64,000 nucleotides of DNA from Styela clava. Taxonomy: Eukaryota. The notes under the pieces are model-generated. The model had not been told where the DNA came from. It saw only the letters and a list, made by a program, of their open reading frames with translations, and did not search any database. How positions within the stretch are numbered: the stretch's first letter is position 1; every line of letters begins with the position of its first letter. Below, piece after piece: positions 1 to 64,000 of the stretch. The stretch spans positions 12,214,001-12,278,000 of the forward strand of contig NC_135258.1 of the NCBI RefSeq assembly GCF_964204865.1. Reading direction: 5' to 3'. The position numbers and the translations under genes are program-made.

Positions 1-861
1 ATCTTATATATCATCAAAAACCGGGAAAAAGTCGCGTACTCAGCTTTGTTTGTTAACACGAAAATTTTCGACGTCAATTTAAAAGTAATGGATAAAAAAG
101 GCAAATCCCGCTCACAATTGACCTTGTTTCGATTTTAGTGACGAAATGTTTTTAAGGGTCAAGCAAACATAATTTGTGGCGTAGGCACACGAAATTTTGC
201 GATTTTTGATGCCTAGAAGAGCGTTTTTAGACTGACGCGGGCCTCAACAAAACTAATATTGTTTACAGTTTTATTTTTAGTGTTTTATATTGCTGCTTTT
301 CAACTTTTCGACATAGTAAATGCTTTGATCTTTGCTCGCAAATTATGCTGGGCCTTGCACGAAATCCATAACGTGAAAAGATACGTCCAGCGGTGAAAAT
401 TGTTTATATTAACTTTAGATCTAGTTAATTTTTTAGCGATAATAATTAATTGTTGTAATGAAACACAGTTTGCCTCTTTCACTTCTCTCGCACGTGCCAA
501 CAATAACACTATTGAAAGATTTTGACAATGAGAAAATCATATTAAATTGTACAAAAATGAATTAGTTGTGCAAAACCGTGGCGCGCGGTCGGCGGTGCGT
601 TTGAAGACGGAGTATTACCCGTGCGGGCGCGCATGTTTCACGAAAATGTGAGGTGCTCCGAAGGCGCTCTGGTCCACATTTTTGTAAGAAAACAGTTATA
701 ATATCGGTGACTATTAACCGTTTAATTGCGCTTGACTATCGCACTTTTCGGAAATGATATTTTTGCAAGACGGAAACAACATGTATCAAATTTTTTTACG
801 AAATTATTGGGGGGGCGACCGCCTCCCCCCCCCCCTCGCCCCCCCCGGGTGTCCGCCCCTG
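1..861. mobile_element. Probable right-hand part of a non-autonomous DNA transposon in a CAND1 intron
   Basis: Ends in a C-rich tract followed by GGGTGTCCGCCCCTG (CAGGGGCGGA-type terminus on the minus strand) and is CpG-richer than other introns. The other end is not in the window. Confidence 0.35.
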
Positions 862-1075
862 ATGCAGACCACATTAATCACTTGTTCGTGCTTGTGCATG
901 TGATACTTTATTATTGTTCGAAGCCAAGTTTCAGGCACTCGAAAACAAGTGGAAACTTGAAAATAGTTACTTTCTGCATTTGAATAAACTATACCACATG
1001 ACAACTGGAAAACGTAGGCTAAAATTTGCCAATTGTTTCTGAAAAGTGAAGCATTATAAAAAACTGTGTTCACAG

Positions 1076-4000
1076 GGATATCACGGTGAAAATGATCCAC
1101 GATGTTGAACAGGAACTTGCTCCACTGATTAATGAAAATGACCTTCATATTACTCAGCTTGCTATAAGACTTCTATCATTGATGATCAATACACCTGCTG
1201 CATCTGCAGGTATGGGAATAATATATATTTCTTCTTTTCCTTCACGTAACTCATAGAGGATGTATTGTGTTCTTCACCATTTGTAAACTTTAGAGAAATC
1301 TCGGAAAGCATGAAAATTTTTTAGTCATAAAGATTAAATATGAGTGTAGGTAATCACACCATTTGTATGATCATTTCAATTGGTATTAAATAAAAAAATA
1401 ATGATTTACCCTTTCTGAAAAGTCATGGTTTTTGCAGTGATGATTTGTTACATAATTGCTTTATCTAAATACAATCTAAAAGACTGATGTTTTGCTTCTT
1501 CACTTGTGAATGAACTCGCACGGACACAAATTTCTACTTTAACAGGAGGTCCCAACTGGCCCTCACCACTCGATGCCCGTCCCAATTTAACAAGCGATAT
1601 TTTGCCAACTGTGTATGTTATCGTTCAGTCATCACTTCTACAAGGTGAGCATGAGGTTTTCACTCAACATATTTTAGTTTTTTGTACTTGTGTTCCATAT
1701 GCTGTATGTTGTTGTTTCAGTGATACTATTGGCCAGGTTATACTAGGAATAAATTTTCCTGGCTGCTTCATTTAAGAAGGTGTTTTCCCGTTTGAGCATG
1801 AAATGACGTAACACAGATGGCTATGTGTGAATATGCAGCAAGATTTAATTCGACTGATCTGTGCATTTCATTGCATTTAGCTATTGACTTTTTAAAGGGA
1901 GTTTCAAGATTTGATGCATTCTATTTAACTTTTTTTTATATACTGTTTAGTTAGACCTTATAAAAATAAAAATCTTTGTTCTTACTTTTGCAATCTCAGT
2001 TTGGTATTTTTGCCAGCACAACGTTGAAGTTTGTTATTCGGAGTATAGTAAGTTTACTGCTACCTGGATATATACCTTACTTGTAATATTGTTCAGGTGG
2101 AGCATTGAAAGCTGTTTTGGATTTCTTCAAGACATTGGTGACTTGCCAGGCAGCACGATCTGATGGAAGTGAGATTTCATTCCATAAAGTTTTACGAAAA
2201 CTAATCGAACCGATTTATGTACCGGAAAAACAAACAAAACAACAAGCAAGAGCTTCCATGTCTCCGCCACCATCAGCAGGACAGGCTAGACAAACTTTGA
2301 GCAAGCAAGCTTATCATTCAACTGGTAGGTATCTGGAATATATTTCACTGAGTTTTCACTAAATGCAGGGTAATATGTTGGCCTTGACATAGTTTCATAA
2401 GAACTATTTAAAATTGGAATTGAAAAGATGAAATTGATATTTATTGCACTAGTCATATTCAAAAGGACTTGATATTTTATTTTTTATTAAATGTGTTGGC
2501 ATCGCGGATTGTACATTGCAGAATGCTTGTATGGAGTCATGTTCAGAGCAAAGGCCATGTATGTGTGTCATGTATTTTCTGTAATCATGTTTATTTTACA
2601 TCTAAAATACTTTTCATATATTTTACTATTCCCAAGAAGGCAACATAGACCATATTCAATTGATTTTGATTCATCAATTAATCAAATGAGAAGATGAATA
2701 ATAATTAATTAATACATATAATAAAAAGGACGTTATTTTGGTTTCGATAAAAATAAAACGAAAAAATAAGAAAACTCCAACAACATTCAAAACCTGTAGT
2801 CCGTACACTCATAACTTCGAATTTTCATAAGCAATATTTATTTTTATTCAACAGCAAAATGCATCTCTGCATTGACTCATGCATGTCCAGAAGAGACTGA
2901 CAACATTGTTCGACAATTTGTCATGGATACTTCTAATCCAAAATCTAGTGATTCAATTCGTACATTCGCCGTTCTTTCGATTGGTGAAATTGGATTGAGA
3001 GTTGACTTGAGTCCTTTCCCAGATATTGAAAAGGTATTATAGAAATATTGATAAGAATCATAGTCCTGGCATAAGCTGTGTGTAACATTTTGCAACCCTG
3101 ATGCTTAGATTTCATTTTTTTAGCAAAATAATATGAACACTGTACTGATAAATAATAGAGGTTTGGAAATTGGAATACTACGTTACTCAATTTAAAAATG
3201 AGTATAATATATAATTCAAGATTATGTTTTTTGGTGGCATGAGGGATTGATTGCCCGACTAACTAATCATAAAGTATCAGATTTAAAACTGTTGTCAAAC
3301 AACCTATTTTATTACCATGTCTGTATGTATTAAGGTTATCATGAAAGCATTTGCAGCATCTAGTGAAGAAGTCAAGTCTGCTGCATCGTTTTCACTTGGT
3401 CGTGTTAGTATTGGTAATCTACAGCATTATCTACCAATACTTCTGAAGGAAATTCATAACCAGGTACTAACTTGACTATAGATATTAAATTCATGGGGTG
3501 GTATAGAGCTGTATTCAATTTGTTATATTGTCCGGTTGTTGAGAAGTTGTTGAATGTTTCGAATTGAAATGTGCTGTCATGAATTAGACCTGGAAACTGC
3601 ATTTTTTAAAGTTAAATAAATATGTTGTAAGAGTTATTGGACAATTTGCTTGCCTGGCTGTTAAAACAAACATGTAGCAATATACAATACATTTAGTAAA
3701 CGTATATGTTGAATTCATATGTATTTTTCCATTAAAATTTTTTTAACATTCAGCCAAAAAGTCAATATCTACTACTGCATGCTCTCAAAGAAACCATCAG
3801 TCTGTCAGAATTTTCTGTCCTAGAGAAATATGTTGTCGATATCTGGAAACTACTTTTTAAGCATTGTGAATGCGAAGAAGAAGGCAAGTGTTGTATCTAG
3901 TGTAACAAAGATAATTCCATCATGTCACACATGCATATGTCATAATTTGGTTGAATATAATTACTTTGCATCTAATCTTTTTTTTGCAAACCATTACACA

Positions 4001-7000
4001 CTTAAAATCTAAAAATGAATCTCATCTCAAAAACCCATACCTTCTCATGGGTATGTTTTGATTTCTCAAAAGTAGTTGGGGCTGGCAGTTGATCAGGTTT
4101 TCAAGATAGTGTAAGGTGAAAGAGACAGTCGATTATGCGAACTATTGACATGTTCTTTTGTTTGCGATTAGTTAAATTGTCATTTCATATATTTGGGCTT
4201 CCATGGTGAAAGTACTTATAATTTAACTAGCATGGACCACCCTGGGATGCTAATAAGCCTTTTAGCATTATAATCCCTCACAAGATGCGAACTGATGAAT
4301 CTGATGATGCAGCGTTCCAAACAAAGCACAATGTCTTTGCAGACTCAAGTGTATGTCTGTCACACCAATCCCGCCTCTGAAAATCTTCACAATGCAAGAG
4401 AGGTTCAATAAATGCTTCTCCATCTGTCATAGAAAAAATTTTCGAATCTAAATCAAATTTGTATATTGACACAATGCTTTGCAGGAACAAGAAACGTAGT
4501 AGCTGAATGTCTTGGAAAATTGACTCTCATTCATCCAACCATATTGTTGCCTGAATTACGACAAAATTTAACATCCACTTCAGTGCTTGTACGAGCAACT
4601 GTCGTCACTGCATTCAAATTTACAATTACGGATCAACCGACTTTGGTTGATGCATTATTAAAAGAATGTATTGGAGAATTCTTAGCATTACTGTTGGTGA
4701 GTACATTGACATATTTTTTGATACTCTGGAAAATCTGTAAAGAGGTCTTTTGTCATGAAACCTTCGAAGTCACATATGTGCATTTACAAAGTAAATGTTA
4801 AACAAAAATTGATTTGAAATTTGATTACTTGTCAACCAAAACTACCATTCCTAATTGTATAAATTGTCTGCATTGAGCAATGTCACTAAATATTGAAAAA
4901 ACCATTTTCAGACAAAACCGTTGCAGACAAATTTTTTGTGAGAACTCACTACCTTGTATCTGTTTTCCTAACAGTATTGACTTGAACTGCTTCAAGTCTC
5001 TCGTTAACCATCCTTTACCCAACTAATACCTTCGCTTGGAGAGTAGTCCCATTATTGTGAGTGTGACGAATTTTTTCGAAAAAATTTTATCATCTTTTTT
5101 TTCTTATTCCAGGATGGAGAGTTGAATGTACGTCGTGTCACTCTAACCATGTTAAATTCTGCGGCTCATAATAAACCAGCATTAATTCGTGATCTGCTGC
5201 CTGAGATTCTTCCGCACTTGTACAACGAGACTAAGATAAGGACTGAGCTAATAAGGTAACATAGTTTGAGTCTATAGCAAAAACAGAATGAGTATATATT
5301 TTGGTTTCAATTTGGAATCGAATTTTCAAAGAATCAGTTAACACTTAACATTGACACCCAAATAAAATATTCTGATAATCCAGCAGTTGTTTTCGAAATT
5401 GATTTCAATTTATAAATTATAAGTTCATATTGTATATAAATACTTCGTCTATGATTTGATGTAGATCGATTTCACTGATGGTTATTGGTATACAAAATTA
5501 TGCTTCGTGAATATTCATAAGAATGGATAATTTTATGAGTATCCCAAGTGTCAAGTTGAGTATGTCAAGTTTGTCTCTACTATTCTCTATTCAGAGAGGT
5601 TTTGATGGGTCCTTTCAAACACACAGTAGATGATGGTCTTGATGTAAGAAAGGCTGCATTTGAGTGCATGTACACATTACTTGATACATGCGTACAACAG
5701 CTTGATATATTTGAATTTTTGAAATATGTTGAAAATGGATTGAAAGACAGTTATGATATAAAGGTATGTAATTACTTGGTTTTATTTTCTTTGATAACAA
5801 TATATTCCATTATTAATTGTATAATAAATATGCACTTCAGGGCTATTTCTTTTCTTGGTTCCCAACTTCCCATCTTGTTTCTGTTATACATATAAGATTT
5901 AAACTTTACACTTCTTATGATGAATAGAGACAGTGTTTTCTAGTTTGCAGTAAGAGATGAATAATGGTTAATTTAGACTAATATTTGCATTGCTTCATGA
6001 CAATTGGCTCCTTTTCTTATGGTGCACATCGCAAAATATTCTGTGGAATACTCGGAAGGCATTTGCAGTTACCTCGGGATAAATCTGAAAATCTCGTTCT
6101 TTCTGTTCATGATATATTTTCGAAAATTTCAACCCTTGTTCTGATTTGCAGATGCTGACTTTCTTGATGTTGGTGCGATTGGCAGGATTGTGTCCAAATG
6201 TTGTCTTACAACACTTAGACAAACTCATAGAACCATTACGTGCAACTTGTGCTGTGAAGGTAAATATTGTATATATACATATATCTCATCATAATCGAAA
6301 ATGGCTTCAGCGGCTAAGATATTGCTCCTCCACCCACTTCACGGTTTCAGTAACTATTGTAGAATGCCAACGATAAATTGAGGATTCATTAATGGGAATT
6401 CAAATAGCATCAGACTGAATTTGTATGGTTGTCTACAGCTAGATGATTTGGTACGCTAAAATTCATCTCAGCATTTTATATTAATTTGGATAAGGTTCGG
6501 TAATTTAATTCCAATGTACAAAGGCTATTTAAACTATAAGTACCTCGGAATGAAGTTTAGAAATATTATTGCTGCCTACTTTTCTCAAGATCTTTCTGCC
6601 TGATAAAATAATTAGATTTGTTTATTTCACGATATATTGCAGGTGAAAGCAGATTCAGTAAAACAGGAATTTGAAAAGCAAGATGAATTGAAAAGATCTG
6701 CATTACGTGCAGTACATGCTTTACTTAATATTCCTGAGGCTGATAAATCACCAGTCATGAGTGAATTCCTAGCCCAGGTACGGTCAATAACGTGGGAAAG
6801 AGCGTTGATTTTTTAAAATAATACATTTGAACTGCATTGTCCTTTCTCTTTTTCGCTATTTGAACCTAGGCACAGTTTAAAATCACGCCTGATTGAGCAT
6901 AAATGACCTCGCTACAGGAACTATGGTATTGTTAGTCTAATCATGTGAAATAATTGTTTACTTTAGGTATGCCTAATATAAGGCGAACTTGTTATAAATT

Positions 7001-7304
7001 CAGTGGATTTCCCTAGAACTTTTTATGGCTCGTTTATACCTTCATTTCAGTCACGTCCCTCCACTGGAAATTAAGTCAATGCATCTGAAAAATCGAATAA
7101 CCGGCTAACTAATCCCACACCCGACATGGACATGGTCTAACATAGTTGAGGCCACACGCTGGCTACGTAATATCACCAACTCTTTATATCATTCAGGTGA
7201 GGTCAAGCGCAGAACTATCATCTATGTTTGAAAGCGTGCAAAAAGATTCAACAGCAACATCTCTGACTGCATCAACCTCTGTTGAAACCATGGACACAAG
7301 TTGA
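1076..7304 (+). CDS. CAND1: Cullin-associated NEDD8-dissociated protein 1, 3' part (5' exons lie upstream of the window)
   Basis: Exons 1076-1209, 1546-1644, 2097-2324, 2855-3033, 3335-3463, 3754-3883, 4485-4696, 5113-5255, 5595-5763, 6152-6259, 6643-6777 and 7197-7304 splice in frame. Translation gives CAND1 hallmarks [65 protein letters not shown] and C-terminal ETMDTS-stop. Confidence 0.97.
3884..4484 (+). other. GC-AG intron in CAND1
   Basis: Donor AAG/GCAAGT and acceptor TTTGCAG/GA. This junction restores the conserved CEEEGTRNVV. Confidence 0.9.
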
Positions 7305-8111
7305 ACGGCTGTGTTCTAAAATGTCTTACAATCTGTATACAGTTCAAAAGTGTCGTCCTAATTTCTTTATTATGAGCATATGCGCCACAAGGAATGCCAG
7401 ATAAAGAAGAGAGCGTACACTATCACTACAAGATTTTGTTTTGTTAAAATCCCAAACTTCAATCATTGATTGGAATAGTTCGTTTTATCGCCCTGAACTT
7501 ATAAGGAAAGCTTGAAATGTTATGATGCCAAAAGTCAATTTCCAATCAGGAGTTAGTAAACGCAATGTTGCGAGAGAAGCTTTCTGATCGAAAAATTCAT
7601 TTACTTCATGCCTTATTTTGATACATTATCCATGGTGAAGGCACAGAACGCACCTCTTGTTAAGTGTCAAGTTCTATTAATAAATAGCCAAGCGTTGGCT
7701 TTGCCTTCCATATAACTATTCATGGCTCATGTTGTTCAGTTTATTTATAGTATGGTCACCCTACGAAATTTGCTATCCATTTGTCCAAATAATGTTTAAT
7801 GCTAAGTTTTGTGTGAGATTAAACTTCTGTGGGCACATGTAATTGCAGATTAAATGTCTTTTGCCTTTGTTATATAGCTTATCACGATCTCATTTCTGCA
7901 CAGATTATGTATATAATGCTCGCATGAATTAATTTGTTCATTTTTCTCACTGCTGCGAATATGTTCGATTATTTGTTCCAATTAGGATGAATGTTATGAA
8001 GTTCAAAATGCAGCAAAATCTGTTAAATTTGCATTGATTGATGTATAATAACTTAGTAGCCAGGAACTTCTTGTGAAGCAGTATTCAGATATTAGAAAAT
8101 CTTAGTCCGCC

Positions 8112-8745
8112 CTAAACCATGTCGTGATGTTCGTATAACACAAACGGTATTACAGCTGTTACTGCAATAGGATCCGCCAAATTGAAAAAGGCAAAGGCCG
8201 AAGCAGGTGAGTTTTGGTATATAGATGTGATTGCAAATGCGGCAATCTTGTCTGGAAAGTGCAGGTGCGGGATTGTTGTCCGTAATCCCCGATTCTCGGA
8301 AGTCGTTGCTATGTCCAGCTGTGGATTTAATAACAAGGGTGAAATGGATACACATAACTTCCATCTCGTGCGCACTTCTAAAATTGATAATACTTTGTCG
8401 GCACCTCCTTTAGAGTGGTTCTGCGACAAGCTGACAAGTTTTTGGTGCAGCACTTATCAACGTAAAAATAGTATTTCACGGAACCACCCAGTTTTAACCT
8501 CGTCTAGTGGTTAGTTGAGCATTTCGTTTGGATGACTCAATTCTTTGACAAATTAGACTGAAGGCAACATCAGGTGGAGGTGAAGTTCGCTTTTGGTGTC
8601 GGGTAACGCTGGGAGAAGCAGAATACTGTGATTACATTAAAATTGTGTTTTCGCCAAATAGATTAGATATTTGCGCAGTTGTTCCACGCTTGTCAAGTAC
8701 CTTGTTTTCCCAAGGATACCCAATAATAGGAAAGCGTTCACTCAT
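8112..8745 (-). CDS. Putative spliced gene of unknown function (about 170 aa)
   Basis: Candidate exons 8745-8701 (MSERFPIIGYPWENK), 8625-8499 and 8452-8112 join in frame across GT-AG introns of 75 and 46 nt. The region is more GC-rich than its flanks. No recognisable domain. Confidence 0.3.
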
Positions 8746-8927
8746 TATGCTTAGTGATTTTCTTTTGTGTTGTGCACGATAGTCCCCTAACCGGCATGAG
8801 TGCTTAGTTTAACTAGAAGCCAGTGAAATATAGAATGGGAAGGATACAAAATAGGCTTCTGCGAATGTTGGGGCCGAGTGACGTTCATGAAATCTTTGAA
8901 CATGCTTGACGTCCAAGCACATTTTTC

Positions 8928-9238
8928 GGGCTTCATGTAGTTTCGTACCTAACGTACTTCTAGTAGGCGTAGCATAACAATTTTTTCACGTGTCAATTCT
9001 AACCCCCACCTGACCACGCCATCCAAAAATTACGTCACTACGACGTCAGTCAGTTCTTTTTCGTCGGCGCCGATGCCATTTCGGGCGATCGTGCGAGAAT
9101 TTGGCAAGCTCTATGACTTTATTATGACGTTGTAGTGACGTAATTTTTGGAGGACGGTGAGGGTTAGGATTGGCATGTCAAAAAATTGTTATACTACGCC
9201 TACTAGAAGTAGGTTAGGTACGAAACTACACGAGACCC
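8928..9238. mobile_element. Foldback-type MITE with long imperfect TIRs (GGG...CCC termini)
   Basis: About 120 bp inverted arms (GTAGTTTCGTACCTAAC...GTTAGGTACGAAACTAC), flanked by direct repeat TTTTTC. Confidence 0.85.
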
Positions 9239-9407
9239 TTTTTCTCGTATTACAATTTGAAGCAAATACAATCGTCGTTATGCTCCAATGAATTTGCAGG
9301 GTTCAAATTGCACACGCGTCACTTGGCAAGAGCTAACGACTGTTCTTGGTCAGTTGTTCTGTTCAGCATAGCAGTGAGGTGTGAGATACTTCTGTTGAAA
9401 TTGAAAT

Positions 9408-10760
9408 ATGTTGTCTACAACTGTTCGAACAGCTCTTTCTGTAAGCAGGTATTAATCTATGGTTGTGTTTTCGGGTTTCGTCAGGTGATTTTATTAATGT
9501 GTTGTTAGAATATATCTGCGCCAGGCCTGTGTAAGCCAAATCAGATGTTGTGTAATGGCAAAGATTACATTCAGATAAATATGAAGTCAAAAACTTGGGT
9601 CTAGTATAGTTTAGTACCACAAGTATTTCCAGTGGGCGTAGCATAACGATTTTTGCATATGTTATTCCTAACCCTCACCTGACTATGCCATCCAAAAATT
9701 ACGTCACTACGACGTCACCATCACGTCATAGGGATTGCCAAAGTATAATTACGATCGCCCGAAATGGCATCTGCGCCGCCGATAAGAACTTGCTAAAGCC
9801 GGCGATCTCTCTCATATCGTGATCGTTGCGACGAGAAAACGAGAGAAATAGCTTGCTCGATTTCGGGTTATCGTCTGCGCGCTTTGGACGACCATCCGCA
9901 TACTTCGGTGGGACTTATTACGCCACTGTGATGTCGGAATGACGTAATTTTTCGGGGGTTAGGATTGACATATGCAAAAATTGTTGAGCCAGGCCAACTA
10001 GAAGTGGATGTGGTACTAAACTATACCAGACCCAAAAACTTAGCCCAGATTTTTCTAAACCAGGCGGATATGTGTTCGTCACATCGGACTTTCAGCCTCA
10101 ACATGCAATTCAGGAATTGATGGGAAATTTGAAGCTGCGATACAAAAATTGGGTACACTGACAGAAGACCCAGACAATAGTGCGAAACTGAAGATTTATG
10201 GTTTGTTTAAGCAGGTAGGTGGAACTCGTATCAAGTTAATTTGATACCTGCATCTATCCAACAACATCGAACGTGTTTTATCACAGGCAACTTTGGGGAA
10301 GAACACAACAGATAAACCTGGTGCTTTCAACTTTGTTGCACAAGCAAAATGGGCAGCGTGGAACGACTTGGGAGAAATGACACAGGTATTTTGTTGTAGG
10401 GACCCTGCAAATACAGTGGGTTGGAAGAGGCACTTCGGTTATGTTTTACAGCTGTCTGGGGCTACTGACTAGCCTATTTATACTATTTTGTAAGAGATAC
10501 AGTGGTTTAAAATTTGTGTGGTATATTTAAAAACGTGTTGCAACTATATTATTGCTCGATGTCAATGGCATAATAAAGTAATTTCATTGCTTTACTGATG
10601 ACCAAAATTGTCGGGATCAATGATATTGCTGTTGCAATATTATGTAGTAGTCGTATCATTATTCCTTAACAATGCCAAAATGTTTTGTATTTACTGTCTT
10701 CAGGATGAAGCAAAGCAAGCGTATGTTGATATTGTGGATGATCTTGCCTCAAAAGCATAA
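9408..10760 (+). CDS. Stand-alone acyl-CoA-binding (ACB) domain protein with predicted mitochondrial presequence, 115 aa
   Basis: Exons 9408-9448, 10064-10214, 10287-10385 and 10704-10760 give MLSTTVRTALSVSRRICVRHIGLSASTCNSGIDGKFEAAIQKLGTLTEDPDNSAKLKIYGLFKQATLGKNTTDKPGAFNFVAQAKWAAWNDLGEMTQDEAKQAYVDIVDDLASKA. ACB motifs YGLFKQAT and KWxAW are present. ATTAAA lies near 10812. Exon 1 choice is less certain (alternative 9459-9484). Confidence 0.92.
9597..10033. mobile_element. MITE related to 8928-9238, in intron 1 of the ACB gene
   Basis: TIRs GGGTCTAGTATAGTTTAGTACCAC / GTGGTACTAAACTATACCAGACCC. TSD AAAAACTT (8-9 bp). Shares internal sequence CCATCCAAAAATTACGTCACTACGACGTCA with the first element. 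Confidence 0.9.
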
Positions 10761-11190
10761 AACCGTGTCATATTTCCTCATTTTTATTTGTTACATATCT
10801 AAGTTTACCTTATTAAATATTGCAACTTCTGTTTGACTGTGATTTATGGTGAACTATGTTTAGCTATACAAGTTTACAAAAGCTCTGCTCCAGTGGGGAT
10901 CGAATTTTCTAGTATTAAGACAATTTTTGTATTACAAGAAATATTCACTTATTAAGGATCCTTGGATCACGATGATTCGACATCGACGGGGTTACTGGGA
11001 ATTCTGCAAACCATAGTCATGAATATTTTTGTTAAATTTTGTGATGAAATAAAAAACGCTCCTACTTTACTGCCAAGAAAAGTTAATAGCGTTGTGCCAT
11101 GTGTGTTAATATTTCGTTCTGGTTTGAGAGCTCACTTTCAATCCATAGAAATAGCCTCCAGATCTAAAATAAGTCTTTCACTATCTAACT

Positions 11191-11645
11191 CAGGGGTGCA
11201 CAACCTTTTTGCTATCGGCGGCCACATTGCATTTATTTGTAGTCAATACAGCCTCCAGGGGGGCGAATTTTTTTTTGCTTTCATCACGTCCTAACTGCGT
11301 ATTTGACCCAAGCGAGGTGAAGTCTGTCCAATTATGAAGTATGTAGGACTACTTGGGAGTATAATATTCGCATTTTTCTTTTCGGCGGACTTATTCTTGA
11401 GCAGATATATTGCAGCAAATTGCATAATGGTTGCATAATTTTGAAAAAAAAATCGAAGGGGGGGGGGGGGTGCTGAGGTCACTCTCATTTTTTTCCCCGA
11501 AAGCATAATAAAATGTCGAATATTTTAATGAATTTATTCTATAAAAATTTGCAAAGCATAGCCGCCTAATCCTATATTTTGAACTTTTTTTGTTCGTTTG
11601 TTTATAAGATTTTGTATGTGGACGGCCGCAGGTTGTGCATCGTTT
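11191..11645. mobile_element. hAT-family MITE
   Basis: Left TIR CAGGGGTGCACAACCT, degenerate right TIR AGGTTGTGCATCGTTT, and a perfect 8-bp TSD ATCTAACT (11183-11190, 11646-11653). Confidence 0.85.
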
Positions 11646-13790
11646 ATCTAACTATAGTGAGTCGCGAAAAGGGAATCGGGAGTTCAGTATAACGATATTG
11701 GAGGCAGAGTCGTCAAAATCGCGTAGGTCTAGGAATCAAAGTAAACTCTTTTTCCCTCATCTCTGCCAGATTTTCCTTTGAAATGCTAAAAAAATCACTC
11801 ATTTTAGCTAAACTTGTTAAATTTATTGATTCATATACACGGCATCGAAAATAAGAAACAATAAAACATTTATAATAAATACAATATGTAAAATATTCAA
11901 TCTTATTTCGGTTATGTTTAACACAATTTTGTTAATTTTCGCGGCGCACTTAGCAACTCGTCGCTTCGCACCCTTTGGAAATTGCTGCACTACAACATGC
12001 ATGTGCAAAAGTTTTTGTTATCAAAATTTCTCACAACCGGGTCACGGAATCGCAACGCAAAGAGTGTCGCCATTTAAATGGTTCGGACGGGTACGTCTTG
12101 GAAGAAAGTCATTAACTTTATATACATCCTTCGTCCTAGCTTTTCAAGGGTTACATATCATTACCTCGGTAAATTCATACTCACCTTTCTGGCTTTCTTC
12201 AATAAAATTTTTCTCAGTATGAAAAACGCGGTTGAGTTCTGGAAGCAAGGTTTAGTCACTACTTTACAGGTTCACACATGTTGATAGTGAATAGAATTAT
12301 TTGAGTTGAACAATGACGTGACTGAAGTAAGTATTTTACACTCATCATTATTGTACAACTCATATAATGCAAATCATGATATTATATCGTATTCACTTTT
12401 ATATACAATTTTGCTCGTGAGATCTCGAGACTGAATATAAAGTGATGATAACAGTACTTACTAATGGTGGAGTTACAGGGCACGATTGACGATGAGATGT
12501 CAAATTGTAATGATTCATCTAAGTACGTAATACATAAGTACATGCATGAAAAGTATAAAATGTACGCTAATTAAATGTTGTTTTAATTTTCATTATATCT
12601 TGTTATATTTCGCCTTGATGCAAAGAATTTAAACGTCAAGTTAACAAGTTCATACATGAAAAGTGTGAGCCTACCAAGCAAATACGTCAACGACCATTTC
12701 TTGTAAACACAACCCGAACTAAAAATTCTCGAAGGCCTGTCGGCTAGAGTCAGCCAATCACGATTGGCATTCTGTAACCTAATTTGTCAAGTTGAAATTC
12801 AAAAATAGGCCATGTTATAACATGAATATAACCATTATACATTCTTATTGACGTTGTCATTGTGAATAATGAACACAGGTCTGTCCGACAGGCAACAACT
12901 AACTAAAAAGGTACAAGTTTCATGGAAAATTTGGCAATTTATAGTTTTTGAATACCTGTCAAATTGAGAGTTTCCAATTTTTTTTTGTGAATACAATAGT
13001 TTAAAACTAAAAAAGTAAGGACCCTAACCCCGACATATTTAGATTTCACCTTTCAATTATTTTAGGAATTCCGAGGTGTTCTTTTTGTAACAGGAAATTA
13101 ACTGCGTGTATGTGAGGGCATGTAGCTGGGAGTCGTGAAGCGAATTTTATTAGAGAACACTACGAGGTTAAAATGGCGTAAACAAACATAAAATGATGTT
13201 TTATCGATGCTCTCATTTTCTCCAATGGACGCTCAACAAAATGGCCGCGCAAATTGAAAAGTCGGCAGTTTCTTCATTTCACATATAGTTTTTACTTGAC
13301 AGTGACTGTTTTTTATGACGACTTGAATATCGATGTTGGACAATATTGCACCTGGATTTGATATTAAAAAATGTAAGCACCTATTGAAAGTCCTTTAACC
13401 TTGAAACTTATCGACTGGTTTATCAATAAAATGATAAGGTTAAATAAAACCAATAGGACCTTTTTATACAATACTTCAGTCGAAATTTGAGTAATATTAT
13501 ATTGGTATTAATATTATCTTAGAGACGATACTGAAATATACTACGTTACAATTTTATCTATCATGCTATCCCATTTATTTAGGTTAGTTAGGCCCATCTT
13601 CAGCTGATCGCCTGAGCTTGACAGCAATAGAAGCGTCAGCAAGTAGTATTGGGAAACTACCGACTGGGCAATATGATTGATCGCAAGTAAAACTATGGAC
13701 TTAGCAAAAATACTAACTGTGCACAAATAAAATTTAATTTGAAACATTAACGCTGCGAAGTTGTCACATATTACAGATGACATCGTTAAA

Positions 13791-13861
13791 TCAGCATGAA
13801 GCTACACAAAAACAGAACCGACGATTTATTACAGTCCTGATTTTGTCCAACTGATTGCTGA
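13791..13861 (-). ncRNA. pre-miRNA-like hairpin, divergent family A (5p CAGUUGGACAAAAUCAGGACUG)
   Basis: Minus strand UCAGCA...AGUUGGACAAAAUCAGGACUG-loop-CGGUUCUGUUUUUGUGUAGCU...UGCUGA. Several pairs form only as G-U on the minus strand. Confidence 0.75.
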
Positions 13862-14221
13862 CAAACAAAAATTATGAAATGTATCGAAACTTCAAAATAT
13901 ATTTCTCCTTTGATATTGAACTATTAAACTACAATACATTTTTCAAAGTTTAAAAATGGCCCGATATTCGATACGTCATTTTCGTCAATAGTTCGAACCA
14001 TCGAAAACGTCTGTTTTAGAGTATTTGAAATCAAATTTTTCCTGCGTTCGGGGATCGTTCGTTCCAACACCAAAAACCTTTTATCCAGCATAATTATTAC
14101 TACAGTATATCAACAAGGCAGTTTATAGTGTAAACGCTGAAAAGCTTGTTCCGCCTTACGAACACACCAAAGTGACTCTTTGGAACACACCTACCACCAG
14201 CAATTATAAAGGGGTATTCGC

Positions 14222-14307
14222 CGAAAGAGAAAACTGATGAACAAAAACAGGACTGACTCTTTCCTTTGTTTCACAGTCTCATTTTGGTTCAACTAATTCC
14301 TCTTACG
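14222..14307 (-). ncRNA. pre-miRNA-like hairpin, A/B intermediate (5p UAGUUGAACCAAAAUGAGACUG)
   Basis: The 5p arm pairs with CAGUCCUGUUUUUGUUCA, with basal stem AGAGGAAUU/AGUUUUCUCU. Confidence 0.7.
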
Positions 14308-15631
14308 CAATCAAAAAGTACTTGTTCGTGAACACAGCGTAGGGTTTCTACCAAGTCATGACCAAGAAATATTTTGATAAGGCCTAGAACGCATTTATGA
14401 ATTACGAATCTCGTGTTCTAAACGAGCGCCGCGCACTCGTTACTTCAAACCAGAGAGGATAATTTCATCTACCCAGGCCATGTTTTTCTGGTCAGGTATT
14501 TTTTTTAAATGAAATCATTCTAAAATCTCAATAACTATTTGCAGGAAGAAACATCACGCGCACCACAAACAGATTACCATTGCAAAATCCACTGCGCTTA
14601 AGCTTGAAATAAATTCCGGAACGACATGTACAAAGGTAGCCCGTTTACAACTGGTTATGACATCAGGGCTATCAAACGCTGGCAAAAATAGTAATGTACG
14701 GGCCAGTTACGGTAGTTAGATTGGTCCTCAATGTGATGTAGAACAGAGAATCAATTCCCTAAACCCGTCGAATTGTGTCCGATTTGAAAGTAATGGTCGG
14801 AATTTGGAAATTTATTAATGAATCTATAATCAATGCTCAATTATTCTCTCCATCGAATCTTATACCAACTTGTCAGCTGCTCGTAGATTTCACAGCATGA
14901 TAACATCGTCAATCAGCTAATTAAAATCGGCATGACGATTTATCATCGTCCTAATTTGTCAAACTTATTAAAAGTATTTTTGTCAAAATTATGAAATTAA
15001 TCTTTGCAAACGTTCACACATCAAGTTAATTATTTATAGACGGCACATAAATGATTTTTTTTGTGTTTGTCGATAATCCTTTACCTTGCAAAGCGTTCTC
15101 TTTCAATATGACAACAAGTGCTCTATTTTTCTGAAATCGCATAACTGAGATTTATAACCTACCAAGTCTTTTTGCCAACAGAAATATTAATAGATAAATT
15201 ACCTGAAATCCCATAGCTATGATGTTATCAGTAACAACAGTACTGCGACTTCTAGTCGCAGGTTACAGCAAATATCGCACAAAATAAAGCGAACATTCAT
15301 TCATTCGAACACATGTACACAATTTCGTGTTCTAACATGGTGAACAATAAATCATGACTGCGTAGCATTGATTTTCCAACTCTAAAATAGTGAATTACAC
15401 TTCAACAATAATATAAAGTTATTATAGAATATATCACAACGGCATTGGTGCCATTCGTTTGTAAAAAGTTTACCTGACGCGTTAAAAATGTTTACATTTT
15501 AGATACATTTCGCCAATGCAATGCATAAAAATAAAAAGGTTGTTTGAGCTTTAATTGTGGCGTCAGAATTCACAATCTGTTTGATATGAAAAAACAATAT
15601 CTGAATTTATTCTATTCTCCGAAGGTTAGTT

Positions 15632-15712
15632 TGACAAAACAAATAGTCGGCCTCAAACGCGGCTGAACAAAAGTCCAACAGCCCTGTTGGAGTCCAACTG
15701 AGTGTGGTGTCA
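15632..15712 (-). ncRNA. pre-miRNA-like hairpin, family A (5p CAGUUGGACUCCAACAGGGCUG); near-identical copy at 17207-17287
   Basis: The 5p arm pairs with CAGCCGCGUUUGAGGCCGACUA. Arms are identical between the two duplicated copies while the loop and flanks differ. Confidence 0.75.
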
Positions 15713-16241
15713 TTTGTAAAATGTAAACATGATACATTGCTTACAGATATTTCAAAATAACATCGGGAAAGTGGTTAAAAATTTAAAGATGAAGAAGCAT
15801 CAATTCGTTCTGTTCGCAAATTGAACCCAAGTTATTATGCGCCTTTTAACATATAATATGTTATCTATAGACTTGTGTCTAACACGTGCGTTTTGCATGG
15901 TTCCACACAATTTTAAATTTAGGTTAACAGCAGTCACACCTATTCTATGACCGGGGCAATCCCAGAGTAGCAATGACTGAAAGACAAAGATGGCGAACAA
16001 AAACAAGGCTGTGGTATTTCAATTTTTAACAACTTTGTTTTTGTTCAACTACTTGCTCTGTTCGCAATAAATTATTCAGTATATAAAAAATCATAATGAC
16101 CGTATACGTGTTGAACACATACATAAATGTGAAATGATTATCGAATGTCTGATTAAAGTGTTATGTGATTGGTGACAAAGTCTTCCGTAGTATTATAATA
16201 ATGTATCAGAAGTATCAGAGATGGCTACTTTATAATTATTG

Positions 16242-16483
16242 TTCAACTATTTATGTTGAACTGCGTATGTCTGAGGAAGTCTGACCCTTGTCAGACGAAA
16301 CGTTACAGAAATATATTTGCGTTAGTGTGCAGCAAGACTATTGAATCCCTCAGAATACGTATCTTCACTCTTGCCACAGCATCCTTACATTATATGCATA
16401 CGGATCCACCGGCGCAAAAGAATAGAAGACGGAAAATTAGTTAGTATCCTAGAAATCCTATCGATCGCACAATTTAACTATTG
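16242..16483 (+). mobile_element. About 240-bp insertion resembling a Penelope-like pLTR or retrozyme fragment
   Basis: Absent from the paralogous site near 17795 (TAATTATTG-TAGTTGAAATA). Flanked by TAATTATTG / TAACTATTG. Contains a hammerhead core. Confidence 0.65.
16268..16307 (+). ncRNA. Minimal type I hammerhead ribozyme
   Basis: UGU-CUGAGGA-A-GUCUGAC(CCUU)GUCAGAC-GAAA-CG-UU-ACA: CUGANGA and GAAA core boxes, perfect 7-bp stem II, palindromic AACGUU in place of stem III, and short stem I UGU/ACA. Confidence 0.7.
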
Positions 16484-17555
16484 TAGTTGAAATAATTTTT
16501 GTTCATCCCATAGGCTAATCAGACAAAATAAGTGGTGTTGGAATTCGTTAGATTTAGGATTTCCTTTTTATAAATAAAGCCGTAAACATTTATCGTGAAA
16601 ATATCAACGCGTGATCAATGATCATGGCAGTAGTTTTATTCATTGGAATTGAACATGGCGATGAAGTTATTATTTACTCTACTAAGAGTTTTATTTCAAT
16701 TGGCTAACAACTGTTATTTTTTCTAAAATTGTGGGGTTAAAAAGTTATATCTTGCTACGTCTTTTTGCTAACAGAAATCTATATATTTGAACTGAAATCT
16801 CACAAGTATGATGTTGTGAGTACCAACAATACCCCGTCTTTTACTCGCAGCCAATATTGCACGCAAAATATAGCGGACACTTATTTATGTACCCAATTGT
16901 TATGTTCTACCACGAGGAATATTAAATTAAGACTCCGTTGCCTAGCCCTAATTTTCCAACTCTAAAATGGTGTTTTCCAACGCAACATTAATATAATGTC
17001 ACTAGAGAATATATCACGAGGGCATTGGTGCCATTCGCAATGTAAAAAGTTTACCTAATGCTTTAAAAATGTTTACTGTTTAAAATACATTTTGCAAATG
17101 CAATGCATAAAAATGGAAAGGTTGTTTAGCTACAATTGTGGCAATTCCCAAACTGTTTCGGTATAAAAAATAAAAAAAATGTGCTTTTATTCCCCGAGGG
17201 TTAGTTTGACACAACAAATAGTCGGCCTCAAACGCGGCTGAACGAAAGTCAAACAGCCCTGTTGGAGTCCAACTGAGTGTGATGTCATTTGCAAAAAGGA
17301 AATTATGATACATTGCTCATAAAAATTTCAAAATAACATCAGGAAAGTGGTTAAAATTTAAAATAAGCATCAATTCGTTCCGTTCGCAACTTAAACCCAA
17401 GTTAATATGCGTCTTTTGACATAATAACTAATATGCTATTTATACACTTGTGTCTACCACGTACGTTTTTCATGGCTCCACACAATGTGAATTTACGTTA
17501 ACATAAGTCACACCTATTCTATGACCGGGGCAACCCCAGAGAAGCAGTGACTGAA

Positions 17556-17633
17556 AGAGCAAGATGATGAACAAAAATAAGGCTGTAGTGATTCAATTTT
17601 TAACAAACTTGTTTTTGTTCAACTACTTGCTCT
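17556..17633 (-). ncRNA. pre-miRNA-like hairpin, B-type seed (5p UAGUUGAACAAAAACAAGUUUG); paralog at 15982-16059
   Basis: Perfect basal stem AGAGCAAG/CUUGCUCU and upper stem UGAACAAAAA/UUUUUGUUCA. Confidence 0.7.
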
Positions 17634-19749
17634 GACGCAATGATTTATTCAGCATATAAAAAATCGTAAACATACATGCTGAACACATATATGCATGTGA
17701 AATGACTATCGGATGTCTGATCAAAATGTTATGAGATTGGTGACAAAGGCTCTTGTAGTATTATAATAATATGTAGAGTATCCGAAAAAGTTACTTTAAT
17801 TATTGTAGTTGAAATATTTTTTATTTATTCCGAAGATTAATCAGACAAAATAAGTGGTGTTGGGATTCGTCAGATTTAGGTTTAAGAGCTAATTTTTAAG
17901 AGCTAATAAGCTGTAGGTTAAAATTAAGCAATTATGGTGTTAAAAGATATAAAATTTCATTTGTCGTGAAAATATCGGCACGTGCTCATGACAGTAGTTT
18001 TATTCATTGGAATTGAACATGGCGATGAAGTTATTATTTATCAATTCATCGTCGATGATCAACTCAAACGAAACGAAACTAGTTAAACAAACCGTACATT
18101 ATATTGCATACTAACAATGAAAGAGTACACCATTGATTCTCGCTTCATAACTCATAATGATGAAGAATTTGGCATTGAGTGATTCACTTTCGATCTTTAA
18201 CTCAAATAAAGTTTATATTCACATATTAATTAGACAATATTTGCGAGTGCTGTAGTGAAAAATGAGGTAGCAAAATTGTTTTTAAATTTTGTTTCTTCAC
18301 AACATTGGCAACACCTAACCCTAATCCGTATTTGCCCTGGTACATCTACTACGGGAGTACCCCAAAACATCCTGCTGGTATGCAAAATGGATCCAGTCAT
18401 TCAGTATAAGAATGTCTTCCTGGTCGAGAAATTTATTGAAGGACACTTTTTAGTCTTTGTTAAAACGATTTTTAAATTTAAACTATGAATAACTGAAACC
18501 AGCAAATACCACCTTAAGTGAAAGTTGCTGCAAAAATTACTTGTAATTAAAGAACTTCGCTTATTACGAGGATTTCCTTCTCTTGCATACATTGCATCCG
18601 ATATTGTTGAGCCATTGTTTCTAATGCCTTTAATTTAGAATTTGGATCATAGCGACGAATAGATGTAAATGGGCCTAATCAGAATAAAATAGTCTATTGG
18701 TGGAATCGTACGTGGAATAATTTTGAATATCGCTCGCTATGTACTGCGCAATGACGAAATTAATTTTTACTTCATTCAGGAAGGCCAATAGAGTTGTTTA
18801 TATACCTCAAAGAAGAAGATTTGCCTATTACCAACAGAAGAAGAAATGAACAATAAGGTCCGTTAACTCGAACAGTACTTGTCGCAACGTAACTTTGTTT
18901 GCGGCGCTTGAAATAGGAAATATAATTTTTTATCAGTAAGAGAAAGCCTTTTCATGCCCAAACGCAAAATGAAATTGATACTAAACTTTCCTTTTATCAG
19001 TATTCGGAAACTTGGGCTAGACTAAAAACGAGGCAATTAAAGACAAATAACTGACATATTGTTAATCTGTCGCAAATCGTAGGACTCAACTTGAACTAAT
19101 CAAGTAAAGTTACCACTTTACGCATATCGCATTTTGTTACAAAATGATGTATCCGAAATATGGCAAGGCTTATACTTTTCAAACGTTAAAAATAAAAAAA
19201 ATTATAATAATTGCAAAATCAGTATCTACCAGGACGCAGCGAGCAATTCATATAGCCCAAAATTTTCCACTGTGGTCTATTTGAGCTGGCAACATTTCTG
19301 GGGATATTCTGTTGCAGCCAAAGAACAAGTCATATGTGTAGTGTATACCATAATCCATATTAAAAACTATCACTATTGAAATGCTATAGTAACATACCTT
19401 CTACCTTGTCCTCCATACCACATCAAACGTCTTTTATATTCTGGAATCCCGACTGGGTCTTTGTCGTCGCTCTTTGCCGATCTAACGCTAAGTAAATTTC
19501 TTGCTGGACGATATCAGCAGTCAGCCAACAAACACATAAAGTGCAAAATATTTCCCTGATCATTGCGAGTTGATTGTATTGTCTCTCGCCCGCCGAGATC
19601 AGAAAATGCTTCTCCTTTTCCGATCTCCCGCAGCCGTCGACCCGTCATTTTAAATCAAAGATGCCGTCAGAAGCAATCGAGAACAAAGAAGGGAGTCGCG
19701 GATCATCAAACACTTAGCGACACAAGCTGATTGAATACTACCCTATTGC

Positions 19750-20290
19750 TGTATAGGCAAAGAGACAACGCCTTATCGAATGTTTTTAACAAAATTTGAA
19801 TGTGCACTTGGAAGAATTAGATGTCAGATTTGTAGTTGTACCAATTCACACAAACACGAATTACACGATGTGTGTGTATTGCAGACACAACGTGTCAGCA
19901 TTTTTCAATGTCGCAACAGCGTGCAAGCGCCCTGTCCGCCACTGCTCGATTCAATTAAAATGGCATTCAGCTACACTCTATCAGGTTGGATGTAAGCAGT
20001 CATTTGTCGACGGACAGTGTACTCTTGAGGAGAAAAATTTTTTGTTGGAAGTTTTGTTGGAAAATTCAATAGCTATAGATTCTCTGCCACCGAATTGCTT
20101 GTTTTCGTCATCTACAAGCCAATGCTTTTAGTCTATCTTGAAACAAATGCTTAGGTACAACCTTTCCTTTTGTATGTCTGAGATTAAATAATATTTGTAT
20201 GATTGATGAGCACAAGCGCTTGGAAATCAGCGGTTAGTCAAGTAAGCGATATCGTCGGATTCATTTGAAGTTGCGCCAACCACTCCGTTT
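19750..20290 (-). pseudogene. Possible highly decayed hAT-type transposase remnant
   Basis: Broken minus-strand frames read ESDDIAY, WLVDDENKQ and GRLHAVATLKNADTLCLQYTH, weakly recalling hAT DESTD, RWVD and GVA...YTHC motifs in the right order. Many stops and frameshifts. Confidence 0.25.
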
Positions 20291-21704
20291 AAATGTTGAT
20301 TTTATGACATTTTGCTGGAATATTAAAATTTGCTGATTTCATTTTATTCAAGGAGTGTGTTGTACGTCAGCTACCGTTATCTCAGCTCAAATACTGACTG
20401 TCCAGTTAATCCTTTTCAAAAATGGAAAATAAATAAAATTCGAAGAAATTTGATTTTAAGGTTGATTATTCAAGCCCATATCCTGGCATGTGCCAAGGCC
20501 ATGATTATTGGAAAACTGGCAATTTTATGATTGATCCATAGTTGTTGAAATGATAGAACTATCTATATTAGTCATTCAATCGGTGCAGTTTGCTGAAATG
20601 ATGTGCTTAAAAGCTCGAAAGAAAATTTATTTATCATTTACTACATTGTAACGTAATGCGCGATCTCGCGATAAACAGTGCTACGAATTTGACTGATATC
20701 GATACAAGATGTCAACATAATTTGAACGACAATTTACAAAGCGACGTTTTCTGTCTTTGTGACATGGTTGGCATTTTTCGTTACAGTTTTATACTTCATG
20801 GAATGCGTCGCTGGGTATATTTGCCGCGAACTCGAGAAGCCAAAAAATTTGAAATTAAATATCCTGGCAAAATACCTGCATTTGTATTTGTGGAAATGTT
20901 TTTTTTATATCAACTCTGAAACAAAATTCTCTTCTACTTCTATCACTCAAGTTTAATCGATACCAATAAATTATATGTCATGGCACTGGTATTGTTTTTG
21001 AGGAGTTGAGAAGGCGATGATGTAAAATCTAAAAAATTTAAAACTAAAAAGGGGGCTCAGTGTCATGTTTTGAACCGGATGCCGTTTGAGATTAAACATG
21101 ATTTACTGGGTGGATAGCGTTGACTCGACAATTAGTCACAATTTGAACACAGTCATGATGGAATCCAACCCATTGAGAAATTACATTTTCTAAAATTACG
21201 ACAGGCGAGTTATTGCGACATACTGAGTTCCACGAATGACCGTTGGAACCGGTGGAATGAATGAATCAAAAATATATCATTAAATTAGTGGTTTGCAGTT
21301 GTTCTTGGAATAACACAAAATCATATATAAAATTATCGATTATAGAAGCCGATGGTAAAATATTTTTTTCAATACCAATGCTTTCTGAAATAGTCAGATT
21401 AATAGACAAGAAGAAACTTTCCAGTTGTTATGATTTAAGTGTCCTCCCTAAATAAGGTAACCATAAAATAGCTATGATACAATTTGATTATGAACTCGTC
21501 TGCCTTGTTTACAATTATACCCCAATCCCAATACTATTTTCAATAACAATAAGATTATGTTCATTTTGTTAAAAAAAAAAACAGGAAGTAAAATTGACTC
21601 ATTATCGACTGTTGTGTTTCGGCGAAAATTCGCCAGTCAGTCGAATCGAGAATTCCAAACTGTGAAACAAACTACGCAACAATAATAATCAATTGGTGAT
21701 AATT

Positions 21705-21788
21705 TGATTCAACAAGTAGTCGAATACTCACGTGGCTGAACGAATGTTAATGACAGCCCTGTTCGAATCCAACTAAACGATAAATCAC
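21705..21788 (-). ncRNA. pre-miRNA-like hairpin, family A (5p UAGUUGGAUUCGAACAGGGCUG)
   Basis: Basal stem UGAUUU/GAAUCA, UG at -14/-13, and downstream CACC. Confidence 0.7.
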
Positions 21789-22950
21789 AAGTTCAAGGAG
21801 CCATCGATATTTTACTATTGTCAAATGTACGACTTCCAAACTTCAAATCAGGAGAACTAAATTGAACATGAAATGAATTTTAGTACAAGTTCGTTTATCG
21901 CAGCACAATGCTTGGAAATACTATGTCATGGTTTTCCAAATGCGACAGACGATATCAAATATACCGGTAGTTAGATTACTGATTTTGTATGTTTTTGTTT
22001 ATAACATTAAATGAAAACTAATGATAGACAAGTTGGAATCCCACATTGTTGTACTGCGCAGTCATAGGTTTGTTGCTACACAAATCTGAGAAAAATCTGT
22101 GAGATTGCTGCTACTGATATTTTAGTTATGTTTTATGGGATGTTAGGTTTTTACTCGTTTGTGTTTTCTTGATAAAGTTGATATGTTTCACAATTGCGAA
22201 TATTTAGCTTCAACACTCATAACATGAGCCACAAAGAGATAGTATAATTTTAGTTCGAACATCTTTTTTGCGAAAGTAAATTATATGATTTACTAACATT
22301 ATTAGCAGATTGGACCATTATTATTTTGTTTACTCGAGAAAGAGGGAAATTAACCTAATTGATGTAATATTGAAACAGCATAAGAGACATGAAAATCATT
22401 TTCACAAAAATATTTTTATATTATATAACATTAATTAATATAAGAAAAAGATCTTTATCCTAGCGACAACGGAAATACTCAAATTTACAATAAAAGTACA
22501 ATCATGATTTATTTGACGGAAGAAAATGATTTCCATTGAATGGATTGAACATTAATAAATAAGATATTAAATTCAATTTTAATGTTCAAATCATGCAATA
22601 AAAAATAGTATAAAATTGTGGTGCGTTTTCGATCATCATAAAATTACACGTGAGAAAATTATTATTTTTTTGTCCCTGGTCTAATCGATGTAATGCGTAA
22701 TCATATCTTCAATATAGCATTTATATCGTCAAGCATTGATTATACTAAAAATGAATATAAAAACTATATAAATGGAACTTTGTTCAATCTTTTGCACTGT
22801 TGTAAGAACCCAAATACTCTAGCTAGTGTATAGTTTATCATATTGAGGCAAAATGATGCAATACCTACAATTTGATTGAATTCTATTGCGGTATGAGATG
22901 AGCAAATTTTCCTATTTTCGATTGGTTTCCAAAAAGAAAGAAGGAAATAA

Positions 22951-23025
22951 TTTTCATTGACTAAATTGAACATGAAATGAATATTAGGTAAAATTCAATT
23001 TCAATGTTCAACTCAACCAATAAAA
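22951..23025 (-). ncRNA. pre-miRNA-like hairpin, family B (5p GAGUUGAACAUUGAAAUUGAA)
   Basis: Stem of about 32 bp: UUUUAUUG..UGAGUUGAACAUUGAAAUUGAAU / AUUCAUUUCAUGUUCAAUUUAG.CAAUGAAAA. Confidence 0.75.
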
Positions 23026-23794
23026 CTTATGAATATACCAGGAATGTTCTTGTCAACATGCAACCAATATTAAATACTTTCATACATTTTCAGTCCAATA
23101 TTTATAGCGGATTATATAGTGGTTCTTGAAGTTCGACATTTCTGGTAACGTTAGATAGCAGGTTTGCTATGCTTCAGTGTTGATAGTGTTGGTTCGGCAA
23201 ATAGTTAGAAATTAACAGGTCTGTATAAAAACTGCTAACACCCCTGTTCAAATCCAACTGATTAGAGAACCACATAATTGGCACTGAACCACGCCGCCGT
23301 AAGTTGGATATGTTTTTTAGTTGGCGCAACTAATAGTCAGTGTTTCACGAGACCAATATCTTTCCATGCTATGTTCCGATGCGCAATGGTCCGTATTCGT
23401 ATAACGCAAGGGTGCTGAAGCAAAAATACGCAAATCTGCAAATTTACTGCTACAACTTTCGTGGTTATTGGTATCTAAGAAAACCTTTTGAATGAGGACT
23501 AAAAATTATTGTTTCACAGCTTGTATTTTGTATAATGCGAGGGGCACATAAAAAACTTTGCTTTAACGACCATGAGCTAAAATGGTGAAATTATAGGTAC
23601 GTTGTCATTTATGCAAAAATGAAACATGCTATTCATTATAAATTCCATTTGGTTCATTTAGGAAATAGGTAAATAGCTTTTATAAATTGCATGATGTGAA
23701 TTAAAGCTTAATTGTAGTTATCAATGTGTTAAACTCCGACAATAAAAATGTCCCAATTCTCAAGCCAGAAGTGAAAGTACTAGATTGAAATGTA

Positions 23795-23892
23795 CCGTGT
23801 TTCCCCGAATATAAAACCTACCCTGAAAATAAGACATAGCCTCAGTTTTGAAATGATTTTAATGTAAGCCCTCCTCTCAAAACAAGACCTAT
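23795..23892 (+). mobile_element. Left-end fragment of a Tc1/mariner-superfamily (Tc2/pogo-like) MITE
   Basis: TA followed by CCGTGTTTCCCCGAATATAAAACCTA with repeated AAATAAGAC-like subterminal motifs. Replaced by other sequence in the paralog near 27225. Confidence 0.45.
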
Positions 23893-23996
23893 AGCCGATA
23901 GACCTATAGTCGATAGCGAGAAATCTCTCGTACACGTTCCGAATGATAAATAATCTATGTTTTGGTAATTTGGTAAATTGTGTATTCGATAAACTG

Positions 23997-24183
23997 GGTT
24001 CCATTACATTTGAACCCACGTGCATTTGAACCCACGACGATTGCACCGGCATACTATTGCACCTATGGAAATTTTTGTTGTTTTATGGATATTTGAACCC
24101 ATACTAACCCTAACCCATGGGTTTAGCACCCGCATATAGATTGAACCCGCGAATATACACATGGGTTCAAATGTACGGTCACC
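23997..24183. mobile_element. Mutator-like MITE
   Basis: 22-bp TIRs (GGTTCCATTACATTTGAACCCA / TGGGTTCAAATGTACGGTCACC) and a perfect 9-bp TSD GATAAACTG. The empty site is present in the paralog near 27500. Confidence 0.9.
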
Positions 24184-25848
24184 GATAAACTGTTTTACCA
24201 GAGACGAAATTTTTGAAGACATTTTTGAAGAAATGCTTGTAAAAAGTCATTTTACAAAATAAAATCGACTTACCAATTTTCAAAATGATCGTTCCATTTA
24301 AAACATCGATTCTAACCGCCGTCGGAATGCCATAGAATTTGAGACTGGGGCTCTTCAGTTGGGAATACAGAAGCCATCAATATTCAATAGGCTACCATCT
24401 GCAACGATATTCACTATCACGAAAACTTCAGCTTAGCTTTGTTGTTGTTTTTTTTACAATGAAAAATCGTCATTTTGCTCTAAAAATAAATCTAGATTAC
24501 GAATCTCATATAATCCGAACTATAGCAAATGTGAGTAATAACAACTAAATGTCCAATTAATTGTTTTCTTATCTTTATAGAAAAATGTAACAATAGGACC
24601 CCAACGTAATTTATGTGATTTTTGTTATTCGGTTTACACGAAACATAAAATTAGATGAATATTTTGAAATGATAATACCTCAATATTATCTAAAATTCGA
24701 CAATTTCATTTAAATTATTGTTAGACTTTCACATGGCTGAACGAATGTTAATGACATCCCTGTTCGATAGATAAATCACAAGTTTTATCACTGATTTATC
24801 ACTTCCGACAAAATAACGAGTACCCACAATTTATTTGAATAAAATAAATCCAACAGTTAGACTTTCAATTGGGTTTTTCAAGTTGATGAAAATAGCTTCC
24901 ATTGTATAAATTGAACATGAAATGAATTATAACTATAATTTATAAGTAAAATTCTCTTTCGATGTTCAACTCTCGGAATGAAAACAAGGTTACGTAATAG
25001 AGGAAATGAAAGGGTGAATTAAAAAGGAAATAAAACGAACAAAAAAATTATGAAAAAAAATTTCCTATGATTACTAAAATTATAAAAGAATGATTTTTTT
25101 CCTGAGATTACTTATTGTGTATCATGCAATGTTAGTTGAACTAACATAAAACGGTTAAAACCATATATTCCTAAATTTAACAAAGCGTGTGATATTTGAA
25201 TATGATATAAAGGTCATGAAGGTACAAATCACAAGGTTTATCTGTGAGGAAAAAGCTATCAACTAATAGTTTTTGACGTCGTCTAATTTAAACCTATTTG
25301 CCGACAGCGTTGATTCAACAAACAGCTGATAACAAACTTGACTGAACGACTGAGAATGACAGCCTCGTTTGAATCCAACTAATTGTAAAATCACATATTT
25401 AACGATTTAATTGTAGGTTTGAGCCGATGCTTCACAAGGACGAACCTAATCACGAAATTGGAACACATACATATATATGAATAAACGAACGACATGCGTG
25501 CTCTACAGTCTCAATATTCTGTTGCATGTTTTTGTCTATTGTTTCAGGTAAAAATTCACATGAATATTATATTTTTGTCAATTAAGTTGGCTCGTTTCCG
25601 ACAGAAGAAAGTAATTTCCATCGAATGGATTGAACACAAAATGAATTAGGCAATAAATTCAATTTCAATGTTCAACTCAAACAATAAAAATTATATAAAA
25701 TTGTAATGCTCAATTTCTAATGTCACTTTAGTGATGGAAAAGTTTTTTTTACTTGGTTGTGTGAAAACAGTATTTATTTCTAATATTGGTAAAAATTTTG
25801 GTGACCGCTGGTCCTGCACTTCAACGTACATTTTTCTTTATTTTGGAC

Positions 25849-26706
25849 CATTGATTCCCAACCGCCGGTTCGCGAAGCTTTTTCGCCGGTCCGCTAGAAA
25901 ATTTCGGTGTTTTGTTGTTCTTATGCCGTCTAAATGCTTTACCGAGGACGAGGCTGCGTTGGTATATCACGCAATTTCTCTTTGGCCGTGATATTGCGAC
26001 ATCTTGGCGACGTCTTGGCGCCGTGTGATCACACTTTTTGCTTTATCGGCTCCGATTCATCGCGAACGCGCTCCATCAAATCTCGCAAAATTCAGAAACC
26101 TAAGAATTGGCACGCCTGCTTTTTCTGTTCTGCCTGCTTCTCCCGATTAATGTGAAATTGTCGCGACCTTGCAGAGGCGCAAAAAAGCATGGGCAGTTGA
26201 AGTCTTTTCCAGTATTTTGAGCAGGCACAGTAGGATTTTGAGCTTGGTGCCAAGTTACCGACAACTTTGTCATTGTAATATAAATTCATTTCGTTTGAAG
26301 CGTTGATCAACTGCAGAGGGATTAATATGTTAAACCAGATGAAAAAAAAAGCTTGATAAAAATTGTGATTCTACTTTACAGTCCAGATTAAAAAAGAATC
26401 ACTGACACAATTTTATACATCTCTTGATAACGAATACCCATCGCTAAGTAATCGAGCAATCAAACTGTTGTCCGTTTTTTTAACCAGTTATTTATGCGTT
26501 ATGCGGAAAATATTTTCATCAATAGCTTTAATTAAAACGAAGCAATGAAATTGGCTGCACGCCACACTGATAGTTTTTCTTAGTGTGAAATGTTTTGAAG
26601 TGTGTCCTTTATGTCCAGAAGCATATTGAGTGCCCGACATTACATTATATTACGCGAATATATGCTATTCTTTTCTGTTTCGGTTATTTCAATTTTTTGT
26701 CGGTCC
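25849..26706 (+). mobile_element. Internally deleted, right-truncated hAT (Charlie/Buster-type) transposon
   Basis: Left end CATTGATTCCCAACCGCCGG. 26396-26557 encodes decayed dimerisation domain ESLTQFYTSLDNEYPSLSNRAIKLLSVFLTSYLC...FSSIALIKTKQ*NWL. Absent from the paralog near 29145. Confidence 0.8.
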
Positions 26707-29560
26707 CTGTTTAAATCCAACTGATTGGAGAACCACATAATTGGCACTGAATCACGCCGCCGTAAGTTGGATATGTTTTTTAGTTGACGCAACTAATAGT
26801 CAGTGTTTCACGAGACTAATATCTTTCCATGTTATGTTCCGGTGAGCAATGGTCCGTATTCGTATACCGCAAGGGTGCTGAAGCAAAAATACGCAAATCT
26901 GCAAATTTACTGCTACAACTTTCGTAGTTGTTGGTATCTAAGAAAATCTTTTGAATGAGGACTAAAAATTATTGTTTCACAGCTTGTATTTTGTATAATG
27001 TGAGGATCACATAAAAAACTTTGCTTTAACGACTATGCGCTAAAATGGTGAAGTTTTCATTATAAATTCCATTTGGTTCATTTCGGAAAATAGGTAAATA
27101 GCTTTTATAATTTGCATAATGTGAATTAAAGCTTAATTGCAGTATCAATGTGTTAAACTCCGACAATAAAAATGTACCAATTCCCAGGCCAGAAGTAAAA
27201 GTACTAGATTGAAATTGTACCGTGTCTATAAATCTATAAAACGTATAAAGCAGTGTGGAGCGAAGCGACCTCACTAGTTATGTAGAAAAAATTTCGCGGA
27301 GAAATATGCTGACAAGGAAAAAATTTAGGAATAAATATGTGACCTAATATTCTGCTGTGACCTATATTATTGCTACAATCATTGCACCACGTTCTACGAA
27401 ATATGGCCTAAATATTATCTACAATATTGATTGATGACATTTTACAATCATAAAGCAATGAATAGACTAGCATTCCAAAATTTGGTAAATTGTGTATTTC
27501 ATAAGCTGTCTTTAGCAGAAACGAAATCTTAAAATTTTTGAAGAAATGCTTGCAAAAAGTCTTTTAAAAACAAAATCGACTTACCAATTTTGAAAATGAT
27601 CGTTCCATTTAATACATCGATGCTAACCGCCGTCGAGATGCCATAGAATTTGTGACTGGTGTCTTCAGTTGGGAATCAAGGAGCTACAGTCTACAACGAT
27701 TTTACTATCACGAAAACTTCAGCTTAACATTGCTGTTGTTGTTTTTTTAACGAAAAATCGGCATTTCGTTCTAAAAATCATTCTAGATTACGAATCTCAT
27801 ATAACCTGAACTATAGCAAAAGTGAGTGATGAAACAACAATTAATTGTTTTTCATCTCTTTATAGAAACATGTAACAAAAAGACCCCAACGTAATTTACG
27901 TGATTTTTGTTATTCGGTTTACACGAAACATAAAATTAGATGAATATTTTAAAATGATAATACCTCAATATTATCTAAATTTCGATAATTTGATTTACCA
28001 AATTGTCAGACTTTCACATGGCTGAACGAATGTTAATGACATCCCTGTTCGATAGATAAATCACAAGTTTTATCACTGATTTATCACTTCCCGACAAAAT
28101 AACGAGAACCCGCAATTTATTCGAATAAAATAAATCCAACAGTTAGACTTTCAATTGGTTTTTTCAAGTTGATGAAAATAGCTTCCATTGTATAAATTGA
28201 ACATGAAATGAATTATAACTATAATTTATAAGTAAAATTCTATTTTGATGTTCAACTCTCGGAATGAAAACAAGGTTACGTAATAGAGGAAATAAAAGGG
28301 TGAATTAAAAAGGAGATAAAACGAATAATAAAAATTATGAAAAAAAAATCCTAGGATTACTAAAATTATAAAAGAATGATTTTTTTCCTGAGATTACTTA
28401 TTGTGTATCATGCAATGTTAGTTGAACTAACATAAAACGGTTAAAACCATATATTCTTAAATTTAACAAAGCGTATGATATTTGGATATGATATAAAGGT
28501 CATGGAGGTACAAATCCCAAGGTTTATCTCTAAGGAAAAAGCTATCAACTTATAGTTTTTGAAGTCGTCTAATTTAAACTTAGTTGCCGACAGCGTTGAT
28601 TCAACAAACAGTTGATAACAAACTTGACTGAACGACTGAGAATGACAGCCTTGTTTGAATCCAACTAATTGTAAAATCACATTTTTAACGACTTAATTGT
28701 AGTTATGCGCCGAGGTCTCACAAGGACAAACATACTCACGAAATTGGAACGCATACATATATATGAATAAACGAACGACATGCGTGCTCAGCAGTCTCAA
28801 TATTCTGTTGCATGTTTTTGCTTTATTGTTAAGTAAAAATTCATATGAATATCAGTACATTCTATTTTTGTCAATTCAAGTTGGCTCGTTTCCGACAGAG
28901 GAAAATAATTTCCATCGAATGAATTGAACACAAAATGAATTAGGCAATAAATTCAATTTCAATGTTCAACTCAAACAATAAAAATTATATAAAATTGTAA
29001 TGCTTAATTTATAATGTCACTTTAGTGACAAAAAAGACTATTTTTACTTGGCTGTGTAAAAACAGTATTTATTTCTAACATTGGTATAGATTTTGGTGAC
29101 CTCTGGTCCTGCACGTCAACGTACATTTTTCTTTATTTCAAACCATTGGCCCCACTTTGAATATGTGAAGGTTCCCTATTTTTAAATGACTTCTTTTTTT
29201 TCAAAGGGTATTTTGTAATTTGCTCATATTTGCACCTTTTACCACCTTATTAGCGAATAATCATTGGCAGGGCGAGGAAGTGCGCGAGATGTCGAAATAT
29301 AATTTCTGGAAAGACGGGACCACAGTAATTTCGAAGTTTAAAGTTTTGAAATTGGAAAAAACGAGTGTTTTATTTGATGTTACAAATTGACTTTTCTCGG
29401 TCAATATAGGCGATGAATGTCTTTAAAATACATGTTATACATTGACGTGTGGTGCCGTACTAACCAATTAAAGCACCTCTTTGGTATTATCTTACCTAAT
29501 CTTTGATTATTAACCACAAAAGTACATAATACTGATTTTACTGTTAAGGGTGGCGGAAGT

Positions 29561-29645
29561 GTGTATTCGACAATTAGTTCGATTACAACATGACTGATTA
29601 AAATTGATAACAGCCCTGTTGGAATCCAACTGATGGGATAACCAC
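29561..29645 (-). ncRNA. pre-miRNA-like hairpin, family A (5p CAGUUGGAUUCCAACAGGGCUG)
   Basis: The 5p arm pairs with CAGUCAUGUUGUAAUCGAACUAA. Paralog of 32345-32429 with compensatory changes. Confidence 0.75.
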
Positions 29646-32344
29646 AGATCATTGTTCAGGTGCTATAAAAATAAAATGAAGCTTGGTTAAAGTTGTTTGC
29701 AAACATTGAATCTATAGTTATGATTTATTTATGATTTTTATTTTTGCATAATATGCTAATACGCCGTTCAATAGAGTAAAATGAAGCACGGCGCATTTAA
29801 AACCTACTGAGATAATAATTAAAAAATAAACAGTTATAGATGACAGTTATAGATCTTTAATTAGATAGAGTGAGACCGGATATTCGCTAAAACACTCATT
29901 GAAACGCTACTCGCAAATGCAAGCGGATTTTCAGCTTTTTTGATTATTTTATTTCGAAGAAATTTTGTTGAATTACAAAAAAACACGAATTCCTAAATTG
30001 TACTAACTACGACGCAAAGTATAATTGCTATTTACTCAACCTCCACAGTAAAAGAGAAAATATAAGTAATCCTAGATTCAACTACATAGCTCATATAATT
30101 AATGTATATTATAAAATTCCTTCATCTCGCAAGACTGACCTTAGTATTTCATCCGCGCTCTTCTGAAAATAAAATATTCGACTGCCTGACCTCAGCATTA
30201 CAAAACAAAATGGCGAAGCTAAAAATAGCTCAAATATCCCACACGGGGCGGCCGGCTCAACAAGGCAGAATACAAGGCAACAAGCGCCCAGAAATTCGAG
30301 ATATATAAATTCGCCAGGATAAGTGCACAGTTAACATATAGTTTAACGACGAGTTATAGTTTCGACTAATAAGATCAAACACCATGTCTGCTCAGAATTT
30401 CTAGCACAAAATTGCTGATAAGTGACTTCATATCGAAATAGGGATGAAGATATTATTTCATTGTCATGTCTACCGTATACGTTGTAGGATACACGCAAAG
30501 GACTGGTTTATAGTATTAATATATAGAACAATTACATATCTGCTTAAATAATATTCGGAGATAATTCAATTCATAAAAGTTTCTCAACCATCCTTACAAA
30601 TCGCTAACAGAGGGGGTTTACCAACATAAAAAAAATGATTTCGACATTCAACCAATTTTGCATTTGCAAAATTTTCACTAAAATTTTAATTTATCAGTGT
30701 ATGTCTCACATCAATTTATTTAAACGGAAATCGATTCACCACAAAACTCATTCCTCGAGACAACTGTCACAAAACGAGGTCACTCAGATATTTAAATCAA
30801 AAGATAACCTGTTGGTGTCCACTGAAAAAACATCAAAAAAACGTAAGATTTTCATTTTTTCTTTCAGTTGTACAAGCGCGCGCCCTGAAATTGAGCCAAA
30901 TTAACCATTCGTGAAAGAAACATGCCAGCTCAGCTCTGACCGATACGGACTTACTTATTTGTGTTCAATTTAACCCGCAGTGGCGCTGACAAAATAATGC
31001 CGCTCAGATTATTTTTCTAAAGATTCACATTAGTTAGATGCAAACATGACCAAATAAATTTCATTAACAGCCCTGTTTGAATCAATCCAACTGATGGTAA
31101 AACTGTATTTATGAAACGCACTAAAGAAGCGAATCGGTAAGATTTAATTTACTTATTATGTATACTACCGTTCACTTATATCCAACAGGGAAACTTTCAA
31201 TTGGTTTCTTCAGGTTGATGAAAACAGTTTCCATTGTATAAATTGAACATGAAATGAATTATAAGTAAAATCCAATTTCAATGTTCAACTCAATCAATGA
31301 AAACAAGGTTACGTCGTTGTATTACATTATTAAATTTTTCAGTCCAACTTTCATAACTTTCGTGAATTACTGGTACCACAATTTTTATATGTGAAAAACT
31401 CCTGTAATATAATAATTACACTAGGTATTTCCAGTATTACTGAATTTGATCATTTTAAATTTTTTCATTAGAAAGCAGGGGAAGTAACTTATTATTAATA
31501 ACTAAGTTTCAACTTGAAGTGCATTTAAAAGGAAATACCGTTCCAATGACGAAAACGAATAATAGATATCCTAAAAAAAATCCTAGGATTACTAAAATTA
31601 TAAAAGAATGGCTTCTTGCTGAGATTACTTATTGTGTATCGTGTAATGTTAGATGAACTAACATAAAACCATATATTATTAAATTTAACATAGCGAATAA
31701 CACAAATCACAAGGTCATAAGGAAAAAACAATCAAGTTATGGTTTTTGACGTTGTCTAATTTAAACCTATTTGCCGACAGCGTTGATTCAACAAACAGTT
31801 GATAACAAACTTGACTGAGCGACTGAGAATGACAGCCTCGTTTGAATCCAACTAAATGTAAAATCACATTTTTAACGACTTAATTGTAGTTTTGCGCCAA
31901 TGCCCCACAAGGACAAACATACTCACGAAATTGGAACACATATATATGAATAAACGAACGGCATGGGTGCTTAGCACACAATTGTTTTTGCTTATTGTTT
32001 CAAGTAAAACTTCCTATGAATATCATTACATTATATTTTTATCAATTAAGTTGGCTCGTTTCCGACAGAAGAAAATAATTTCCATCGAATGAATTGAACA
32101 CAAAATGAATTAGGCAATAAGTTCAATTTGAATGTTCAACTCAAACAATGAAAATTATATAAAATTGTAATTCTCAATTTATAATGTCACTTAAGTCATG
32201 AAAATAGCATTATTTTACTTGGTTGTGTAACAATAGTATTTATTTCCAATATTGAAGCATTGCTTTCGTATTATCTCATCTAATCTTTCATCATCAACCA
32301 CAATAGTACAAAATACTGATTTTACTGTCAAGGTCGGCGAAAGT

Positions 32345-32429
32345 GTGTATTCGACAATTAGTTAGATTCTAACGTGACTGATTAAAATTGATAACAGTCC
32401 CGTTGGAATCCAACTGATGGTATATTCAC
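32345..32429 (-). ncRNA. pre-miRNA-like hairpin, family A (5p CAGUUGGAUUCCAACGGGACUG)
   Basis: The 5p arm pairs with CAGUCACGUUAGAAUCUAACUAA, nearly continuously. Confidence 0.78.
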
Positions 32430-32665
32430 AGATCTTTGTTCAGGTGCCATAAAAATAAATGAAAATGAAACTTTCTTTAGGTTGTTCGAAAATATTGATT
32501 TTACAGTAGCAATATTGAAATTTTTATTTTTATATACGCTAATATCGAAGCCTATCGATAGAGCTAAATGATGCATGTCGCATGAAGAAACATACTGCTA
32601 TAATAATAAAAAAAAAAACAGTTGAAGATAAGTTACCATCTTCTTCAATAGCTGAATAGCTAGAG

Positions 32666-32951
32666 CCGGGGTGACCACTTTATTTAGCTCGCACGCGCCT
32701 CTTGCTTCGGTGCCATGCGCCTTTTTCGCTATTTTTGCAAATAACTTTGTAATTTACTTTTCATCCTGTTGTCTCTATTCACCATGTTGTCTGTATTCAT
32801 CATTTTACGCCAATGACAACGGGCTGGGTCAACATATGTCTGCGAATCTGTGCTTTCTACCATAAAACACGTGAAGTCAAAGCATTGATCTGTTCTGACT
32901 GACACACAAGTGAAAGAACTGCTTCGATTGGCTACCACGACATACAAGCCA
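32666..32951 (+). mobile_element. hAT (Charlie/GTF2IRD2-type) transposon relic
   Basis: Starts CCGGGGTGACCAC after a CTAGA-like target. 32826-32951 reads GSTYVCESVLSTIKHVKSKH*SVLTDTQVKELLRLATTTYKP (hAT C-terminal dimerisation region). Confidence 0.8.
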
Positions 32952-33782
32952 TTTTATTTATTCAATTTAAAGAGGATTATTTCTCATAGATTCAATTACA
33001 TAGCTCATATAAATAATGTATTTTATAAAATTCCTTCATCTCACAGGCCTGACCTTAGTATTCCATTCGCGCCCTTCTGAAAGTAAAACATTCGACTTGT
33101 CGACTTCGGCATTACGAAACAAAATGGCGAAGCTAAAAATAGCTAAAATATTCCACACGGGGTGGCGGGCTCAAAAGCGCAGAATGCAAGGCAAAAAGCA
33201 TATAGAAATCCGACATAACTAAATTCGCCTGGATTTGTACATAATAAACAAATAGTTCATGGACGAGTTAAAGTTTTAACTAATAAGATCAAACACCATG
33301 TCTACTCAAAATTTCTAACCCAAATTGCTGATAGGTGATACCGTCCATAACGAGATAAGGATGGCAAGCATTGTAACAAATAACGGTTTTATGGTTGAGA
33401 ATACGTATAGCCGGCTCGGATGTTCACAATATTTTCTTATTTTCATTGACGATATGAAATATAACGACAGCCCTGTTGGAATCCTACTATCCAAGATGTC
33501 ACATTTTCGCAAATTACAGGTTATAATAGAAATATAAATGTAGGGACTTATTTCATTGTCGGGGCTACGATATACGTTGTAGGCCACATGCATAGGACTG
33601 ATATATAGTATTAATATATAGAACAATTACATATCTGCTCAACTAATATTCAGAGATAATTCAATTCATAAATGTCCCTCAATCAGCTTTACAAATCGCA
33701 AACGGAGAAAGTTTACCAACATAGGAAAGTTATTTCGACACCTAACCAATTTTAGCTACCGTGAAACTTTCACCTGTTTTAT

Positions 33783-34612
33783 CACTGCGTCACGCTAATA
33801 ACCGAATTGCGTAAGTCAGTTTTGGCGATTTTGAGTTCTTTATAAAATAGGTATTTATGTAATGCTGCGCATCTGTCTGTTAACTCAGATTTTATTTTAG
33901 AATTCCGAAACCCATAAAATGGAGATTTAGTATGACATGCACATTTGTGCAATTGTTTCGTCATAATGAATTAATATTGGTTTCGCATGACTATTGTGAC
34001 GTCACAAATACAAAATAACCTCGACGAAGTATTTTCGAGTTTTTGCATCTCGAATTCTAGCTTAGCGCGTATTAATTTAAATTTATACTACAGATAGGAA
34101 GGCGTGCACTTGTGATATTCACTGTCCGAGTACAATTCACCTCGGTTGGCTTTTATATTGAGTGCATTGCTGTTTTATTCTTTGTATTTAATCTTAGTCT
34201 TATTTCGGTGGGTGTGCAGAACGTGTTATGTTGATGAAATATGGATTTTTAAACATAAAAAAATAATGTAATTGAAACTGAATAGCTATTTTGGGGATTT
34301 GACATTGTAGATACTGAGAATTACATTCGTTTTTGGAATGTTTAGTTTATAGGACTGGTGCATATAGTAAAGTTGCAAAATTGCGTATGTCCCCAAGTCA
34401 TAAACACATTTTTGCATAAGTCACAGTGCGCCATTATGACGTCACTTAACTGCGTCTTACAAATTAACTTGAATCCGGCTACGATCAAAAAATTGAATCA
34501 TGGCAAATTATTGACTCTCAATGGCATAACTATATCATTAGGAAATTTTTTATGTTTTTCTCAAAACCGCCAAAAATGACTCACGCAATTCGGTTATTAG
34601 CGTGACGCACTC
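33783..34612. mobile_element. Non-autonomous DNA transposon with about 53-bp TIRs starting CACTG (CMC/EnSpm- or Transib-like terminus)
   Basis: CACTGCGTCACGCTAATAACCGAATTGCGT ... ACGCAATTCGGTTATTAGCGTGACGCACTC. Absent from the paralogous segment near 30695. Confidence 0.88.
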
Positions 34613-34775
34613 AATGTTTCACATCAATTTAATTGAAAGAAAATCGATCTACCGCGAAAATCATTTCTCGAGACAACCGTCACAAAACGAGGTCACTCAA
34701 ATTTTCAAATTAAAAAATAACCTGTTGTTGCCCACTAAAACGCCCAAAAAGTTCCTAATTAGTAATATTAAAATG

Positions 34776-34973
34776 GGAGCTCCCGTAGTATGTGCACCAA
34801 GATGACGGACACCGTAACGTAGTGTGTGTAACAGGTTAGGTTTAGGCCATAGTTTTATTTCAATTTTCCTTGTCTTAGGATTTGGTTGCGAGTTTGGGGA
34901 CTAGCCAAATGACTCCCGTAATATTTGTACCTGAAATTGTCCGTCATCTTGGTTCACATACTACGGGAGTACC
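34776..34973. mobile_element. MITE with 35-bp TIRs
   Basis: GGAGCTCCCGTAGTATGTGCACCAAGATGACGGAC / GTCCGTCATCTTGGTTCACATACTACGGGAGTACC. A related right-end fragment lies near 18310-18361. Confidence 0.88.
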
Positions 34974-37900
34974 ATAGAATGATTGTTTATTTCCGTTTTT
35001 CTTCAGTCGTACAAGCACGTGCCCTGAATTCAAGCCAAATTAACCCTCCGCAAAACAAAAACGCCAGCCTAACTCTTTAACTTCTAAATATTGGTGAAAG
35101 ATTAAAAATATTTCAAAATATATAACATATTTCTGCATTGAAATTGTGAATTTTTTAACGCCGGTAAAAAATCCCAAGATTTGATATAAAATCACGGAGA
35201 GTATATATAATTCAATTTAGTATAATAAAAATATCTATGAATTATGTACGTACGTCAAAAAATACATATTTATCGCCTAGAAATTCCCGCAGAACGGGTT
35301 TTTGTCGCGATTACGGCACTCGTAAAAAGGGCCGAATTTTTTTGTTCTGCTCGAAATAATCAATCCGTTTCCGACCGATACTGGCATATTTGAAATGTCT
35401 TGCTTTATTTATTCAATTTTGTTCAATTTAACCCGAAAAATAATGCCGCTCAGTTTATTTTTCTCGGGATATCAATGTTATAAAATTCCCATGGGGTTAA
35501 AATTTTTTTTTAGAAAGTAAAAAATTGACTGAATATACTTTACATTAATTATACTGTATATATCATCATAATCCATAAACAGCTGACTCGAGGACATATG
35601 CTTGTTTTAGTCTTTACACATACATCGATGTGGCTGACCATATCAAAAGCTCAAGATCTAGCACATTTACCCCTATTTCTCCATAACGATTTTGACCTAA
35701 TGAACTGATTATTATATTTATATTAGAATTCGCTTTTGTCGATATATTTCATTGCCCACGGAACATGGAACTCGACGAATATTTTCAACTATGACACAAA
35801 ATGCACTTTGAATACGTACAGGGTGTCCCAAGATACGTTTTCCCGTGTTTTTTGAGAGGGAAAAGGAGAGGGGGTCACCCTTTATTTGCTGATACTATGA
35901 TTCAACGAATGTTGAATACTCACATGACTGAACGCATATTAATAACAGCCCTGTACGAATCCAACTGATCGATAAACCATAAGCTCAAGAAACCATTGGT
36001 GCATTTCAGCAAAATTATGACACATCCAAAATTCATGAACAATGATAGTAAATACATTGACTTCCGGAAGAATATTTTCCATTGGGTAAATTGAACACTA
36101 AATATACATAATAAGTAATGCAAGATACAATTGTGTCGTTCTTAACCGCAAGAAAGTAGGCCTACCTGCTGCTTATATGACCAATCGGCATAGATGATAA
36201 AATAGATATAACAATTAGTTGCAAACTGATATGTAACTGCTGAAGAAATAAATGATAATAAATATTGTAATTATTTGAATTTTATGCAAATACCCTGTTA
36301 ACAAAATACGATAAAACTTCCATCAGCGACAATTGACTGTAAATCCACTTAAAATATACGTATCATACTTCAACCTTTGGGGAGAAATCAAAATTCATCT
36401 ATTGTCAGCACGTAATTCTATCGCCTCCATTGCTGAGTTTTTACCTAAGTCACTAATTGCATTTTATTTTAAACCTGCTGTATCTAAATATTTTTTTAAT
36501 TTTGAACGATGTATATGTCATGAAAACATTTTTTGCGTATGAGATTCTTTTCTTCCGCACTACGCACTCTCGCGGATCGCATACTGTTCTAACTACAATT
36601 TGTCGCTGGGCTCTTTCTTAATTGGCGTCCAGCTGGTGCGAATCTTCATTACTTTCATTGCGAAGCAACTGTTGCTAATTTATGGGCTAAGAATTTTATT
36701 TTTTCCCTCATTTTCACGTAGTCCCGCACCCAGGTGCAGATATTTTGGGAACCGTTGACCCTATAAACAGTGATGATTAAAACATGATTCCTTATCTGCA
36801 ACCACCGTGAATTTGAGAAAAAGAGGGTTCACCCGACAGCAAATGCAGAAATCTCATTCAAAAAGCATTCAGAAGAAGGAAGCCGCCGAAGTTTAAACCT
36901 ATTTAAAAGTAATAGCCCGTTCCTAACAATTTAAGTTTAAAGCCAGCATTTTCCGTCCGGATTGTAATTGATAAATTAATGCGACTAGATCTTTCACAAA
37001 TTACATCAGACGCTGAAAGTATTGTATTTTGTCCCGACGTTCAGCGCATCAAATGGTATTGGTATTATAGAACTACAACATTGTAGGTTTTTAGTGGCAA
37101 AATGACAAAAGCAATGTCGTGTTGACAATCTGATTCAACAAATGGCCAGGAACTTGCAGAACTGAACGAATATTATTAACAGTTTTGTTCGAATCCAACT
37201 AATCGATAGATCACAAGTTCTAGGGATATAACCTATTGATGATTTATTATATTAATAAAGAATAATAAAATGCAAACTATTTTTTGACTATTTTTGCTGT
37301 GTAATCTTATCAATTGTATCGAATCCAGATTGGCTTCTTCAAATCAGAAGAAAATAATTTTCATCGAGTAAATTGAACACGGAATGAATTAGAAGTAAAA
37401 TTCAAGGTTCAACTCAAGCAATAAAACTTACGAAGGATTCCAGATTCATAAAAACCTGCATCTGAAGATGCAATTCTGCCTTTCCTAAACCTCAAAAAAG
37501 AAAGTACTTGCTGGTTTCAATTTTCTCACTCGCCAATGGTGATTACATAGATTCAGGAATTAGTTTAATGCAAACATGGCCAAATAAATTTAAACATCAG
37601 CGCCAGGTGACCTATCAGCGTAATAACTTTCTTGGTGCCTTATGTTTATTGATATTAAATTTTGACAGCTTAATTAGATCAACTCGAATACTGAATATGA
37701 AACAGACATAAACAAAACATTCAACAAAAAAATAAATTCGTTTTCTCAATTGGAAATAAGTTGGAAAAATATTTCACTATTGCAACAAATTGTATAGATT
37801 TACCCAAGTTCCAACGTAAGAGAATAGTGCAAATTCTGCCCCACCTTCGACTTTTCTTGCAAGATGCATGTTATAAAACATTCTCATGTCACACAAGATA

Positions 37901-38372
37901 GATTTCACTATAGTTAACGCCAACCAGAGTTGGTATACAGTATACTCAGAAAACTAAACTTTCGCGAAGAGAGTTCGATTGTAGCATTAGAAAACAAAAT
38001 GGCGATGCCACAAATTTATCGACGAGACGCATTCGTCCGTCTACATCGAGCACCGCAGAATTCATCAGAAAAGATAAAATGTTAGTTTTCAACAGACAGA
38101 TAGAACAACCTTTTCATCTGGTGATATATAATTGGTGTTACTGGTAATTTGAAAGTTGTACAACTCCAAATCGACTGCGTCAAATTCAATGCAGAATCGT
38201 TAGAGTTAAACTCATTGACAAATAAAAACTTACCGTATGCTATTCAAATCTAGATTTAGGAGAAATTTCGCTTTGTCATATATAGTCGACAACTCTCTCT
38301 CACCCATTGATATAAATGAAACCTTGTCAAACTAAAAACTCAACTTTTCTATTTTTCGTCGATGATAATAAT

Positions 38373-38457
38373 GTTGATTCAACAAATAGTTTGGTCAAAC
38401 ATGGCTGCAAAACATTTACCGACAGCCCTGTTAAAATCCAACTAAACGATAAATCAC
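38373..38457 (-). ncRNA. pre-miRNA-like hairpin, family A array subtype (5p UAGUUGGAUUUUAACAGGGCUG); copies 43783, 48519, 52170, 53285, 60323
   Basis: The 5p arm pairs with CAGCCAUGUUUGA(C/U)CAAACUA, with basal stem GUGAUUUA/UGAAUCAAC. Confidence 0.72.
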
Positions 38458-40760
38458 GTTGTAGAAGCTATGATCAATTTTTGCGGATTATAATGAAATA
38501 AAAACAATTTAAAGAAAATACCGCGAATACTCTATTGCTGTATAATATTAGAAAAATTGTTGACTCACAATTGGTTTCCTCAAATCAGATAAAAATAATT
38601 TTCATTGACTAAATTGAACATGGAATGAATAATAAATAATATTCAATTTCAATGTTCTACTCGGACATAAAAATTATTGTGTTGATTCCCAGGGTAATGT
38701 TAACAGTAACACGTATAATACCAACATTGTAAAGTTTCATTTACGTCTCCAGCACAATAACATTTAAAAACAAATTGAGTTTTGTTGTTATATATTCCAT
38801 ATATTGTAATTAACACTGTATCACAAGCAAGCTGCGTATGAAAATCTTTCTTGACCGCACGAGAGAAGGTAATTTGACCACTTAACATAGGTGATAACAT
38901 AAACTTAACAATTACGGGAGTTATATGCAAACTCGGCCAAATTAACGACAGTCCTGTTTGAATCCAACTGATGGTAGAACTATTTTCTGAAAAGCACTAA
39001 AAGAGGGAATCGAAAGATTTAATTATTGCAGAATATCGGGATAAAATTGTATACCGTATGGTATGCATTCAATATGCATCGGAACAATAATTTTGAAAAT
39101 GCGGCACCACTATTACTGATGTCAAATCCCATTCGAAAAATATATCGACGAAACTGGGAAATCGGCCAACCTCACAAAACCGAATCGAATAATAGTAAAA
39201 CATTTTTGGAAACCTATAGCATAGATCGAGAACATATGTCATGTTTCATATAATAAATATATATAAACTTAGATTTCTAATAAACAGTAAACTAGTTGTA
39301 GATAAAAGTAAACATAAAATAAAAAAAATAAGATAATGTGTGTCCGCAAATGCAACAAGTGCATATTCTATTTTGCATCGAACTCACTAGCAACAGGTTC
39401 TCCGCATTTTAGTAAACCATGGCGAACATCTAGAAAAACTTCCTTATTTTATCTCGTATTGATAACATTTAACTGATGAAAGCATGATAATAATTAATAC
39501 CGGTAATTATTTGTAATTTATGCTTGGATATGTTTATACGTCTATATTATACGTGTATATAGTTTACAATAGATAATAAAGGTGTTACGGTATCAGCGAT
39601 AACTGACTATGAATCCACTTAAAATAAGCGTACCGTAGCTTATCTTTTGACGATAAATATTTGAAGCAATCTTCTGCTATTGTCAACACGTAACTCTTTC
39701 GCCTTCATTGTTGAGAATTTCTCGACCAAATGTCCAATTACCAGGTAAAGCCGTATATGCCTGGAAGCTCTAAAACTAAACGTCTCATAAGCTAACAAAT
39801 TTTAAACTGTATATTCTCAAAACATTTCTAAGGAATGAAATCCTTCATGTTGTACCTCACTCTCTAAATGTAAGAATGAAAAACACTCCGATTTCTCTCG
39901 CGGACCTCATGCTGAGCCAACAACAAGTTGACGCCGAAACCTTCAATATTTTTCTCTGCAATTTAACCGCGTTGCGTTCTGCAACTGAATATTTCGTTGT
40001 TTTTTAATTGCGGATTGACTCTTCGTTACTAATGGGTTAAGAATTTAGATTTTCGTTTTTTTATTGTACAGCCCCCAGGTGCGGACATTTCGGACACCGT
40101 TAACCAATACAACGCCCATGACTATAACACTATTCCGCGTCTCCAGCCATCGTGATTCGAAATGGAAACGAGTTAATCTGGCTGCAGCTGCAGATATTTC
40201 GATTTTTAAAGTATTCAGAACACGGCTGCTACCGAGTTACCTTAACCCCATCTATATATTTCCATGTTTTAACCCGTTGTTGGTCATATGTGAAGTTCAG
40301 GGCCATCATACTTCTTCTGGACTGCGATTCCGAAATTAGATACAACGACTAGATTTACCAATTATACCTAATGCTATAAGTATTGTATTTCGTCCGGAAG
40401 TTTGGCGCATCTTCCTGAGTGCTACCGGCGATAGGCCTACCTAGTTCTACACCATTGTAGGTTGTCAGTGGCAAAATGACAAAACCGAAGGAATCGTAAT
40501 GTTGTGTTGACAATCTGATTCAGCAAATAGTCAGAAACGTGCAAAACTGAACGAATATTAATGACAGTCCCGTTCGAATCCAACTAATCGATAAATCACA
40601 AGTACTTGGAGGACCAGGATCTTTATATATAACCTATTTCTGCAGAAGAAGGAAATACAAACAATTTAATTGAAGGAAAAAACGGGCATATTGTATTGCT
40701 GTATAATTTTGGCTCAATTGTTCACTTTCGATTGGGTTTCTTCAAATCAGAAGAAAATAA

Positions 40761-40835
40761 TTTTCATTGGCTAAATTGAAAACGAAATGAATAATAATTG
40801 ATATTCAATTTCAATGTTCAACTCAAACAATAAAA
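40761..40835 (-). ncRNA. pre-miRNA-like hairpin, family B array subtype 1; copies 38598, 44011, 48747, 53513, 56901, 60551
   Basis: 5p GAGUUGAACAUUGAAAUUGAA, long AU-rich stem, and CUUC about 18 nt downstream of the predicted 3' cut. Confidence 0.72.
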
Positions 40836-40992
40836 ATCCCTGCGCTGATCTCAAGGGCCCTGTCAATAGTATTTAAAAAAGTGTGTCCATTTATATTCTA
40901 TATAATGTAAGGAACAGCAAGCAATCCGCGTAGGAAAATTTTTCTTGGCCACAAGAGAGAAAGTAATTTGACCACTTTGCATAGGTGATAAC

Positions 40993-41072
40993 ATAGATTC
41001 AACAATTAGTTAGATGCAAACTAGGCCAAATTAACGACAGCCCTGTTTGAATCCAACTGATGGTAGAACTAT
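40993..41072 (-). ncRNA. pre-miRNA-like hairpin, family A array subtype (5p CAGUUGGAUUCAAACAGGGCUG); copies 38898, 44307, 49054, 53824, 57208, 60858
   Basis: The 5p arm pairs with UGGCCUAGUUUGCAUCUAACUAA, with downstream CACC or CAAC. Confidence 0.72.
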
Positions 41073-42096
41073 TTTCTTGAAATGCACTAAAGAAGCGAAT
41101 CGGGAAGATTTTATTACTTAGACAATCGGAAAAAATTAAATAGGCATTCAAGAATATACAACTAAAATTTTGGAAATACCGCACCAATATTACCGATGCT
41201 TGATCACATTCAACAAATACATCGTCAAGACTGGGAAATCTATGACGCTTCGGTAATGCTCATAAAACCGAATCGAAGAGTAATAAAACAGTCTTGGAAA
41301 CCTCTCACTGTGTTTCATTTATCAAATCTAAATAAAATTAGATGCCAAAAACAGGCTACATGATAAATGATAAACTAGTTGTAGATAAACGTGAACACAG
41401 AATACAAAAATATGATGTTTGTCAGAAAATGAAACAAGTGCAGATTATCTGCATTTCGAAAAGCCATCGCAAATAACAACGAAAAACTCCTTTGTTATCT
41501 CGTACTGATAATATTTAACTGATAAAGTTATGATAGTTAACAGCGGTAATGTGCCGGGAATTATTTTGAATTTATGCAGATAACTTGCATATGGTTTACA
41601 AAATATGGTAAAGTTGTTATCAGCGACAATTGACTATGAATTCATTTAAAATAAACGTACCGTAGTTCAACCTTTGACGAAAAATGTTTCAAGGAATCCT
41701 CATCTATTATCAGGCGAATTGTATACTCTCTCGCCTTTTTTGCAGAGAACTTTTCAACCGCATTTCCAATCACCAAGTAAAACCTGACGCACGGAAGCTT
41801 TAAAACTACACGTCTAATAAGCTCGCAAAAATTTGAACTATACGTTCTGAAAACATTTCTTGAAATGAAATTTCTTATGTTGTACATCGCTCTCTAAATG
41901 CAAGGAAAAACTCACTCCGATTTCTCTCGCTGACCTCATGCTGATCCAACGACAAGTTGGCGCCGAAAGCCTCAATATTTTTCTCTGCAAATTAACCGTG
42001 TTGCGTTCATTAGCTAAACATCTTGTTAGTTTTCAATTGCGAAATGACTCTTCTTTACTTATGGGTTAAGAATGTGATTTTTCGTGTTTTATTGAA

Positions 42097-42136
42097 GTCC
42101 CGCCCCCAGGTGCAAGCATTTTGGACACCGTTAACC
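42097..42136 (-). promoter_or_regulatory. Candidate per-unit promoter/enhancer module (GC box, E-box, Myb-like site), repeated in each array unit
   Basis: Minus strand GGTTAACGG...CACCTGGGGGCGGGACTTCAATAAAA. Substitutions in diverged copies keep CANNTG (CATGTG near 54930) and YAACNG (CCGTTG near 36752, CTGTTA near 54951). Confidence 0.35.
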
Positions 42137-45100
42137 ACGACAACGCTCATGACTGTAACACGATACAGTGTTTTCAGCCATAGTGATTTGAAATAGAAAC
42201 GGGTTAATCTGACTGCAGCTGCAACAATTTCGATTTTGAAAGCACTCAGAAAAAGTCTGCTACCGTGGTACCCTAACCCCATCTCCCTATTCCCATGTTT
42301 CAATCCGTTGTTTACAAAACTTAAAGTTCAAGGCCAGCATTCTTCGTTTGAATTGCAATTCAGAAATCATTTCGACTAGATCTTCACGAACTACATCTCA
42401 TGCTAAAAGTATTGTATTATGTCAACGACGTTTGGCGCATCAAGCTCAGTGGTATACTGGTAAATTATTGAACTACAACATTGTAGGTTTTCAGTGGAAA
42501 AATGACAAAAGCAATGTCGTGTTGACAATCTGATTCAACGAATGGCCAGAAACTTGCAGAACTGAACGAATATTATTAAAAATGCATTAAATAAATCACT
42601 ATTTTGCGACTATTTTTGCTGTTTAATCTTATCAAATGTATCTAATCCAAATTGGCTTCTTCAAATTAGAAGAAAATAATTTTTATTGAGTAAATTGAAC
42701 AGTGAATGAATTAAAAGTAAAATTCAATTACAAGGTTCAACTCAAGCAATAAAACTTATGAAGGATTCCAGATTGATAAAAACATGCATCTGAAGATGCA
42801 ATTCTGCCTTTCCTAAACCGCAAAAAAGAAAGTACTTGCTGGTTTCAATTTTATAACCGGGCAATGGTGATAATATAGATTCAGGAATTAGTTTAATGCA
42901 AACATGGCCAAATATATTAAAACATCGGCGCCAGGTGACCTATCAGCGTAATAACTTTCTTGATGCCTTATGTTATTGATATTAAATTTCGACAGCCTAA
43001 TTAGATCAATTCGAATACTAAATATACAACAAGTATATGAAACAGACATAAACAAAACATTGAAAAGCAAAAAAAATAAATTAGTTTTCTCAATTGGAAA
43101 TAAGTTGGAAAATATTTCACTATTGCAAAAAATTGTGTAGATTTACCCAAGTTCCAACGTAAGAGAATTGTGCAAATTCTGTCTCACCTTTGACATTTCT
43201 TACAAGATGCATGTTATAAAACATCCTCATCTCACACAAAATAGATTTCAGTACATCCGGCACTCTCTGCGTATTAGTGAATTTCACATTCCTGTAGAAA
43301 CAAATACATTCGCATGAACAACACTATTTAACCAAGTTGCAGTAGTTAACGCCAACCAGAGTCGGTATACACTCAGAAAACTAATCTTTCGCGAACAGAA
43401 TTCGATTGTAGCATTAGAAAACAAAATGGCGATGCCACAAATATATCGACGACACGCATTTGTCCGTCTATATCGAGCACCGCAGACTTCATCAGGAGAG
43501 AAAATAATGTTAGTTTTCAACAAACAGATAGAACAACCTTTTCATCTAGTGATATATAATTGGTGTTACTGTTAATTTGAAAGTTGTACAACACCAAATC
43601 GACTGCGTCAAATTTGACGCGGAATAGATAGAGTTAAACTCATTGACAAATAAAAACTTACCGTATGGGTATTAAAATCTGGATTTGAGAGAAATTTCGT
43701 TTTGTCATATACAGTCGACTACCCTCTATCTCCCATTGATATAACTACTAACCTCTCTCTCCTATTTTTCGTCGATGATAATGTTGATTCAACAAATAGT
43801 TTGATCAAACATGACTGCATAACATTTAACGACAGCCCTGTTAAAATCCAACTAAACGATAAATCACGTTCTAGAAGCTATGATCAATTTTCGCGGGATA
43901 ATGGAACAAAAACAATTTATTTAAAGAAAATACCGCAAATAATCTATTGCTGTATATTATTAAAAAAATTGTTAACTCTCAATCAGTTTCTTCAAATCAA
44001 ATGGAATAAATTTTCATTGACTAAATTGAACATGAAATGAATAATAAAAAATATTCAATTTCAATGTTCAACTCGGACATAAAAATTATTGTGTTGATTC
44101 CCAGGGTCATGTTGACACGTATAATACCAACATTGTAAACTTTCATTTAGGTCTCCAGCACAAAAACTTTTTTTTTAAATTGAAGTTTGTTGGTATATAT
44201 TCCATTAAAATTGTATACCAAGAAAGCTGCGTAAGAAAATCTTTCTTAACCACAAGTGTGAAAATATTTCCCGATTTTAGTTTGATCACATGGCACAGGT
44301 GATAACATAGATTAAACAATTCGCTAGATGCAAACGTGGCCAAATAAATTGACAACAGCCCTGTTTGAATCCAACTGATGGTAAAACTATTTTCTTGAAA
44401 GGCACTAAAGTAGCGAATCGGAAATATTCAATTACTCCAGTCTCCAGACTATCGGTATAAAATCGAATATGCATTCAAGTATATTGGAACTAAAATTTTG
44501 GAAATACGGCACCACTATTAGCGATGCACGATCACATACAACAAATATATCGTCAAGACTGGGAAAACCGAATCGGAGAATAATAAAACAGTCTTGGAAA
44601 CCTAACACTATGTTTCATCTATCAAATATAAATTAACTTAGATAGCAGGCTACATGATAAGTAATAAACTAGTTGTAGATAAACGTGAACACAGAATACA
44701 AGAATATGATGTTTGTCAGAAAATGAAACAAGTGCAGATTATCTGCATTTCAACAAGCTATCGCAAACAACATCGAAAAACTCTTCTTTAATCTCGTATT
44801 GATAATTTTTAACTGATAAAGATATGATAGTTAACACTGGAAATTATTTGAAATCGATGTAGATAACGTGTATATATATAGTTTACATAATACGGTAAAG
44901 CTTTTATTAGCGAATATTGACTATGAATTCATTTAAAATAAACGTATCGTAGTTCAACCTTTGACGAAAAATGTTCCGAGCAATCCTCATCTATTATCAT
45001 ACATATTGTACACTCTCTCGCCTCCTTTGCCCAAAACTTTCCTAACAGCATTTTCAATTAACAGGTAAAACCTGACGAAAAAGCTTTAAAACTACACGTC

Positions 45101-47508
45101 TAACAGGCTCGCAAAAATTTGAACTATACGTTCTGAAAACATTTCTTAAGAATGAAATTTCTTACGTTGTACATCGCTCTCTAAATGTAAGGAAAAACTC
45201 ACTCCGATTTCTCTCGCTGACCTCATGCTGATCCAACGACAAGTTGGCGCCGAAAGCTTCAATATTTCTCTCTGCGAATTAACCGTGTTGCGTTCATCAG
45301 CTAAACATCTTGTTAGTTTTCAATTGCGAAATGACTCTTCTTTACTTATGGGTTAAGAATGTGATTTTTCGTGTTTTATTGAAGTCCCGCCCCCAGGTGC
45401 AAGCATTTGGGACACCGTTAACCACGACAACGCTCATGACTGTAACACGATACAGTGTTTTCAGCCATAGTGATTTGAAATAGAAACGGGTTAATCTGAC
45501 TGCAGCTGCAACAATTTCGATTTTGAAAGCACTCAGAAAAAGTCTGCTACCGTGGTACCCTAACCCCATCTCCCTATTCCCATGTTTCAATCCGTTGTTT
45601 ACAAAACTTAAAGTTCAAGGCCAGCATTCTTCGTTTGAATTGCAATTCAGAAATCATTTCGACTAGATCTTCACGAACTACATCTCATGCTAAAAGTATT
45701 GTATTATGTCAACGACGTTTGGCGCATCAAGCTCAGTGGTATACTGGTAAATTATTGAACTACAACATTGTAGGTTTTCAGTGGAAAAATGACAAAAGCA
45801 ATGTCGTGTTGACAACCTGATTCAACGAATGGCCAGAAACTTGCAGAACTGAACGAATATTATTAAAAATGCATTAAATAAATAACTATTTTGCGACTAT
45901 TTTTGCTGTTTAATCTTATCAAATGTATCTAATCCAAATTGGCTTCTTCAAATTAGAAGAAAATAATTTTTATTGAGTAAATTGAACAGTGAATGAATTA
46001 GAAGTAAAATTCAATTACAAGGTTCAACTCAAGCAATAAAACTTATGAAGGATTCCAGATTGATAAAAACATGCATCTGAAGATGCAATTCTGCCTTTCC
46101 TAAACCGCAAAAAAGAAAGTACTTGCTGGTTTCAATTTTATAACCGGGCAATGGTGATAATATAGATTCAGGAATTAGTTTAATGCAAACATGGCCAAAT
46201 AAATTAAAACATCGGCGCCAGGTGACCTATCAGCGTAATAACTTTCTTGATGCCTTATGTTATTGATATTAAATTTTGACAGCCTAATTAGATCAATTCG
46301 AATACTAAATATACAACAAGTATATGAAACAGACATAAACAAAACATTGAAAAGCAAAAAAAATAAATTAGTTTTCTCAATTGGAAATAAGTTGGAAAAT
46401 ATTTCATTATTGCAAAAAATTGTATAGATTTACCCAAGTTCCAACGGAAGAGAATTGTGCAAATTCTGCCTCACCTTTGACATTTCTTACAAGATGCATG
46501 TTATAAAACATCCTCATGTCACACAAAATAGATTTCAGTACATCCGGCACTCTCTGCGTATTAGTGAATTTCACATTCCTGTAGGAACAAATACATTCGC
46601 ATGAACAACACTATTTAACCAAGTTGCTGTAGATAACGCCAACCAGAGTCGGTATCCACTCAGAAAACTAATCTTTCGCGAACAGAATTCGATTGTAGCA
46701 TTAGAAAACAAAATGGCGATGCCACAAATATATCGACGAGACGCATTTGTCCGTCTACATCGAGCACCGCAGAATTCATCGGGAGAGAAAAAAATGTTAG
46801 TTTTCAACAAACAGATAGAACAACCTTTTCATCTAGTGATATATAATTGGTGTTACAGTTAATTTGAAAGTTATACAACACCAAATGGACTGCGTCAAAT
46901 TCAATGGAGAATCGTTGGAGTTAAACTCATTGACAAATAAAAACTTACGGTACGGTATGGTTATTCAAATCTAGATTTAATTAAGAAATGACTATTGATG
47001 TTTTATCATATTAATACAAATAATAAAATGCTAACTATTTTTTGACTATTTTTGCTGTTTAATCTTATCAAATGTATTGGATCCAGATTGGCTTCTTCAA
47101 ATCAGAAGAAAATAATTTTCATTGAGTAAATCGAACATGGAATGATTTGAAAGTAAAATTCAATTACAAGGTTCAACTCAAGTAATAAAACTTATGAAGG
47201 ATTCTAGATTCATAAAAACATGCATCTGAAGATGCAATTCTGCCTTTCCTAAACCACAAAAAAGAAAGTACTTGCTGGTTTCAATTTTATCACTCGGCAA
47301 TGGGGATAACATAGATTCGGGAATTAGTTCAATGCAAACATGGCCAAACAAATTTAAACATCAGCGCCAGGTGACCTCTCAGCGTAATAACTTTCTTGGT
47401 GCCTTATGTTATTGATATTAAATTTTGACAGCCTTATTAGATCAATTCGAATACTAAATATACAACAAGTATATGAAACAGACATAAACAAAACATTCAA
47501 CAAAAAAA

Positions 47509-47790
47509 CGAGAATATCGGTAGGAGACCGAAGACTTATCGATCGAAACTGCGGTTTCTATTCATGATTCTATAGTGACACCGCGTGTCCCATAACTAAT
47601 TAATTAATATTTATACGACATAATTCATCCAAAATCAATAGGCTTCTGGTCCGAGATATGATGAATGCACATGCAAAATTTGGAGCAGATTCAACCACAC
47701 CTTCGAGATATCGCGTGCATCTAACAGACAGACAGACAAACAGACAAATACCTATCAACATACTTACCAATCTAAAGATCAATAAGTAAT
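47509..47790 (-). mobile_element. DINE-1/HINE-like (Helentron-associated) element; copies at 51158-51439, 59311-59592 and partial 63547-63712
   Basis: Subterminal inverted repeat ACTTATCGATC/GATCGATAAGT, terminal hairpin TACTTACCGATC-TAAA-GATCGATAAGTA, (ACAG)n microsatellite and stem-loop CGGTCGGAGACCG. Inserted in an A/T run with no TSD. Empty sites near 37730, 43070, 46360, 55960 and 63030. Confidence 0.75.
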
Positions 47791-50700
47791 AAATTAATTT
47801 TTTCAATTGGAAATAAGTTGGAAAAATATTTCACTATTGCAACAAATTGTATAGATTTATACAAGTTCCAACGTGAGAATAGTGCAAATTCTGTCTCACC
47901 TTCGACATTTCTTACAAGATGCATGTTATAAAACATCCTTATGTCACACAAGATAGGTTTCAGTACTTCCGGCACTCTCTGCGTATTAGTGAATTTCACA
48001 TTCCTGTAGAAACAAATACATTGTCATGAACAACACTATTTAACCGAGTTGCTGTAGGTAACGCCAACCAGATTCGGTATACACTCAGAAAACTAATCTT
48101 TCGCGAAAAGAATTCGATTGTAGCATTAGAAAACAAAATGGCGATGCCACAAATATATCGACGACACGCATTCATCTGTCTACATCGAGCACCGCAGAAT
48201 TCATAAGGAGAGAAAAAGATGTTAGTTTTCAACAAACAGATAGAACAACATTTTCATCTAGTGATTTATAATTGATGTTACCGTTACTTTGAAAGTTGTA
48301 CAACACCGAATTGACTGCGTCAAATTCAATGCAGAACACTCAGAATCGTTGGAGTTAAACTTATTATCAAATAAAAACTTACCGTATGCTATTCAAATCT
48401 AAATTTAAGAGAAATTTCGTTTTGTCATATATAGTCGACTACCCTCTCTCTCCCATTGATATAAATGAAACCCTGTCAAACTGAAAACTCAATTTTTCCA
48501 TTTTTCATCAATGATAATGTTAATTCAACAAATAGTTTGATCAAACATGGCTGCATAACATTTAACGACAGCCCTGTTAAAATCCAACTAAACGATAAAT
48601 CACGTTGTAGAAGCTAGGATCAATTTTTGCAGAATTATGAAATAAAAACAATTGATTTAAAGGAAATACCGCGAATATTCTATTGCTGTATATTATTAGA
48701 AAAATTGTTGACTCTCAATTGGTTTCTTCAAATCAGATGAAAATAATTTTCATTGACTAAATTGAACATGATATGAATAATAAATAATATTCAATTTCAA
48801 TGTTCAACTCAAACATAACAATTATTGTGTTGAGACCCAGAGCCATGTTAACACGTATAATACCAACATTGCAAACTTTCATTTAGGTCTCCAGCACAAT
48901 AACATTTAAAAAAAAATTGAGTTTTGTTGTTATATATTCCATATAATGTAATTAACATTGTATAACAAGCAAGCTGCGTAAGAATATCTTTCTTAACCAC
49001 AGGTGTGAAAACACCTCCCGATTTTAGTTTGATCACACGGCACAGTTGATAACATAGATTCAACAATTCGCTAGATGTAACCATGACCAAATAAATTGAC
49101 AACAGCCCTGTTTGAATCCAACTGATGGTAAAACTATTCTCTTGAAAAGTACTAAAGTAGCGGATCGGAAAGATTCAATTACTCCAGTCTCCAGACTATC
49201 GGTATAAAATTGAATATGCATTCAAGTATATTGGAACTAAAATTTTGGAAATACGGCACCACTATTAGCGATGCACGATCACATACCGGTACAACAAATA
49301 TATCGTCAAGACTGGGAAATCTATAAGGCTTCGGTCATGCTCACAAAACCGAATCGGAGAATAATAAAACAGTCTTGGAAACCTATCACTATGTTTCATT
49401 TATCAAATATAAATTAACTTAAGATGCCAAAAACAGTCTACATGATAAATAATAAACTAGTTGTAGATAAACGTGAACCCAGAATACAAAAATATGATGT
49501 TTGTCAGAAAATGAAACAAGTGCAGATTATCTGCATTTCAAAAAGCTATCGCAAACAACATCGAAAAACTATTATTTTATCTCGTATTGATGATATTTAA
49601 CTGATAAAGATATGATAGTTAACACCGGTAATGTGCCGGGAATTATTTGAAATTGATATAGATAACGTGTATATATATATAGTTTACAAAGTACGGTAAA
49701 GCTGTTATCAGCGGCAATTGACTATGAATTCATTTGAAATAAACGTACCGTAGTTCAACCTATGACGAAAAATGTTCCAAGCAATCCTCATCTATTATCA
49801 TACTATTTGTACACTCTCTTGCCACCTTTGCCCGAAACTTTTTAACAGCATTTTCAATTAACAGGTAAAACCTGACGAACGAAAGCTTCAAAACTACACG
49901 TCTAACAGGCTCGCGAAAATTTGAACTATACGTTCTGAAAACATTTATTAGAAATGAAATTTCTTACGTTGTACATCACTCTCTGAATGTAACAAAAAAC
50001 TCACTCCGATTTCGCTCGCTGACCTCATGCTGATCCAACGACAAGTTGGCGCCGAAAGCTTCAATATTTTTCTCTGCGAATTAACCGTGTTGCGTTCATT
50101 AGCTAAACATCTTGTTAGTTTTCAATTGCGAAATAACTCTTCTTTACTAAAGGGTTAAGAATGTGATTTTTCGGTTTTATTGAAGTCCCGCCCCCAGGTG
50201 CAAGCATTTTGGACACCGTTAACCACGACAACGCCCATGACTGTAACACGATACAGTGTTTTCAGCCATAGTGATTTGAAATAGAAACGGGTTAATCTGA
50301 CTGCAGCTGCAACAATTTCGATTTTGAAAGCACTCAGAAAAAGTCTGCTATCGTGGTACCCTAACCCCATCTCCCTGTTCCCATGTTTCAAACCGTTCTT
50401 TACAAAACTTAAAGTTCAAGGCCAGCATTCTTCGTTTGAATTGCAATTCAGAAACCATTTCGTCTAGATCTTCACGAACTACATCTCATGCTAAAAGTAT
50501 TGTATTTTGTCAATGACGTTTGGCGCATCAAGCTCAGTGGTACTGGTAAATTATTGAACTACAACATTGTAGGTTTTCAGTGACAAAATGACAAAAGCAA
50601 TGTCGTGTTGACAATCTGATTCAACGAATGGCCAGAAACTTGCAGAACTGAACGACTATTATTAAAAATGCATTAAATAAATAACTATTTTGTGACTATT

Positions 50701-52422
50701 TTTGCTGTTTAATCTTATTAAATGTATCTATCCAAATTGGCTTCTTCAAATCAGAAGAAAATAATTTTTATTGAGTAAATTGAACATGGAATGAATTAGA
50801 AGTAAAATTCAATTACAAGGTTCAACTCAAGCAATAAAACTTATGAAGGATTCCAGATTCATGAAAACATGCATCTGAAGATGCAATTCTGCCATTCCTA
50901 AACCTCAAAAAAGAAAGTACTTGCTGGTTTCAATTTTATCACTGGGCAATGGTGATAATATATATTCAGGAATTAGTTTAATGCAAACATGACCAAATAA
51001 ATTTAAACATCAGCGCCAGGTGACCTATCAGCGTAATAACTTTCTTGGTGCCTTATGTTATTGATATTAAATTTTGACAGCTTAATTAGATTAATTCGAA
51101 TACTAAATATACAACAAGTATATGAAACAGACATAAACAAAACATTCAACAAAAAAACGAGAATATCGGTCGGAGACCGAAGACTTATCGATCGAAACTG
51201 CGGTTTCGACCCTTGACTCTATAGTGACACCGCGTGTCCCATAACTAATTAATTAATATTTATACGACATAGTTCATCCAAAATCAATAGGCTTCTGGTC
51301 CAAGATATGATGAATGCACATGCAAAATTTGGAGCAGATTCAACCACACCTTCGAGATATCGCGTGCATCTAACAGACAGACAGACAAACAGACAAATAC
51401 CTATCAACATACTTACCGATCTAAAGATCGATAAGTAATAAATTAGTTTTCTCAATTGGAAATAAGTTGGAAAAATATTTCACTATTGCAAAAAATTGTA
51501 TAGATTTATCCAAGTTCCAACGTAAGAGAATAGTGCAAATTCTGTCTCACCTTCGACAATTCTTACAAGATGCATGTTATAAAACATCCTTATGTCACAC
51601 AAGATAGATTTCAGTACTTCCGGCAATCTCGGCGTATTAGTGAATTTCACATTCATGTAAAAACAAATACATTCTCATGAACAACACTATTTAATCAAGT
51701 TGCTGTAGGTAACGCCAATCAGAGTCGGTATACACTCAGAAAACTAAACTTTCGCTAACAGAATTCAATTGTAGCATTAGAAAACAAAATGGCGATGCCA
51801 CAAATATATCGACGAGACGCATTCGTCTGTCTACATCGAGCACCGCAGAATTCATCAGGAGAGAAAAAGATGTTAGTTTTCAACAAACAGATAGAACAAC
51901 CTTTTCATCTAGTGATATATAATTGATGTTACCGTTACTTTGAAAGTTGTACAACACCGAATCGACTGCGTCAAATTCAATGCAGAACACTCAGAATCGT
52001 TAGAGTTAAACTTATTATCAAATAAAAACTCACCGTATGCTATTCAAATCTAGATTTAAAGGAAATTTCGTTTTGTCATATATAGTCGACTACCCTCTCT
52101 CTCCCATTGATATAAATGAAACCTTGTCAAACTAAAAACTCAACTTTTCCATTTTTCGTCGATGATAATGTTGATTCAACAAATAGTTTGATCAAACATG
52201 GCTGCATAACATTTAACGACAGCCCTGTAAAAATCCAACTAAACGATAAATCACGTTGTAGAAGCTATGATCAATTTTTGCTGAATAATGAAATAAAAGT
52301 ATTGTATTTTGTCAACAAGGTTTGGCGCTTCAAGCTAAGTGGTACTGGTAAATTATAGAACTACAACATTGTAGGTTTTCAGTGGCAAAATGACAAAAGC
52401 AATGTCGTGTTGATTGACAATC

Positions 52423-52506
52423 TGATTCAACAAATGGCCAGGAACTTGCAGAACTGAACGAATATTATTAACAGTCCTGTTCGAATCCAACTAATCGATA
52501 GATCAC
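52423..52506 (-). ncRNA. pre-miRNA-like hairpin, family A array subtype (5p UAGUUGGAUUCGAACAGGACUG); copies 37131, 40516, 55356, 62429
   Basis: The 5p arm pairs with CAGUUCUGCAAGUUCCUGGCCA, with basal UG and downstream CAAC or CAAUC. Confidence 0.65.
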
Positions 52507-55500
52507 AAGTTCTAGGGATATAACCTATTGATGATTTTTCAAATTAATACAGAATAATGAAATGCAAACTATTTTTTGACTATTTTTGCTGTTTAATCTT
52601 ATCAAATGTATCGAATCCATTTTGGCTTCTTCAAATCAGAAGAAAATAATTTTCATTAAGTAAATTGAACATGGAATGAATTAGAAGTAAAATTCAATTA
52701 CAAGGTTCAACTCAAGCAATAAAACTTATGAAGGATTCCAGATTCATAAAAACATGCATCTGCATCTGAATTTAAACATCAGCGCCAGGTGACCTATCAG
52801 CGTAATAACTTTCTTGGTGCCCTATGTTTATTGATATTAAATTTTTTCAGCTTAATTAGATCAATTCGAATACTAAATATACAACAAGTATATGAAACAG
52901 ACATAAACAAAACAATAAATTAGTTGTCTCAATTGGAAATAAGTTGGAAAAATATTTCACTATTGCAACAAATTGTATAGATTTACCCAAATTCCAACGT
53001 AAGAGAATAGTGCAAATTCTGTCTCACCTTCGACATTTTCAAGATGCATGTTATAAAACATCCTCATGTCACAGTTTGAAAGTTGTATAACACCAAATCG
53101 ACTGCGTCAAATTAAATGAAGAATAGTTAGAGACTTAGAGTTAAACTCATTGACAAATAAAAACTTACCGCATGGTTATTCAAATATAGATTTAAAAGAA
53201 ATTTCTTATGGCATATATAGTCGACTACCCTCTCTCTCCCATTGATATAACTACTACCCTCTCCTATTTTTCGTCGATGATAATGTTGATTCAACAAATA
53301 GTTTGATCAAACATGGCTGCATAACATTTAACGACAGCCCTGTTAAAATCCAACTAAACGATAAATCACGTTCTAGAAGCTATGATCAATTTTTGCGGAA
53401 TAATGAAATAAAAACAATTTATTTAAAGAAAATACCGCGAATATTCCATTGCTGTATATTATTAGAAATATTGTTGAGTCTCAATTGGTTTCTTCAAATC
53501 AGATGAAATAAATTTTCATTACTAAATTGAACGTGAAATGAATAATAAATAATATTCAATTTCAATGTTCAACTCGGACATAAAAATTATTGTGTTGATT
53601 CCCAGGGTCATGTTGACAGGTATAATACCAACATTGTAAACTTTCATTTAGGTCTCCAGCACAAAAACATTTGAAAAAAAAAATTGAAGTTTGTTGTTAT
53701 ATATTCCATATAATGTAATTAACATTGTATACCAAGCAAGCTGCGTAAGAATATCTTTCAAATTAACCACAAGTGTGAAAATACGACCCGATTTTAGTTT
53801 GATCACATGGCACAGGTGATAACATAGATTCAACAATTCGCTAGATGCAAACGTGGCCAAATAAATTGACAACAGCCCTGTTTAAATCCAACTGATGGTA
53901 AAACTATTTTCTTGAAAAGCACTAAAGTAGCGATTCCAGTCTCCAGGCTATCGGTTTAAAATCGATTATGCATTTAAGTATATTGAAACTAAAATTTTGG
54001 AAATACGGCATCAATATTACCGATGCCCGATTACATTCAACAAATATACCGTCAAGACTGGGAAATCTATGACGCTTCGGTCATGCTCACAAAACCGAAT
54101 CGAAGACTGATAAAACAGTCTTGGAAACCTATCACTATGTTTCATTTATTAAATATAAATTAACTTAAATAGCAGGCTACATGATAAATGATAAACTAGT
54201 TGAAGATAAACGTGAACACAGAATACAAGAATATGATGTTTGTCAGAAAATGAAACAAGAAAGAGATTATCTGCTTTTCGAAAAGCCATCGCGAACAATA
54301 TCGAAAAACTCCTCTTTTATCTCGTATCGATAATATTTACCTAATAAAGATATGATAGTTAACACCGGTAACGTGCCGGGAATTATTTTGAGTTCTGGCA
54401 GATAACGTGCATATAGTTTACAAAATATGGTAAAGCTGTTATCAGCGACAATTGACTATGAATTCATTTAAAATAAACGTACCGTAGTTCAACCTTTGAC
54501 GAAAGATGTTCCAAGCAATCCTCATCTATTATCAGACGAATTGTACACTCTCTCGCCTTCTTTGCTTAAAACTTTTTAACCGCATTTTCAATTAACAGGT
54601 AAAACCTGACGCACGAAAGCTTTAAAACTACTCGTCTAATGGGCTCGCAAAAGTTTGAACTATACGATCTGAAAACATTTCTTCAGAAAGAAATTTCTTA
54701 CGTTGTACATCACTCTCTGAATGTAAGAAGAAACTCACTCCGATTTCTCTCGCTGACCTCATGCTGATCCAACGACAAGTTGGCGCCGAAAGCTTCAATA
54801 TTTTTCTCTTTAATTTAACCGTGTTGCGTTCATCAGCTGAACATCTTGTTAGTTTTCAATTGCGAAATGACTCTTCTTCACTTATGGGTTAAGAATGTGA
54901 TTTTTCGTGTTTTATTGAAGTCCCGCCCCCATGTGCAAGCATTTTGGACACTGTTAACCACTACAACGCCCATGACTATAGCTCGATTCCGCGTCTGCAG
55001 TTATCGTGATTTTAAACGATAACGGGTTAATCTGGCTGCAGCTGGAGAAATTTCGATTTTAAAGGCATTCGGTAAAAGGGCTGCTTCCTAGTTACCTTAA
55101 CCCCATCTAGCTATTTCCATGTTTTAACCCGTTCTTTACAATACTTAAAGTTCAAGACCAGCATTCTTCGTTTGAATTGCAATTCAGAAATCATTTCGAC
55201 TAGATCTTTACGAACTACATCTGATGCTAAAAGTATTGTATTTTGTCAACGACGTTTGGCGCATCAAGCTCAGTGGTACTGGTAAATTATAGAACTACAA
55301 CATTGTAGGTTTTCAGTGGCAAAATGACAAAGGCAATGTCAAAGTGTTGACAATCTGATTCAACAAATGGCCAGAAACTTGCAGAACTGTACGAATATTA
55401 TTAACAGTCCTGTTCGAATCTAACTAATCGATAGATCACAAGTTCTAGGGATATAACCTGTTGATGATTTATCATATAAATACAGAATAATAAAATGCTA

Positions 55501-58500
55501 ACTAATTTTCAACTATTTTTGCTGTTTAATCTTATCAAATGTGTCGAATCCAGATTGGCTTCTTCCAATCAGAAGAAAATAATTTTCGTTGAGTAAATTG
55601 AACATGGAATGAATTAGAAGTAAAATTCAATTACAAGGTTCAACTCAAGCAATAAAACTTATGAAGGATTCCAGATTCATAAAAACATGCATCTAAAGAT
55701 GCAATTCTGCCTTTCCTAAACCTCAAAAAAGAAAGTACTTGCTGGTTTCAATTTTATCACTCGCCAATGGTGATTACATAGATTCAGGAATTAGTTTAAT
55801 GCAAACATGGCCAAATAAATTTAAACATCAGCGCCAGGTGACCTATCAGCGTAATAACTTTCTTGGTGCCTTATGTTATTGATATTAAATTTTGACAGCT
55901 TAATTAGATCAACTCGAATACTAACTATGAAACAGACATAAACAAAACATTCAACAAAAAAATAAATTAGTTTTCTCAATTGGAAATAAGTTGGAAAAAT
56001 ATTTCACTATTGCAACAAATTGTATAGATCTAAGTTCCAACGTAAGAGAATAGTGCAAATTCTGTCTCACCTTCAACATTTCTTACAAGATGCATGTTAT
56101 AAAACATCCTTATGTCACACAAGATAGGTTTCAGTACTTCCGGCACTCTCTGCGTATTAGTGAATTTCACATTCCTGTAGAAACATATACATTGTCATGA
56201 ACAACACTATTTAACCGAGTTGCTGTAGGTAACGCCACCCAGAGTCGGTATACACTCAGAAAACCAAACTTTCGCGAACATAATTCGATTATAGGATTAG
56301 AAAACAAAATGGCGATGCCACAAATATATCGACGAGACCATTCATCTGTCCACATCGAGCACCGCAGAATTCATCAGGAGAGAAAAAGATGTTAGTTTTC
56401 AACAAGCAGATAGAACAACATTTTCATCTAGTGATTTATAATTGATGTTACCGTTACTTTGAAAGTTGTACAACACCGAATTGACTGCGTCAAATTCAAT
56501 GCAGAACACTCAGAATCGTTAGAGTTAAACTTATTATCAAATAAAAACTTACCGTATGCTATTCAAATCTAGATTTGAGAGAAATTTCGTTTTGTCATAT
56601 ATAGTCGACTACCCTCTCTCTCCCATTGCTATAAATGAAACCCTGTCAAACTAAAAACTCAATTTTTCCATTTTTCATCAATGATAATGTTAATTCAACA
56701 AATAGTTTGATCAAACATGGCTGCATAACATTTAACGACAACTAAACGATAAATCACGTTGTAGAAGCTAGGATCAATTTTTGCAGAATTATGAAATAAA
56801 AACAATTGATTTAAAGGAAATACCGCGAATATTCTATTGCTGTATATTATTAGAAAAATTGTTGACTCTCAATTGGTTTCTTCAAATCAGATGAAAATAA
56901 TTTTCATTGACTAAATTGAACATGATATGAATAATAAATAATATTCAATTTCAATGTTCAACTCAAACATAACAATTATTGTGTTGAGTCCCAGAGCCAT
57001 GTTAACACGTATAATACCAACATTGCAAACTTTCATTTAGGTCTCCAGCACAATAACATTTAAAAAAAAATTGAGTTTTGTTGTTATATATTCCATATAA
57101 TGTAATTAACATTGTATAACAAGCAAGCTGCGTAAGAATATCTTTCTTAACCACAGGTGTGAAAACACCTCCCGATTTTAGTTTGATCACACGGCACAGT
57201 TGATAACATAGATTCAACAATTCGCTAGATGTAACCATGACCAAATAAATTGACAACAGCCCTGTTTGAATCCAACTGATGGTAAAACTATTCTCTTGAA
57301 AAGTACTAAAGTAGCGGATCGGAAAGATTCAATTACTCCAGTCTCCAGACTATCGGTATAAAATTGAATATGCATTCAAGTATATTGGAACTAAAATTTT
57401 GGAAATACGGCACCACTATTAGCGATGCACGATCACATACCGGTACAACAAATATATCGTCAAGACTGGGAAATCTATAAGGCTTCGGTCATGCTCACAA
57501 AACCGAATCGGAGAATAATAAAACAGTCTTGGAAACCTATCACTATGTTTCATTTATCAAATATAAATTAACTTAGATGCCAAAAACAGTCTACATGATA
57601 AATAATAAACTAGTTGTAGATAAACGTGAACCCAGAATACAAAAATATGATGTTTGTCAGAAAATGAAACAAGTGCAGATTATCTGCATTTCAAAAAGCT
57701 ATCGCAAACAACATCGAAAAACTATTATTTTATCTCGTATTGATGATATTTAACTGATAAAGATATGATAGTTAACACCGGTAATGTGCCGGGAATTATT
57801 TGAAATTGATATAGATAACGTGTATATATATATAGTTTACAAAGTACGGTAAAGCTGTTATCAGCGGCAATTGACTATGAATTCATTTGAAATAAACGTA
57901 CCGTAGTTCAACCTATGACGAAAAATGTTCCAAGCAATCCTCATCTATTATCATACTATTTGTACACTCTCTTGCCACCTTTGCCCGAAACTTTTTAACA
58001 GCATTTTCAATTAACAGGTAAAACCTGACGAACGAAAGCTTCAAAACTACACGTCTAACAGGCTCGCGAAAATTTGAACTATACGTTCTGAAAACATTTA
58101 TTAGAAATGAAATTTCTTACGTTGTACATCACTCTCTGAATGTAACAAAAAACTCACTCCGATTTCGCTCGCTGACCTCATGCTGATCCAACGACAAGTT
58201 GGCGCCGAAAGCTTCAATATTTTTCTCTGCGAATTAACCGTGTTGCGTTCATTAGCTAAACATCTTGTTAGTTTTCAATTGCGAAATAACTCTTCTTTAC
58301 TAAAGGGTTAAGAATGTGATTTTTCGGTTTTATTGAAGTCCCGCCCCCAGGTGCAAGCATTTTGGACACCGTTAACCACGACAACGCCCATGACTGTAAC
58401 ACGATACAGTGTTTTCAGCCATAGTGATTTGAAATAGAAACGGGTTAATCTGACTGCAGCTGCAACAATTTCGATTTTGAAAGCACTCAGAAAAAGTCTG

Positions 58501-61500
58501 CTATCGTGGTACCCTAACCCCATCTCCCTGTTCCCATGTTTCAAACCGTTCTTTACAAAACTTAAAGTTCAAGGCCAGCATTCTTCGTTTGAATTGCAAT
58601 TCAGAAACCATTTCGTCTAGATCTTCACGAACTACATCTCATGCTAAAAGTATTGTATTTTGTCAATGACGTTTGGCGCATCAAGCTCAGTGGTACTGGT
58701 AAATTATTGAACTACAACATTGTAGGTTTTCAGTGACAAAATGACAAAAGCAATGTCGTGTTGACAATCTGATTCAACGAATGGCCAGAAACTTGCAGAA
58801 CTGAACGACTATTATTAAAAATGCATTAAATAAATAACTATTTTGTGACTATTTTTGCTGTTTAATCTTATTAAATGTATCTATCCAAATTGGCTTCTTC
58901 AAATCAGAAGAAAATAATTTTTATTGAGTAAATTGAACATGGAATGAATTAGAAGTAAAATTCAATTACAAGGTTCAACTCAAGCAATAAAACTTATGAA
59001 GGATTCCAGATTCATGAAAACATGCATCTGAAGATGCAATTCTGCCATTCCTAAACCTCAAAAAAGAAAGTACTTGCTGGTTTCAATTTTATCACTGGGC
59101 AATGGTGATAATATATATTCAGGAATTAGTTTAATGCAAACATGACCAAATAAATTTAAACATCAGCGCCAGGTGACCTATCAGCGTAATAACTTTCTTG
59201 GTGCCTTATGTTATTGATATTAAATTTTGACAGCTTAATTAGATTAATTCGAATACTAAATATACAACAAGTATATGAAACAGACATAAACAAAACATTC
59301 AACAAAAAAACGAGAATATCGGTCGGAGACCGAAGACTTATCGATCGAAACTGCGGTTTCGACCCTTGACTCTATAGTGACACCGCGTGTCCCATAACTA
59401 ATTAATTAATATTTATACGACATAGTTCATCCAAAATCAATAGGCTTCTGGTCCAAGATATGATGAATGCACATGCAAAATTTGGAGCAGATTCAACCAC
59501 ACCTTCGAGATATCGCGTGCATCTAACAGACAGACAGACAAACAGACAAATACCTATCAACATACTTACCGATCTAAAGATCGATAAGTAATAAATTAGT
59601 TTTCTCAATTGGAAATAAGTTGGAAAAATATTTCACTATTGCAAAAAATTGTATAGATTTATCCAAGTTCCAACGTAAGAGAATAGTGCAAATTCTGTCT
59701 CACCTTCGACAATTCTTACAAGATGCATGTTATAAAACATCCTTATGTCACACAAGATAGATTTCAGTACTTCCGGCAATCTCGGCGTATTAGTGAATTT
59801 CACATTCATGTAAAAACAAATACATTCTCATGAACAACACTATTTAATCAAGTTGCTGTAGGTAACGCCAATCAGAGTCGGTATACACTCAGAAAACTAA
59901 ACTTTCGCTAACAGAATTCAATTGTAGCATTAGAAAACAAAATGGCGATGCCACAAATATATCGACGAGACGCATTCGTCTGTCTACATCGAGCACCGCA
60001 GAATTCATCAGGAGAGAAAAAGATGTTAGTTTTCAACAAACAGATAGAACAACCTTTTCATCTAGTGATATATAATTGATGTTACCGTTACTTTGAAAGT
60101 TGTACAACACCGAATCGACTGCGTCAAATTCAATGCAGAACACTCAGAATCGTTAGAGTTAAACTTATTATCAAATAAAAACTCACCGTATGCTATTCAA
60201 ATCTAGATTTAAAGGAAATTTCGTTTTGTCATATATAGTCGACTACCCTCTCTCTCCCATTGATATAAATGAAACCTTGTCAAACTAAAAACTCAACTTT
60301 TCCATTTTTCGTCGATGATAATGTTGATTCAACAAATAGTTTGATCAAACATGGCTGCATAACATTTAACGACAGCCCTGTAAAAATCCAACTAAACGAT
60401 AAATCACGTTGTAGAAGCTATGATCAATTTTTGCTGAATAATGAAATAAAAACAATTTATTTAAAGAAAATACCGCGAATATTCTATTGCTGTATATTAT
60501 TAGAAAAATTGTTGACTCTCAATTGGTTTCTTCAAATCAGATGAAAATAATTTTCATTGACTAAATTGAACATGATATGAATAATAAATAATATTCAATT
60601 TCAATGTCTAACTCAAACATAAAAATTATTGTGTTGAGTCCCAGGGCCATGTTAACACGTATAATACCAACATTGCAAACTTTCATTTAGGTCTCCAGCA
60701 CAATAACATCGAAGAAAAAAAGGGGTTTTGGTGTTTTATATTCCATATAATGTAATTAACATTGTATAACAAGCAAGCTGCGTAAGAATATCTTTCTTAA
60801 CCACAGGTGTGAAAACACCTCCCGATTTTAGTTTGATCACACGGCACAGGTGATAACATAGATTCAACAATTCGCTAGATGTAGACATGACCAAATAAAA
60901 TGACAACAGCCCTGTTTGAATTCAACTGGTGGTAAAACTATTCTCTTGAAAAGCACTCTAAAGTAGCGAATCGGAAAGATTCAATTACTCCAGTCTCCAG
61001 ACTATCGGTATAAAATCGAATATGCATTCAAGTAAATTGGAACTAAAATTTTGGAAATACGGCACCACTATTAGCGATGCACGATCACATTCAACGAATA
61101 TATCGTCAAGACTGGGAAATCTATAAGGCTTCGGTCATGCTCACTAAACCGAATCGGAGAATAATGAAACAGTCTTGGAAACCTATCACTATGTTTCATT
61201 TATCAAATATAAATTAACTTGGATGCCAAAAACAGGCTACATGATAAATAATAAACTAGTTGTAGATAAACGTGAACACAGAATACAAAAATATGATGTT
61301 TGTCAGAAAATGAAACAAGTGCAGATTATCTGAATTTCAAAAAGCTATCGCAGACAACATCGACAAATTCTTCTTTTATCTCGTATTGATAATATTTAAC
61401 TGATAAAGATATGATAGTTAACACCGGTAATGTGCGCGGAATTATTTGAAATTGATGTAGATAACGTGTATATATATATATATATATATATAGTTTACAA

Positions 61501-62655
61501 AATACGGTAAAGCTGTTATCAGCGTCAATTGACTATGATTTCATTTAGAATAAACGTACCGTAGTTCAACCTTTGACGAAAAATGTTCCAGGCAATCCTT
61601 ATATATTATCATACGATTTGTAAACTCTCCCGCCTCCTTTGCCCGAAACTTTTCAACAGCATTTTCAATTAACAGGTAAAACCCGACGAACGAAAGCTTT
61701 AAAACTACACGTCTAACAGGCACGCAAAAATTTGAACTATACGTTCTGAAAACATTTCTTAAAATGAAATTTCTTACGTTGTACATCACTCTCTAAATGT
61801 AAGAAAAAAATTCACTCCGATTTCTCTCGCTGACCTCATGCTGATCCAACGACAAGTTGGCGCCGAAAGCTTCAATATTTTTCTCTGCGAATTAACCGTG
61901 TTGCGTTCATTACCTAAACATCTTGTTAGTTTTCAATTGCGAAATGACTCTTCTTTACTTATGGGTTCAGAATGTGATTTTTCGTGTTTTATTGAAGTCC
62001 CGCCCCCAGGTGCAAGCATTTTGGACACCGTTAACCACGACAACGCTCATGACTGTAACACGATACAGTGTCTCCAGCCACAGTGATTTGAAATAGAAAC
62101 GGGTTAATCTGGCTGCAGCTGCAACAATTTCGATTTTGAAATCACTCAGAAAAAGGCTGCTACCGTGGTACCCTAACCCCATCTAGCTATTTCCATGTTT
62201 TAACCCATTTTTTACAATACTTAAAGTTCAAGGCCAGCATTCTTCGTTTGAATTGCAATTCAGAAATCATTTCGACTAGATCTTTATGAACTACATCTGA
62301 AGCTAAAAGTATTGTATTTTGTCAACGACGTTTGGCGCATCAAGCTAAGTGATACTGGTAAATTATAGAACTACAACCTTGAAGATTTTCAGTGGCAAAA
62401 TGACAAAAGCAATGTCGTGTTGACAATCTGATTCAACAAATGGCCAGAAAGTTGCAGAACTGAACGAATATTATTAACAGTCCTGTTCGAATCCAACTAA
62501 TCGATAGATCACAAGTTCTAGGGATATAACCCTATTGATGATTTTTCATATTAATACAGAATAATAAAATGCAAACTATTTTTTGACTATTTTGCTGTTT
62601 AATCTTATCAAATGTATCGAATCCAGATTGGCTTCTTCAAATCAGAAGAAAATAA

Positions 62656-62731
62656 TTTTCATCAAGTAAATTGAACATGGAATGAATTAGAAGTAAAATT
62701 CAATTACAAGGTTCAACTCAAGCAATAAAAC
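62656..62731 (-). ncRNA. pre-miRNA-like hairpin, family B array subtype 2 (5p GAGUUGAACCUUGUAAUUGAA); copies 42680, 45967, 47116, 50765, 52650, 55583, 58918
   Basis: The 5p arm pairs with UUCAUUCCAUGUUCAAUUU, with downstream CUUC. Confidence 0.68.
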
Positions 62732-64000
62732 TTATGAAGGATTCTAGATTCATAAAAACATGCATTCTGCTTTTCCTAAACCTAAAAAAAGAAAGTACTT
62801 GCTGGTTTCAATTTTATCACTCGGCAATGGTGATAACATAGATTCAAGAATTAGTTTAATGCAAACATGGCCAAATAAATTTAAACATCAGCGCCAGGTG
62901 ACCTATCAGCGTAATAACTTTCTTGGTGCCTTATGTTATTGATATTAAATTTTGACAGCTTAATTAGATCAATTCGAATACTAAATATACAACAAGTTCA
63001 TGAAACAGACATAAACAAAACATTCAACAAAAATATAAATTAGTTTTCTCAATGGGAAATAAGTTGGAAAAATATTTCACTATTGCAACAAATTGTTTAG
63101 ATTTACCCAAGTTCCAACGTAAGAGAATAGTGCAAATTCTGTCTCACCTTCGACATTTCTTATAAGATGCAAGTTATAAAACATCCTCATGTCACACAAG
63201 ATAGATTTCAGTACTTCCGGCACTCTCTGCGTCCAAGTATTGGTGAATTTCACATTTCTGTAGAAACAAATACATTCGCATGAACAACACGATTTAACCA
63301 AGTTGCTGTAGGTAACGCCAACCAGAGTCGGTATACACTCAGAAAACTAAACTTTCGCGAACAGAATTCGATTGTTCGATTGTAGCATTAGAAAACAAAA
63401 TGGCGATGCCACAAATATATCCAAGAGACGCATTCGTCCGTCTACATCGAGCACCGCAGAATTCATCAGGAGAAAAAAAGATGTTAGTTTTCAAAAAACA
63501 GATAGAACAACCTTCTCATATAGTGATATATATTAGGTGTTACTGTTACGACATAATTCATCCAAAATCAATAGGCTTCTGGTACGAGATATGATGACTG
63601 CTCATGCAAAATTTGGAGCAGATTTCGAGATATCGCGTGCATCTAACAGACAGACAGACAAACAGACAAATACCTATCAACATACTTACCGATCTAAAGA
63701 TCGATAAGTAATAAATTAGTTTTCTCGATTGGAAATAAGTTGGAAAATATTTCACTATTGCAACAAATTGTATAGATTTATACAAGTTCCAACGAAAGAG
63801 AATAGTGCAAATTCTGTCTCACCTTCGGCATTTTCTACAAGATGCATGTTATAAAACATTCTCATGTCACACAAAATAGATTTCAGTACTTCCGGCACTC
63901 TCTGCGTATTAGTGAATTTTACATTCCTGTAGAAACAAATACATTCTCATGAACAACACTATTTAACCAAGTTGCTGTAGGTCACGCCAACCAGAGTCGG

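What the first reader, a model, noticed from the sequence alone, without database searches (positions are those of the whole stretch)
13791..64000. Lineage-specific miRNA mega-cluster: about 65 co-oriented hairpins of two seed-related families over 50 kb
Seen: two 70-85 nt stem-loops recur every few hundred bp, always on the minus strand, and stay recognisable even where the surrounding DNA has lost alignability (13.8-36 kb). One arm of about 22 nt is conserved (A: NAGUUGGAUUCRAACAGGGCUG; B: GAGUUGAACAUUGAAAUUGAA) while the partner arm and loop vary. Pairs that would be A-C mismatches on the plus strand are G-U on the minus strand. Known: this pattern is typical of pre-miRNAs, and massively tandem seed-sharing clusters such as zebrafish miR-430 and Xenopus miR-427 give high dosage for maternal mRNA clearance. 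Inference: this is an analogous high-dosage cluster with seeds AGUUGGA/AGUUGAA, which I do not recognise as a conserved bilaterian family.
Basis: partly seen in the sequence, partly recalled or inferred. Interest (0 to 1): 0.95.

Follow-up and report, generated by a model that had tools for sequence, protein, structure and literature searches.

The report
Large tandem microRNA cluster, sea squirt
About 55 kb of the sea squirt Styela clava genome carries roughly sixty same-strand copies of two related microRNA-type hairpins that show the sequence marks of real microRNA genes; this is a bigger, so far undescribed example of the tandem microRNA clusters already known from the sea squirt Ciona, and its expression and function are untested.

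Summary
Covariance models find 31 family-A and 26 family-B hairpins in the window, all on the minus strand. Five more lie just past its end, so the cluster runs from 12.28 kb to 67.1 kb in window coordinates. There are also 2 bridge copies and about 12 broken remnants. In the 377-Mb genome both families occur only at this locus.

The sequence strongly supports canonical microRNA genes:
- Stems are about 35 bp and fold far better than shuffles (z -2.7 to -7.6).
- The minus-strand RNA is the more stable strand in 57 of 60 copies, because of G-U pairs.
- Family A's 5' arm has the classic profile: nt 1 free, nt 2-8 invariant, nt 9-12 relaxed.
- A CNNC motif sits 16-18 nt past the inferred Drosha cut in 20 of 22 diverged lineages (background 2.7% per position).
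- Family A has an invariant apical UGU, and the duplex ends favour the 5' arm.
- Hairpins are three times less diverse than their flanks.

No small-RNA data were available, so processing, timing and the proposed miR-430-like role in maternal mRNA clearance remain untested.

The kind is known: Ciona has a 25-hairpin cluster, and its mir-2202 family and csa-miR-n30 share the UGAGUUG/UAGUUGAAC 5' end. An earlier follow-up in this scan described another microRNA array elsewhere in this genome. Verdict: a new member of a known kind, of moderate interest.

The parts
12282..64000 (-). Whole cluster as far as the window reaches; it continues to about 67100 (L001 1-3100)
   Evidence: cmsearch with models R1 and R2: 31 A and 26 B hairpins here, 5 more beyond the window, all on the minus strand. 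The full coordinate list is in notebook entry 3.
12282..36000 (-). Older, diverged part: 13 A, 10 B and 2 bridge hairpins in DNA that mostly no longer aligns
   Evidence: Few long self-BLAST alignments, yet hairpins score 33-95 bits. Native arm pairs beat chimeras, which indicates compensatory evolution.
37000..64000 (-). Young higher-order tandem array: 18 A and 16 B hairpins in mosaic units of about 3.4-4.8 kb. Transcript order is A-a, B1, A-t, spacer, B2, A-c, spacer.
   Evidence: 78 direct and no inverted self-alignments at 75-99% identity.
43777..43869 (-). Representative A-t hairpin
   Evidence: 99.8 bits; MFE -24.8, z -3.2; CNNC at +18.
43833..43854 (-). Predicted 22-nt 5p guide of that hairpin, UAGUUGGAUUUUAACAGGGCUG. 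The register is inferred and could be off by 1 nt.
   Evidence: Conservation profile, position of CNNC, duplex-end asymmetry.
40987..41074 (-). Representative A-a hairpin
   Evidence: 84.4 bits; MFE -25.5, z -3.3.
40508..40601 (-). Representative A-c hairpin
   Evidence: 88.4 bits; MFE -27.2, z -3.5. A low-depth contig of run X6 covers 40330-40593.
44002..44090 (-). Representative B1 hairpin
   Evidence: 84.3 bits; MFE -24.1, z -5.8.
50756..50844 (-). Representative B2 hairpin (CCUUGUAAUUG variant)
   Evidence: 95.9 bits; z -5.6; CNNC at +17.
21697..21790 (-). Old family-A copy whose 5' arm matches the consensus exactly
   Evidence: 0 mismatches; 95.3 bits; z -2.7.
17199..17290 (-). Diverged A copy (GGACUCC variant) with co-varying 3' arm
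   Evidence: MFE -33, z -4.4; no chimera folds as well as the native pair.
28900..28988 (-). Old family-B copy
   Evidence: 89.2 bits; MFE -30.5, z -7.6.
13779..13868 (-). Distal diverged A copy (CAGUUGGACAAAAUCAGGACUGU)
   Evidence: 56.9 bits; MFE -34 on the minus strand against -16.7 on the plus strand.
12282..12377 (-).
   Evidence: 35.2 bits; MFE -22.6, z -3.4.
14214..14310 (-). Bridge hairpin: its 5' arm starts UAGUUGAAC (B-like) and ends GACUGUG (A-like)
   Evidence: R1 32.8 bits; MFE -24.9, z -2.0. Its first 9 nt equal those of csa-miR-n30.
17549..17653 (-). Second bridge hairpin (UAGUUGAACAAAAAC...)
   Evidence: Single hairpin at -29 kcal/mol, but with no strand asymmetry.
56683..56759 (-). 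Example of a broken remnant: an A-t copy with an internal deletion in the 5' arm
   Evidence: 35 bits; z -0.07. Eleven others are listed in notebook entry 3.
58351..58458 (-). Element C: a conserved 108-nt hairpin followed by a GGGGCGGG box, one per unit in 8 units. It may be a per-unit promoter or a third hairpin family; neither was tested.
   Evidence: MFE -33.5, z -3.8 on the minus strand against z -0.8 on the plus strand; alignment of the 8 copies.

Best explanation
This is a tandemly amplified cluster of canonical microRNA genes in Styela clava.

Inferred steps:
1. One or more long primary transcripts are read from the minus strand. They start between the last hairpin (about 67.1 kb) and the divergently oriented GrpE-like gene (about 70 kb), and possibly also from a GC-box element repeated in each unit.
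2. Each stem-loop of about 35 bp is recognised by the Microprocessor through a basal UG, an apical UGU (family A) and a downstream CNNC.
3. It is cut to a pre-miRNA of about 60 nt, diced, and the 5' arm is loaded into Argonaute.
4. The predicted guides are N-AGUUGGAYUCNAACAGGGCUG (A) and U-GAGUUGAACNUUGNAAUUGAA (B). They would repress mRNAs carrying UCCAACU-type and UCAACUC/UUCAACU-type sites.
5. The high copy number gives high dosage.

Shown here: the structure, the strand bias, the selection pattern, the processing motifs, and the single-locus distribution. The array also shows birth and death by unequal crossing-over, with young copies at the transcript's 5' side, old diverged copies at the 3' side, and many decayed remnants.
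For: - Location and orientation: all 62 model hits are on one strand and at one locus in 377 Mb.
- Folding: z-scores are -2.7 to -7.6.
- Strand bias: the minus-strand RNA is more stable in 57 of 60 copies (Wilcoxon p about 1e-6 and 1e-5) through G-U pairs.
- Pairing: 82.5% and 85.6% of cells are paired, against 26-49% when the partner is slid. Changes on both sides occur at 10 of 27 pairs (A) and 8 of 34 pairs (B).
- Co-evolution of arms: in diverged copies, 0-6% of chimeras fold as well as the native pair.
- Family A 5p profile over 15 lineages: nt 1 at 0.5, nt 2-8 at 0.9-1.0, nt 9-12 at 0.8-0.4, nt 13-18 at 0.8-1.0, and UGU at nt 21-23 at 1.0. The 3' arm is less conserved.
- CNNC at +16 to +18 in 10 of 11 A lineages and 10 of 11 B lineages, with varying inner bases; the background is 0.027 per position.
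- Duplex ends: the 5p end is the weaker one in 25 of 26 A and 15 of 19 B copies.
- Diversity: hairpin 0.078 against flanks 0.256, lower in all ten subtype groups.
- Spacers are locus-specific and non-coding.
- No near-perfect antisense target exists anywhere in the genome.
- Ciona has expressed clusters of the same design, and small RNAs with the same 5' end.
Against: - There is no small-RNA evidence. Only assembled contigs were available. Two low-depth contigs in one run guessed to be RNA cover 40330-40593 and 42941-43220, and they could be DNA carry-over.
- In BLAST-aligned parts of the young array, the arms are barely more conserved than the spacer (0.90-0.93 against 0.90). Selection is therefore clear for old copies and within subtypes, but weak for the newest duplicates.
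- About a quarter of the copies fold poorly (-9 to -19 kcal/mol) and about 12 are broken.
- No Rfam family matches.
- The copies share ancestry, so counts across copies are not independent.
- The consensus structure used for the pair counts was derived from these same sequences.
Confidence: 0.78

Rival explanations
1. It is a hairpin-bearing tandem repeat that is silent, or transcribed but not processed: an evolutionary leftover or satellite whose units happen to fold.
For: No expression was shown. Many copies are decayed. Conservation of the arms barely exceeds that of the spacer in the youngest duplicates.
Against: A neutral repeat would not be expected to show strand-specific G-U pairing, a seed-type conservation profile, CNNC kept at +16 to +18 with changing inner bases across diverged lineages, or compensatory arm changes.
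Confidence: 0.1
2. The hairpins are functional RNA structures of another kind, for example repeated protein-binding stem-loops in a long non-coding RNA, and are not Drosha/Dicer substrates.
For: The structure and one arm are conserved, which any sequence-specific RNA-protein contact could explain.
Against: The stem length, the 22-nt conserved block, CNNC at the canonical distance, the apical UGU and the duplex-end asymmetry all fit microRNA biogenesis specifically. The design also matches the expressed Ciona clusters.
Confidence: 0.07
3. It is a source of endogenous siRNAs or piRNAs, or the termini of a transposon family.
For: It is tandem and repetitive, and one dispersed element of about 165 bp sits in one unit.
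Against: The motifs and models hit only this locus, never in inverted orientation. The spacers are locus-specific. The stems are short, unlike hpRNA. No near-perfect complementary site exists elsewhere in the genome.
Confidence: 0.04

Closest known systems
Ciona intestinalis 25-hairpin and 11-hairpin clusters (mir-2200/2201/2203/2204/2217 of Hendrix et al. 2010, PMC2884542; later called the miR-4000 group)
   Same: Co-oriented tandem hairpins with a dominant 5' arm. The families differ by a single seed base and arose by local duplication. The 5p ends ...GAACAGGCUGU where family A ends ...GAACAGGGCUGU. Model R1 hits the Styela counterparts on contig C13 weakly (18.6 bits).
   Different: The seeds differ (GAAACUU, GGAACUU, GGAACAU against AGUUGGA). 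Ciona packs 25 hairpins into about 4 kb; here there are about 60 in about 55 kb, with kb-sized spacers. Expression is proven there and not here.
Ciona intestinalis mir-2202 family (9 members, Scaffold_83 and Scaffold_1669; PMC2884542, Additional files 2 and 5)
   Same: The 5p starts UGAGUUGG, against UGAGUUGA in family B and AGUUGGA in family A. The copies are tandem and same-strand, mostly 0.6-1.6 kb apart, and the 5' arm is dominant.
   Different: The rest of the guide and the 3' arm do not align. Read counts there are low (9-244). Synteny was not tested. A shared 7-8 nt start could be chance; I estimate about 1 in 100 given the number of Ciona families.
Ciona savignyi csa-miR-n30 / n55 (PMC5831862, Additional file 2)
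   Same: UAGUUGAACUUUAACCGGUAGCGG. Its first 9 nt are identical to the bridge copies at 14214 and 17549, and 15 of 22 nt match the A-t guide, including UUUAAC at the same offset. It comes from sequenced embryonic and larval small RNA.
   Different: The 3' end differs and its locus is unknown. The same list holds tRNA fragments, so its status as a microRNA is not secure. This genome has no copy within 3 mismatches.
Zebrafish miR-430 and Xenopus miR-427 arrays (from my own knowledge, not checked here)
   Same: Tens to hundreds of tandem copies of related hairpins on one strand. Repeat units possibly carry their own promoter (element C with a GC box, untested).
   Different: The seed family is different (AAGUGCU type). 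Expression at genome activation and a role in maternal mRNA clearance are unknown here.

Membership tests
Canonical animal microRNA gene | Imperfect stem of about 35 bp with a terminal loop, folding better than shuffled sequence | tested here: met
   The median span of the 5' strand is 39-40 nt with 27-36 pairs. z is -2.7 to -7.6 in 14 representatives. About a quarter of the copies fold poorly.
Canonical animal microRNA gene | One arm of about 22 nt conserved, with an invariant seed and a freer nt 1 and nt 9-12 | tested here: met
   Family A profile over 15 lineages. In family B both arms are conserved, so the guide arm is less clear.
Canonical animal microRNA gene | Microprocessor motifs: CNNC 16-18 nt past the 3' cut, apical UGU, basal UG | tested here: met
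   CNNC is present in 20 of 22 lineages. UGU is invariant at nt 21-23 of A and absent in B. UG sits at -14 in 9 A copies and at -12 in 19. All positions depend on the inferred register, which could be off by 1 nt.
Canonical animal microRNA gene | Discrete 21-23 nt reads from both arms forming a duplex with 2-nt 3' overhangs | not testable with these tools
   No small-RNA run was offered. Only Logan contigs were laid.
Canonical animal microRNA gene | Conservation of the hairpin in another species | not testable with these tools
There is only literature-level similarity to Ciona small RNAs.
miR-430 / miR-427 type clearance cluster | AAGUGCU-type seed | tested here: not met
   The seeds are AGUUGGA and GAGUUGA/AGUUGAA.
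miR-430 / miR-427 type clearance cluster | Burst of expression at zygotic genome activation, and clearance of maternal mRNAs | not testable with these tools
   No staged RNA data could be laid on the locus.
Ciona mir-2202 family | 5p beginning UGAGUUGG, with the rest of the guide alignable | tested here: inconclusive
   Nt 1-7 are identical to family B, and the AGUUGG core to family A. The remainder is not alignable by eye.
Ascidian mir-2200/2201/2203 (miR-4000) group | Seed GAAACUU, GGAACUU or GGAACAU | tested here: not met
   The seed is different. Only the 3' half GAACAGG(G)CUGU is shared, and R1 hits the Styela C13 array at 18.6 bits (E 0.003 in 3 kb).
Any Rfam 15 RNA family | Score at or above the family's gathering threshold | tested here: not met
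   There were 0 matches over the window. The best sub-threshold match in one unit was mir-2943 at 21 bits against a threshold of 76.

The most novel reading that the evidence does not exclude
The array is a tunicate counterpart of miR-430. Each repeat unit would carry its own GC-box promoter (element C), the units would fire together at zygotic genome activation, and the flood of AGUUGGA/GAGUUGA-seed guides would clear maternal mRNAs. That would be an independent invention of the vertebrate strategy with an unrelated seed.
Probability: 0.1. Interest if true: 0.8.

Novelty: new member of a known kind. Interest (0 to 1): 0.45.

Why it matters
Ascidians are the closest invertebrate relatives of vertebrates, and they are known for fast turnover of microRNA genes.

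This locus shows the whole life cycle of a microRNA family in one place: fresh duplicates, diverged but still folding copies with compensatory changes, bridge forms between two seed types, and dead remnants. That makes it a good natural experiment on how seeds shift and how the Microprocessor motifs (CNNC, UGU) are maintained.

If staged small-RNA data show a burst in early embryos, it would become a test case for convergent use of high-copy microRNA arrays in maternal mRNA clearance.

It also shows that surveys which mask tandem repeats, as the Halocynthia survey did, will miss such clusters.

Tried and rejected
- Rfam at gathering thresholds over the window, and at E-value thresholds over one unit, gave nothing useful.
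- An unbiased RNALfold scan for single hairpins had too high a background to discriminate (106 on the plus strand, 130 on the minus strand). Two earlier sliding-window scripts timed out.
- RNAalifold on the MAFFT alignments recovered only 5 and 14 pairs, because bulges shift the 3' arms. I used a consensus of the individual folds instead.
- Transposon termini or a dispersed repeat are rejected. The motifs, models and spacers are confined to this locus, apart from one inserted element of about 165 bp.
- The metagenome pattern scan gave two contigs, and neither matches the hairpin models, so both are chance hits.
- The supplement of the Halocynthia roretzi microRNA survey has no match, and that survey masked tandem repeats.
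- A text search of papers for the motif strings returned only unrelated primers and satellites.
- RNA runs: only contigs were available, they were nearly empty on the locus, and they cannot show small RNAs.
- Synteny next to the GrpE-like gene in other tunicates could not be tested.
- One call failed on a coordinate slip and was corrected.
- The bacterial promoter/terminator scan is not meaningful for an animal genome.
Full report
WHERE AND WHAT
The window is contig C10, 12,214,001-12,278,000, of a 377-Mb assembly. A GrpE-like exon just past the window is 98% identical to the Styela clava protein UPI00193A5307, so the organism is Styela clava or a very close relative. The cluster lies between CAND1 exons on the plus strand at about 4.4-6.4 kb and GrpE-like exons on the plus strand at about 70.2-71.0 kb in window coordinates. 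It is therefore convergent with CAND1 and divergent from the GrpE-like gene.

CHECK OF THE OBSERVATION
Motif A occurs 30 times and motif B 23 times at up to 3 mismatches. Every match is on the minus strand, and shuffles give 0.00-0.01. Genome-wide, all 27 matches to A at up to 2 mismatches are at this locus. B has 21 matches here plus 7 scattered 2-mismatch hits.

I built covariance models for each family.
- In the window they find 31 A and 26 B hairpins. Four more A and one more B lie in the next 3.1 kb.
- Over the whole genome, every hit is in this locus, with the caveat that only the best 150 candidates were scored.
- The models also find two bridge copies and about twelve broken copies with internal deletions that no longer fold.

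ARCHITECTURE
From 37 kb onward the DNA is a mosaic higher-order tandem array, with 78 direct and no inverted self-alignments at 75-99% identity. In transcript order, a unit holds A-a, B1 and A-t within about 550 nt, then a spacer of about 1.4 kb, then B2 and A-c 220 nt apart, then a spacer of about 1.5 kb. Between 12 and 36 kb the flanks rarely align, yet the hairpins remain.

The spacers are non-coding and specific to this locus. The one exception is a dispersed element of about 165 bp inserted in a single unit at 63548-63710. This rules out transposon termini.

IS IT AN RNA STRUCTURE UNDER SELECTION?
- Fourteen representatives fold with z-scores of -2.7 to -7.6.
- The minus-strand RNA is more stable than the plus-strand RNA in 57 of 60 copies, by about 8 kcal/mol on average. 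It has 4.4 and 3.8 G-U pairs per hairpin against 1.8 and 0.6. This points to a transcript of that strand and not to a DNA palindrome.
- On a consensus structure taken from the individual folds, 82.5% (A) and 85.6% (B) of cells pair, against 26-49% when the partner column is slid. Changes on both sides occur at 10 of 27 and 8 of 34 pairs. That structure came from these same sequences, so these figures lean in its favour.
- An alignment-free test agrees. For the diverged copies, 0-6% of chimeras made with another copy's 3' half fold as well as the native pair. Several young copies fold worse than their chimeras and look decayed.
- Within ten subtype groups, hairpin columns are always less diverse than the flanks (pooled 0.078 against 0.256).
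- One counter-observation: in BLAST-aligned parts of the young array, the arms (0.90-0.93 identity) barely exceed the spacer (0.90). Selection is therefore clear over the longer term, but the newest duplicates may simply be young.

IS IT SPECIFICALLY A MICRORNA PRECURSOR?
Taking one representative for each of 15 diverged A lineages, the 5' arm shows the textbook profile:
- nt 1 is variable (0.5).
- nt 2-8 are 0.9-1.0.
- nt 9-12 are relaxed (0.8 falling to 0.4).
- nt 13-18 are 0.8-1.0.
- UGU at nt 21-23, the apical junction, is invariant.
- The 3' arm is less conserved.

With that register, a CNNC motif begins 16-18 nt past the inferred 3' Drosha cut in 10 of 11 A lineages and 10 of 11 B lineages. 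Its inner bases vary (CTTC, CACC, CAAC, CGGC, CGCC, CAGC, CATC), and the background is 0.027 per position. A basal UG sits at -14 or -12 in A. The 5' end of the 5p strand is the weaker end of the duplex in 25 of 26 A and 15 of 19 B copies, which predicts loading of the conserved arm.

The positions of CNNC, UGU and UG, and the asymmetry rule, are established features of Microprocessor and Argonaute substrates. I cite them from my own knowledge (Auyeung et al. 2013; Fang and Bartel 2015; Schwarz et al. 2003).

No near-perfect complementary site exists elsewhere in the genome. That fits seed-based targeting and argues against siRNA or piRNA action.

WHAT IS MISSING
No small-RNA run was available. 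The runs offered were assembled contigs. One run guessed to be RNA has two low-depth contigs at 40330-40593 and 42941-43220, and the other three have nothing meaningful. Processing, the exact 5' ends, the stage of expression and the targets are therefore all inferred.

The register is uncertain by one base. For B, the invariant G argues for U-GAGUUGA and against G-AGUUGAA. In that case A and B share the AGUUG core in shifted seeds, not a common seed position.

COMPARISON WITH KNOWN FAMILIES
Rfam has no match. The published ascidian literature does have the kind.
- Hendrix et al. 2010 describe a Ciona intestinalis cluster of 25 microRNAs in about 4 kb, from three families that differ by one seed base, and a second cluster of 11. 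Both were taken to be recent tandem duplications.
- Their guides end ...GAACAGGCUGU, where family A ends ...GAACAGGGCUGU. The Styela counterparts of those families sit on contig C13. Model R1 hits them only weakly (18.6 bits), so a distant common origin is possible but not shown.
- The Ciona mir-2202 family is closer in seed. It has nine tandem members, begins UGAGUUGG, and is 5p-dominant.
- A Ciona savignyi small RNA, csa-miR-n30, reads UAGUUGAACUUUAACCGG.... It equals the two bridge copies over its first 9 nt and matches the A-t guide at 15 of 22 positions. It is not a fragment of a conserved housekeeping RNA in this genome.
- I put the chance that A and B belong to an ascidian-wide family with these Ciona RNAs at about 40%.
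- No paper in the library describes Styela small RNAs or this cluster. The Halocynthia survey masked tandem repeats and has no match.

VERDICT
The microRNA-cluster reading is well supported by independent sequence signatures (confidence about 0.78). The maternal-clearance analogy is untested (about 0.1).

The kind of locus is known in ascidians. An earlier follow-up in this scan (s1-813313) reports miR-4000-type arrays in this same genome, including one said to be far larger; I located the C13 arrays myself but did not check the larger one. This is therefore a new, large and well-preserved member of a known kind. Its main interest is as a record of microRNA birth, seed shift and death, and as a candidate for staged expression studies.

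Noticed in passing
window 63548-63710: A dispersed element of about 165 bp (SINE- or MITE-like). It gave more than 1800 first-look candidates on many contigs, in both orientations, at 87-93% identity. It is inserted in only one unit of the array, so it is a recent insertion.
   Followed up: partly
window 40079-40186, 42110-42217, 45397-45504, 50198-50305, 54933-55040, 58351-58458, 62010-62117; also L001 2100-2207: Element C, a well conserved non-A/B block found once per unit. It is a 108-nt hairpin that folds well only on the minus strand (z -3.8 against -0.8), followed by a GC box (CCTGGGGGCGGGAC) and AATAAAA. It could be a per-unit promoter or a third hairpin family.
   Followed up: partly
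window 4466-6376, plus strand: Exons of a CAND1 (cullin-associated NEDD8-dissociated protein) gene, recognised by eye from the ORF translations. The gene is convergent with the cluster.
   Followed up: no
L001 6190-7043 (window 70190-71043), plus strand: The last exons of the mitochondrial GrpE-like gene, 98% identical to the Styela clava protein. Its 5' end lies about 2-3 kb from the first hairpin, so the two may share a divergent promoter region.
   Followed up: partly
G000 contig C13, 12620465-12621982 (minus) and 12626737-12627889 (plus): Back-to-back arrays of hairpins whose 5' arms read GGAACAUAACGGAAAGGGCUG and GAAACUUAUCGUGAAACAGGCCG. These are the Styela counterparts of Ciona mir-2203 and mir-2200.
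   Followed up: partly
window 21113-21186, 24698-24781, 26622-26738, 27983-28066, 56683-56759 and seven sites about 100 nt 5' of B2 copies (e.g. 62832-62924): Dead copies of family A with internal deletions or a lost 3' arm. They no longer fold better than shuffled sequence.
   Followed up: yes

What the first reader, a model, noticed from the sequence alone, without database searches (positions are those of the whole stretch)
21690..62731. Microprocessor signals retained at fixed spacing: CNNC with freely varying middle bases, plus basal UG
Seen: about 17-18 nt 3' of the predicted 3p cut, family A copies carry CACC (21705, 40993), CAAC (23188, 37131), CGGC (25309), CAGC (35898), CAUC (43783), CCAC (21119) and CUUC (15632). 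Family B copies carry CUUC, CAUC or CCUC (plus-strand GAAG/GATG/GAGG before AAAATAATT). Only the two C positions are held. Many A copies also have UG at -14/-13 if the 5p arm starts at the base before AGUUGG. Known: CNNC at +16-18 and basal UG at -14/-13 are Microprocessor-enhancing motifs of bilaterian pri-miRNAs. This independently supports strand, cut site and the nt 2-8 seed assignment.
Basis: partly seen in the sequence, partly recalled or inferred. Interest (0 to 1): 0.8.

Follow-up and report, generated by a model that had tools for sequence, protein, structure and literature searches.

The report
CNNC processing motif in microRNA cluster
About 55 hairpins in a 53-kb microRNA-like gene cluster carry the short C-N-N-C tag that helps the Drosha enzyme cut microRNA precursors, at the same distance as in this animal's conserved microRNAs, so they look like ordinary, correctly built microRNA genes of two unannotated families.

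Summary
On the minus strand, 26 of 30 in-window family A hairpins and 22 of 24 family B hairpins carry CNNC starting 16-18 nt after the predicted 3p Drosha cut. All 10 deep A lineages and all 7 B lineages have it; flank shuffles give 1.2 and 0.45.

With shared ancestry corrected by counting substitution events on a tree, family A shows 0 and 1 changes at the two C columns. The two middle columns show 4 and 7 (p=0.003), and columns beyond the second C average about 5. Family B gives no such support.

The key new evidence is a calibration in the same genome. Ten of 11 conserved pri-miRNAs (let-7, mir-124, mir-7, mir-34-like, mir-133; not mir-219) have CNNC at +16..18, and 5 of 11 have UG at -14.

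The mirror motif is absent on the other strand, and only the minus strand folds.

No small-RNA reads exist, so the cut sites remain predicted, to within ±1 nt. This is a known mechanism in new family members.

The parts
13776..64000 (-). Co-oriented cluster of family A and family B hairpins. It runs on past the window end to at least window-equivalent 67088 (G000:C10:12281100).
   Evidence: nhmmer, covariance-model and whole-genome searches. Family A hits in the 377-Mb genome all lie in C10:12227770-12281100.
13776..13867 (-). A13857, distal family A hairpin. CAUC at 13779-13776, first C at +18. UG at -14/-13.
15621..15714 (-). A15704 unit (lineage a1). CUUC at 15624-15621, +18. No UG at -14; UG at -12.
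17196..17289 (-). A17279 unit (a1). CCUC at 17199-17196, +18.
21695..21789 (-). A21779 unit (a2). CACC at 21698-21695, +17. UG at -14/-13.
23179..23274 (-). A23264 unit (a3). CAAC at 23182-23179, +18, plus a proximal CAAC at +9. UG at -14.
25300..25395 (-). A25385 unit (a4). CGGC at 25303-25300, +18. UG at -14. Sister copies A28671 (28586-28681) and A31858 (31773-31868) are the same.
29552..29646 (-). A29636 unit (a5). CGCC at 29555-29552, +18. UG at -14. Sister copy A32420 (32336-32430) also has CGCC.
35888..35981 (-). A35971 unit (a2b). CAGC at 35891-35888, +16/17. UA at -14.
37121..37215 (-). A37205 unit (a7). CAAC at 37124-37121, +17. UG at -14. Sisters: A40590 (40506-40600), A55430 (55346-55440), A62503 (62419-62513), and A52497 (52409-52507), where a 4-nt duplication moves CAAC to +21.
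40984..41073 (-). A41063 unit (a6). CACC at 40987-40984, +18. No UG (AA at -14/-13, UA at -12/-11). Sisters with CACC: A38974 (38890-38984), A44381 (44298-44391), A53898 (53815-53908), A60932 (60849-60942). Sisters with CAAC: A49128 (49045-49138), A57282 (57199-57292).
43774..43868 (-). A43858 unit (a8). CAUC at 43777-43774, +18, plus a proximal CAAC at +9. CG at -14/-13 and UG at -12/-11. Sisters: A52245 (52161-52255), A53360 (53276-53370), A60398 (60314-60408), and A38448 (38361-38458), where CAUC is moved to +21.
48510..48604 (-). A48594: intact hairpin whose motif has decayed to CAUU. It is the only loss of a C in an intact copy. Its recent duplicate at about 56686-56764 shares CAUU and has lost most of the 5p arm.
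31022..31097 (-). A31097: copy with a 4-nt insertion in the 5p arm and no CNNC at +16..21.
22519..22607 (-). B22607 unit (lineage b1). CUUC at 22522-22519, +17.
22940..23029 (-). B23029 unit (b2). CUUC at 22943-22940, +17.
24885..24987 (-). B24987 unit (b3). CAUC at 24888-24885, +17. Sisters: B28273 (28171-28273) and B31306 (31217-31306).
25604..25693 (-). B25693 unit (b4). CUUC, +17. Sisters: B28987 (28898-28987, CCUC) and B32157 (32068-32157, CUUC).
40750..40839 (-). B40839 unit (b7). CUUC at 40753-40750, +17.
55572..55661 (-). B55661 unit (b5). CUUC at 55575-55572, +17. Eight sister copies with CUUC: B37430, B42758, B46045, B47194, B50843, B52728, B58996, B62734 (coordinates).
48736..48825 (-). 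B48825 unit (b6). CAUC at 48739-48736, +17. Sisters: B53590 (+16), B56979, B60629. B38677 (38588-38677) has UAUC and B44089 (44000-44089) has CAUU, so both have lost the motif.
24694..24780 (-). Relic family A copy with the seed part of the 5p arm deleted and CGAA in place of CNNC. Its twin lies at 27988-28065.
37546..37601 (-). Relic 3' half of an a6-type hairpin: the 5p arm has been replaced and CACC is still present. Seven more copies lie near 42914, 46207, 47365 (CCCC), 51014, 55832, 59167 and 62892. Four a7-type relics near 42578, 45865, 50664 and 58817 still carry CAAC.

Best explanation
The window holds a polycistronic cluster of lineage-specific animal microRNA genes on the minus strand, in two hairpin families (A and B) that match no Rfam family. 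Each unit is built like a canonical pri-miRNA. It has a stem of about 34-36 bp (a lower stem of about 12 bp plus an upper stem of about 22 bp), single-stranded flanks, and a CNNC tetramer 17-18 nt downstream of the predicted 3p Drosha cut, which is 5-8 nt beyond the basal junction.

By analogy with human pri-miRNAs, an SRSF3/SRSF7-type SR protein would bind this CNNC, hold Drosha at the basal junction, and so favour productive cleavage at the right site. Purifying selection has therefore kept the two C positions, and the U before them, through repeated tandem duplication, while the middle bases and everything downstream drifted. A basal UG at -14/-13 (in some A lineages) and an invariant apical UGU (family A) probably add to recognition.

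Shown here:
- the hairpins and their covariation;
- the strand;
- the motif position and its slow evolution in family A;
- the same offsets in this genome's conserved miRNAs.

Inferred:
- the exact cut sites;
- expression of the cluster;
- SR-protein binding;
- any effect of the motif on processing.
For: - Structure. The given 27-bp structure is 83% paired across 27 distinct A copies, against 27-40% when the partner is slid. Nine pairs have changes on both sides, four of them in the lower stem.
- Strand. The minus strand folds at -24.8 and -27.8 kcal/mol (z -1.9 and -2.8). The plus strand does not form the hairpin (z about 0).
- Position. CNNC lies at +16..18 in 26 of 30 A copies and 22 of 24 B copies, and in 10 of 10 A and 7 of 7 B lineages. 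Shuffles give 1.2 and 0.45. The background is 0.084 per 3-nt window.
- Ancestry-corrected rates in A (Fitch events over 31 intact copies):
  - first C: 0; second C: 1;
  - first middle base: 4; second middle base: 7;
  - seed columns: 0-1;
  - spacer columns: mean 2.9;
  - next 10 columns downstream: mean 5.3;
  - C columns against middle columns: p=0.003.
- Losses. Three of the four losses of CNNC lie in lineages that contain damaged hairpins: 24780/28065, 31097 and 67088v. The fourth is shared by intact 48594 and its truncated twin 56764.
- Same-genome calibration. Ten of 11 conserved pri-miRNAs have CNNC at +16..18, although paralogue flanks are otherwise unalignable. Five of 11 have UG at -14.
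- Mirror control. There is no consistent GNNG upstream on the minus strand.
- Literature. CNNC lies 16-18 nt from the cut, in about 60% of conserved human pri-miRNAs. [quoted passage not shown] The canonical offsets are restated in PMC5570168 and PMC9905709.
Against: - No small-RNA data could be found. The RNA-run contigs laid on 21001-27000 cover only dispersed repeats and none of the hairpins, so neither transcription nor cut sites are shown.
- All A and B copies probably descend from one or two ancestral units, so the event-based test rests on two columns and about 12 events.
- In family B the C columns change no less often than their neighbours, and N2 is invariant.
- Dead half-hairpins still carry CNNC. 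Presence in recent copies therefore says nothing about selection.
- The spacer between the basal junction and the CNNC is also fairly conserved (mean 2.9 events). Measured against it, the C columns are only modestly slower (Poisson p about 0.02).
- UG at -14/-13 has 2 events per column, no better than its neighbours. The better-kept UG lies at -12/-11.
- The apical UGU starts at +21, 1 nt short of the textbook +22.
Confidence: 0.8

Rival explanations
1. Pure ancestry. The C..C is a frozen piece of the ancestral duplicated unit and is under no selection. Its fit to +17/18 would reflect a functional ancestor or chance, not present function.
For: Relic copies without a 5p arm keep CACC or CAAC. 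In family B the C columns are no slower than their neighbours. The A test uses only two columns. The whole spacer is moderately conserved.
Against: In A the two C columns show 1 event against 11 in the two middle columns, across 10 deep lineages whose downstream flanks are no longer alignable. C is normally the more mutable base in an AT-rich genome (general knowledge), which makes this contrast conservative. The offset stays within 16-18 despite 1-nt indels in the spacer. The same position is kept in 10 of 11 unrelated conserved pri-miRNAs of the genome.
Confidence: 0.12
2. The hairpins are not Drosha substrates. They could be a tandemly amplified repeat with an inverted-repeat core, or another kind of hairpin RNA, with the CNNC as an incidental part of the repeat.
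For: There is no expression evidence. There is no Rfam match. Large parts of the region are recent 3-5 kb tandem duplications.
Against: The stems are about 35 bp, with compensatory changes and strand-specific G-U pairs. The conservation gradient is that of a miRNA: seed, then arm, then loop. All copies point the same way. Three separate Microprocessor motifs sit at or within 1 nt of their textbook offsets under a single assumed cut. This genome's conserved miRNAs follow the same rules.
Confidence: 0.05
3. The conserved UCNNC is an SR-protein site that serves splicing or 3'-end handling of the host transcript, or it is part of a local structure. In family B, for example, UUCUUC-UGAUUU-GAAGAA could form a small hairpin. 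On this reading it does not serve Microprocessor recruitment.
For: SRSF3 and SRSF7 are splicing factors (PMC9905709). In family B the motif can pair with a downstream GAAGAA.
Against: The motif keeps a fixed distance from the hairpin base in two families with different flanks, and in the conserved miRNAs. B copies with CAUC are not compensated in the GAAG partner. Family A has no such downstream partner.
Confidence: 0.03

Closest known systems
[quoted passage not shown]
   Same: It is a tetramer with two fixed Cs and variable middle bases. It lies in the 3' single-stranded flank, 16-18 nt after the 3p cut and a few nt beyond the basal junction. It is strand-specific. It accompanies a stem of about 35 bp, a basal UG and an apical UGU.
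   Different: Here the cut is predicted, not mapped. Binding and stimulation were not tested. The motif is usually preceded by U (UCNNC). The frequency is higher than the roughly 60% reported for human: 10 of 11 conserved hairpins, and about 90% of cluster copies.
Multiple CNNC sites in polycistronic clusters (the miR-17-92 cluster, where SRSF3 binds several CNNC motifs downstream of Drosha sites; PMC10328067, abstract only read)
   Same: Many hairpins lie on one presumed transcript, each with its own downstream CNNC.
   Different: This cluster has about 55 hairpins from two families made by recent tandem duplication. No selective-processing data exist for it.
Large lineage-specific miRNA arrays. 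An earlier scan note on another piece of this genome calls them ascidian miR-4000-family clusters. Other examples, recalled from general knowledge, are zebrafish miR-430 and primate C19MC.
   Same: They are tandemly amplified, co-oriented hairpins with a shared seed and birth-and-death turnover, including relic copies.
   Different: Families A and B match no Rfam model. Family A occurs only at this one locus. I could not test any relation to named ascidian families. Papers on Ciona miR-4000/4018 hold no matching strings.

Membership tests
Canonical (Drosha/DGCR8-dependent) animal pri-miRNA | Imperfect stem of about 35 bp with a terminal loop and single-stranded flanks | tested here: met
   Family A has 12 + 22 bp and a 15-nt loop. 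Family B has about 35-36 bp and an 8-nt loop. A is 83% paired over 27 pairs, with covariation in 9 of them.
Canonical (Drosha/DGCR8-dependent) animal pri-miRNA | Conservation gradient: seed and guide arm more conserved than the star arm and loop | tested here: met
   Mean Fitch events per column: 5p arm 1.4 (seed columns 0-1), 3p arm 3.0, loop 2.8, downstream flank 5.3.
Canonical (Drosha/DGCR8-dependent) animal pri-miRNA | Small RNAs of about 22 nt with fixed 5' ends from both arms, offset by 2-nt 3' overhangs | not testable with these tools
   No small-RNA runs were offered. The RNA-run contigs do not cover the hairpins.
CNNC-bearing (SRSF3-assisted) pri-miRNA | CNNC starting 16-18 nt 3' of the 3p Drosha cut, not fully base-paired | tested here: met
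   It is at +17/18 in 26 of 30 A copies and at +16/17 in 22 of 24 B copies under the predicted cut. In A it is unpaired in the MFE folds. The cut itself is predicted, to within ±1 nt.
CNNC-bearing (SRSF3-assisted) pri-miRNA | The two Cs evolve more slowly than the middle bases and the surrounding flank | tested here: met
   In family A: 1 event against 11, p=0.003. This is not met in family B, where the events are C1 1, N1 3, N2 0 and C2 1.
CNNC-bearing (SRSF3-assisted) pri-miRNA | SRSF3/SRSF7 binding, and CNNC-dependent stimulation of cleavage | not testable with these tools
   This needs biochemistry.
Pri-miRNA with a basal UG motif | U at -14 and G at -13 from the 5p cut | tested here: inconclusive
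   It is present in 13 of 30 A copies (6 of 10 lineages) and in 0 of 24 B copies. Those columns have 2 events each, like their neighbours. The UG at -12/-11 is kept better. The genome's conserved miRNAs have it in 5 of 11.
Pri-miRNA with an apical UGU motif | UGU at the apical junction, about 22 nt from the 5p cut | tested here: met
   In family A, UGU is invariant in 29 aligned copies at 5p positions 21-23, 1 nt short of +22. It is absent from family B.
Any miRNA family curated in Rfam 15 | A covariance-model match at or near the gathering score | tested here: not met
   There are no hits at gathering score over the 64-kb window. With E up to 1 over 13000-45000, the only hit is a 29.9-bit match to plant MIR9560 at 17550-17640.

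The most novel reading that the evidence does not exclude
This animal's pri-miRNAs may use a two-part downstream signal. Besides the canonical (U)CNNC at +16..18, 8 of 11 conserved pri-miRNAs in the genome carry a second (U)CNNC starting at +8..10, at the 3' side of the basal junction. The shuffle mean is 2.0, and none of 20,000 shuffles reached 8. Family A keeps this proximal copy (AAUCAAC at +9) in only three of its ten lineages, and family B lacks it. If real, it would be a lineage-specific addition to the Microprocessor/SR-protein code. It might also separate old, strongly processed miRNAs from young cluster copies.
Probability: 0.2. Interest if true: 0.55.

Novelty: new member of a known kind. 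Interest (0 to 1): 0.3.

Why it matters
The result gives sequence-only support that about 55 unannotated hairpins are genuine Drosha substrates read from the minus strand. It narrows the guide-strand 5' end to within ±1 nt, and so narrows the seed, which is AGUUGGA if the 5p arm starts at the base before AGUUGG.

It also shows that the CNNC and UG offsets defined in human apply in this genome: 10 of 11 and 5 of 11 conserved pri-miRNAs respectively. These offsets can therefore be used to annotate the many lineage-specific hairpin arrays in this assembly.

The mechanism itself is textbook, so the gain is in annotation and calibration, not in concept.

Tried and rejected
- Rfam: no family matched, at gathering score or by E-value.
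- Whole-genome search with a family A covariance model: no copies outside this locus, so no extra independent lineages.
- Sequencing runs: only DNA holders of the assembly sample, plus RNA-labelled contig sets that cover just two dispersed repeats in 21001-27000. There were no small-RNA or raw-read runs, so no ends, strand or expression could be read.
- Literature: string searches for the arm sequences found only unrelated primers. Two Ciona savignyi miR-4000/4018 papers and their supplements hold no match. The original CNNC paper (PMC3707628) is not held, so I cite secondary sources.
- Rfam searches of the genome for mir-9, mir-10 and mir-1 found nothing. The first-look filter scores only about 60 candidates, so this is not evidence of absence.
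The full table showed a UGUG in other lineages, so UG at -14/-13 is real in 13 copies.
- MFE folding mis-set the cut in about 8 copies. I replaced it with offsets read from the alignment.
- Using relic copies as a neutral control gave too few events for a test.
Full report
WHAT IS THERE

The window is AT-rich (33-36% GC). It is G000:C10:12214001-12278000 of a 377-Mb assembly. The genome encodes let-7, mir-124, mir-7, mir-133, mir-219 and a mir-34-like hairpin, so it is a bilaterian animal. An earlier scan note calls it an ascidian; I did not test that. A TIP120/CAND1 exon lies at 5602-5800 on the plus strand.

From about 13.8 kb to the window end, and about 3 kb beyond it, the minus strand carries two families of hairpins inside 3-5 kb tandem duplications.

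- Family A has the 5p arm Y-AGUUGGAUUC.AACAGGGCUGU. There are 30 hairpin copies in the window, 2 intact copies and 2 variant copies just beyond it, and about 20 relics.
- Family B has the 5p arm U-GAGUUGAACAUUGAAAUUGAAU. There are 24 copies in the window and 1 beyond it.

A covariance model of family A finds copies nowhere else in the genome. Rfam has no matching family.

ARE THEY HAIRPIN RNAs ON THE MINUS STRAND?

Yes, as far as sequence can show.

- A 27-pair structure is 83% paired across 27 distinct A copies, against 27-40% when the 3' partner is slid. Nine pairs have changes on both sides, four of them in the lower stem.
- The minus strand folds into the full hairpin at -24.8 and -27.8 kcal/mol (z -1.9 and -2.8). 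The plus strand of the same DNA does not fold that way (z about 0), because many pairs are G-U.
- Stem geometry in A is about 12 bp lower stem, 22 bp upper stem and a 15-nt loop. In B the stem is about 35-36 bp.
- The seed columns are invariant or nearly so.

THE OBSERVATION

I set +1 by alignment to a reference copy. The 5p start is the base before AGUUGG, and the 3p end leaves a 2-nt overhang.

- Family A has CNNC with its first C at +17 or +18 in 26 of 30 in-window copies.
- The exceptions are one copy with a damaged 5p arm (A31097), two copies where small insertions move the motif to +21 (A38448, A52497), and one intact copy with CAUU (A48594).
- Family B, with the 5p start at the U before GAGUUGAAC, has CUUC, CAUC or CCUC at +17 (+16 in one copy) in 22 of 24 copies. 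B38677 has UAUC and B44089 has CAUU.
- The background on this strand is 0.028 per position and 0.084 per 3-nt window.
- One representative from each of the 10 deep A lineages and 7 B lineages carries the motif at +16..18. Shuffling +11..+32 gives 1.2 and 0.45 on average and never reaches the observed counts.

CORRECTING FOR SHARED ANCESTRY

I built a tree of the intact A copies from all columns upstream of the CNNC and counted Fitch events per column.

| Columns (31 intact copies) | Events |
|---|---|
| First C | 0 |
| First middle base (N1) | 4 |
| Second middle base (N2) | 7 |
| Second C | 1 |
| Seed columns | 0-1 each |
| Spacer between basal junction and motif | mean 2.9 |
| Ten columns after the second C | mean 5.3 (an underestimate, as they barely align) |

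- C columns against middle columns: one-sided binomial p=0.003, or 0.011 if two variant copies beyond the window are included.
- Using those column means as Poisson rates (my own arithmetic), the C columns are also slower than the downstream rate (about 3e-4) and the spacer rate (about 0.02).
- The lineage states can be read off the alignment by eye and give the same counts.
- The alignable block ends at the second C in deep comparisons.
- Three of the four CNNC-loss events lie in lineages that contain damaged hairpins. These numbers are too small for a test.
- Dead half-hairpins that are recent duplicates still carry CACC or CAAC. Mere presence in young copies is therefore ancestry.
- Family B copies are too similar to one another. 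Their C columns (1 and 1 events) do not differ from their neighbours, and N2 never varies. B adds position but no ancestry-corrected evidence.

CALIBRATION IN THE SAME GENOME

This is the strongest new evidence. I took 11 conserved pri-miRNAs found with Rfam models. I placed the Drosha cut from the conserved 5' end of the mature arm plus the fold, or from a 22-nt 3p arm for mir-124 and mir-133.

- CNNC starts at +16 in one, +17 in six and +18 in three, so 10 of 11 have it. Only mir-219 lacks it.
- Shuffles give a mean of 1.9, and none of 20,000 reached 10.
- The flanks of the let-7 and mir-124 paralogues are otherwise unalignable. These are therefore near-independent retentions.
- UG at -14 occurs in 5 of 11, where chance gives about 0.06 per hairpin.

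This animal therefore uses the offsets described for human: UG at -14/-13, and CNNC at 16-18 in about 60% of conserved pri-miRNAs, where SRSF3 recruits DROSHA only when the motif lies about 17 nt from the cut (PMC6004053; PMC5570168; PMC9905709).

STRAND AND CUT SITE

- The mirror motif (GNNG upstream on the minus strand) is absent: 2 copies at -25 and 2 at -13. The signal is strand-specific.
- Moving the 5p start 1 or 2 nt inward would put the CNNC at +18/19 or +19/20, away from the calibrated mode of +17.
- This agrees with the conservation pattern: position 1 varies between U and C, while AGUUGGA is invariant.

UG AND UGU

- UG at -14/-13 is present in 13 of 30 A copies (6 of 10 lineages, as UGUG). 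Those columns have 2 events each, like their neighbours.
- The UG at -12/-11, inside the stem, is kept better (0 and 2 events).
- Family B has no UG at -14. The UG claim is true as worded ("many A copies"), but it is weak evidence.
It sits at the apical junction, 1 nt short of the textbook +22.

WHAT COULD NOT BE SHOWN

- No small-RNA or raw-read runs were available. RNA-labelled contig sets of the same species cover only two dispersed repeats in 21001-27000. Expression, real 5' ends and SR-protein dependence are therefore all inferred.
- No related genomes were reachable for orthologue comparison.

VERDICT

- The CNNC observation is real and lies at the canonical offset. In family A it is better conserved than ancestry alone explains.
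- This is a known mechanism seen in new, unannotated miRNA families: a useful annotation result of modest interest.
- The scan noted this cluster before on the same DNA (s1-825744) and noted similar arrays on another piece of the genome (s1-813313).

Noticed in passing
L002-L012 (conserved pri-miRNA loci of the same genome); window family A lineages a3, a4 and a8, e.g. 43786-43783: In 8 of 11 conserved pri-miRNAs a second CNNC, often UCNNC, starts at +8..10 at the 3' side of the basal junction. The shuffle mean is 2.0, and none of 20,000 shuffles reached 8. Family A has the matching AAUCAAC (+9) in only 3 of 10 lineages, and family B has none. Paralogy among the let-7 and mir-124 copies may inflate the count.
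   Followed up: partly
L002-L012 and family A/B flanks: The base before the first C is U in 8 of the 10 conserved hairpins that have the motif, and in most A and B copies. N1 is mostly A. The local consensus therefore looks like UCANC rather than bare CNNC. From memory, this resembles reported SRSF3 binding preferences; I did not check that here.
   Followed up: partly
window, all family A copies, 5p positions 21-23 (e.g. 43834-43832): UGU at the apical junction is invariant in all 29 aligned family A copies. It is a likely apical UGU (DGCR8) motif, 1 nt short of the textbook +22. It is absent from family B.
   Followed up: partly
window 24694-24780, 27988-28065, 56686-56764, 21116-21169, 33448-33488, 26701-26727; near 37601, 42914, 46207, 47365, 51014, 55832, 59167, 62892; near 42578, 45865, 50664, 58817: There are about 20 relic family A copies: half-hairpins, or copies with internal deletions of the 5p arm. 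They were carried along by later tandem duplications, which shows birth-and-death turnover inside the cluster.
   Followed up: partly
family B 3' flanks, e.g. window 55556-55577 (minus strand): UUCUUC-UGAUUU-GAAGAA after each family B hairpin could form a 6-bp mini-hairpin that would bury the CNNC. Copies with CAUC are not compensated in the GAAG partner. A further conserved CCAAU follows about 14 nt downstream.
   Followed up: no
window 23600-24200 and 25800-26800: These are dispersed repeats. They are the only parts of 21001-27000 covered by contigs of four RNA-labelled runs, at 90-95% identity and very high summed depth (24001-24200). The contigs run on into many unrelated flanks, so this is probably a transposon-like or SINE-like element.
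   Followed up: no
window 5602-5800 (+), perhaps also 4466-4801 (+): An exon encodes a TIP120/CAND1 domain (Pfam PF08623, E 1.5e-28). A protein-coding gene on the plus strand therefore lies to the left of the cluster.
   Followed up: partly
window 17550-17640 (-): This hairpin has the 5p arm GUAGUUGAACAAAAACAAG, intermediate between the A and B seeds. It gives a weak, below-threshold Rfam match to plant MIR9560 (29.9 bits, E 0.04), which is almost certainly chance.
   Followed up: no
L001 (G000:C10:12278001-12288000), window-equivalent 64432-67088: The cluster continues past the window end with two intact A copies, one B copy and two variant A copies. One variant has the seed changed to AAUUGG. 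The other has GGUCGG and has also lost the second C (CAUA).
   Followed up: partly
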